A stretch of 64,000 nt of DNA from positions 1,878,581 to 1,942,580 of the forward strand of contig JBJCIZ010000239.1 of NCBI GenBank assembly GCA_051294375.1, in the 5' to 3' direction. The position numbers were made by a program, and so were the translations under genes. The stretch comes from Paraspadella gotoi (lineage: Eukaryota > Animalia > Chaetognatha). Position 1 is the first letter of the stretch. Each line of letters begins with the position of its first letter. Shown here piece after piece: positions 1 through 64,000 of the stretch. Under the pieces are notes generated by a model that was not told the origin of the DNA, searched no databases, and was given only the letters and a program-made list of their open reading frames with translations.

Positions 1-66
1 TTGAACGCTAATTAGTTTGTTAGTGAGATGCATTGCACAACAACAACAACCGTTTCACCTTTTCAG

Positions 67-1436
67 AATCAAAATCAAAAACAAGAAGGCCCTCGTCGAC
101 AAGAAGAAAATAAAAAGCAACGGCTTCGCCTGCGCCCTCCAGAAACGCCTGCTCGTCAAGAAGACCGTCAGAAAGCTTCGCGACGCCGAGAGCCTCGCGG
201 CGACTGATTCCCCGATAACCTCGACCCCCGGAATCGCGGCGACGTTCGACGACGCCGCTTTTCGCATCTCGCCTAAGAAGACACGCCGCCAACGATTGGG
301 CGACGTCAAATTTGTGAAAATCGGATTGGTGCCTAGAATGACGCCCCTTCCTCGAATGACGCCGATGCCAAAAATGACGACGGTACTAAAGATGACGCCG
401 GTGACGGTGGTAACGAGAATAAAGCCAAAAATACCAAAAGAAGCCAAGGTACCTGTAACGCCGCCGTCAACACGATTAGTACCGATCGCAACAAAGGAAT
501 CAAGACCGACACAATTACCCATTTTAAAAACCACTCCCACCGAGAATGCCACGTTCGAATCAAATTTAATCAAATCATCATCATCATCGTCATCATCATC
601 AAGCATTGCCAGTCAATATCCTTCGTCAACATTTTTCAGTCTCTCCGTCGCACAAGCTTTTCTCAATAACATATCATCGCCGCAAAGCGGCCCCAGTTCT
701 TCGGGCCAAAACTGCATCTCGCCGATCATCGCTAAACCACAGGATTCGACGAGACTCTCGAGAAAAGATCCCACCGATCGTAACCTGGCGAAGAGAGCAA
801 CGCGACTCATCGACGCATCGGAAAAGACTAGACCAGCGATAAACTCGCCCCGCTCGGACGTTGCAACGGAAGGGAAAAGAAAAAGGAAATTCTTCGCCGA
901 CTCGGAAAAGGGTCAAAGGCACGAGGTCGACCTTCACGCTGAGAAGTGCGACGTCGAATTTAAGAACAACGACAACGAGGAAGAGGCGAATCGAGACAGG
1001 CTGAGGCGATCGAAGAGACTCCGTCTCGGATCAACAAGTTCGCGAGAAACGGAGGTGCAAGGAAACGAAAGTTCGCGTAAGTATTGGACCGATTGTGTTT
1101 TTAGTATTTATCACTGGATTAGAATAATCTGACCTGTAAACAGACTTTGGTTAAATGTCAGTTATGACTTGGTTGAGGTCAGTCTCCTTGTCGCGGTCGT
1201 CGTTGTTGTTATTGGCGCACAACGTATATATTCTTTATGAATATAATCCACCTTTTCACCTTTTCCCTACAGATGAAGGAATCGAGACAGGATCGATTCG
1301 CCCGCGAAAAGACGGAATGAAATTGGATGAGAAGGAGAAGGAGAAAAATAAGGAGAAGAAGAAGAACGACAAAAACCACAACGAATCTCGTCCGATTCGC
1401 GCGACGCGGTCACAATCCAAAATTTCCAGTCATTGA
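67..1436 (+). CDS. 5'-truncated plus-strand gene encoding a low-complexity basic S/T/P-rich protein of unknown function
   Basis: Long ORF 17-1132 with a likely acceptor tttcag at ~66. A GTAAGT donor at 1077 and acceptor ctacag at 1272 join it in frame to ORF 1155-1436 (..EGIETGSIRPRKDG..KISSH*). No recognisable domain. Confidence 0.5.
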
Positions 1437-2158
1437 TCCCGTTTTAATGGTTTTACTTGGTTATTTCCAAATTCTCGAAGCAAGTCAAAGTTATTTATCA
1501 TATTGACCAAAGGTTTAATTAACCAATAAGAATAATATTCATTCATCTTTTTTTTTAAACAATTTTTAAATTTTTTATTGGTTTTCTGTTAGGACTCTGT
1601 ATTAAGGCGAGCCAAAATTTAACACTTGAGTTTTGCCAATATAAGTATTCTGCAATAAAATTTTTTAGCCCTTTTATCACAGAACTGATATCCATTTTTA
1701 TTGTTTTAATTACTTAGTTGTATTGATACGCTGCAGAATTTTAATATTTTAATAAAATTTTTAGCTAAACACGTGATAATAATTGGGTCAAAAATTTAAA
1801 AATTTAAAAATTATCATCATAATTGGATGAAAGTCATAATTTTTAGTAATTTTTACTGATAAAACAATTTTAAAATGTTGTAATAATAAACTATTCAAAA
1901 TGTCAAAGGTTTTTGTATTATACAATAATTTAATATTTAAAAAAAGCTTTCGTGTTTGTACTTTAATTTATTTTTATGATCTCAAATGGACACTTCACCA
2001 ATACATATAGCGGACTTCGCCTCGTCTTCAACCTCTTCCGCCTTACTGTATATAACCCCGCCAATTATTAAACTTAATCTTTCATAATTTGTAATCAATG
2101 TTAAATTAAATTCTCGTTGAATAAATAAATTTTAGAAAGTAACTCTTTGTCTTCTTAC

Positions 2159-3453
2159 CTGCGTTTCTCGTCCCTGGAGCAGCAGCATTGGTTCTTCTCT
2201 GCCTCACCGAGGGAGCGGGTGCATCTAAATACAAAATAGAGATAATTAAATATAAATAAACAAATAAATATATATATAAATCGAGATTTATATCTCCATT
2301 CGTAAATAAAGCTTTTTGCAGTTTTGTTTTTTTTTTTCCTGTTTTTTTCTACTTTGCTAAATTAAGTTCTACAACAAATAATTATTTTTTTTATATAAAA
2401 TAATATAGTGTATAGGTTCCCAACTGATGACCTTCTTATCTTAAAATATACATTAATTTAAAGTTTTGAACAGAGAGAAGAAAAAATATAATAAAATATT
2501 TAAAATAAAATTAAAAAATTACACTCAAAATATAAAGGAGCCCCTATAAAACTTTTACCCAGTATGTATCCCTATCACAACTTACGATTCTACTTAGTAG
2601 TCTTATCATTAAGGAAATAAAAAAATCAAAAAATCAAACATAACTTAGTCCCCCCCAAAAAATTAACCATTCCACCCCTTTCTGCTCAGCCTTTTAGATA
2701 TTGTGAGATTCTCATTAATGATTTTCTTACAGAAATGATGTGTGATATCTACTTAAAAAACTAGGGCAGGAAGTAATATAACCTTGGGTTGTATAGATGC
2801 TCCCTCTATTTCCAGAAGACAACACTAACAGCCCTCAGATTATCAAAAACCAAAATTAATATAAAATAATAATAGTGATAAAAATAAATAAATATTTTAA
2901 TGAATATTATAAAATCTAATACTTTAAAAAGTGAAACGAGTAATTTCGCAATTTTCATAAAATACAAGAGACCAAAAAGAGTCACGTCTCGCTGCGACTA
3001 ATCATTCCATCTATAGTTTCAAACTCACCGACGCCGCTTCCGCTCGGCGTCGGCTCCTTGGCTTCGACGCCGGGCGAACAGACAAGATGAACGGTAGTGG
3101 GGCTTCCGGCGTCGAAGGACCTCAACACGTCCTTCAGCACGAGATGATCTTGAAGCAGTCGGCCCGAGAAGATGATCTTTTGTTGGTGCTCCCGAGGTTT
3201 GCAGGGGTAAACCTCGGCGAGATGGGCCTTGAGTTTTTTCACGGTCCAACTACCTGCGGGGTTTTTAGAAAAGGGGAAATTAACCGATTAAGCAACGATA
3301 TTAACCGAATATTAACCTCCTCTTACCTTGACATTCGACCGTCTGGTCGTTGTACTTTTGATTGGCCGCTTTGACGACGAGCGTCATAGAAGAGGCGACG
3401 CCGGCGTCGGCGACGGCGACCCCGTCCGCGCCTTTAGGCAACAGGTTTTCCAT
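2159..3453 (-). CDS. HERPUD: HERPUD-like ubiquitin-like-domain ERAD protein, 5' exons only (remainder presumably left of window)
   Basis: ATG 3453. Exons ~3453-3328, 3253-3029 and 2225-2159 give MTLVVKAANQKYNDQ..WTVKKLKAHLAEVYPCKP..QKIIFSGRLLQDHLVLKDVL..TVHLVC, the HERP UBL domain. The last visible exon ends in a GTAAG donor. Confidence 0.8.
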
Positions 3454-3773
3454 GCGGATATTCTTTCCCTTTTAAATTTTCTTTTTTCCCAAAAAAATTC
3501 GGAGATAACGAATGCCCCCTTTTTTTTTCTTCAAACCCCCACAAATTTCTTTTTCGCGTCTTTTCTCTATCCGATGTAGTTAATCCATCTTTTTAAACAT
3601 TCGATATTAACTAAGAAACGTAAATTAGGCGAAATAAGGTGTTTGTGGTAAAATTTGAAAATGTACACGTACAGGCAAAAAAACAATATTTTTTTTTTAT
3701 CTAAGTCTCCATAGATGGACTAAAAGGTTTTCGATCTCGAGAAATCACGGATCAAATCACACGGGAGTCTTAT

Positions 3774-5168
3774 TCAGTCTTTCCGCAGCGGGAATCGCTC
3801 CGTCTCCACGCCGCGATTGGAGATCACGTGGAGCTCCACCTCGTCCCCGGTGTAGATGTCGCGCTCCGAGGCGGAGATGAAGACGTCCTTGACCAAGTTG
3901 ACGGCCTTCTCCCGCGAGAGGGGCTTCTTCTCCACGTTCTGCATGTTCTTGAAGCCGACCTGATTGTCGAGGAGGACTTGCAGCATGGAGGAGGCGGAGC
4001 CGCCCGCGCGGAAGGTCTCGCGCTCGTAGGATCCAACGGGATCGAAGGAGTAGACGCAGCCTTTGCCTTCTTCGTCGATGCCGGCGAGGATGTTGTAGGT
4101 GTAGTAGGGGAAAAATCGTCTGAGGGAAAATGATGTCATTTTATAAATTAATATGTATAATATATATTGTATAATATAATATATTATTATAAATCATATC
4201 CATCTTTATTGAAAAATTAATGTCGTTGAATTCAGGAGGCAATATAGCGTGTTTATTGCATTAACAGATAATATTTATATTAGTACTTTAGTGGTACCAA
4301 TTTTATATAATAAAACAAATAATATATCCCCGAAAGCACTATTGCACGGATTGCACTTTTTGCTCAATAACGGTTCGCAAAAGTTGGTAATCGCTTAGGC
4401 AATTACCACGGATTATTTTATGAAAGGTTTTTTCCCCCCCTCACTTCTTTTNNNNNNNNNNATCACTGCCTAAAGCTTAATTCGATAATTACAAGTCACA
4501 TAATTCGATCATTACGACGAACGAGACCGTGGGTCAAATTATTTTCAGTATGATGGGGAAATTGTCGACAGAAGTTGATGGTTGTCAGCGGCGACGTGCC
4601 TTTGAAGTTTAAAAGAGGACCGAAATAAGAAATAATAAACGACTAAACCCTTGGCTAATCAGTTATCAAACAACCTTGAAACGAAGAACGAGTTTTTCCC
4701 CCAAAAATCAAACCCAAACCACGAAACCGGTTTTCGCCTTCGAACCTGAAGTACAGCATGGTCGAAAGCATGGCGGCGATGGCCTTGGTCGTCATCTTCT
4801 TTCCATGCTCGTGCTCGTACATTTTCATCCTGACTTGAATCGTTTTCGTCAGGGTGAGGACGTCGCCGTGAAAACCTGAAAAAGAAAGGCTATTATTTAT
4901 ACCTTTCTCATTGATATACATGTTTAAAAAACGAAACGACTCTCTAACCGGTGCAAGCGAGCACGGTGTCGTCGCCGAGGCGGTAGGTTTTGGGCGAATC
5001 CCTGGAATGGATGGAGAATCCCTGACTGAGACGCGTGTCAGACGCGATGACGGAAAAGTCTTCGCCGGCGATGGCCAACGCCGTTCCTCCGTTCATCGCG
5101 TAAGGGGACCAGTAATGGGAAACGGGTTCTGTTGAAGATGGCAAGGTTTGTGTTAAAATGGACACCAT
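3774..5168 (-). CDS. PSMB1: 20S proteasome subunit beta type-1 (beta6)
   Basis: [29 protein letters not shown] / [19 protein letters not shown] / [33 protein letters not shown]. 3 exons. Confidence 0.95.
4452..4461. other. Assembly gap (10 N) inside a PSMB1 intron
   Basis: Run of n characters. Confidence 1.
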
Positions 5169-5206
5169 GTTGTATGGTCGCGAGGGAAGCGGGTTACTGA
5201 CCAGCG

Positions 5207-5253
<47 letters not shown>

Positions 5254-5670
5254 ATGCCACGCTCTCCCTCGAAAATCTCCCTCAATCTTTCTCATTGACA
5301 TGTCTTTTTTCTCGTGTCACGTCTTCACCGTTGCCTTTACATTATAAAAATACAATTTCATTATCACTGAGCCTACGCAGCGGACTTACCCGTTTTGTAA
5401 TCATCTATGCCTCCTCTTTCCATCGAAAGAGCCATTTTGTATGTTTATGTTTTGTTGTGTTTTTTTTTTTCAGAAACAGTCGAATAAACTGCAAAAAAAA
5501 AAAAAAAATGTTTTGAACCGAATATCGGCGAATTCGACTAAACATATTTATCATATCACATTATAATGTACAACGAGGAAAATAAAGTGATTAAGAGGCG
5601 GAGGCGACGAAAGGCTCGCGATAAAGTTTTTTTTTTTTTTTAAGCCAAAGAATTGGATGTCGTCTTTCTC

Positions 5671-7918
5671 TCATTCGTCGTCGGAATCGTCGTCGTCTTT
5701 GATCGCCTCCTTCCCGAACTGATCCGCCTCCGCGTAGACGTCCTTCGGGACCATCTGGTGGAGCCCCTTGGTCATTTCCCCTACCCAGCTCAGCTCCAGT
5801 TCGAACCGCTTGTCTTTCACCTGGAGATTTAGGATATGAAGGGATTCGTGAAGGCGTAAAAAGTTTTGAAAGGAGTCGGGGGGTAAGTGGATCATTGTAC
5901 CTCGTCGTGCACGGTGTGGATGATCTTGGCGACCTCCTTGACCAACTGACGACAGGTCAAGCCGGACATCTTCAGCTTCTCGATCTCCGTCTTGGCGTTC
6001 TGTTTGGCTTTCCCGCTGGCGCACCCTTGGTACCCGACGAAGGATCCCGAGGGTTCGATCACGAAAAGAACGGGACCTGGCGGTGAGAGCAAAGAGATAG
6101 GGGATCTAGTTTCAATCTGACCCATTACAAAAAACCAAGCCTTCGTCACCAGTGTCTTCGTCCCACGAAGACAACAGCATGGAGCAGCCGAAGGGTCGCA
6201 CGGCGGAATAAAGGGTATAAGCATGGACGTAGGATGCGAGTCTGTGGGCGAGGTACTTGATGGGAACGGCGCCGCCGTATTCGGCGCGGTAGTTGGAAGC
6301 CTCGTCCCGGGCGGTTTCGACCAGATGGCGAGCGTCGGCCAAGAGACCTTGGAGTGGGGAGAGATTGGACGGGGTCACAGGAAAGCTTGTTCGGAAACAA
6401 TTTCAGCCGATCCCTCGTCAATTTTTAATCGCACCGCGAGTACTCGTGGAGCAACTCAATGCGTTACTTTTCGGTCGATCGGTATATCAGTTATTATTAT
6501 TATTATTCAATCCCATTAGATTGAAAATAGTCATAACTCAAATAATAATTCATGAATTTATAAGACCTTTAAAAAATGAAAGACAAAATTCCAATGCATT
6601 ACGTATCGAACAAACGGCGCAACTCAGGATTGGAATCCCGTTTTTATTTATTAATTTATTACTCAGTGATCAACACATTTGCAGGACGGTTAAATAAAAA
6701 TTTCCCCGACCTATAAAACTTAAGTAATTTCGGCCGATAATCTACACCGTGATCATTTGAAACCCGCCGCTAGAAAAAATTCACCAAAGTATAAAGTAAA
6801 AAGATTTTAAAGTTTTGAAAAAAGATACTTAAAAACAAAACATACTCATTTTTTATGTATAATATCAGTTCTTTTGGTTTACTTCTACTTTAACAGGAAA
6901 AGGTAAAAAATAGCTTTGAAACTTATCTTCCGGCTCAATAGCCTAATGTTTTTGAATAAAAAAATTATATTTTACTTTCTGTAGAATTTATAAAAAAGTC
7001 TTTCAAAAAATAAATATAATATTTATATTGCCTAAAAACCCTTTAAAAACTATAATATGATACAATTTTTAATTCTGAAGTATAAAAAATATATTTTTGA
7101 AACTAAGCAGATTTAATAGATTTTATAGATTTTAACTATCTTACTTTTAAGAATAATCAGTTTTAAAGTATATTATTTTTAAAAAATTATAATCAATATT
7201 CCTAAATAATATAATACCCATATTAGCACTAATTAGTAATATTATATTTGTTTAACAGAGCCATCAATTCCAGGTAAAAAATTTCCCTTTAAAAATGGGT
7301 ATATCTTGTCTTTATATATCTTTTTTCAAAATGTTAAAATCTCTACGCGTTTTCATATGGTGAATTTTTTATAGCGGCCGGTTTCAAATGGTCACTTTGT
7401 ACTTTTCAACCTCAATCCCCTCAAAAAAATAAACACTACCGGCGACAGCCATTCCGATGTGACGGTCAATGTTGTAAATCCTCTTCATGGATCCCGATTC
7501 GTAAAGTTTGGACGTGATCAACTTTTCCACGCCGAAGACGACGCCGTCTCGGCAACGGATTCCCACGGCGGTACCGCTGTTTTCCACCGCCTGAGGGATG
7601 TGGAGGGCGGCGATTATTATAAGTTATATGTGTAGAAGTTGCAACTATATCGGAAGTTTGGGTAGCCAAGGTCATCGCTCTGACTACAATATTCTCTCGC
7701 TGAGAATTTGAGAAACATTTTTAAACTTGTTTCGGGTTCTTATTCAATTTTCTGGACTGAAAAACTTAATACTAAATATAGCTAAAGTTTAATTAACGAC
7801 GTTGGACTTTCCAATTTTCTAAAACTATCACCTTTAGAGCGTACTCGACTTGAAAGACTCGCCCGTCCGGAGAGAACTGAGACGCTGAGAGATCGTATCC
7901 CGTTCCTATGGAACTCAT
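5671..7918 (-). CDS. PSMA3: 20S proteasome subunit alpha type-3 (alpha7)
   Basis: [57 protein letters not shown] and an acidic tail. About 5 exons. Confidence 0.96.
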
Positions 7919-8141
7919 TGTCACGGTTTTTTTTAAGTTTTTACTTTTATTGTCAAATAACGAATATTGCAACGAGCAAAATCTGACAACAAAAGATGTT
8001 TTGTTATTTAAAGAAACGTCACTTAGGAAAGCTTTAACAAACTCGGTCAAAAGAAAATAAAACTCGAATTAGAAACTAAAAACTTTTTTTTCACAAAAAA
8101 CTTCTATAAAGTCGAACTGCAGAATCGATTGATTGATTGAT

Positions 8142-8813
<672 letters not shown>

Positions 8814-8929
8814 CCTGAAATCTTTTGTCAAAATAAAAAATAATAAAACTTTGTTAAATGAATACAAACTTTTTTAAGTTTCACAAACATAAATGATTAG
8901 AATTAAATGTCAACATTCAATAAATTGAT

Positions 8930-10266
<1,337 letters not shown>

Positions 10267-10580
10267 TTTTTTTTTTAATTAAAACTAAAACTAGGAATAA
10301 AAAATTTGAATTTCTTTTAATGTTTAACCAAATGGAAGCGGGTAAACAAGAAAATATGTATTTACTAAGCTTTAGTATTATTACTATAGTAATCCAGTAC
10401 TTGTCAAATATTTTGTATTCAAACTCGTAAGTCCTAATTTTTGTAGTTGATCCAAAGAAAAACTCAACTCAACATGAAAACCGGAGAAATGAAATTAATC
10501 TAAGTCTTTCTCGTGATTCGGACTCTCGGTACATCCGGGGCCTCCCCTCATCCGGGGCCTCCCCTCATGGACGCGACTGT

Positions 10581-12228
10581 TCAAGCGGTGGACTTGGCGG
10601 CGAGACGCTTGTCGCGCTCCTCGGCGACGGTCATGCGGACGCCCTTGCCTTCCGGGAGGGAGACCCAGGGCTTGGTTCCTTTGCCGATGGTGAAGATGTA
10701 GTTCAACCTGGGGAAAAAAGAGCAAAGCGGATTGTTGTTGAAATTATTGTTTCATGCTGATAATTAAAAAACGGCGACTGTTGCTGGTACTATATTTACT
10801 TATCAGCATATATTTATTTCATTTGTCTTTATTTAGTTAGGAAACGAGCGCTTCTACGAACGATTCATCCATAAATCTCATTTGCATGTTGCAGTGAGTT
10901 TAAATATATATGTATAAATATATAAATATATACTCGTTTAAACGTTTATACACTCTGTCTTTCACGGTTATTTCTTGTTTCTATACGTTCTTTACGTTCT
11001 ATTCTGTATTTGTTAGCGTCTAACTTTGTTGTTATCGTCTCTTTTTATTTTTATTAGCGACTTTTTGTTTTGTCTCTCTGATTTTTGCGTGTTTATTTAT
11101 ATATATGATGATTGTAGTTTTATATTACTATTATTAGCATTGGGGTCCATCCAAACTTTACTGTTACACATTATATTCTTACATTTTTTGAAATACATTT
11201 TACACCGTTTACGTTTTTATAACGTTTTTGTTTTGACACAATCTCTTTAGATTTAAACGTTACTACTAGTCGCGCCATCTTTCTTCACCTGGTGGCGAAG
11301 GAGTGTCCGGCGGCGTCCTTAACGTGAACGATATCGAAGGAACCCGGATGCTTCTCCCGGTGCATGATGGTGCCGACTCGACCCAAGTTACGGCCACCGG
11401 TGACGATGCAGATGTTGCCGGATTCGAACTTGATCCAGTCGGTGATTTTTCCGGAGGCGATGTCGACCTTGACGCAGTCGTTGCTCTTGATCAGAGGATC
11501 GGGATATCTGAGATAAGAGGGGGGGGGCGCAATCGAATGAAGCTTTGAAGTCGGAATCTAAAAAAAACATTTTTTTAATCGCTGCCTTTTCGGTCAGCGT
11601 CTCTTTCTTTATAACATAATTTTATGATTTATTTTTAAATAGCGAATCATTTATCATTAGAATAATATTTTTAAATATTTTTGAATCTAACAAAGTATTT
11701 TTTACATTTTTTTAAATGCCGCTACTATTGGAAGTGACAAGCACATCAATTTTTTATTAACATAAAATGAGCCCAATTTTCAGACCTGATCGTGCGTCCG
11801 TCGTTTGTCGTCAAGTACGGAATCCCCTTGGGTCCGACTGAGACCTTCTTGACAACGCAGAGCTTGTACGCGGCTTCCTCCTTGGAGATGCGGTGCACCT
11901 TGTAGCGGCCCTTGACGTCGTAGACGAGCCGGAAGTTCTCGCCCGTCTTCTCCATCTGGATGACGTCCATGAAGCCCGTGGGGTAGGTGTGGTCCGTACG
12001 GACCCGCCCGTCCACCTTGACCAGGCGCTGGGCCAGGATGTTCTTGACCTCCTGGTAGGTGAGGGCGTACTTGAGCCGGTTGCGCAGGAAGAGAGCCAGC
12101 GGGAGACACTCGCGCAGCTTGTGGGGTCCCGAAGAGGGACGGGGGGCGTAGCAGCCGCCCAGCTTGTCGAGCATCCAATGCTTGGGCGCCGCCACGCGCT
12201 TCATGTGCTTACGAGGACCGCGAACCAT
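10581..12228 (-). CDS. RPS4: 40S ribosomal protein eS4
   Basis: [40 protein letters not shown] / [15 protein letters not shown] / ..[16 protein letters not shown]. 3 exons. Confidence 0.97.
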
Positions 12229-12449
12229 CGTGAAAAACTTTGGATAACTTTTTTTAAAAAACTTAAAATCTGGAAAAAAAGAAAATTAAATAAATTCATA
12301 GGTTTATTCTTGACCAGTAAAATGCCTTGATCAATTGAGAATTAACGAAGAACAATACAGCGAAAAAACCAATGCCCAAGAAAAATATTAATAACATTCA
12401 ACAATAGTCATAAGTCGAGAAAAGTCTTAACAATGGGCCCCCATCATCG

Positions 12450-12917
<468 letters not shown>

Positions 12918-13191
12918 TTAATTTGTCAAAAGTATAACATGAAATAATCCTGCATCGAAGTGATGTAAAAAGGGTGTGAAACGATGCGAGAAACGCGAAA
13001 ACACGGCGTCTAGTGAATTCACCATAACAACGCGTGATTTTCGCTTTTCGTTATGGCAGTTTAAAAAAAAAAAGGAAAAACAAACACGACCTGACTATAA
13101 GAAGCATCTTGCTTTTTTTTTCGTTAGTTCATAGTAGAATTCGCAATAAATTCGTACATTTTAATTATTAAACAACTTGTTGTCTTTTTTT

Positions 13192-14749
13192 TTAAACGGC
13201 GGCAGCTCCAGATATAATTTCGATGAGTTCCTTGGTGATGACCGCCTGTCGCGTCCGGTTGTAGGTGATGGTCAACTTTTCGATCATCTCTCCCGCGTTC
13301 TTGGACGCGTTGTCCATGGCAGTCATTCTGTTCAGCGGGGGGGGGGAGAGTTTTAAATGGGATGAGATTAATGAAAAGAATTAAACTGGAAAAAGATAAA
13401 CGAACAGGTTTAATAAACTAAGTTTCGAAAAAACTAAATTAAGTTTTTTTCTTTTATGTCAATTTATTTCAATTTAACTAGTGTTGTAGTAATAATAGCT
13501 GGAATTTGTGGCAATTGAACAAAAACCCTAACTCTGAAAATACCTGGCGCTCTGTTCGCTGCAGGCGTTCTCCTTCATCGCGTAGTAGATGATGGAGGCG
13601 AGCTGGAACTCGGCGCAAGACTGGAGAACGTCCGCGTCGATCGAGTCGTAGATGGAGATGTCCTTGGAGTTCTCGAAGTGGGCGTCGCGGAACACCTTTT
13701 GGTTCGTCAGACTGTAGGAGACGACCGTCTGCGAGAGAGAGATGAAATTAAATCTCATTTGAATGTTGCAGTGATTAAGACCAACTAGTTAAATGACACA
13801 AATTCAAAATTTTTTCGTGTTTTAGTGAAAGAAGGTATGAAAACACACTATTGTAAATTAATTACAATCATACAGTTAGACACAGAAGCACATTTTTAGT
13901 AATAACTAGAAAAAGTGATGTTTTTTGTTATATTTTCGAGTCATAAGCTCACTTTGCTTTCACGTTTAGTATCGGGGAAAATATATACGCCACTTAAAGG
14001 GCCACGGTCACTATTAAATATTTTTCATAACAAATGTTAATATAAAGAGTAAAGACAAAAACCTTATTACTTTACCAACCTTAAACTTATTGTACAACAG
14101 AACCCCCGTGTCGTACTCGTATCCGCTGGACAAGATGGCGTTGGCGACGGCGGAGGCGTCGTTGAACGTCGGCGGCTTCCGCCCGTAATCCTTGATGGAG
14201 GTGTTGATGGTGTGGGGCCAAGACCTCTTCATCACTTGGGTGCACTTGTCTCCCACGAGGAACATCTGCGTCTCCACGTTGGGGGGCGTGGCCGCATGGA
14301 TGGCGCGGATGGCCTTGTTGACGCCCGAGTGAATCCCGCCGCAGAGGCCTCGGTCCGAAGAGATGGCCACGATGACCTGCTTCACCACCGGGTCGGGTCC
14401 TTCGGCTCCCGTCTTTTCGTAGACGGCGGCGGCGCCGGCGCCGTAGGCTCGGGCCGGCTTGAGGCGCCGCTCCGCCTGGGCGTACTTGGCCGCGCTGACC
14501 ATCTTCATGGAGGTGGTGATCTTCTGGATGTTCTTCGTTCCCTTGAGGCGAAGCTCGATCTCTTTAAGGGTGGCCATTCCTGAGGATCGTTCAATTCGGA
14601 AGATTTACTAAACACCATCATTAAATTTCGTAATTAAATTTTTGTTCTCGATCGGACTTACCCCTGACGGCGCCGATCGAGGCTGGCGCCCCGAGCGCCG
14701 CGTTGGTCCAGACGGCGTTGGCGCCGAGAAGAGCTCGAGTCAGCGCCAT
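13192..14749 (-). CDS. ATP5F1C: Mitochondrial ATP synthase F1 gamma subunit
   Basis: Presequence exon 14749-14662, then [42 protein letters not shown] and [31 protein letters not shown]. Confidence 0.96.
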
Positions 14750-14998
14750 GATTGATTATTGGGTGGAAGCAGAAACGAGAGGACACAATCTTTTTTTTTT
14801 TAAATATTAGGAAAACTAAAAAAGCGAAAAGAGAAAGAATAAACCGTCGATTAAAACTCGATTGAAAAATTATGAATCTTAACGTCGATGGCACAAAATC
14901 GAATTCGTGTGTGGAATGTTTTCATGTCTATATTTTTTTTTTCAGAATTGAGACTAGTGAGTTTTCAAAGTTTTATTACTTTTTTTTTGACAAAATCG

Positions 14999-15113
<115 letters not shown>

Positions 15114-15119
15114 GACATC

Positions 15120-18100
15120 TCAATCGTCCTTTTTCTTCTCGGGATCCTTGAAGTGAAGGAAGACGAAGGAGAAGAGAAAGAGTCCGATCATCATAGAAAA
15201 TGCGGACGCGTAGTACGGGTAAGCGGAGACGATGAAGCGTTCATACTGGGTGTGCTCCAGCGGACGGACGGACACCTTGAGGAAATGAGAGATGTACTTA
15301 CGTAAAAGAGAAGGCGTTGTCGTGATATATCTCGCAATTTTTTAACTTTTGTATGGAAAAATAAAACGTTTTGATAATCGCGTGTTTTTGGTTACATTTC
15401 TATGACAACCGCCCTCGCCATAAAAAAGAGACGCTCAAAAAGAGACCATTCAAACAACAATGAGAAAGCCATGAAAAGGCCGAGCGTGAAAACCTCACGA
15501 CTTACACGCTGCCCAGATAGAATCGATCTCAAACAAATGAACATCGCGCTCAGCTGAAAGAATCGAAGCCGGGAAACGACGATCGACGCGAAGCCAAAAA
15601 ACTTACACCGCAGCAGCACCAATGCTCTATCCCTTACTGCTCAGTCGTACTGGGACGCTGCAGCTCCTGCCGTTTACAATTTTCCTCCCCAACCCTAAGG
15701 TCTATGATTTTTCCCAAAAAAAACCTGCGAAGAGGAGTAGAGCCTCGTGAACCCGATCCTGTTGTAGTCGACTTTGAACTGATAGACTCCGTAGACGTCG
15801 GGCAACTTGAATCGTGACACGAATTCTCCGTTGACGCTGCCGTGCAGCGCCGTGCGGACGAAGGGATCGATGCGCACGAATTCCAGTTGGACGTCCTTAG
15901 CCTTGGGGGGGGGGTTGGGTTGGGGAATGGGTGAAGAAAATAAGTAATTAAACGAGGTTTTTATTTCATTATCTTCATTATCAGTATTTTTCCTTTCTTT
16001 ATAAATTTGAATAAAGATTTTCAACGAAATTTTTAATGAAATTAAATTAAATTTCAATAATTTGAATAATCAATTTAGATTTTTTTTTAAATAATATTTT
16101 GTTAAAGTACAATCCGAATTTTATTTACATAATTCATTAAACCCCCCTATACTACGGCCCACAAAACCACCTTGTACGGTTTCCACCCGTCCTGCCCCAA
16201 TTCCTCGATCTGGATCGAGTAGACGACGTCGTCGGTGACGGTGTAGGCGGCCGGAGGGTCGGTCTCGCCCTCTCGACGGTGGGAGACTTGGCCCACGCGC
16301 AGGACGCCCTTTTCCTTGAGGACCCACTGGGAGAGGGCCGTGGCCAAGGCCTCGTTGCTGGAATGGGTCGATTCCGAGCCCACGGGTTCAACGCTGAGAA
16401 ATGGGAATGGGAAGAATTAGTTAAGTTAATTTAGTAATACAATGGGCGAGTCCACGTCGACACGTAATTTCATGATTTAAAATTTTTTGTCTTTTGTTTT
16501 TAATAAAGATTCGCCTGTCCGTTCGACGGCAGAGTCACCTGGTGGAGAAAAACTCGTCGCTGAAAAAATCCAAGGATCCGACGAAGACCACGCGGGCGTT
16601 GTTTCGAGCCTGAGGAAGAGGGAAGGAGAAAAATAAAGGGGTGCGTTGAATCAAAAGAGAACCGCGTGGTTCTTTTCATTTCTGTTCGATTTCATATGGA
16701 ACAATTAAGATGAAACTGGTTCGTGGTTAGTCGTTGTTGTCGTTGTTATCCGCGCGGATAAGAGTTGTTTGAATATCATTAAATGATTGTAAACTATAAT
16801 AAATATTAAATAATAACTCATCAAATCGTATAAACATTTGAATGACATGTCTTTAATGTTGGAAAAAGAGTATCTAATTCGATTTATATGACTAAAACAC
16901 CAGTTAATCTGATCGAAATACTCAAAATACGATCTTTTTTCATCTCCCCCAATGGAACCTGCAAGGCGGAGATCAAGAGAGTGTTCTTGCCGACGGCGTG
17001 GGGGAACTCCTCGATCTTGGCGTCGGGATTAAAGGAGTAGGCCGTGGAGGAGGCCGTCAGGATGGAGAGAACCAGAGGGTTTTCCGGATCCGCCGTCATG
17101 GCCACTCCGCGGTAGAGGTACTTGGCCGAATTGTCCGGTTGTCCTTAGAAGAAAAAAAAAGAGCGATTGCTTTTTGGAGGAGACGATTTCTGATGGTCAA
17201 ACTGCGTATTATAATATATTATACTTTATAATTATATCATATATTAAATTTATAATTAAGCGCATATTATACGACGCATATAAAATGAGTTGGTAAAGCA
17301 ACTAAACAAAAATTAAAGCAACAAAGCAAATATTTGTTTTGACGAAAACAAGTTAGGTCCCATTTTTTTTAATAAAAAAAAATATATCATTTTTAATTTC
17401 ATAAAAAAATAGATCATTAAAAAAATAGTCGAAACTAGCAACCAACGAGTAAAATAGAAACAACAATAAGTAAATAAATAAACGGAAATTCTAACATATA
17501 AATCGCATCAATACGCAGCCTCTCTCCAAATATCATTTTTCTTCACCAACGATCATCGGCGCCCTGATCAAATTCTCCGCCTCGGCGACGACGAGCGTGT
17601 GCTTCCCTTCGTCCTTGACGTCGAAGCGGAGATGGTCGATGACGGCGGCGTTCTCCTCGTCGAACTCGACGCCGCATTCCGAGGCCAACTCCTTGATGGG
17701 TTCCCCGATGGAGGAGGCGGCGGCGACGAGGACGTTCCCTCCGCCGTCGATGAACTCCGTGATGGTGGCCACGTCGATCTGGCCGCCGAAGGCCTCCACC
17801 GACGGAGAGAAGAGGATGAGGTGGTCGTAGAGGAATTCTCCGTAGCGGATGAGGGTGAGGGAAGGATCGTCGGCCGTTTTGAAGGTCAGCTCGAATCCTC
17901 GGTCTGGAGTCAGGGCGGGGTGGGGGGGGGGTGTTTCAAGGTAGGATTCAGAAACGTGATCTCGTATCCCGACTCGACCCAATTTTCGATTTCGACTCAA
18001 ATTAAAATGAGGGGATGACGGAAAACTTAGACCTGACGACGACGACAACAACAACGCCCGCTCACCTTTAAGCGATCGAAAGAAGCGCGAGTGAGTCTCC

Positions 18101-18219
18101 TTGATGAAGTGAGAATCCAAAAGGACGAGCGTCTTCCGACCGGCGAGGGCGGCGCCGGCCGGGATCGCCGCCAAAATCGCCAGGCCGACGAGCAGAGCTA
18201 ATCGATCGTTGGAACCCAT
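15120..18219 (-). CDS. DDOST: Oligosaccharyltransferase subunit OST48/WBP1
   Basis: Signal peptide, [68 protein letters not shown] and a C-terminal TM followed by KKKDD*. Confidence 0.95.
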
Positions 18220-19419
18220 CGTTGGTTAGAGAGCTACTACTTTAACTCAACTGTACTAAACGATTCTCTACTGTTAACCGTCGAACCGGACTCTCTCAAA
18301 AATCTTGACCTGATACCGAACGTGAGGCAAAGAAAATGTTAGTACTAATTTTTTTTTCCGCGCAGAAAAAAAAAACCTCAAAATATATATTAACCGAACA
18401 TAATTAGTAATTAATGTAATTACCACGGGCTAAAAAATATTGTTAGATCAGAAATACAGATCGACTAGGATCCTACCATAAAAATTTCGGCAGCCGAAGA
18501 ACGAAAATAAAAATAAATGCGAACGGTAACGTGAGGCACAGCGATACTTCTTTATATATAAATATTACTTATATAAAAACCAAAATTAAAACTGGATGCA
18601 AGTAGAATGTTCCGAAATGTTAGTTATAACGAATACGAAGCTGATAATACGTATAATAACGAAAGACGCGAGGGAAAGGGGAAAGGGAGCTTTTATTCTT
18701 TTGGCTTCAAGGGTACAAGAAAACTCGATAGCGTTTTGACTAAAAAAAAGTGACGCGACTTAGTGTCAAAAGTTACGGTAAAATATCTGAAGTAATCAAT
18801 TTTAACGAATTTAGATCAAATCTTATCGAACCTTCTCACGCAAAACGTTATCAACGCGCGTTATCTGGTTATCTGTACGAAATATATTTCCAGCGACATC
18901 AAAGTTTTCGAGTAACCGAAAAAAGAAAACAACAAATCATGTAATAAACTACAATAGTCCCCAGATTAGAAAAAGGCATCAGTAGTAGACAGCGTGCTAG
19001 CATTTGAGAGCGCAATCATTATATATATGCATTGACCATTCTAAATCTAAAACATTATGATGCAAAATAAAAAAAAATGTTTTTTTAATAACAATTTCAA
19101 ATTTGTAAAAGAGGCAACACAAACAATAAAACCTATCACAGAGACACTAGTCTCGGTCGCACGAACAATAAAAGCTCCAAGTAGATAACAAACGAAACGG
19201 TAGTTACAAAAATGTGGACTCTCGGTACGCTATACAATGAGGTAAGTTTAAGCCTCATTCGATAATGAACCAAGAGTTCACCTTTAATATTAAGAGCGAA
19301 AGAAAAATAATTCGCCCACGTTTGGCTACACTAAAAACTGAATCGTATTTTCTATTCAGAGACAAAAAAGCTGTTTTGTTTCTGTTTATGATTTTCTCAT
19401 AAAATCTTTGTTCTTATTT

Positions 19420-20614
19420 TTATTCTTCGTCAAAGTCGAGGGCCTTTTCGAGTCGCAGTCTCTCCAATTGCCTGGACAAAAATGGTTGATCCGTCTCGTG
19501 ACCCGAATTCAAAATGGTCTCCTCCGCTCGCCAATCGAAGGGGAATCGCTCGAGGTCGGCCGAGGAGACCCCCTCGCCGAAGACCCGCTTCGCCGAAACG
19601 CCCACCGTTTTTTTAGGGTCGAATTCCGCCTCGGATTTCAGGAATTCTGATGGAGGGAAGATAAAAATACAATTATCTCATTTACATATTACAGTAAATA
19701 ACGAGGTGAAAGTTTTGTCGGAAAAAATGTATTTTTACAAAAAAATGTTTAAAACGAATCGTTGTACTAAGATAAAAATTTCAACTTACATCTAATTCAG
19801 AAATATGACAGTCGGCAGTTTAGGAGATTATTCTCATTATTATTTACCAACAGGAGCGAGATCGATAAGGATATATATTAAAAGGATTAAAAAGAAAGCA
19901 TAAAATGCTGTGTGATATGGAGCTCCGTCTTATCTAAACCCATTACCGTGCTCATTGCACAAATACCAAAACTTTTTTTTCTGAATTAGCATCGTTCGAC
20001 AAACGGGCCTTCTTTCAAAAAAGCGACAGACTAAACCAAAACATAAATCCTTTCCCCCCACCCGTTCGGGAACTCACCCGTTCGACGCAGCTGCACGCAG
20101 GCCTGCATGAGGGCGTCGACGAGCGGCGCCTGTTTGGTGACGATCTGAAGCATCATCGTCTCCGCCTCGTCGACGCGGCCGTCTTCGTCGGGGAGGGCGA
20201 AGTGGAGGAATAGGGAGGGAAGGACGGCGGGAGAGGTGGAGGAGGCCAGCGTCAGGCCGGGCTCTTTCGAAAGAGAAGGATGAAAAGAGAAAGAGGAATT
20301 GTAAGAAATTAGAATTAAAGTTAAATTGTTATAAAAATTATATAAAAATTAATATATGGAAACTGGGAAGCCTTCTATGCAGCAGTAAGGACGTAAAATG
20401 CTGTCATTTTGCTCAAAACAAAATTTCAAACGAGAAAGGGGTAAATTGAAAATTTTTTTTTTTCTTTGAATTCGTCGAAAAAGTATTTAAAAATAAAGGA
20501 ATAAACAAAGCAAACGCTTACCGTCTTCGGGATCGTCCAATTCCGCCGTCATCCAATACAGTTGAGAATAAGGAATGGCTTAAAGGATGAGAAATAAGAA
20601 ATCGTAATTCAGGA

Positions 20615-20672
<58 letters not shown>

Positions 20673-21471
20673 GCATTAACGATATCATTATCGGGGAAAT
20701 GAAACTCGGCCGACCATCGGAATAATACTTCCGCCGAAGCCCCCCCCCCCCAAAACTCACTCAGCAGAAGCGATCCTGGCGAGTGAGCGGCGACTGAGAG
20801 ATCGAGGAGCGAGAGACCGCGGAGAGAGACGGCGACGGTGACGGGGTAGGTGGCGTCGACGCCGCCCTTGTCCAGGTTCCACACGGTGGAAAACACCGAC
20901 GCCGGTTTGTACAGGATTCCGCGGAAAAAGGCACACGAGTAGAAAGGCAGTTTGTAACAGTGGCGCAGAAACTCGCGCTCCGCCAGTCTTGAAGAGCGGG
21001 GGGGGAAAAGCGGACGTGAAATAACTAATCGGGGGGCGGGGTTAAGTTAAAGACAATGCAGATCCTTACAAGTTGGGATTTTTTTCTCCGTCTTCCAGGT
21101 TTGTAAAAGTTGAAAGCCTTTCGGTTTCGGTTTTGTGAGCTCGTTGTAAATCGAAAGATATTTTCTCCTGAAGTTTTCGAAATATAAAACAAATGATCGA
21201 ATTTTCAACGGATTTCCCCTCGCCTCAACCCCCCCTTTCCTCACCCTGACTTTGTCGGTTCGCGAAAAGACCCGCGCCAGCAGCGAGGAGCCGCTGCAGC
21301 CCAAGAACGCAGCCTTGCTCTTCTCGATCCAGTCCGGCAGCAGCGAAGGAATCTTGGGTCGATAGAACGCGTTGTCGTGATCGTCGGGAACGTGGGGACC
21401 GCACTCGGCCACGGAAATCAGGCCGGAGAGTCGGAAGCAGGCTGTGGGGGGGGATTGGTCAATGGTCATAT

Positions 21472-21547
<76 letters not shown>

Positions 21548-23391
21548 CAACTTACTGTCGACATCAAGCGGATAAAGTCCCTCCAAGACGTTCTCCTTCG
21601 CTTCGCAGTACAAGAGTCGAGTCACGTGACGATCGTCGATGTCGAGGTCGGCTGAAGGATTGAGGAACGCGTTGCGCTGCAGTCGGAGGATGGGCTCGTC
21701 CGTTTCCAACTGATCCATGCTGTGAAGAAGGAAATAAGTTAATAGATAAAAAAAGAGATAAATAATTAAATCTTGTTAAATATATTTTAAAACGCCTGCC
21801 TAAATTCAGTTATATGAACTTAATAAAAATACTACAATATGCAAATGATATTTTAGAGCTTTAATAAAAATGCTGTTGAACAAGTGAATGAGTTTTCGTT
21901 TTCAACATTCAACAGTCGGACTCATCTTTACCTGGCCAGCGTGAACTTTACGAGTAAGTCTCCCCATTGCTTGGCCATGCGATGAGGAACGTGATACGGA
22001 CGCAACTGGGAAAGAAAATTAACGCCGATCGAAAACAATGATAAGAAAAACTCTCTCTCTCTCTCCCTCTCTTCACACCTGCAAGTGCAAAAGCGGCGAA
22101 CTGAGCCAAATGCCGAAGCAAGCCTTGTAACGCTTGGGAATCTCGACCTCTTCCAAGACTAAATCCAAGATGGCGTCGGCCGTCGCCGTCCGACCGTCCT
22201 CGATGAGAAAGGTGAGGCCAGAGTTGTCCATGAGGTAGACGCAGATTTCGATGGCGGATTGGGAGGAGGCGACGGAGGTTTGCTGTGGAGGGGGGGAGAG
22301 GGGGGGGAAGGAGTGGGTGGGGGGAAGTTTAAGAGGGTGGGCTTTCCAAGTTCGTAGAGAATAAAACGTAGCGATCGAATACGTAGAACATTGTACAATA
22401 TATTGTACAATAAGACTAAAAAAATACTACTATGAAAACTGTTTCAAAAGAAATGAGAAATGATCTAAACTGCTACTATATGTAAATGGGATTGAAGAAC
22501 TCCATCTCATTTGAAATGAACCATTCAAACTTATAGAAAGCTAAAAAATTCACCAAAATATCTCGTCAAGATATTCGATTTTTTCGATAAGTGACGTTCA
22601 TTGGCATCCGAACAACAAATAAAACAAACGCAACCCCGATCTATGTTTTCCTCCGTTCCCAACCTGCGTGACGGGAGACGAAATGGCGGACAAGACGACG
22701 TCGGAAAACTGAATCCCGAGTCCGCCGCCGACGCCGAGTCCGCCCTTTCGCGTCTTCTCGATGTTGGCGTTTTTGTCGCCAATTGTCGACGTCGGCGACG
22801 TCACGGTCTCGCCCGACGAGGATTTCGTGACTGTGATGACGGGGACGTCGTCAACCGCGTCCTCGGGGGCGTCGACGGCCGACTCGGCGTCGACGGCCAC
22901 GTCCCCCTTCGACCCCGGAGGCTCCTTCGCTTTCGCCCGGGCGGCGAAGAGTTTGAAGGCGCCGGAGGGGCGGTCGGGAAGCGGCGAGGGAGAGTCGGGC
23001 AATGAGGCGGAGTCGGCGGCGACGGTTTCCGCGCCGAGGAGACGGATCTCGGTTTCTGTCAAATCAAAATCAAATTTTATCAAAATCAAAATCAAATCAA
23101 AGTCAAATCAAATGCAAAACAGTCAAATCAAAATCAAAACAAAGTCGAATCAAAATCAAATCTAAACTAAGTTAAAAGAAAATAAAATCAAACCAAATAA
23201 AAATCAATTCAATAACTGGATCAATTCCTCACCCGGTTCGCTTCTCGGAGAGTCGACCTCTGCGGGAACGAGGCTCGACTTCTCGTCCGACTCGAGGTCT
23301 GAAATGGGCGTGGCAACCGGTCAAAGACAAAAATAAAAATAAAAATAAAATCATAACAACTTTTACCTCGGATCCCCTTTTCCGTCTCCAT
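19420..23391 (-). CDS. FRMD8: FERM-domain protein 8 (iTAP/Bili-like)
   Basis: ICVYLMD..FGIWLSSPLLHLQLRPYHVPHRMAKQWGDLL..DEPILRLQRNAF..RLLYCEAKENVLEGLYP matches the FRMD8 FERM N-lobe. About 10 exons. The start (METEKG, 23391) is less certain. Confidence 0.82.
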
Positions 23392-24513
23392 CCTTGGGCT
23401 CTCCCTATTTACGCATTTTTAAGAGTTTTTTTTTGGTTGTATTTTTTATTTATTCTCCTATAGAAACGGATTTCAGTACAGTTGCATTAAAATTGCTTGA
23501 TGGTTAAAAAACAAAAACGCCACTGGAAAAAATTAGAAATATTCGCCCACCGAAAAAAACGATTTTCAACGTTACAATTCAAGTTGGCCAATAATAAATG
23601 TGGCTATAAAACGGGGGGCGGGCGCGAATTCTGATTTTTTCCCAAAGTGGAAGCTCTTGAAAATGGGTAAGTTTCGAGGATGGTTGCTTCCTGCTCAACG
23701 ATCAATCGGGAGGGAGAGAATGGCACAGAAAACTGACACGAGGCAAAGAAAGCTTCATTCTTCACTTATCAAACAGTCGTAAAAACGAAATTGGGGGATG
23801 GGGAAAACATATCTATCACTTTAGAATACATTTAGCTAAACGAAACAATTCGGCAATAAAAACGATTTTAATATTTTACGTCTATCGAGAATCTAAAGGC
23901 TTGAGAGATAACGTTTAGTAACAACAAATAAGAAAAGATAGTTTGTCGAGACGGAAATTTATTTCTCTGTCTTAATGACCGAGCACGTGTCATTTTCGTT
24001 GCGTCAACTCGTTTCAACGCATGCGATTCTTGTAAGGTAAACGGTTAATAAAATAAATTGTACACGGATGAAAAAAAAAAAATTAATGAATAACACTCAT
24101 GATAGATATAGGGTCTTGCTCGTGGTAAAATATCAAGACAAGTAAACCAAGAAAAAACTAAAATATTGGAATGCGGATGGAGGAAAAACTGAAAAAAAAA
24201 TTATGGATGTAATTTGTTTGGTTTTGTTTTTTTTTTTTTTTTCGTCAAAAACGAAACAATAAAAAAAAAACTACTCCAGCCATGAAAAATTCTATCAGTT
24301 AAATTGGGGAGTAGCAAACCCGAACACCGAGTCTTTAAATTTCGTCGGGTTCAAAAAAATAAAAAATAAAAAAATCAAATTTTTAAATACACACACAACG
24401 AAATCAAGTGTGGTTAAGTGAAAAGCCATCGAGAGACAAAAAAAACAAACAACAACAATGCGGAGATTTTTTTGAGAGAAAAGAATTAGAGAGAAAAGAA
24501 TGAGAGAAATGGT

Positions 24514-27500
24514 TTATGGCGTGAAGACGTTTAATTTCAAGAGATTCTTCTTCTCTTCGTCCAAATCGTTTTTGGCGATGAAGAGGGTGTGGCCGTAGCC
24601 GCACGTCAAGTTTTGGATCTTGATGCCCTGTGTTTATGTTTAATCGATCGTATTTATATTGTTTTTTTCTAAAAAAATACAAACCAATAACCAATAACCC
24701 ATCCCGCGTTCCCACCTTGAGTTTCTTGACGATTTCCGGCCGCTTGGCCGTCTGCATGAGATGGCCGTGACCCAGCTCGCCCAGAGTGGGACTGGGTCCC
24801 CACGAGAAAACGTCCGTTTCCGTCGTGACCACGATCGAACTCCTTTGGCGGAAGGGAAAGGGGGGGCCAAGATGGGATTTGAGAGTCCGATTCCAACCAC
24901 ATTTCATTTAATCAAAAGGCCAAAATACAGTTTGGCACACTACATTCCCCATAAATACAAATTACAAATAAGACGTTGGACTCATATTTTTTTGAAGACG
25001 AAGAATCACTGAAAACTGTCAAACATTTGTTTTCTCATTTTTACTACCGTTTCGTTCCCGAATTCAGCAATTTCGCTTTCAACGTCAAAACCCTTTTCGA
25101 TCCGACTTTCTCTCCTCCGATTAAATGATACGTTTCATCAGACCACCTGACCGCCACCATCATCCTCACCCACTCCCACCCCCCCCACAAACTCCTCACT
25201 TGGAAGCGCCCACGTTTTGCACGTCCCTCCCTTCGATCTCCGACATGACGATGGGCTTCATGTGCGCCTCCGTCGCCGGCCGCGTCGTTCCCCAGAAGAA
25301 GAGCACCCCGAGGCGACACTTGACGATGCAGTACTGGGAGCCGGCCCAGCACCGGATCGCGCCGCCGCCGCGATGGTGCGTGCGGAACTCTCCGTCGACC
25401 AACCTTGGGAAGAGACGTGGAATAATGATAAAGAGAAATTACTACCAAGAGTCGCGCAGCTTTCAGGTATATAAAATTGGCACAACCAATATAAAAATTA
25501 TCCATTCATTTAATAAATAAGCTATCTTGCCCCTGACTTTGGACGATGGACACTGGACAGGCTATGATGGATAAAGGCCTTCATCTCACTTACAAGATAA
25601 TAACAAAGCAACGACCCAGCAAGCTTTTAATCAAGACTCTCTCACAGTCTCGTTTATTCACTGGCTTCCCTATATGGTATTTAGAAGAATAACAACAACA
25701 ACAACGACGAGGTTCTCGCCTCGGCATGAGTTCGTCGTCGGTCTTTCCGTGACCGAGTCGTCCGTATCCTCCGAATCCCCAAGTGTAGACGCGGCCCTTC
25801 ATGTCGACGGCCACGGTGTGGTTGGGTCCGCAGGTGACGTCCACTATGTAAATGTCTTTGAGGATCTTCCCCATCGCCTAACAGCGCCGAGAAAAAAAAT
25901 ATAAATTTAAAATTTTTTGGGTATTTTATAATCCGGTTGAATGAAGTAGTTTGGTCGACTCAATGAACATCTCTCACCATTAAATCCCAATACGACAATA
26001 TATGCAAATGAGATCGAGAAACTCACCTTGGACGACTTCTCCTTGGGATCTTTCTCCACGAACCGCTCCAACCTCTGCGGCGAAGTCACGAATTGGAAAC
26101 TGAGTTTGGAAGAAGTGACGAAGTATTTGCCGTCGTCGTTGTGGCCCAACTGGCCGTACTCGGGGGAGCCCCACGAGTGGAGTGATCCGCGGGTGTCGAC
26201 GGCCATGCTGAACTCACCGCCGCAGGCCACTCGGCGGAAGGGTCTTAGGGAAAAAAGGGGGATTTAAATCATATCTTTAACACAGAACGCTCAATCAATC
26301 AATCAATTCATCCGCCTCTCACCTGACGGACTTGACCTTCGTGGGCAAAAGGACCTTCTCCTGCGTGTTCCCGATGCCGCACTGACCGCTGGAGTTGAGG
26401 CCGAAGCCGAAGAGCGAACCGTCGTCCGTCAGAACGAGCGAGTGATAGCGACCCGTCGCGGCCGCCACCGCGCGTTGCGGCTAAATTAATAATTAATTTA
26501 ATGAGTATTATCAATTATCATTACTTTTCAATATCCCGTTCTAAACCTGAATGGCTTTCAGCAACGTGGGCTGCATGATCGGCTTTGGCTTTGCCTCTCC
26601 GGTCCCGATCTGACCCTTGTCGGCCCGGCCCCAGGCGTACACCTGCCCTTCGGCGGTGATGACGAGGCTGTGGAAGGAGGCCGAGGAAGAGGCCAACACG
26701 GAGACAGGAATTCCTGAACGACAACGACGGCGAAAAAAAAAAAATTTTTAGTCGGTCAGTCATTTTTAGAATCTCATTAAAATTTTAAAACGGAACTGTA
26801 AACAATATTTATGAAACAATATATTACTGTGATACAATACATAAAAGGACTCTCCCATATCCTCCCTCCAAACCTTGGAGAGGATTTAGCCTGGAGATGT
26901 TCCAGATGTTTCTCATGTTCTTAACGTTTTTACTTCCGCCCGACAAAAGGTCCCAGTTCGTGGCGCCGCAGAAGAGGATCTCCCCCGACTGATTGGGGAG
27001 GTTGAGGGGAAGCTGAGTCTCCAGGATTTCGTCCTCGTCGTAGTCGCCGTCGTTGGATCTTTCGTCGGGCTGAAGTATTTAACGGTGAAAAAGAGGGTAG
27101 GGAGTTACAATTAATCCGATATATTCACACCGCCTTACATCCAGCTTCATTCAGCCAATCCCATTGACTCAGAGAGGGAACGCACCATCTCAAGCTTTAC
27201 GTTCCATCCACACTCCACAGTCCTAAAGACTTCCCTCTGTGTTGGCAAATCGAGACCGGCCTAGGGTAACCGCGCCGGTAACAGGTGGCGTCACTGAGGG
27301 TCGGAAGTCCCCAAATGGGCACTCGGGCAACCCCACTGTTGCCATACTGGCAATTATAATTTTGAGTTGTAAATAGTAACAACCAATAAAATTTAAAGAA
27401 TAAACAGAATCACGTCAAAAAACTAATTACCATTCTACAAATGAACAAAATATTAGCATTTCAATTTTTCAAATTTTTATTCCAGTTAAAATTTAACAAA

Positions 27501-27610
27501 AAAGTCCTTTGTTTTACTCATAAACTTTTTTTTAAAGTTTCTACGATATGCAAATAGAATTAAAGGATTTCACATTAACACAAAATAATCTGGCGAGGAA
27601 TCGTCAATAA

Positions 27611-27646
<36 letters not shown>

Positions 27647-28077
27647 AAAGAAAAAAAACAAGAACAACCAACAAACAAATTTCCTTCACCCTTTCTCCGA
27701 ACCTCGGGAGTGTTGTCGGCCGTCCGTCTCCGCTTGTGCTCGAGCACGCTGCCGCCGGCAAAGTTTTCCTTGAGCCTTCGGAGGACGGGGTCGTTGAGAA
27801 TGGGTCCGTCGTTGTCGGGGTTTTTGTAGGGATTCTCGCAGATGCCGCGGACGGCCATCCCGCCTTTCCAGAACAGCTTGCCGACCTCGCTGACCTCGCT
27901 GACCTCCGGGTTGGCGCTGTTGCTGGATCCGTTGTCGCTGGCGCCGCCGGCGGCGGCCGGGGCGTCCGAGCCGGAAGAAGCGGCGTCGCCGGCGCCTATT
28001 TCCGCCGGCTCCGACGTAGTGGACTCCTCGGTCCCGTTGCTGTCCTCGGCTTTGCGTTTTTGTCCGACTTCGGCCAT
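24514..28077 (-). CDS. RCC2: RCC1-repeat protein RCC2/TD-60
   Basis: FCGATNWDL, ACGGEFS..SWGSPEYGQLGHNDDGKY, CGPNHT..YTWGFGGYGRLGH, SWGPSPTLGELG and CGYGHTLFI. Confidence 0.9.
25470..25672 (+). repeat. Dispersed intronic repeat family B (~200 bp). Copies at 25470-25672, 47795-47976 and partial 45741-45810
   Basis: Shared core CAACCAATATAAAAATTAT.CATTCATTTAATAAATAAGC..CTTGCCCC.GACTTT..GACAGGCTATG.TGG..TAAGGCCT.CATC..AATCAAGA..CTGGCTTCCCTA. Confidence 0.8.
27121..27346 (-). mobile_element. Repeat family A (~250 bp structured non-autonomous element), copy in RCC2 intron
   Basis: Aligns by eye along its length with 37152-37404 and 45164-45418. Confidence 0.8.
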
Positions 28078-28234
28078 CGTCGAATGTCGATAAATAGCAA
28101 AGAAGTTTTTATGTTTTTGTTTCTTTTTATAGTTTTTTTCAAGCGAATAAACTAGTAACACGAGATGGATAAATAACCTTTTAAACTTAACAAGGAACAC
28201 TTTTCAAAATGAACTACACAGCCAACAAAAGTTT

Positions 28235-31047
28235 TCACTCATTGTCGTAATCGTCGTCATTCTCTTCGATCATCACTGCATCAGGGGCAACGTTGTCGTC
28301 GTCGTCGACGTCGTCGTCGTCATCATCATCCTCTTCCTCCTCATCATCCTCTTCGCCGTTGACGACGAGCACCTTGTCCAGTGTCTCCATGTCCTCCCCA
28401 CTAAGGTCGTCGTCACTGTACATCCAGTTGGCGTCCAGCGGTTCGCGCGTGAGAATCAAACCGCGATTGTAGAGGGCATTGGCCGTCGTCAACTGGGTAT
28501 TGGTGATTAAAACATTTTAAATATAATATTTATAATATTATTTTTTTAAAGACAAAGCAAAACTCCCAAACCTTTTCCTCCAACGTTCCCGCGGGGAGAT
28601 CCTCCACCCGAACAAAGGCGGGATATTCGCGGACGAGAAACTCGACGTTCTCCGCCTGATCCGCCGGAACCTCGAAACAAGCGGGATCCCTGGCATGATA
28701 TGTCCGCAGATTGTCCGCCGCGTAAAAGACCCAGACGGCGTCGTTCTCCATCACAAGACGGAGGATCCTCTTCCGCGCCACCTTGATCGGCGTCTCTGGC
28801 GCCAGCTCCACCGCGCCGGCGACGCGACCCTCGTCCGACCGCCAGTACTCCCCGGCGCCGCGACAACTTCGCCCGTCCTCCTCGACGGCGAAGGACGGCG
28901 GGAGAGAGTCGTGGACGAAGGCTTTGGCCAACTGATCGACGGCGGCGTCGACGGGCGCGTGGGACTTGAGCTTGTCAAACAGATCGGAGACTCTCGTTAA
29001 GAAAGTCTGCCGCTCGGAGGTTTCTTGATCCTGGTTACTGATGCCCACGTGATCGAGGTAGCCGAGGGGAAGACCCCGTCGAAAGTCGACGTCGTCCTGA
29101 ACGGCGGCGGCGAGGGCTTGGGGGATCATCTTCTCGAAGAGGTCGGCCCACGAGGTTTTTTGGTAAGTGGAGACTGTGATATGGAGCGAGTGTCGATCGT
29201 CCTGTGTGACGGCTTGATGAATCACGCCCCGGGGAAAGTAGAGCAAATCGCCCGGCTCCAACTCGGCGTCCAAAATGCACTCGCCCAAGTCGCTCTGCTC
29301 GAGGTTGGGACTGGAGAATCGCGGAAGAGTCTCTTCGGGCTTCCGCGGATCGTAGAGGCGCCACCTCTTCTTCCCTTCCAACTGCAGGACGAAGGCCTCA
29401 ATGTCGTCCCAATGCGGGGCGAAACCCTGCGACCCCGGCGGCGTCAGATAGACATTGGCGCCGACGAAGCTGCCGAAATATTCTTGCAGCGTCGAGAGCA
29501 TCTTCCAGCATCTCGTCGAGTAGGTTTGGGGATTGAGAAGACGCACGGAGCAGCCTTGTTGATAAAAGTCCCAGACGACGGAGGCGTGGGCGCGTCCGGC
29601 CGGATTGTGGGTCTCTCGACGACCGGATTTGCTGAAGGTGACGACGTCGATGTTTTGGCCAAATAGAAGCGAGTGTCGTCGGAGGATCGAGTCCAATTCG
29701 GCCGTGGAGAACCACCCCGCGTTGTAGTCGGCGTTTTTCCGCTTTACCAACAGCGGCTTTCTCTCCCACAGTTTGGCGAAAAACTTGGGAGGTTCCACCG
29801 GAGAGAGGAGCCACTCGAAAGCGAGGCGACCTTCCACGGCGCTGTCGGCGTCGACGTCCAACCGGCGCCATCCGGGAATCGAAGAAAACTTGAGCGACTT
29901 TGATGAAGAGGAAGCCGGAATCTCGGATCGCTCCGTCTTGGGCGATTTGTCAGCAGGGTCGCGCTTAAGATCTTCTTTTTCTTCGTCGACGGGTTTCTTC
30001 AAAATTCCTTTCAATTCAATCGACGCCGAATCTTCCCTTCTTTTCATGACCGACTTGTCGGCCGCCATACCCGACTTGGCGGCCTCCACCCTCTCTAACG
30101 CATCGACCTTGTTGACGGCGTTGTTACTTTTTCTCTTCTTGTTCTTGGCCGCCTTACGGGCTTTGGCGCTCTCCACGATGGACTCCATCTTTTCGGCGGT
30201 GATGAGGACGCGACTGTGGCGGTACACGCCAGGCTTTACTTTGTCTGAATGGAAAAGGAAAAAAACGCCATAGGTCCTCTTCGCATCCTTCACGTTTGTT
30301 ATTCCTTGACCTCAATGGATAGATGGATCTGATGGTAGTTCGTCTAGCTTTTCTCTCTTGAGTCTTCAACTTACCCTCAAGAAACTAACGTCAAACTCCC
30401 AAGTTCTTATGGAGCTTTAAATAATTGTTTTTTTTTTTGTATTTTACGTTAATAAAACTCTAATATATCTACGTTACTTCGTTGTCATTTTCTTATTTTA
30501 TGAAAGTGCTATTTTTCTAACAAAACGTTTAAAGTTTTGATATACTATAAAACTGCCTCAACAATATAATCGTCAAGCGCGTTGACTCACCAGCCGCTTT
30601 TCCGAAAACCATCTCCATCTCGGATTTCACGGGTTCCATCTTTCCATCCTCCTCCTCGTCGCTCTCGCTCCTCCTCCTCTTCTTCTTACTCGATTTCGCT
30701 TCGAATTTCTTCTTCGCTCTTTCAACGAAGACGCCGGCGGCGGCGCCACCCGCGCCACCATTCGCCGCTCCGCCTCCGCCCCTCTTACCCACTTCCTTTC
30801 CCGCCGCTTCTCGACGAGCGAGGGTCTTCTCGACGCTCTCCTTCAAATCATCGTCCCTCTTCGCCTCCTTCTCTTCCCTCGTCTTTCTCTTTCTCTTCTT
30901 CTTCCTCTTCTTCTCTTCCGCCTCCTCCCTCAGTTTCTGTCTCTTCAACCTTTCGGCCTTCAAGAAAGAGACGACGTTGTCTCGCTTGTGATTTTGTCTC
31001 GCGACGCATTTGTCTTTGAACGCCTCAAAGGCGGAAACGCCGGACAT
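28235..31047 (-). CDS. RIOX1: JmjC ribosomal oxygenase NO66 (histidyl hydroxylase)
   Basis: GCSVRLLNPQ, GANVYLTPPGSQGFAPHWDDIEAFVLQLEGKKRWRLY, LEPGDLLYFPRGVIHQA and SLHIT. Basic N-terminal exon 31047-30590, acidic last exon 28492-28235. Confidence 0.93.
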
Positions 31048-31354
31048 TATTCTAGAAATAAAACAAATACCATTTCATGAATAATAATTATCTAAAAAAA
31101 ACAATTAACAGACAAAATGTAACAAATGGTTTTTGAAAAAAATATATGCATCATTAAAATTAGTGGGTGGACGTGATTCCTGAGTGCACATGTTTTTAAC
31201 AATTTTGTAGTAGCAATAATTAACTAAAAGGAGAATAGAAAATACATATTGACTTTAGACTAGTGCAGAAAAAAAGTTTGTATAAATTCACGAAAGGTCT
31301 CTGTAAGACAAACTCTCGTTGGAATTTGTTGCTCATCACCTCTAAAAACTATTT

Positions 31355-31963
31355 TCAATTCTCAACGCATGAAACGGAAAAGCCGAGAATACTTTTGACT
31401 CTCTCCACCTCCGAATGCCCGATGTCTTCAAGCACCGCGACGACCTCTCTTCGATTCAACGGCGCCACGCCCCTTTCCGGCATCCCGTGATTGAGTCGCC
31501 ACCTTTGCAGCATCCTCATCGGCCTCATGAGGGCGTTGCGGTCGGCGGCTATCTCGTCCACGTCTCTTTGGCAGAGACCGCCGGCGAGCACGCCGACATC
31601 GACCCAGACGTCGGAAATGGCGTCGCAGAGTCGCATCATCTCGTGCTCCTCCAAGCGCCTCGTCTCGAACTCGCTCGGTTCGTTCGACTCGGCGATCTGC
31701 GTTCCCTCGCAGAGATGAGGGTACTCTTGGACGAGGCATCGAAAGAACTCGGCCACGCGGGCCTCGTCGCTAGTGTACATTTTCATCAAGAGATGGCGAC
31801 ATCGGTTTTTTCTCGACTTGACTTCGTCGTTGAGAATCTCGAGGTCGTCCTGATCGAGGAGGCGTGCCGCGTAGAGGACGTGGCAAACGTCTTTCGGCTC
31901 GAGGTCCGACATCGACTTTCGCCATATTTTTCTAAGTCGGAGACGCCCTTGCTCCAGGGTCAT
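31355..31963 (-). CDS. Intronless CARD + death-domain adaptor (RAIDD/CRADD-like architecture)
   Basis: N-terminal DLEPKDVCHVLYAARLLDQDDLEIL..RCRHLL..FFRCLVQEYPHL is CARD-like. C-terminal LCDAISDVWVDVG..GLCQRDVDEI..MRMLQRWR..VLEDIGH is death-domain-like. Confidence 0.65.
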   Translation of the reverse strand: MTLEQGRLRLRKIWRKSMSDLEPKDVCHVLYAARLLDQDDLEILNDEVKSRKNRCRHLLMKMYTSDEARVAEFFRCLVQEYPHLCEGTQIAESNEPSEFETRRLEEHEMMRLCDAISDVWVDVGVLAGGLCQRDVDEIAADRNALMRPMRMLQRWRLNHGMPERGVAPLNRREVVAVLEDIGHSEVERVKSILGFSVSCVEN

Positions 31964-32200
31964 CCTTTTTTTTTTTTTGTTAAACGGGGGAAAATAAAAC
32001 AAAAATATATATCTTTGTTTTAACGACTAGATAATAACTGCATAACTTAACAATTCACCTATAACAATTATTCCAATAATAAACCCTTAGATTAAAACGA
32101 CCATCGAAAAAAGACAAGAGGGTAAGTCAACGTTACTCTGCCTTTTTCAGATTTGGTAAGGAAAAAAGGGGGTAGGTTGGGGGAAAGGGAAAGTATGGGG

Positions 32201-34473
<2,273 letters not shown>

Positions 34474-35308
34474 GATGAAGTTGACCTTCACTGTTGACCT
34501 TCACTGTCGACGACGTATTTTTATCACATAAGTACATTACTTCATATCACATCAAATTTTTCTCCTAAAGAACAAAAATAAATATAAAAAAAAAATTTAA
34601 CAAAGGCTGTTCGTAATCACAACACTGTTATCATAATCATAACTCTGTTATAGTTGTCATAATTATAACACGAGTGAAAAGGAGAAAACAAAACTCATTG
34701 ATCAATAACACAAATTTTCATAATCACAATTTTGTAATTATTAATGACTTAATAGTCAATCGTTTATTTTTGTGCAAGATTCATTCATAAAGCTGCTCAT
34801 TTGTAAACGGTATGCACTATGCACCCTCATTCCAATGTTTTTCAAGGGGCCGAGCACACGAGTCTCCTCTTTCTCTTGAAAGACTTGGTCAGGATCTTTG
34901 CCTTCGTAAAATCGAATTGTCCCTTCCAACTCAGAAAACTGAGAAAAAAAAAGAAGCATATATATCTACATATAAAATTAATAATTAGATACCAAATTAG
35001 AAACATCGCTCTCGAAAGTTGCAGTTATTTCGATTATCGTTGATTGCGTTCATACAGGTTAATAAGGTTTCTTAAAACTAACCTTGATGAACTAATTCTG
35101 GGTGAAGACTTCCCCGTCAATGTTTGTTATTTTAGTTTTATAAAGGAAACGCCTTAAATATAAACATGTTTAAAACGACGGAGACAAAGAAATAATTGGC
35201 GCCACCGATATTTGGCGAAATTCGCTGACAAAAGTAAAAGGAAATTACGGGGAAAGCAGTTGTGTCTTTATCACTAAATAATATTGTAATATTGTCAGCC
35301 GCAGCCGC

Positions 35309-35661
35309 TCAGACTTTCATCTGATGGATCATCTCCTCTTTGTTGATCAAGTGCGTGGTCTTATTGACGAGGGTCATGAGCTGGCTGAGGCTGTTCGACC
35401 ACTCGTCGAGGATGTGATTGGGATCTTGCGTTGCAGCGAACTGGACGATCCCGTCCAGTCGGTCCACCTTGGCGAAGACCGTCTTCTTCGTCACCAGGCT
35501 GGAGAGGAACTCTTCCGCCTCCGCTTCCTTCAAGTCCAAGAGTTCGGCCATGCTGTGGTGGGGGAGGGGGAGAAAGAAGGGGGGTTGAATGTTATATAAG
35601 GTAAGAAAAAATAGCCTATTAAACTTTAGACTAAATTAGAGGCGACAAAATTTATATATCT

Positions 35662-35703
<42 letters not shown>

Positions 35704-36420
35704 ACCGTTTCATGGTGACTCTTGTGTAAAACTTGGCCATGATTCTGATGTTGTGTTCGACGACGCGATTCTTAAACTCATTCCATCTCTTCTCTCCGCT
35801 GGCGTCGGAGGGAAAAACCGTCGTCACTGGATCCGCTGCTGTGCCGTTGCGGAGGGACGGCGAATAGAGGGCCACTGGAGATGATAAAATCTCATTTGCA
35901 TATTGGACCATTAAAGTTCCACCATTTTTTCTTAACTTTACGACACAGCGGATGCGTAATTTAGAATGCTGCCAAAGTTTTTTTTTTTTTTTTTTTTTTA
36001 GACTTTGCCAACATCAGCCCTTGATCAGCAAAAATGTTTTTTTTTTCGCAAAATGCGTTTAGAAAAAACGGGGACAATAGAATGAAGGCATCTCGTTAAG
36101 TTAGTTCAGATAAAAAAAAAGTATATTTTATAATTGTACTCATAAATGTAACTAAATATACAGCTGGTAAAAATCCATGGACAATACGGATCTCCCGGTT
36201 ACGAAAATCCACTCCCCCCAGCCAACACTTATTTATTTTTTTTTTATTATTATTTATTTACCAGTCTCCCTCCAATTGATGAGCTCGGGAGTAGTGAAGA
36301 TTTTGACCAACTGATGATAAACGGGGATCTCTTCGAGATTCTTGTCCGTCTTGATCCGCTGGATCAGATCCGATTGCTCGTTGTCGTAAGGGGAGAGGAT
36401 GCAGTAGAGAACCACGTGTC

Positions 36421-36491
<71 letters not shown>

Positions 36492-38133
36492 ATCATTATC
36501 ACATTATTAAGCAACTCCGCAGCAGGAGATAAGAAAAATCAATGAGGATCAAATTGAGCTTATGGCAAAAAACATTTCGCCCCTTCCCAAGTCCCACTCT
36601 CCCTACCAACCTGTCAGGAACAAACTCTTGTGGAATTCTCGATTGGATCTTTGTGGAAATCGACTCACCTCAACACCTCCTTCATCTTGTCCTCGTCGTC
36701 GAGCACGGTCTTCGTGTTGTAGATGGCCTTGTAGTGTTTGCAGACGGCCAAGTAGGATTCCTCGTGAAGATCGACGCGGATCATGAGTCTGTAGAATCGG
36801 AGCTTGTACTCCTCGGTTCCCTCCTCGTCGAAGAACCGGGTGGAGATTTTCTTGGAAATGATCTGCGTCCGGATGAAGTCGTCCTTCGCCAGGCAGAGAC
36901 GCATTTGCTCCAGGATGAAGTCCACTTTTTCTTTTTTCTCCATCGAACCGTAGGTTTCGACCTGGGATTATCATCGGGTTTGGGAGAAAGAAATTAGAAT
37001 GGAGAGATATTAATATGGATGTTGATTGTTGAATGTTTATTAGGAATTTGAATACTTTGTCGTTAGTGTCAATGAAGGTAATCCGCTTTGAAGACTTTGT
37101 AATAAAAGCTTCATAAAATTGTGATCCGTTTCATGAATTTAAATCTCATATTATGGCAACAGCCGGGTTGCCTGTGATGCCAATTGGGATGGGGCATCTC
37201 ACTGTTGGCTTTGGGGGCTTCCGACACTCAGTGACGCCTCCTGTCACTGGCGCAGTTACCCTAGAACGGTCTCCCTTTGCCAACACAGGGAAGTCGTTAG
37301 AACTGTGGATGAAACGCAACGCTTGGGATGGTGCGTTCCCCCTCTTAGCCAATGATATTGACTGAACGATGGTGGACGTGAGGCGGTGTGAATATACCGC
37401 CACAGAATCTCATTTAATCTCATGTAATTTTGTAATTGTTATCCAAAAATCTTAATTTATCGAATTTTCAAAAGACGACGACTAATAAATAACCTGCAAT
37501 TCTTGCAAAACGGTGGCGGCTTCGGTGATGTTTCCCTCGGCCTCGCGAATTTCCGCCAACGTCCGCGTGAGGCGCGCGCGTTCGTTCTCCACGTAAATTT
37601 TTCCCGCCGTCACCGTGCGAAGAGTGTCGATGAGCTGAAAGATTTGATGTTGTACGATGTTTTCATACAAATTTTTTATCTACTACGACAGATATACGAA
37701 GCGACACCTTTAATTTGGTCTCCTTGTCCGGAGTCTGCTCCACGTATGCGACGCAAGTCTGGACCATCTTGGTGACGGCCTGCTTCAACTGACTTCGCTT
37801 CTTGGACAGAGCCATCACGTTGTCGTTGAGGAGATTCCAGTCTTTCTTGTCGAAGCACAACTCGACGATGCAGACGAGGATGCGGCCTAAGAAACAAAAC
37901 AAAGTTGACGAAACAAAAAAAAAAAGAAAAAACAAAAGAGAAACAAAACCGAGGACTTCCGAACCGGTGGAAACGGCGTCGGCGGCGGTCCGGGTCTGCT
38001 TCTCCAGAGTGTAGAGCTGCTCGAGCGCCTCCTCCAGTCTCCCGGATTTAGCGAGGGCCTTCAGTTCGGGAATGGCCTTGTCCACCTCCGCGCTGTAGTC
38101 CACCTCCATCTTTACCAAAGTGTTATCAGTCAT
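35309..38133 (-). CDS. PSMD12: 26S proteasome lid subunit Rpn5
   Basis: [61 protein letters not shown] and [11 protein letters not shown]. Confidence 0.96.
37152..37404 (+). mobile_element. Repeat family A, copy in a PSMD12 intron (opposite orientation)
   Basis: TATGGCAACAGCCGGGTTGCC...GGCGGTGTGAATATACCGCCACA. Confidence 0.8.
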
Positions 38134-38427
38134 TTTTATTAATTTAGTATAAAGTTCGTTACTGCTAAAAAAAAATATGTGATAACATAAAATTAACCGA
38201 CGAATTGTAGAATGTATAAAAGAACAAAAAATGAACTACTATGCTACAAATTGTGTAGACATTGTTAAAAATTTGGAATATTCTTGCCGAAAAATTGACA
38301 ATCGCTATCGTCAAAAACAAACAAAAACAATAACAAAAATTGGCTTCGTAGGCATTAAAACAATAACAATTTTATCTAAGATAATAAGAAAAAAAAAAAA
38401 AAAACAGGTACAAAAAACAACGATTTC

Positions 38428-39036
38428 TCAGCGATCCTCGTCCAATAATTCCCACAAGGCGTTGGTGACATCGAATCCCGACATTTCTTTCGCGTTGAAT
38501 TCAAACTCTTCGACACCGGAGACGAGAACGGCCACGCCCCTCACCGAGTCCTTCGGGGCGTCGGGATCGAACTCCACGCCGGTCAAGTTCGTGTACAACC
38601 GGAACTTTGCTCTCTCGGCGCGCTCGGCGTCTCTTCGACGCCGGTGCCATCCTTCCGCATCGCCGCCGAGTCTCCGCAGTTCCTCGTCGAGGGCGTCCTT
38701 TTCCGCGCGCAGCTTCTCGGCGTCGGCGGACTCCTCGGCCAATCGCCCCTGGATCGTCGCCTTCTCGTCGCGGAGTCGAAGAGTCGTTTTCTCGATCTCC
38801 TCCAGATTCTGACGACAGGTTTGAAGAAGAAGACCAAGATCCTCGGCGGCGCCCTGCACGGCGACGACGTCGTCCTCCAGCGTGGCGGATTCGCCGGCGG
38901 CGAGCGCGTCGGCGAGGCGGCGCGCCTGCGTCGATTCGGCGGCGTCGACGGCGACTTCGTCCTCGTCGCCTTCGTCGTCGTACATGGCGGAGATTTCGTC
39001 GCAAAGAGACGGGTTTTGCGATTTAGTATTAGACAT
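38428..39036 (-). CDS. SPC24: Kinetochore Ndc80-complex subunit SPC24-like, intronless
   Basis: Long coiled coil followed by LYTNLTGVEFD..VRG..FDVTNALWELL, resembling the Spc24 RWD C-terminus. Confidence 0.7.
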   Translation of the reverse strand: MSNTKSQNPSLCDEISAMYDDEGDEDEVAVDAAESTQARRLADALAAGESATLEDDVVAVQGAAEDLGLLLQTCRQNLEEIEKTTLRLRDEKATIQGRLAEESADAEKLRAEKDALDEELRRLGGDAEGWHRRRRDAERAERAKFRLYTNLTGVEFDPDAPKDSVRGVAVLVSGVEEFEFNAKEMSGFDVTNALWELLDEDR

Positions 39037-39303
39037 TTTTTTTAAACTTTTTTTAAAATTTATTCCTTGGGTTATATGGCCAATTAATTATCTTAAAGAT
39101 ATTTAATAATATCTCGGATTTAGCGATAAAGAAATTGAGACGTTTTATTCTAATGACTTAGATTGGAATTATAGAAACAATAAAGCACAGCCGTTTAATC
39201 AATAAAAAGGTTTAACAAATAAAGTATTTTTAATCAATGATAATTAAAGAGGACTATCGATGTGCAATGCGTCAAATTCTTCCCGATGCCACGCCCCCTT
39301 TTA

Positions 39304-42300
39304 TCAACCCCGCTCGCAAATGACTTCGACGACGGAGGTTTCCATGGGAACGGGATCCAAACAACGATTGGCAGCTGAGGCGACAATCTCGTCGAGAAGG
39401 CAGTAGACTACGTTTTCGTCGGAGACGAAGCGCCACAGGTAAAGTTGGAGGTAGTGGGCGTCGACCTGAATCTGTTGGAGTCCGTAGCGGGAGAAAGTCC
39501 GTAGGCGGACGCACTCGAGGAGCGTCTTGAGTGAGATTTTGACGATGCCCGTCAGGATGGAGACTCGAGAAAACTCGACCGGGCTGAAGATCTCGATCTT
39601 TTCCGAGAAAAGCTTTTGGATGTTGGAGATGAGCGAGTTGCCGAGGGAAGAGGCGGCGGTGGAGCCGCCCCACGCGGCGGCGAAGCGCCCGCCGCGGGGG
39701 AACGTGCGGCGGCTGGAATCGCTGCCGACGCTGCGTTCAGGGAGGGAGGAGTCTTCGAAGAGTTGGCCGACCTGGATGTGCGGGAGAGGACAAAGGGTAA
39801 ACTGGGACAACTGACAATTATGACAATTAAATCGTTAATTATTTAGCTATTAATGGAACCACAAATAAACATGATCATTTACTAATGTAAAATAATAATA
39901 TTAAACCTTTAAGGTAATAGAATAAAAATTTATCAAAGCTTAATCAGAATACGACAATATGCAAATGAGATTGAGGAACTCAATCTCATTTCAGACAATT
40001 CACAAATTAATCTGCTACAGAGCCTCCTTCCTTTAAAGAATTCAACAACGATTAAAAGAATGGGTAACAAAAATATAATTTGCATATTATATTTTCGATC
40101 AGCGATAAGTGAAGAAGGTAGATTGTGCCAAAATAAGGCAGGCGAGAAATTTTTATGGAGCTAAATTACATTCGGCATTTCTCATGTAGGAGAAAAATAA
40201 TCGTCGTTGAGATATTATGAATTGCGGCGTATTTGTATTTTTATTTTTTTGTAGATTTAGTCTTTCTGGTAAGGCAACGAAACGACAGGTAGGTTAACCT
40301 GGACATCGACGGCGGTGACGTCCTCGACGACTCGTTTCATGACTCCCCTCACGTTTCGCGGTTCGATCGAGTTCAACCAATCCCGAGTCTCCACGCTCTT
40401 CCTCAACATCTTGACGACGGAGAAAGGGTAAGTATAAACAGGGCAACTCAGGGATCAGCTCCTTCTTGAAAATCTCTCTTTTTACCTGCGATATTTTGAG
40501 CCCCTCGACCCGAACGAAATGATTGAGTAAATTCTGCGAGACTTCGCGAGATTTGGAGGAGAGTTCCGCGATCGTTTCCGGGGAATTCGCGGCCGCCGAG
40601 GCGAAGTTCTCGTCGGCGATGGAAGCGAGGAGGGAAATCGTAGAGTCGGACAGGGACTGTGTAGGGAGAAGGATGAAGGATGAAGAAAACAAAAAAAAGG
40701 ATAAAGAAATTCTTACGTATATATACTTTTTATTCAACTACCTCGCTTTTAAAAACACTCAGTTTAGTAATTCAATACAAATCATTAAAACTCAACCTGA
40801 CAAAAGCGCGATAGAATGATGAGCAACGCCGGGGGAAAATTGGCACTCCTCTCGGCAGAGGCGTCGCAATATTCGGCGCACGTTTTGAGGACGTCGCTCA
40901 AGAATCCAGAAACGAGCTCCTCGTGAACGACGGCGCTGAAGGGATTCCTGAAGTAGCTCTTCAGAGCGAACGTGTTATCCTCCTTGACGAAAGTCCGCAA
41001 ATTGGCCATGACGTTCTTAAACTGCTCCACCACCGACGTCTCTACGTGGGCTAGAAGCTTGAAGAGTCCCGATCCACCCTCTGCCGAACTCGGAGAGTCT
41101 CGTCCGGCGGATCCGGGCTCCATGGTGCTCGGCGCCGCGAGGCTCTGACGCACGTCCATGACGCAGTCGACCAAATGCTGCCCCAGAGCATGTCGATAAA
41201 AGCCGGCACGTTCCTTGGCCGCTTTGGAGACAATCTCGATGCCCGCGCGGGAAAAGTCTGTGTCCGGCAGCAGCTTGTTCATGGCTTGAAGTCGGCGGTG
41301 GAATCGGTCCAGCGCTCGAACTAGGATAGAGTTTTCGCCCGTCTCGTGCTCGAGTCGCACGCGTTCGCCCACCATGGAAAAGTAGCGTTCCATGAGGGAG
41401 TTGACGAAGCCGACGAGCTTCTTGAGGGCGACGGAGTCGAGATTCTCCGATGCTTCGGACATCTTGGCATTCCACAAGAACATTTCGTTGTAGGAGGCGA
41501 TGACGAGGCACATGTTGCTAAGGAATCCATTACATCCTTCGTCGACAAACTCGAGGACGTCCATGGATCGAAGCTCCGGCGAAGGAGAATTAGAGCCGCG
41601 GTCGAGTGTTTCCAGCGGCAGAGGCTGCGGCGGCGCGGAGGATTCTCGCAGGGCGCGGCGCTGCCGCTCGATCGAGGTCCTCTCATGCAGCAGGTCGAGT
41701 TGCGATCGAAGCACCGACAAATCCTCGTCCAACTTGAGGCGGCTGTGGCTTAAAAAGTCTTCGCACAAACTCTCCGGTGGTTCGTTCAGCTCCAGCAGCA
41801 GCTCTACGCACTCGGCCAGCTGCTGGGGCGTGGAGGTCTTGTCGCCGAATCGCTCCTTGAGTTTCTCTCGTAGTCGCTCCACGATGGCGTTGGTTTCGTC
41901 GAAGATTCCCTTGAAGGAGGGCATGTCCTTGTAGGCCTCCAGCACCCGGCGGGCCTTTTGATAAACGCGCACAGCTTGACCGTAGTTTTCCTCGTCCATC
42001 TTGGCCTTCAACGTCGTCGGCAAATCCATGAGGAACTGGAGCTTTTGCAGGAGGCCGTGGACGGAGCCGAGCTTGTTGATGCGCTGGCGACGATCCTCGA
42101 GGGTGGAGGAGATCTGACCGCTGAAATCGGTGATGGACGACATGTTGTCGGCCAGTTGGTTCATCTCGTCCTCCATCTGCCGAAAATCATTCTTCATCCG
42201 CTTGATAGTGTCGGTGGCGGCGATGAATTTGGCGTAGTTCTCGTAGATGAGGGTCCGCATGTCGGAGTCGAGGGCGCGGATCTGTTGGGTCATGTCGCTC

Positions 42301-42853
42301 TCGATGTCCATGATCTGCAAGGCGGGATTGTGATGGAGGGAGGGGGGATGAAGAGGAGATTTATAAGAGCTAAGAATCAAATGTGAAGATGGCGGGACAT
42401 ACAAGTTCCCCACAGACTGGTACGCATTCAGAGCTTGCGGTTGCGGTATTGATCGCTTTCATCGATTTATGAGGACTTGGCTCTGGGACTCTTTCGTTCG
42501 TTCGTTCATTCATTCATTCATTCATTCATCCATCAAGAAATTTATCGATTAACATTCGAACCTGAGCGAGTGATTTCTCGCTCAAGACTTGAGTGAGATA
42601 CATGTCACGATCGAAATTGGCCGTGTTGATATCGGTGGGGTCTTGATCGAGTCTCGAAGGTGGCGCCATTTCGCCTAAGTCCAAAAAAATGATAAAATTT
42701 AAACCGAAACCAGTGGTTTCGGCAAAACCGATGCGAATCGTTTGAAGGATGTTTCGAAAACTGACCGTCAGCGGTCGAGGCGCCTTCGCCGGTGGCGTCT
42801 CCGTCGTAGTAGGACTTAAGAAAAACCCGCCGCCTCTGACGGTCGCTGGACAT
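39304..42853 (-). CDS. VPS51: GARP/EARP complex subunit VPS51
   Basis: [58 protein letters not shown] and [28 protein letters not shown]. Confidence 0.95.
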
Positions 42854-43788
42854 GATCGAGTTTTTTTTTATTAAAAGCGCGAGAAAACTAAACTTGGAAA
42901 TACGAACCAATTTTAGAATTTCCCTCTAATAAAGAACTAACGTTAGGCAGAAGAAAATGTATGTAAAATTAGTTAGGGAGAGAGATCTCATCGAGTTTAG
43001 GAGACACTGTTAAAAAAAAAATAATTATAATTATAATATGAAGAGAAGTCGATAAAAATAACTATTTCACAGAAGAAAAATATTTCATCAAAATTGGTCG
43101 AGAAAAAAGAGAAATATGAGGGTTTGAATGAGAAAGTTATTAAACTTATTCATAAAAAGCTCGAAAATATCGAAAAACACACTATTCTCATAAAAAAAAT
43201 GTAATATCTTCCATGCGGAGTTCCCACCACGAAAACTACCAGTCGTCAAAAAAATATTATGTGCGCATTTGAATAAAAATATTTGTTGGCGCGAAAAAAA
43301 AACTAGCTTCGCAAATTGCATAGAGTGAAAAAAAAAAAAAAACGGGACCGATTAACAATCGAGACATCTTTAGCAGAACTTTACCACATTAGGACAATTT
43401 CATTTTGTAAAAAAAAAAATTCATCAACGGATGACTGCAAATCCAGAAATATCCACGCTATGTCACGGACTTTATTAAGTTCCGTAACTTTCTCTCGCTC
43501 ATTTTGGATAATAAATTTAAAAATATATAAAGTAAATGTAAAGTTAACAAAAACGAAAAAAAAACCCTCATAAACCTTCACCATATCACATTTTCAAGTT
43601 TGCGACCAGCGGCTCGTTTATCCGGACCAAGAAACTCACGTAAGCTGCCCTCGGAGAAAAAAAAAAAGAAGTAGAGAACAGCGAGAAAAAAAAACAAACA
43701 TTAGATATACATATAGGCTTTAAACACTCCCCCCCCTCCTCCGTCCATAACTGACAACCCCTAACCCTTCCCTCCCCCCCCAACTGGG

Positions 43789-46232
43789 TCAAATTTCCCC
43801 AAAGTTGGTGTGGCCCGTTTTGGTCGCGTGATCCTGAGCTTCTTTTTGTCCCTTGAGCGGTTTGTTGCAAGTGATGCAACGGAGGTCGAAGTTGGCCACG
43901 TCGGTGAATTGTCTCGTCTTCTTGCACTCGTCCGCGATCTCCAGCGCTTGAGCCACCACGGAGTCGTCTTCGATCGGGAAGAGGGTCTTCAACGGGGAGA
44001 GACCGTCCAGGGGCTCCATCACTGGAGATGGGGGGAGGCGGGAGGGATTGATAACGTTCGACGACGATATTCGAGGCAACCGCGGCTGGGGCTTAATTTT
44101 ACATTCGCCGTCTGGGTTAGAGGGGTTTAAGGTTAGGGGTGATTACGGGCAATGTTTGGGTTAAAGATAAGTAAGTTAGATAATATATAATATAATATAA
44201 CAATATATAATAAAATATTTTTACATTACTATTCATAAAAAGCGAAAATCCCAGTCGGCGAATGTAAAATTTTACCATCGTTGTTGTTGTTGTTGTTACC
44301 ATGAACTTTGAAATCTTGACTAACCTAATGGATCGTAGTGTATCCCATCGTAGAGAAGGAAGGCGCGCGTCGGGTAGTTGACGTCTTCGCCGAATCGATC
44401 GATCCGTCCGGATTGAGTGTCGACCACGTCCATTTCAACTGAGGGAGATTTGTGGACAAAGGGAAGAATGAGGATGATCCTTTTAACTTAATCTCTCTTA
44501 AATTCTGTTAAGAAATGTTAACGTTGACTTTGGTGAAAAGAAAGCTCTCACCCGAATAATGTTTCGACAATATGGAGACCTCTATGGCCCCGCCCCAACT
44601 TTCCCCCTTGAGTATCCAATCACAGTATTGTCCGTTGGGCTTCCCGAGGACGCCCTCTGTATAGAGCGCCGGTTGGGAGGAAACGGCGCCGGCGATGAGC
44701 TTTCTCATGGACGGCGCCGCTTCTAGATCGAGGACGCCGTCGTTCATGACGCAGTTGATGGAGGTGAAGAGGCAGCTGTTGTTGGCGGGGACGACTTTAC
44801 GCGTCAGGACGCCGCCGGTCTAAACAAAAACGAAAATACAAGAAGTGGTAAAGCAATTTTTCGGGTAGCAGATCAATTAGAGGATTGTGGACGCAACAGA
44901 ATAATTGTATAAATGAGATCGAGTTTCTCAACTACATTTTTTTAAACGGGTTTTATTCTATTCCGTTAAATGTTTGATATGCTTATCATGTCATCAGTAA
45001 CTAATCGTCTAGACTTTGCCGCGTGGAAAAATAAACGAAAAGATTAGTAAAGGACTAGTTAACCGGGTAGTCGCGTCAATTAACCGTCTCGTTTATCAAC
45101 CCTAATTCCCCCTCTGGCCTCTTCCTCCGCAAATAAGTACTTCATATGCCAAAAGGATGCAATTGTGGCGGTATATTCACACCGCCTCACGTCAACCATC
45201 GTTCAGCCAATACCATTGGATCAGAGTGGGAACGCACCATCCCAGGCGTTGCGTTCCATCCACAATCCACAGTACTAACGACTTCCCTTTGAGTTGGCAG
45301 AGCAAGACCGTCCTAGGGTAACCGCGCCAGTGACAGGAGGCGTCACTGAGGGTCGGAAGCCCCCAAAGTGAGATGCCCCATCCCAATGGGCATCACAGGC
45401 AACCCGGCTGTTGCCATACCCTACAGATTTACTACTCTCCCTTAATCCACAATACATCCGTTACCTCATCGACTCCGTTAACATCAACGCCATAAATCTC
45501 ACTCTCCCAACCATCCTGCACCCAACCTCTTCCTTTTGAAGACCTGTTGCAACTGCGCGTTCCACAGAGACTCCAGCGTGTTCGTCGAAGGAGGAGGAGG
45601 AGCAGGCGATTTATCCTCCTCAACGATCAGAGTGTCGCCGCTTTTAAAAGGCATGTCTTTCATCGTGGAGCTTTCGTTAGATAAATCTGAGCAAGAATTT
45701 TATAAAAACGCTTATTCCGATATTACTAAATTCGATACGACCAATTATAAACTTATTCATTCATTTAAAAAATAAGCTATCTTGCTCCTGACTTAGGCTT
45801 CCATCCCTCTTGCTTGGTAATACCATAGCAGGACCCGACAATCTTTCAATTTAATAAACCCTTCTACTTTGTAAATCTCTTACGTCTTGTAACAAATACA
45901 CTATGTTTTAAACCTTTGTATTTAGTTTAAATTAGAGGCTTTATGAGGGAGTTTTGCCACATAATTTTAAGTCAGCCCTCGAATCAGTTGATATCATTGA
46001 CGCGGTAGCGACTAACAGTAAAGAATAATGACTACCTGCCCTCTAGTCACACTCCGCCTTACTCACCGATAACTTGAGGCGGATATCCGCTCCTAATCTT
46101 AAGTTTCTCGGCCTTAACCGAGCAAAGGGAGGCGACGGCGACCTTGAGCTGCATGACCGTCGTCTCATTGGTGATATCCTGCAGGACGTGCATCCCGTTG
46201 GAGGATTTGCAACGGAGATTCAATTTAGACAT
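43789..46232 (-). CDS. YOD1: OTU deubiquitinase OTU1/YOD1 (UBX-like, OTU and C2H2 ZnF domains)
   Basis: [48 protein letters not shown] and [26 protein letters not shown]. Confidence 0.94.
45164..45418 (-). mobile_element. Repeat family A, copy in a YOD1 intron
   Basis: Full-length copy, TGTGGCGGTATATTCACACCGCC...GGCAACCCGGCTGTTGCCATA on the plus strand. Confidence 0.8.
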
Positions 46233-47078
46233 CTTTGTTTATTTTGCCCTATTTTTTTTTGGATCTTTTGTTTGTGTAAAAAAAAAAATGTTTGGTTTTT
46301 GGTCGTTTATTTCAACCCCCAACCCGCGAGTCAGTTTGGAAGCGTCGTCGGGCCCCAAAACGGAGGGTATTTCGTCACTTGCGTCAGGGAATCGACTTCC
46401 ATCTAATCTCGAATTTTCCCCCCTTTCCCTTTATTGTTCGAAGAGCCGCCTAACGGAAAAAAAAACCTATGAACATCAAACCTCATCTTTACTAGTAGGA
46501 ACACATATTCATTCTCGTTTTTATGCAATTCACTCTGTCGTGATTTTTGCTCGTAGGAAAATAGAAGGGGGGGGGGAAATAGGGGGGGGAGGGAATTAAA
46601 ACGAGATTTCATTTCGCCACGGAATAAATACATCTTCCCAAAAAAAAAAAAAAAAATACACGCGTTTACGATCATTTCTTGCGAAAGTTCAACCGAAAGT
46701 GGGACTCATACTTTTGTCCGTGTTGGAACACCAAACTCATTAATGCATGCATTCAAAAATAAACTCATTCGCCCGCATTTGCACGGACGTACATTTGAAA
46801 AAAAAAAAAAAAATAAAAAGAAAAAAATACACGCACGAAAGATATACATAAGTATTATCATTGGCGAAAAAAAAAATGTGTGTATTTAAATCAAATGCGA
46901 AAAGATTGGAATTTGAACGAATAATTACACAAAACAAAACTAATCGTGTTTGTTATATATCAAATACAAAAAAATTGGGATCCGTTATCTTTCTTTCTCC
47001 CTCGAAAAAAAAAGGAGGGGGAAAAAAACAAAGATGAAAGGAAAAAAACAAACAAAAAAACCGAAACTAATTCATCGA

Positions 47079-49064
47079 TCAATTATTCCACGGCGAATTC
47101 GGTCCCTGCCAACCGAAACCGCCGCCGCCGCCTCCGCCGCCACCGGACGCCGACTTTCCGTCGTTCCGCCAACCGCCGTATCCATCGTTCTTTACGTTCT
47201 CAAAACCGCCGAATCCCATCGACCGATTGGAGCCGAACTTGTCTCCGATTACGCCGCTGCTGCCGCCGCCGCCGCCGCCTCCGCCACTGTTTCCGCCGCT
47301 CATGTTGGCCATCATGCCATTCATCATCATCTGCATCATGGTTTGCATCATTGGATTCATCATGCTGTTCATGTCCATGCCGCCGCCGCCGCCTCCACCA
47401 CCTCCGACCATTCCCATGCCGTCTCGCGGCGCACCGAAACCGCCGCCGCCGCCGCCAGCCCCGTGACCCATCCCGAAGCCGCCTCGTGGGCCGTGGTGGT
47501 CGCGCTCTTCGACTCTTCGGTTCTTCGCCGTCGCGTTACTGATGTTTACCGAACAGTTTTTGATGAGGTGGTCCTCGCCCTGGGACGGAACGATCAATAA
47601 TTGATTCCATGTATTTTGATTGGTTTATTTATTGACCAATCAATTTTGAATCCAAATGGGACGACTAACTTCTGCTTGAAGAACTTGTGCTACCAAAGCG
47701 TCGGAGAAAGTGACGAACGCGAACGCCCTGTGAGGTTTGGGGATGAAAACGTCCGTCACCTGAGAAAATATATGATTTTTAAGATCAGCATCGGCGTATA
47801 TATGGTACAACCAATATAAAAATTATACATTCATTTAATAAATAAGCCTCCTTGCCCCCGACTTTCGACAGGCTATGGTGGTTTAAGGCCTCCATCACTA
47901 TCATAATTACAGCAGTAACATGGATGCTTTCAATCAAGAGTCTCGTATATTAACTCCCAGAGTACCTGGCTTCCCTAATCCCTATAAACGAAGAATGTTT
48001 CAATTACGTACATATAAATTTTTTTTTTAAACTGGAGGTTTATCTCCTACAAACTCACTTCGCCGAACTTTGAAAAGTAGTCTTTGAGATCGGTCTTGGT
48101 CAAGTCTTCGGAAACGCGGCCCACGAAGATCTTCTTGCTGATTTCGCTGTTAAGGTCTCCTCCCTTTGAGTTGGGAACGCGGACGTCGCACCAGCGACCG
48201 TCAATGTTGTGGCGCTGTCCGATCACCGCTTGCTGGACCTACGAGTATTGAGTAAGCGTGGAAGAGTTTGATTTTTAATATTTATAATTTTTAATATCCC
48301 ACATTAAATTTGATTAAATACAAAAATTATATTTAAATCGCCTCTCACGTCGTAATCTTTAAACTTGATGAATCCGTAGCCGCGACTCTTCCCGGTCTCA
48401 AGATCTTTTTTGACTTGAGCCATGACGACCTCGCCGAATTGCCCGAAATAGTCCTTCATGTCGTCCTCGGTCGTCTTCCACGGCAACCCTAGGACGATGA
48501 GGTCTAGAAAAAGAGTCCAGGGAAGGAGGGGGAACATTTTAAACGAAATCTTTTTTTTTTTGTTCTTTTGTTTTTTTAAATTTGACGTTTGATTTTCTTC
48601 ACCAGTGCATCTTCGGAATATATCGACGCGTTTCGTCTTGGCCTGACTGTCTTGGATGTCCATGTCGCCGCGTCGCTTGTTCTTCGGATAGACTGTGACG
48701 TAGAGGTGAGTTCCCCAGTCGTTGTCTTCCTGGAAGACTTTCCCATCGGTCACCCTCAATCCTCTCCAGCTGCCGGTCTCAGGCGACCTTCGAATAAAAA
48801 AAAAAAAAAAATTATTCGTTCAGGAAATACATAAGCTATAAATTAATGTGGAAGGGAAAGCAAGAAGGACAATATTGACTTCAGTTTAAGAATTGGACCA
48901 ACTTATTTTTTAAGCCGCACCAACCCCCCCCCCAACCTGAATTTAAGTCCCGAAGCTCCCGGATATTGCGCCTGCAACGTGGACATCGCCAAGGTCATGT
49001 CCGGCTCGAGGGGCAGTTCAGTCGGCTCCTCTGTCTCATCCTCGGCACATGCAATGTAAATCAT
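47079..49064 (-). CDS. TARDBP: TDP-43 homologue A
   Basis: NTD ([25 protein letters not shown]), RRM1 ([29 protein letters not shown]), RRM2 (KIFVGR..FAFVTF) and a Gly/Met-rich tail. Confidence 0.93.
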
Positions 49065-50323
49065 TTTGCTGGGAGCAAAAAGTTGATTAAAAGAGAGAGA
49101 GAATATTTTTTTCTTTCTTTTTTTCTTTTCTTTTTTTTATTCACTTTTTTTTCGACCTTAGGGGAAAAAAGGAAAAAAATGTTGCGCGTGTGTCTGGGAG
49201 TGAAACTTATATTTTCTTTTTTTGGTTAAAAAGACGAAAAATGAGGATGAAATACGATACCTGGAGAACTTAATATTATAATAGTAAAAATTAAAAAAAA
49301 ACAAAAAACTGTTCAGCGTCCTCATGATCATGGCAAGTCTATTCTTATCTAACATTCTTTTTCTCACACTGAAGTTAATTTATCATCAAAATATCATACA
49401 GGTTTTAGCTCAAACGACAATCATGATCATGAACAAACATTGAACGTTCCACTAGGTCAATTCATTTTAAACAGGGTGACACAATCAGTTCAATGTCCAT
49501 TGGCGCAAAGTAAAATGTACATGAAATCACTTGCTGCGGCAATCAAAGTACAATCAAAAATTTACAAAATGTCATTACAACATCCGATGACAGCCATTTT
49601 ACAACTACCAAAATACATTCGATTTTAATACTAAAAATTTTGTAAAATATCTGCCCCAAAATAAAAAAGTAAATTGACAACTTTTGTATGTTAATTAATA
49701 AATTTGTCGTCAAACATACGAAAAATGTCCAGAACACAAAGATAAACACGTTTGGATAGAACGCTATATAAGAATATATAATGTGCAACAATATATATCG
49801 AAGTAGAAATAAACCGCAGCAATCAAACATTCGAAACGAGATTGGCAAAAAATTTTTGCGTACAAAACATGCTATGAGAAAGGAAATCCCACCCAAACTA
49901 GAACTCGCAGCATTAATTTTATTCATACGGATCGAAAAGAAAACGCATTAATTGAAAAAAACAAACCCAACATAGCAAAAATAGAAAGAATTCAAATATA
50001 CATCTTTCTTACGAACAAATTCAATCATCGATATTAAAAAGTTCATCTCCCTTTCGCAAAAATTCAGTCACTGATCCGACGATAAATCTTCCCCCCCCTC
50101 CCGTAAATCCACTCATATTAATATTACTATGCATTTTACCTTCACAAAATCCAATTCACTTATTCTAAACAAAACATTCCCTTCCAACTCTCGTTTCGTT
50201 TTCTCGGTTGTTGCGTTTTGAAAAAAAAAAAAAAAAGTTCAAAAAGTAAAAGTCGAATAAAAATCCGGGCTACTCTCTTTCGCTTTCACACTCTCTCACA
50301 CTCTCTCACACTCTCTCTCTCTC

Positions 50324-50513
50324 TCATTTCGACCATCCGCTTCCTCCCCATCCGGTCCCATATCCTCCGGTCCCGTAACCCCCGGAACTGCCGGATTTGC
50401 CGTCGTTGCTCCACCCGTATCCGTAGCTTCCGAAGGACCCGTCCCGCGAGTCGGGCTTTCCGGAAGCGTAGTTGCCGGCGGTCTTGTCGGCCGGCGACGA
50501 CCCGGGCTGCGCT

Positions 50514-50548
<35 letters not shown>

Positions 50549-53115
50549 CCCCATACCGCCCATCATCCCGGACATCATCATCATCTGCATCATGGACTGC
50601 ATCATGGCGGGGTTCATCATACTGCTCATGTCCATTCCGCCGCCGGCCCCGCCGCCCATGCCGCCGCCCGTCTGACCCGAGCCGCGGGGGCCGCCGTAGC
50701 CCGCCTGGACCGCTCCGTAACCGGCGTAGTTGCCGTAACCGTAATCACCGGCGCCACCAGCACCACCGCCTTGGTTACCTGGATAACCATTGTGATCGTG
50801 ACGCCCGCGGTCGGGGTTTTTCGCCGTAGCGTTGCTGATGTTGACCGAACAGTTTTTGATGAGATGGTCTTCGCCCTTAACATTTAACGAAATAAATATA
50901 ATGTTAGTCATTTTATTAATGTTATATTAGACTACTCACGGCGTCCTGCAAATCTTGAGCGACGTTTGGATCGACGAAGGTGACGAAAGCGAATGCCCGG
51001 TGGGGAGTTGGGATGAAGACGTCGGTCACCTGAGAAAATACAAATGTCAAATGTGTGTGGAAAAAATGTTTAATTATCTTCGAATTACAATTTAACATGA
51101 TTATGAAACTAGCCTAAAGACATTAACCGCTTCACCCAACTCACCTCTCCGTATTTGGAAAAGTAGTCCTTCAAGTCTTGTTTGGTGAGGTCCTCGGAGA
51201 CTCGTCCGACGAAGATCTTGCGACTGTACTGCGTCATCATCTCTCCGCCTTTGGAATTTGGAATGCGGACGTCGCACCATCGCCCGTCGATGCAATGTCG
51301 ATTGGTGAGGACTTTTTGTTGAGCCTGGAGGAGAAGGGTGGGGCGTGGACAAAAAGAGAAAAGTTAAGACTTTTGGACACGCTCAACAGTCAATACAGTC
51401 TTTATACCGCATTACAATACAAAAGGCTTTATATTAGAAAACAATTTCTCGCTTTTTTTTAAAAACCAGAATCGGTTTCCATGAATTTGTAAAATCTGTG
51501 GGATTGAAACTTCGAATTTGATAAAATCGTGCACACAAAACCTTTGATTTTTTTTTTATCTTTGATCAATGAATTTTCTGAAAGGTTCGATTGAACAAAA
51601 ATTGATTAGGTACCTCGAAGTCTTTGAAACGAATGAATCCGTAGCCCTTGGACTGCGAGGTCTTCTGGTCCCGCTTGATCTGCGTCATGACGATCTCTCC
51701 GAATTGACTGAAGAAGATCTTTAGGTCCTCCTCGTCCGTTTTCCACGGGAGGCCGAGCACGATGAGATCTGTTGCCCAATGGATATAATTAAATTAAAAA
51801 TAAATGTAAGAATTTAATATATTTCGTTATATATCAGATTTAATTATATTCTTTATATAAAAGAATATTCTTTCATAGTAATTCGTAATGGGGAGAGGGA
51901 TGTTAGTGTTGTCTTCTGTAATAATCTCTCATTAAAATCATTAACAGTATTCGCAGATATTCCTGGATTCCAACAAGATCAGTACAGGGAGGAATTTCAT
52001 TCATTCATCTATTTATTCATTCATCGCCCACCCACACCCCAGAAACTAACCGGAGCATCTCTGCTTGATGCTGTCGATCCTCTTGGTCTTAGCGATGGGA
52101 TTCTCCGCCTCCATCTCCGTGTCTCCCTTTCGTTTGTTGTCCTTTGGGTAGACGACGATGTAGAGGCTGTCGTTCCAGGAATTCTCCGGGTGATAGACTT
52201 TGCCCTCGGTGACTCGAAGGCCCCGCCAGCTGCCCGATTCCGATCTGCCCCGGGTGGGGCGGACGGAAATAAAGAAAAAGAAAATACTAGTTAAAGGGAA
52301 ACGGAAAAGAAAAGTAATTATAAATATTTACAGAAGGCTTCATATTATAAAATGTAGTACCCCTTTTTTGTAACCAGAATCTGTTCCCTGAAATTTTACA
52401 TTTAGAGTGTTAATGACTATATAAATGGAACTATCGAGGCGAATTTTGATATTCAACCCCCGGCCAGAGATACAGGGCCATGGGGGTGGATCCAGGTGCA
52501 TTGACGTTTTAAACATAAGAAAAAAACATTTTAGAACTAAAATTGATAAATTTGCAATAATTAAGCATGGTTGAAGATGCATGGTTCATCATTTTACTTT
52601 CAATTTTCCCAAATTATTCCAAATCTGACTAACTGCTGATGTTCATGAAGCTAAAAATTAAGGTAAATGAATATTTTTGAGGTAATAAATACGTTTTTGT
52701 GGAAGAGTAAACGTCTGTGCAACTGTTTAAAACAAAAATAATAAAAAAATTTGAAAAAAATTTTTGACCATTTGTGGCCCTCAGGTGCCCTTATCTCAGC
52801 TTAGGGGTGGAATGTAAAAATTCGCCTCGCTAATAATTTCATTTTTATATAATGTATACGGGGCAGAGAGAGCGAACACTGCCTTATGGAGTCGCGTCAA
52901 GCCGCGTCTAAAAAAATTAAGGTTAAAATAACGAAAATGAGAAAAAACAAGTGAAAGGCGAAATCAAAACCGGGCCGGACGATGTACCTGTACTTGAGTC
53001 CCGAGGCCCCGGGATACTGCGCTGTGAGCGTGGTCATGGCCAGGGTAAAGTCGGCCTCCAGCGGAAGTTCGATGGGTTCCTCGTTCTCCTCCTCCGCGCA
53101 CCGGATGTAATACAT
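50324..53115 (-). CDS. TARDBP: TDP-43 homologue B (tandem paralogue)
   Basis: [45 protein letters not shown]. Same exon organisation as copy A, with a G/Y/M-rich tail. Confidence 0.93.
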
Positions 53116-53945
53116 TTTCAACGCGGTTGACTTTGGATATGAGATAAAAGGGTTTTTCAACTTTTACACTTCGATTTTTTGTTTTTGTTTTGGTTTGTTT
53201 TTCTTGTCGATTGTTTCGCGTTTATATTAGCCAGAGTTGATTACCTCCGATAAATGGGAGGAAAACTATATACCTGGTTTTTTTTTTTAACTTGTTTTAA
53301 ATTAAATTCCGTTATGACGAAAATTAATTTTTTTTTAAGGCATCGTAAAAAAACGTAAAATGGTCAAAACAAACGTCGAGTGTAAATAAAATGGCAAAAT
53401 TAGGAAATCTCGTTAGTTGGTCCAAAAAAAAAAAAAAAAAAAAAAAGATAGAGAAAGCAATTGAAAACGTGAGAAATTCATTAATTTTTTAACAATTTTG
53501 ATTTTTAAAAAAATAAACGCGAGAACAAGGTTCTTATAATTAGCGCTCTAACACTATTCGAAAGAGAAAAGAAATCTGTATTTGTATTTGAGCCAAAGAA
53601 TCCTACCTTTTCTCCTGACTCATGTCTTTTATACTTGAGGATCCAATTTATCACTATTGATGCAAAATATATACAAATTAAAATTAAAAGCCGAGGGTCT
53701 GAGAAGAAACATTGGAAACATATTCAAATCTAATTTTCTTTCTTTGGGAAATTATTAAGAATTATAGAGCCCAGATTAACTAAACATTAATAAAAAAAAT
53801 AGTGAGTCGATAAAAACTCAAACATTAAGAGTGACTAGATTTTTGGCCAGCAAACAACGGATGAAACTAAGAATTGAAAAAATATTTCTGGAAAGCGAAA
53901 TGGAGCACAAAACGTTATGTCTAAATCTACCTACAGCGAGCGAGC

Positions 53946-54018
<73 letters not shown>

Positions 54019-54971
54019 ACAAAGTCAACGTTAACATTTCGGAACCGAATTTCGAAATCAATGATAAAAAGTTGCGGTAATGATCGCAGCACGTTTCACG
54101 GGATATACAATTTACAATACACGAAAGCTGTACAGTAAGCTTGATACTATAAAGTGGAACTCCTAAAAAAAACCACAGTAAGTAATCTTTTGGCAAGTTG
54201 AGATACAGTGCGAAAATATTCGTAAGTAAATTTCTTCTCCGACTTGAATGACAAATTTATGCAATCGGACGTTCGTAATCTGAGTCGGGTCTTTTTATAC
54301 TTTGGAATAAAATTAAATAAATTTAATATTTATATAATATATTATTTTTTTTACAAATCATATGTATAGAGATTGCTGTAAAATTTGAATTCGTAAAACT
54401 GCCATCGCATGGTTGTTTTGATAACGACGAGTAGACAAATTCACAACCGTATTATAGCAAAAAAGTTTGACAAGCTTCACAAAGTGATACAATTCGTTGA
54501 GCTCGAAGGACAAAACATGCATAGAAAGCACACAGCATGTCGAAATATTTTAAATGATAATAATTCCTTTCTCATTGAAAAAAAGAAAAGAAAAAGAAAT
54601 CAAAACGTCGGTCGGAATCAGAAAAAAAATACAATTTTCGAATGGAATGCATACAAAAATTCTAATTGGAGATTCTTTTTTTTTTAAATTTTTAAGCGTT
54701 CAAAGGCAAACCTGAATATCGTTCGGGGAAAAAAAATGCAGCACCTTGAAAAAAAAAAATAGTCGGAATATTTTTTGGCATTCGTGGTTCCCCTCCTTCC
54801 CCCGCCCGCGTAATGAATCTTCAACAAATGCAATAAATATTAAATAAAATCCCTATATTAAATCGTTGGCGACACAGAATGAAAGTTCTACGGGGAGCGT
54901 CAACGCATATCAATCCAATCCAATTCACCCCCTCCATCCCAGTCTTCCCCCCCTCACCCTAATAACCCCCC

Positions 54972-56800
<1,829 letters not shown>

Positions 56801-57225
56801 TTAACTGAGATTGTTTTGTTTTTAAGTTGTTTCGAAAGTAATCACGAGTTTTTTTGTGGGATCGTTTCTGTTTTTTTTGTTTTTTTCCAGCAACTTGTAA
56901 TTTATCTTCCCGCGAGTTCTTTATAAGTATAACACTAACAGGATTAGAGAACATACGTAAAAAAAAAAAGAAAAAAATTACAGATTTGTACAATGTTTTT
57001 TTTTTAAATAATCATAGGCTAAAAAAAGACAACATCATGACATGAGCGATACGCATTGACATTTCGAAACCGAAAACCAAAAAAAAAAGATTGGAGCGAA
57101 AACGAAAAATTCGAAGGCCCTCGTTGAAAGAGCATTGGGTGTATAAATTCGCTACAATAAATTGAGAAAAAAAAATACTGTGAACAAGCGCACCATTTGG
57201 TGGGAGGGGAGAATCCCCGCGATTC

Positions 57226-59086
57226 CTATTCAAATTCTTCTTCCCACTCGCAGACCCAATGCGCATGCGCGTGAGAAGCGTTCGACGGAGCGTTGATGCT
57301 GCTGCTGCTTCTTCCTTCGCTCTCCGCGCGGAGCGGCGGCGGCGTCGTCGTATTCGTCGTCGCCGACGGATTCTTCCGAGTCCTCGTCAGCGACGGGGTT
57401 TTCCGTGGGGCAACTCTCGTCGGAAGAGGAGGGAGAGTCGACGACCGATTCCAGGCTCGAGGGCGAGAGTTTCTAGCGACGGTATGAGAGCGTGTGGTTT
57501 CCGTCAAGAAAAGGGACATAAAAACCATTTTAATAATACATAATCCTCATTAATAATACATAATCCTCATTAAACGCCACCCCCCATACTTCAAAACCTG
57601 CGCCTCGAGCCAAGGGCAAGTCGCCGTCCTGCGACTCGTCTTTTTCGCCTCGTGACGATTGGAGATTTCCTCAACGATTTCGCCGAGACGAGTCAACAGG
57701 GTGTCCCACTGGACGGTTTAAAGTATCGGGTGGGCTTAGAGAAATCGGTAAATAAATTCCTTTAAGTAGTTTCCCCTTTTTCTTCCCAAATTTTCACAAC
57801 CGAAAAGTCTGTCAAATCCGCCCCCCACTGCTCTGAGCTCATAGTCGTCTATGTTAACGGAAACTCACCCCTCCCCCCCCCCAACACACGACCCCTTTCC
57901 AAAATGCCAAGACGCGCCTGGACGAGCGGAGTGCCAAAGGTGAGCTTCGTCTCCCTACAAATGGGGACGGTCTCGATGCAGCGAATCTCTTCCCACGCGG
58001 CGGAGGTGCGGCGGAGCGGCCGGCAATTGGCCAGCACCGTCCGCGGCAGCGTGCAGACGCAAGGACGGAACAAGAGACGAGACACGATAGCTATGGGGAC
58101 CATTTTGTGACTGGAGGGTAAAGGGGTTTCCAAAAGAAGTTTCAAAAATTCCAACATCCCCATTTTTTTCCTCTTAGCCACAAATACGGACCCGTTGCGG
58201 AAGATGAAGGGAAACCTGAGCCCCTCGTACCGAATGTAACCCCAACGGCCCAATGATTTGCTCCGACTTTTCGTCTTGAAGGAATATTCGAGCTCACGAT
58301 CATCGAGGGTCCGGACGACGACGGTTTTCCACGAGGCTTTGGGGTTGGAGAAACATGGCGACACCTCCTCGCGAGGTCTTTGACTAGAAGTAGTCGCGAG
58401 GGATAGATCAGTTTCTTTGGATTGCTCGCGCCCGGGACGCCAAGGTCCGTATCCCGCGGCCAATAGGATGCGTTTCTTCGGGGGACCGACGAACTCTTTC
58501 AAGCCACTGGAGCAGCAAGAGCAACTGGAGTACCGGGAGGAGCTGAAGGAGCTGGTGGAACTGAAAGAGCTCTGCGTGGAATCTCTCTCGGAGAGGGAGA
58601 AAGAAAACTCTCCGGATTCGGGACGGGAAATGTGGGAAATGGTGGAACTGGTCTCGATGTCGGGACACGAAGTGAGTCTTGACAATCGGAAGGATAATAG
58701 GAAACGACAAGAATGGGACCGGCGCGGCCGTTGGGAATGTAAGTTAAAATCTTAATTACAAAATTATTAAACTTTACATCAAACAAACAAGTTTTAAAAC
58801 ATAATAATACTGTACAGTACATAATAATACTGGACTATGTAATAAAATGTAATATTACTAATTATCCCAACGGTTCATACCGGCCCGAAAATGGCGACGA
58901 CGCTCGCGTCAGACAAGAATCGAAGAAAGCTCTGACAGTCCTTTCGACTGTCTGTTCGCCTGTCTGTTCGATTGCCTGCTCCACTGTTTCCTCGACTACG
59001 TCAAACTTGGTAGGTTCGTCCTCGGAGGCGTCGCTGATCCACTCGAACCCGTCGAGGATCGCCTCGCGCTTCACCACCGTCATCAT
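57226..59086 (-). CDS. Multi-exon orphan gene, unknown function
   Basis: GC-rich coding-like blocks with GT/AG boundaries at ~59086-58880, 58730-58177, ~58104-57889, 57708-57598 and ~57505-57226. No recognisable domain. Confidence 0.5.
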
Positions 59087-59353
59087 CGTCTTTAGAGAGA
59101 TATTTGGGGCCGATTTGGGTTAATTGGACTTGTACCTGTGTGCATATATGAGAATATGACATTTGACATTTGACATTGTTTAATCTTTTTATTGAAAAAC
59201 GTAAATATCAACTCGTTTAAAAAATTGAAAAAAAAACAAAAAAACAAGACGTACAGTATCACAATCGGCGCCAGTCTTTACAAACGACGAAATAACAATA
59301 TTGTGGCGAATCCTAAATTCCTAAATTCCCAAATAAACGAAAAATAAATGATA

Positions 59354-60783
59354 TCACATAAACATGTCGCCGTATCCGGGAGGAAGTTCGTGATCCGGAT
59401 CTGGACCGTAACCTCGTCCTCTCCCTCTCCCTGCTCCGCCGGGCGGAAAGGGAGCGAATGGATCGAATCTGGCGCCAGGCGGGATGGAGCCTGACGGAGG
59501 AAATGGATATAAAACGGTTTATTAAACCAGTTAACCAGGCGAGTAAAAAAGTCCTAAATCCTTACCAGGCGGTAGCGGTCTTCCATCAGGCGCCAAAGGA
59601 TACGGATTCCCTCGTCCAGCGACCCTCAAAGGATCGAACATCATCCCACCTTGCCCGCCGCCGAAAGGATCCAAGTCCGCTCGCCCGTAATCCCGCAACG
59701 GGTCGACGTTTCGTCCGTCGTAGCCGGAACTCCCGCGATACGGGTCAGTCATCGGGTCCGGTCGCCAATCGTCCGGCGCTTCCCTCTCCGGTCGATCCGT
59801 CGTTTCCGGCTTCGTCGTCGTCGGCACGAAGGGCTCCAAGATTTCTCTTCCGATCTGCGTCGTCAAATCGTCCAACTTCTTGAAGCGCCGCTCGGGTTTG
59901 AAGCTCGTCTCTCCGTCGACGACGTGGTGCCGCGGAACGAGGGAGACGCTGCGGACGACGTCAGTCTCCGGTCGCATGGCGTTGACCAGCAGCTCGTCGT
60001 CCACTCTGACGGCTTTGATGAGAATCACGTCCGCCGTGGAGGAAGGCGATTTGTAGGCGAGGGACCAACCCTCGGGGTCAGAGTTCCAGTTTGGGGGGAG
60101 GAGTTCTGAACCACCGCCCGAATCTACGTGAGAGAAGGTTGGAGGGATTGGTGAGGGTAAGGGGTGGTGGGGGGGAAGACGAGGATAATCGCTTTTTGAG
60201 GAGCAAGTCAGGTTGTCGGTTAAGATTCGCCCGCTAAAAAGAATACGTATACACAACTCACTTTTCAACTTTCTCGCAATTCTTAAACTCATTCTTCGTA
60301 TCGAAGAGGAAGCTACAATACTACCGGGTCCCCTCGCTTCCTTTGTCATTGGCCGAGTGGTCTAACGCGCCATCCCAATTCCGGGTTTAATACGGAAATT
60401 TTTTGACAAAAGAAAAAACGGAGACGGATTAACAGCATTAAAAGTAGAAGGCGTTCACTGTGGATCTGGATTTACTGTAGTACGTACTTTCTGATAATCT
60501 TCCCGTCTCCTTATTCAATGCCTACTCGATCTTTTCAACTAAGTTAACAACGACGACAACAAAAACAACTACGACCTCTCAACATGGCGGCGACGCGCGT
60601 GGCCGTCATCTCGCGGTCAGGGGGTGGTGATCCGACGCAGAGACATCCCGCGCGGACAAAGCACCAGTGGACGAAGACGACGAGGACGTCGAAGGCGTCT
60701 CGACAGTCGACCGAGTAGCGGGCGGTGAGAACCTCTAGCCACTGGGCGGACTGGGCGGACAGGGCGGAGGGCGGGGCCGACAT
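59354..60783 (-). CDS. PSMF1: Proteasome regulator PI31
   Basis: DVLVVFVHW..G..CVG, SELLPPNWN, GRADLDPFGGGQGGMMFDP, PPGARFDPF and PDPDHELPPGYGDMFM*. Confidence 0.92.
60345..60395 (+). pseudogene. Degenerate tRNA-like (Leu/Ser-type A box) fragment, possible SINE head remnant
   Basis: TGGCCGAGTGGTCTAACGCG followed by a decayed B box (GGGTTTAATAC). Too short for a full cloverleaf. Confidence 0.4.
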
Positions 60784-61600
60784 GACGACCGAGTTTGAGT
60801 AGTCCGAACACAAAAGGAAACTTCTGTCTTTTTATTTATTGTTATTCCTACTAATTTTATGAAATATATTCGAGATTAGACAAGGGATTTTTTCCCCCCA
60901 AATTGTGGACGATAAAAACGAAAAAATTGTTATACAACAGTAATTTGAATTTTTCTTTTTTTTTTTGAAAAAAAAAGTACGATAAAAATTGTTAAATTAA
61001 ATCTACAAGAAGATCGAACACACTGCGGTCTTTTTCGAAATTGTTATTGTCCTAGTGAAGAGAGACGGTTCTAAATTGTATTCCCAACTTTCCAAACACG
61101 CGTTTGTTCTTCAAATAAATACACAACTAAGCCACTTTCTGTACAGCATCGGCAAAAAGCAACGTTTTGTTTTTAAACAACCTCTTTGTCATAATTTAAA
61201 CTTTTTAAAAAACCGCGATAGAAGCCATTAAATTCTTCGTGCAGTCTTCGCAGCTTAGGGCAAGAAAAACCTGGAATGTTTGAAAAAAAAACAAACTGAG
61301 CAAATCGCTTTCGTTTTCCAGAAACACGAAGGGTAGCGAGCGTACATCGTGTAATGACTAATAGTATATAAATTTTTGTACTTTTATTTCTAAATAATTT
61401 GATGGACTAAACTATCGCTTCGAACATTGATTTGTTGTTTTTTTTGAAAAAAAAAAAATTTCGTTCGTGGAGAAAGAAAAATAGAGACAGAGACATTGGG
61501 TGATTGTAAGTTACAACTCGGTTTGCAATGTAACGTTTAATTAGGCAGACGCGCACACAAACACACGGAACCACATTCTCCAGGAAGGGTTTTGTAAGTC

Positions 61601-64000
61601 TCATTGAGTGGCGCACTGCACGCCGGGACCCCGGGGACCGTCTTCGTCGTCGTCGTCCTAAAGAAATAAAAGGTGAATTAAAATGGATTCTTTAATCTCA
61701 TTTGCATATCGTGAATTAGGAGAGAACACAAACACTCCGTGAACAAACGGTTTCTATTTGTATTCCCCATTTCCTTAAAAAAGTGACAATTTAACAGTCA
61801 CAACCGAATAATAAAAAAAAAGTGTCACCGTTATTTAAAGAAATCGATAAACCCATGTCAAAAAACAATTTATACAAGGCCAAAGAGCCGAGGTTCAAAC
61901 CTCCTGGTAGGCGGGTCCGCCGCTCCTCGCGGAGCTCCCTTCGCGTCTCGATTGGACGTATTCGTCGAGGTTCACCTCCTCAGTCATCTCGTCGTCGGGA
62001 ATGTCGATTTTGGGACGAGTAGGCAAAAACTTTTCGATTTTCTGTCGCGAGATGTTGAAAGACGTGATAAAGTTTAAATAAATATCATTTAAAATTACAA
62101 TTAGACATCGAAACTACTGAGAAAAGGTTGCGGGGGCAACGTTCCTCGACTTCGATCACCTTGATCGTTTGCTCGTCGGCGAAATGATTTTCCGGAAACG
62201 TGACGTCGAATTTGACGTAAAGATTTCCGCGTTCGTAAGGGTTTCTCAGGATGGGCATGCCCTCTCCCTGGACGATTTTCACGGAACCCGGGGAGATGAC
62301 CTGTGGACGAATATAGGAAAAATGATGATAATGACCACTTCCCCCCCCCACCAGAATCGATTAACGACGGCGAAGCTCACCTCTCCAGGGACGTGAGTGA
62401 CGACAATGTCGCGCCCGTCCAAATGTTTAAAGTTAATTTGAAAACCACAGAGAGCCTCCGTGATCCCGATCGAGAGACTCATCACCAGATCGTTGCCTTT
62501 TCTGGAATGAAAAACAAACACTAAACGTGCGTTCCGGAAAAAATGAACAATTTTAAAATGTGTCCAACAGAATGACTTGGAACAACTAAAACTAGAATAT
62601 GTTAAACGAATTAAACGTTCGAGAATCAATTGACTTTTATTCATTTAAGATAGCGAAATTAATATAAATAAAATCTATACTAGGAATAGGCTAAATAAAA
62701 AAAAACTAAAAACGTTAAGTTACCGAACGAAGACGTCATGTTCCGTCTGTTGCAAAACGATGATGACATCTCCGGGATCGACGCCGGGCGACTGAAGAAA
62801 GAGAAGATAAAAACTATGTACATCAACGAAAATACTTAACTTAAGATACAAAACTTACTAATCATAGTAAATCTCACCTGATCCCCCTCTCCCCTGAAGG
62901 GAATCTTGTGCCCGTCCCTCATCCCCTTGTCGACGGGGACTTCGAGGATCTTGGTCTCCTGTACAGTCTTCTTCCCCTCGCAGGTGTTGCACCGATCCTT
63001 TTCGCTGATCATTTCGCCTGCGATGAAAGGGTTAGAGTTGAACCATGATATGATGGAAATACCCTTTTCTTTTTGTTTATTGGCCAATTAGCTTTTTTTT
63101 TTTAATTTAATTCCCTTTAGATTAATTAAATACATTACTTTACATTCTATTTACATTTACCATGAACCAAAAGTTATTCCGGATGCTACATTTTACACTA
63201 TTTCCTTTTACTCCATTTTCTATCATTTTTCCCCCCCTTTTATTTCATTTCAATTGTTACCATTTCATTAGGTTCTATTATTCTTTTCTCTTTCTGTGAA
63301 TTTCAATCTTCTTGCCTTCTCCATCTCACCTTCTCCTCTGCAATCGGGGCAGACGCTCTGCATCTGCTGCACCATTCCGGGTCCCAATTGCCGGATGGAG
63401 ACTTTGACGCCGCGACCCGAGCAAGTCTTGCAATTGACCACGGCGCCGCTCTTGCCTCCCTGCCCGTTGCACTTCTTGCAAATCACGTTTTTTCGCATTT
63501 GCAGTTTCGACAATTTCCCGTTGTAGAGGTCTTCCAAATTGACTCTGGAAGGAATCGATGTATGATCGAATAGTTAACTCGTTATTGACCAAGTCATTCA
63601 TTCACTCCTCACTTCAAAGGGTGCAGAGTGTCCTCTCCCTTGGTGGGTCGCCGCCTGCTCCTACCACCCATTCCTCCCATGCCTCCCATGCCGAAGGGCA
63701 TGCCGAAGAGACCGCCGAAGCCGCCGGGGCCGCCACCGCCGCCGAAAAGATGTTCGAAAATATCCGGCATGTCGCCGCCCTGCCCTCCTTCCCGGAGACC
63801 CTAAATAACGATCGAAAATACGCCACGTAAAGCAATGGGTAAAAAAAACAGTACTATATAACCTTATCTATTACTCAATAATTAATATTACTAACTTGAA
63901 GGCCGACTCTATCGTACATTGCTCTCTTCTCTGGATTGGATAAAATTTCGTGAGCGAAAGAGACTTCTTTGAACTTGTCTCCAGCGTTCGGGTTTTTGTC
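61601..64000 (-). CDS. DNAJA: Class A Hsp40 (DNAJA1/2-like), 5' end outside window
   Basis: [21 protein letters not shown], a G/F region, [30 protein letters not shown] zinc motifs, GEGMP and CaaX CATQ*. Confidence 0.95.

Follow-up and report, generated by a model that had tools for sequence, protein, structure and literature searches.

A one-strand run of 25 mostly housekeeping genes, possibly a chain of spliced-leader operons of the arrow worm type

Operons resolved by spliced-leader (SL) trans-splicing have been published for chaetognaths, and the longest, in Paraspadella gotoi, holds nine genes, among them genes for ribosomal proteins, ubiquitin and the proteasome (PMC12460157). This maximum rests on a 250-bp spacer rule (PMC12460157). 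For Spadella cephaloptera, the sections of the report consulted here describe an RPS14-PCNA operon in which 3 bases separate the poly(A) site from the acceptor, two copies of both RPS27A and RPS4, and a 158-kb BAC on which 14 of 14 oriented host genes lie on one strand, all plus (PMC2481426). Chaetognaths are characterized by the lack of a position-specific leader, according to the same sections and the P. gotoi paper (PMC12460157, PMC2481426). The earlier note on this DNA overlooked these published arrow worm operons and therefore overrated the surprise of finding one (PMC12460157, PMC2481426). The locus presented here resembles chaetognath operons in its same-strand housekeeping genes and short spacers, and what the consulted sections describe agrees with it in gene content, in the duplicated RPS27A and in the placement on one strand. 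It differs in that the co-oriented run comprises 25 genes and in that leader addition is, at this locus, something we infer.

Exon modelling was applied to the window, that is, the whole stretch of 64,000 nt that was analysed. On the minus strand, 25 consecutive gene models without internal stops were obtained, reading from 64000 to 2159 (~62 kb). Their 91 introns (89 GT-AG, two GC-AG) have a median length of 160 nt and a maximum of 1092 nt. Family assignments were made by searching Pfam with 46 of the 110 longer exons, along with a PDB search, at a match threshold of E<1e-4. In the order of reading, the models are the following:

61601..64000, minus: DNAJA-type Hsp40 (Pfam DnaJ_CXXCXGXG and DnaJ_C), 5' end outside the window
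59354..60783, minus: PSMF1/PI31 proteasome inhibitor (Pfam PI31_Prot_N, 4.8e-11)
57230..59086, minus: unrecognised gene model with unsure exon limits, containing a 300-codon open frame (57852-58751) on the same strand; no match in Pfam or Atlas
54972..56767, minus: Rab GTPase (Pfam Ras), presumably RAB6-like; first intron GC-AG
50324..53115, minus: TDP-43 copy a (Pfam TDP-43_N and RRM_1)
47079..49064, minus: TDP-43 copy b, a tandem paralogue whose equal-length exons are 66-71% identical to copy a
43789..46232, minus: YOD1/OTU1 deubiquitinase (Pfam OTU1_UBXL, OTU, zf-C2H2_OTU1_C)
39304..42853, minus: VPS51 (Pfam VPS51_Exo84_N)
38428..39036, minus: SPC24-like, single exon (Pfam Spc24, 3.1e-7)
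35309..38133, minus: PSMD12/RPN5 (Pfam PSMD12-CSN4_N, RPN5_C)
32201..34473, minus: SLC35E-type transporter (Pfam TPT), the SLC35E subfamily being our assumption
31355..31963, minus: single-exon gene with weak CARD and Death matches (Pfam E 0.0047 and 0.0053, under the curated cut-offs)
28235..31047, minus: RIOX1/NO66 (Pfam JmjC_2, RIOX1_C_WH)
24514..28077, minus: RCC1-repeat protein (exon model and Pfam), which we take to be RCC2-like; one intron GC-AG
19420..23391, minus: FERM-domain protein, assumed to be FRMD8-like (weak Pfam FERM F1 lobe, E 0.0023; open model, 12 exons)
15120..18219, minus: DDOST/OST48 (exon model and Pfam), heading a tight ten-gene block
13192..14749, minus: ATP5F1C, ATP synthase gamma (Pfam); three introns skipped in RNA-like contigs
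12450..12902, minus: HINT, single exon (Pfam HIT)
10581..12228, minus: RPS4 (Pfam); two introns skipped in RNA-like contigs
9667..10266, minus: single-exon gene with Pfam L51_S25_CI-B8, presumably MRPL43-like
8930..9563, minus: RPS27A (ubiquitin-S27a) copy 1 (exon model and Pfam)
8142..8813, minus: RPS27A copy 2 (Pfam), differing from copy 1 at 1 of 157 residues
5671..7918, minus: proteasome alpha subunit (Pfam Proteasome_A_N, Proteasome), taken to be PSMA3
3774..5435, minus: proteasome beta subunit (Pfam), presumably PSMB1; 10-N assembly gap in the last intron (4452-4461)
2159..3453, minus: HERPUD-like, three exons (PDB HERP2/HERP1 UBL, E 3.7e-14 and 9.7e-12), ending at an open donor
65..1436, plus: likely gene with exons 65-1076 and 1273-1436 and an in-phase GT-AG intron

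The run of 25 same-strand genes was thereby confirmed, as the earlier note had claimed for these ~62 kb: all 25 minus-strand models are open, 22 have strong family matches (E<1e-4), two have weak ones (the CARD and Death gene and the FERM gene), and one (57230-59086) has none. The content is mostly housekeeping genes. On the plus strand, none of the nine long ORFs tested had a Pfam match, and a codon model trained on minus-strand exons scored 14 segments over 12 bits, all of them opposite minus-strand exons. A hidden plus-strand gene at 58384-58752 was rejected, as it has no Pfam match and sits within the 300-codon minus-strand frame. At its left end the run stops with the open donor of the HERPUD model (2159), and its right end lies beyond the window. 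The plus-strand gene at 65-1436, for which neither a Pfam match nor a relative among 1.84 billion representatives was found, likely bounds the run or sits nested in a HERPUD intron. The run includes two tandem pairs (TDP-43 and RPS27A), and therefore it counts as 23 independent units.

The affinities of the window were followed through RPS4 and ATP5F1C. The closest relatives are transcript-sized JGI/Logan/MERC records (RPS4 91-93%, ATP5F1C 73-81%) sitting in many-membered clusters (62 and 147 members), and the best named single-copy matches reach 79% and 62%, respectively. In both trees, the window and JGI/Logan/MERC records alone form a fully supported clade, outside which lie named tunicates, nematodes, flatworms, annelids, molluscs and arthropods. 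The 29,417 Da published for Spadella S4 was matched by none of the RPS4 relatives of 260 aa that were compared. These relationships make a chaetognath the likely host, a placement also favoured by the gene content, the duplicated RPS27A and the one-strand layout, although the searches recovered no named chaetognath sequence. That the animal belongs to another lineage, whose operon chain would only resemble the published nine-gene operon, is an unlikely alternative, for which the mass comparison and the lack of named sequences in the clade speak. A metagenome scan with an ATP5F1C relative returned at least 79 loci in 3 of 64 parts, none of them close, the best segment reaching 64% among the matches listed.

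The 24 stop-to-ATG spacers (median 310 nt) fall into two size groups, 16 of 103-462 nt and eight of 817-1856 nt. The 14 gaps quoted in the earlier note (103, 116, 157, 221, 223, 237, 267, 267, 289, 294, 307, 314, 320 and 370) were all reproduced to the base; the others are 235, 462 and the eight long ones, so that its description of the spacers as tiny suits 16 of the 24 and fails for the other eight. Head-to-tail genes on one strand with short spacers, as in SL operons, are thus present, 16 of 24 spacers being at most 462 nt. Nine consecutive spacers of at most 370 nt delimit the tight ten-gene block from DDOST to HERPUD. Its portion from ATP5F1C to HERPUD contains nine genes (ten with DDOST) and resembles the nine-gene P. 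gotoi operon, the two being compared by gene kinds only. A 500-nt spacer cut gives nine blocks (1, 3, 1, 1, 1, 3, 4, 1 and 10 genes), and a 1300-nt cut only two (4 and 21 genes). The long spacers include RAB6>TDP-43a (1856 nt), TDP-43a>b (1259 nt), FRMD8>DDOST (1200 nt) and RCC2>FRMD8 (1122 nt).

RNA-like contigs were compared over 9600-14990, where three spacers lie wholly inside:

12903..13191, minus: spacer ATP5F1C>HINT, 289 nt, crossed without a gap by a spliced contig of run X1 (record 3)
12229..12449, minus: spacer HINT>RPS4, 221 nt, crossed by the same X1 contig
10267..10580, minus: spacer RPS4>MRPL43, 314 nt, crossed by X1 record 2, a spliced RPS4 contig reaching 75 nt into the MRPL43 frame

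Seven sequencing runs were taken as RNA by guess, and X1 among them is spliced. One spliced X1 contig of 1975 nt covers 14793-12170 with no differing letters, and another of 1149 nt covers 12199-10192. Together they skip five introns (three in ATP5F1C, two in RPS4) whose ends read CT..AC on the plus strand, which confirms minus-strand splicing for both genes. All three spacers inside the compared stretch are therefore crossed by spliced X1 contigs, which do not reveal single molecules. A contig spanning two genes is not proof of one transcript, because overlapping UTRs would produce the same pattern. X1 gave no cover at 14794-14990 (the DDOST>ATP5F1C spacer) or 9600-9625 (towards RPS27A), holes that prove nothing, and from runs X2, X3 and X5 pieces of low depth or foreign origin were obtained, which bridged no spacer among those listed.

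The crossing of three of the short gaps by spliced RNA contigs suggests that the stretch is likely a chain of leader-spliced operons. With a probability slightly better than even, the run consists of several leader-resolved operons and single genes within one co-oriented domain, and the two size groups of spacers count in favour of such a chain. It would contain one tight nine- or ten-gene operon, beginning at DDOST or ATP5F1C and ending at HERPUD, along with some single genes and a few smaller operons with three or four genes each, and the number of promoters would correspond to a handful of transcription units. Each precursor would likely be cut at poly(A) sites and then re-capped by SL trans-splicing. 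The eight long spacers may be a mix of long 3'UTRs and unit boundaries. New internal promoters may have split old units without inverting them, and the run would stay one-way because a gene lacking a promoter could survive only if it lay downstream of an existing unit and shared its strand.

Other results count against the operon chain, namely the unseen leader and the chance-level outcome of the acceptor test and of the test pairing acceptors with poly(A) signals. Among 24 of 51 loose ends from four runs no spliced leader appeared; these are contigs, in which 5' ends are not visible. The 24 spacers and shuffles of them were scored with an acceptor matrix derived from 87 introns, and the spacer sum showed no excess (117.8 vs. 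109.1 ± 18.2). Scores over the lower quartile occurred in nine of 24 spacers, with 8.0 expected by chance (a test of low power in T-rich DNA). Single clear candidates are in TDP-43a>b (14.5) and HINT>RPS4 (10.3); in the latter, an AATAAA lies 39 nt ahead of the candidate acceptor, whose exon side is at 12269. Five of 24 spacers have a YAG preceded at 14-60 nt by a poly(A) signal, compared with 5.0 ± 2.0 in shuffles. Rfam over the window gave two matches at E<=1, both far under the gathering score, and neither SL RNA nor snoRNA. The proposal in the earlier note of one or more long SL-resolved polycistronic units thus finds partial backing in the three crossed spacers and the known chaetognath operons, while the unseen leader and the acceptors at chance level speak against it.

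It is also conceivable, though we regard it as rather unlikely, that the run or most of it (at least 20 genes) is transcribed as just one or two giant polycistronic units. It would then be a directional gene cluster of the kinetoplastid kind, and the long spacers would be long 3'UTRs and outrons. No spacer exceeds 1856 nt, and the 1300-nt cut yields only the blocks of 4 and 21 genes. From the published chaetognath operon counts, 0.012 such runs per genome are expected (0.037 for 23 units), and for nine blocks to lie all on one strand P is 0.004 per locus. Separate short operons alone therefore fail to explain the run. However, a same-strand persistence of 0.7 alone yields about one such run per genome, without a single promoter. 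The one-strand Spadella BAC also favours giant units, as far as the consulted sections describe it (14 of 14 oriented host genes over 158 kb; PMC2481426), whereas the published maximum is nine genes under the 250-bp rule (PMC12460157). In six of the eight long spacers AATAAA or ATTAAA occurs no more than 300 nt from the following ATG, but these motifs may reflect A-rich 5'UTRs, and the test that paired poly(A) signals with acceptors was at chance. The RNA-like cover is, moreover, confined to short spacers within 9600-14990. That arrow worms keep housekeeping genes in kinetoplastid-like directional clusters, here with at least 20 intron-bearing genes per unit, is accordingly a tentative idea. 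If it were true, the unit would exceed the longest published operon of the phylum more than twofold, masked in counts by the 250-bp rule, and the Spadella BAC would provide another case.

It is doubtful that the genes are monocistronic and tightly packed, with promoters in upstream 3' ends, contigs fused by UTR overlap, and leaders, if any, trimming 5' ends. In compact genomes contigs often fuse by overlap, which counts for this explanation together with the unseen leader and both negative acceptor tests. However, independent promoters need no common strand, and random orientation predicts only 0.0006 runs of at least 25 among 21,072 genes (0.0025 with 23 units). The spacers of 103 and 116 nt have little space for a promoter along with the 3'UTR and 5'UTR on either side, and the introns (median 160 nt, up to 1092 nt) indicate that the genome is not extremely squeezed. 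An assembly of transcripts was rejected, as 91 introns are present, and so was a run of tandem copies only, as there are two pairs among the 25 genes.

The chain of several operons and single genes, as the preferred explanation, may be set beside other known systems. Operons as such are already known from animals; what is unusual is the length of the one-way run, not predicted by operon counts (0.012 per genome). Literature searches found nothing on the largest trans-spliced operons or on consecutive same-strand SL-operon genes in animals, and none on directional gene clusters in animals by title among the matches listed. For polycistronic chaetognath genes in one orientation, the single chaetognath paper found was PMC2481426. 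Operons of tunicates (Ciona, Oikopleura dioica) are similarly head-to-tail, with loosely related housekeeping, translation and cell-cycle functions, and carry one leader type at all positions, in the portions of the reports consulted (PMC11067885, PMC7986045). In the same portions, Ciona operons differ in that they reach six or seven genes and have hardly any DNA between the cistrons. Named tunicate RPS4 also falls outside the clade of the window. Nematode operons are enriched for growth genes and are shorter, with up to about eight genes. In the part of the C. elegans literature consulted, downstream genes begin ~100 bp past the upstream 3' end, which is a likeness, and are marked by a dedicated SL2, whereas chaetognaths have no position-specific leader. 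Kinetoplastid directional gene clusters are long one-strand runs of unrelated genes, ending at a strand switch. They contain tens to hundreds of genes almost free of introns, trans-splicing in them is universal, and individual genes are not known to have promoters of their own. The run is similar in its 25 one-strand genes (23 with the pairs merged) and in the likely convergent plus-strand gene at one end; tens of unrelated one-strand genes between strand switches are thus found here as well, the other end lying outside the window. It differs in the 91 introns of its genes, and its transcription as a single unit is hypothetical. If the long spacers were promoterless, distance rules would greatly underestimate the size of animal operons, and an animal would approach the kinetoplastid mode, in which housekeeping genes are under little transcriptional control.

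Exon modelling of the whole window, built by script with eleven models corrected by hand, yielded 25 minus-strand genes from DNAJA to a HERPUD-like gene, none with an internal stop, and so bore out the earlier note's claim of 25 consecutive same-strand genes. The DNAJA model is truncated at the window end, and the HERPUD-like model ends at an open donor, position 2159. The models contain 91 introns (89 GT-AG, 2 GC-AG; median 160 nt), and 43% of the run span is coding DNA. Pfam searches on 46 of 110 longer exons, along with a PDB search, supported 22 genes strongly and two weakly, and left the model at 57230-59086 without a match. The names RAB6, RCC2, FRMD8, SLC35E, MRPL43, PSMA3 and PSMB1 are finer than the Pfam family and are our assumption. 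The run and the features in and beside it are arranged as follows.

2159-64000, minus strand: 25 genes, head to tail
47079-53115: two old tandem TDP-43 paralogues
31355-31963: single-exon gene amid housekeeping genes
23391-23416: three-codon upstream ORF, ending just 5' of the likely FERM gene start
8415-8642 and 9178-9405: middle exon of each RPS27A copy
65-1436, plus strand: likely gene left of the run

The TDP-43 paralogues have a common six-exon layout and both keep a Met-rich, helix-like segment within the Gly-rich tail. The single-exon gene encodes a weak CARD followed by a weak Death domain, an adaptor-like layout. The RPS27A middle exons are 99% identical and the first and last exons 80% identical, and the middle-exon identity suggests recent gene conversion or local assembly collapse. 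On the plus strand, none of nine long ORFs tested matched Pfam, and all 14 segments that a codon model trained on the minus-strand exons scored above 12 bits lie opposite such exons. Left of the run, a 375-codon open frame joined in phase across a GT-AG intron to a final exon that ends at 1436 is, from its sequence, likely a gene, with no relative among 1.84 billion representatives. The end of this convergent orphan lies 720 nt from the HERPUD open donor; either it marks the run's end, HERPUD being cut short, or it is nested in a HERPUD intron.

The one-way run is real and beyond chance. With random orientation of 21,072 genes, 0.0006 runs of 25 are expected (0.0025 with two tandem pairs merged). 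When the published chaetognath count of 2,151 candidate operons with 5,061 genes was used and the remaining genes were taken as random, the expectation was 0.012, or 0.037 with the tandem pairs merged. By computation, about one such run per genome requires a same-strand persistence near 0.7. The 24 spacers (stop to next ATG) form a shorter set of 103, 116, 157, 221, 223, 235, 237, 267, 267, 289, 294, 307, 314, 320, 370 and 462 nt and a longer set of 817, 835, 846, 935, 1122, 1200, 1259 and 1856 nt, in which all 14 lengths quoted earlier were reproduced.

The reading towards which we lean is that polymerase II would transcribe several units, all on the minus strand, whose introns would be removed by cis-splicing and whose precursors would be cleaved at poly(A) sites, a leader then re-capping at the next AG. 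The clearest single unit would be the tight block from DDOST or ATP5F1C to HERPUD, of ten or nine genes. The run would stay one-way because promoter-less genes could be retained only downstream of an existing unit. A spacer cut at 500 nt gives nine blocks (1, 3, 1, 1, 1, 3, 4, 1 and 10 genes), and a cut at 1300 nt gives two, of 4 and 21 genes. One or two giant units for most or all of the run seem unlikely.

The RNA-like contig set X1 (RNA by guess) contains 0.54 of the words of 4600-14599, and its contigs were compared with 9600-14990. A 1975-nt contig (14793-12170) skips three ATP5F1C introns and continues through HINT into RPS4, and a 1149-nt contig (12199-10192) skips both RPS4 introns and extends 75 nt into MRPL43; the splice joints seeded the ATP5F1C and RPS4 exon models and are no independent check of these two. 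Neither contig contains other letters, and depth is zero in three intron-interior bins. Therefore, the ATP5F1C>HINT, HINT>RPS4 and RPS4>MRPL43 spacers are present in spliced RNA. Such contigs do not establish single molecules, since overlapping UTRs also fuse contigs, which is how packed single genes with overlapping UTRs, a still less probable reading, would account for them. No leader occurs among the 24 loose ends listed out of 51, and contigs cannot reveal 5' ends. At 12170-12199, within the first exon of RPS4, the contigs break and overlap by 30 bases, as they would if this gene had a second copy or allele; part of PMC2481426 describes two RPS4 copies in Spadella.

Several spacers carry a T-rich tract and AG, followed shortly by an A-rich stretch and ATG, and in HINT>RPS4 an AATAAA lies 39 nt upstream of the AG. 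With an acceptor matrix derived from 87 introns, the 24 spacers scored 117.8 versus 109.1 +/- 18.2 for dinucleotide shuffles, and no better than opposite strands or intron interiors; 5 of them pair a poly(A) signal with a YAG, where chance predicts 5.0. Scores at chance mean that these signals do not establish trans-splice acceptors. The introns hold repeats. Allowing at most 2 mismatches, the octamer-like motif ATGCAAATGAGAT has 13 sites versus 1.8 expected, from 10875 to 61707, all intronic, on both strands and none in spacers; it is probably a short repeat, sometimes a hairpin pair (22480-22516). A dispersed 210-260 bp repeat lies in three introns (27108-27315, 37150-37404, 45160-45418). 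Its copies are 83-95% alike and one of them is inverted; one copy matches twister-P1 weakly, at E 0.11 and far under the gathering score. A second family, seen by eye, occurs in RCC2 (~25480-25670), YOD1 (~45740-45830) and TDP-43b (~47800-47980).

ATP5F1C has five database relatives at 73-81%, the next being named animals at 62% or less, and RPS4 matches a 147-member cluster at 91-93%, with named single-copy matches at 79% or less. In trees of hand-chosen database matches (31 RPS4 rows; 21 ATP5F1C rows, quick type), the window and its close database relatives alone formed one fully supported clade, outside which fell named tunicates, nematodes, a flatworm, annelids, molluscs, arthropods and deuterostomes. 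The lineage is long-branched and common among JGI, Logan and MERC transcript-sized records, the MERC ones presumably marine. This profile, together with the lack of named proteins, fits arrow worms, which are the probable phylum; that another phylum has the same design is the least likely of the readings.

A literature search, with most subscription journals outside its reach, found no study measuring chaetognath same-strand run lengths, and the available parts of PMC2020476, PMC2566580, PMC2776167, PMC10282587 and bioRxiv 10.64898/2025.12.04.692336 gave no operon size. Parts of PMC7986045 and PMC11067885 report that Ciona operons hold up to seven genes and that Oikopleura operons have a loose housekeeping bias. 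For Spadella, part of PMC2481426 demonstrates an RPS14-PCNA operon and notes that other genes on the BAC form clusters with a shared orientation. Of the 24 rows in its Table S5, mainly predictions having a SwissProt match, 14 are host genes with a stated orientation, all plus, one has no orientation, and nine, interpreted here as mobile-element, contain all four minus entries. ATP5F1C, HINT, RPS4, MRPL43, two RPS27A copies, PSMA3, PSMB1 and HERPUD are nine genes of the same kind as the longest published chaetognath operon (PMC12460157), and this block may be that operon or its orthologue. Summarizing, the operon part is of a known kind, either a further example or the operon already published, and what published work leaves unexplained, and existing kinds of data can test, is how long the one-way run is.
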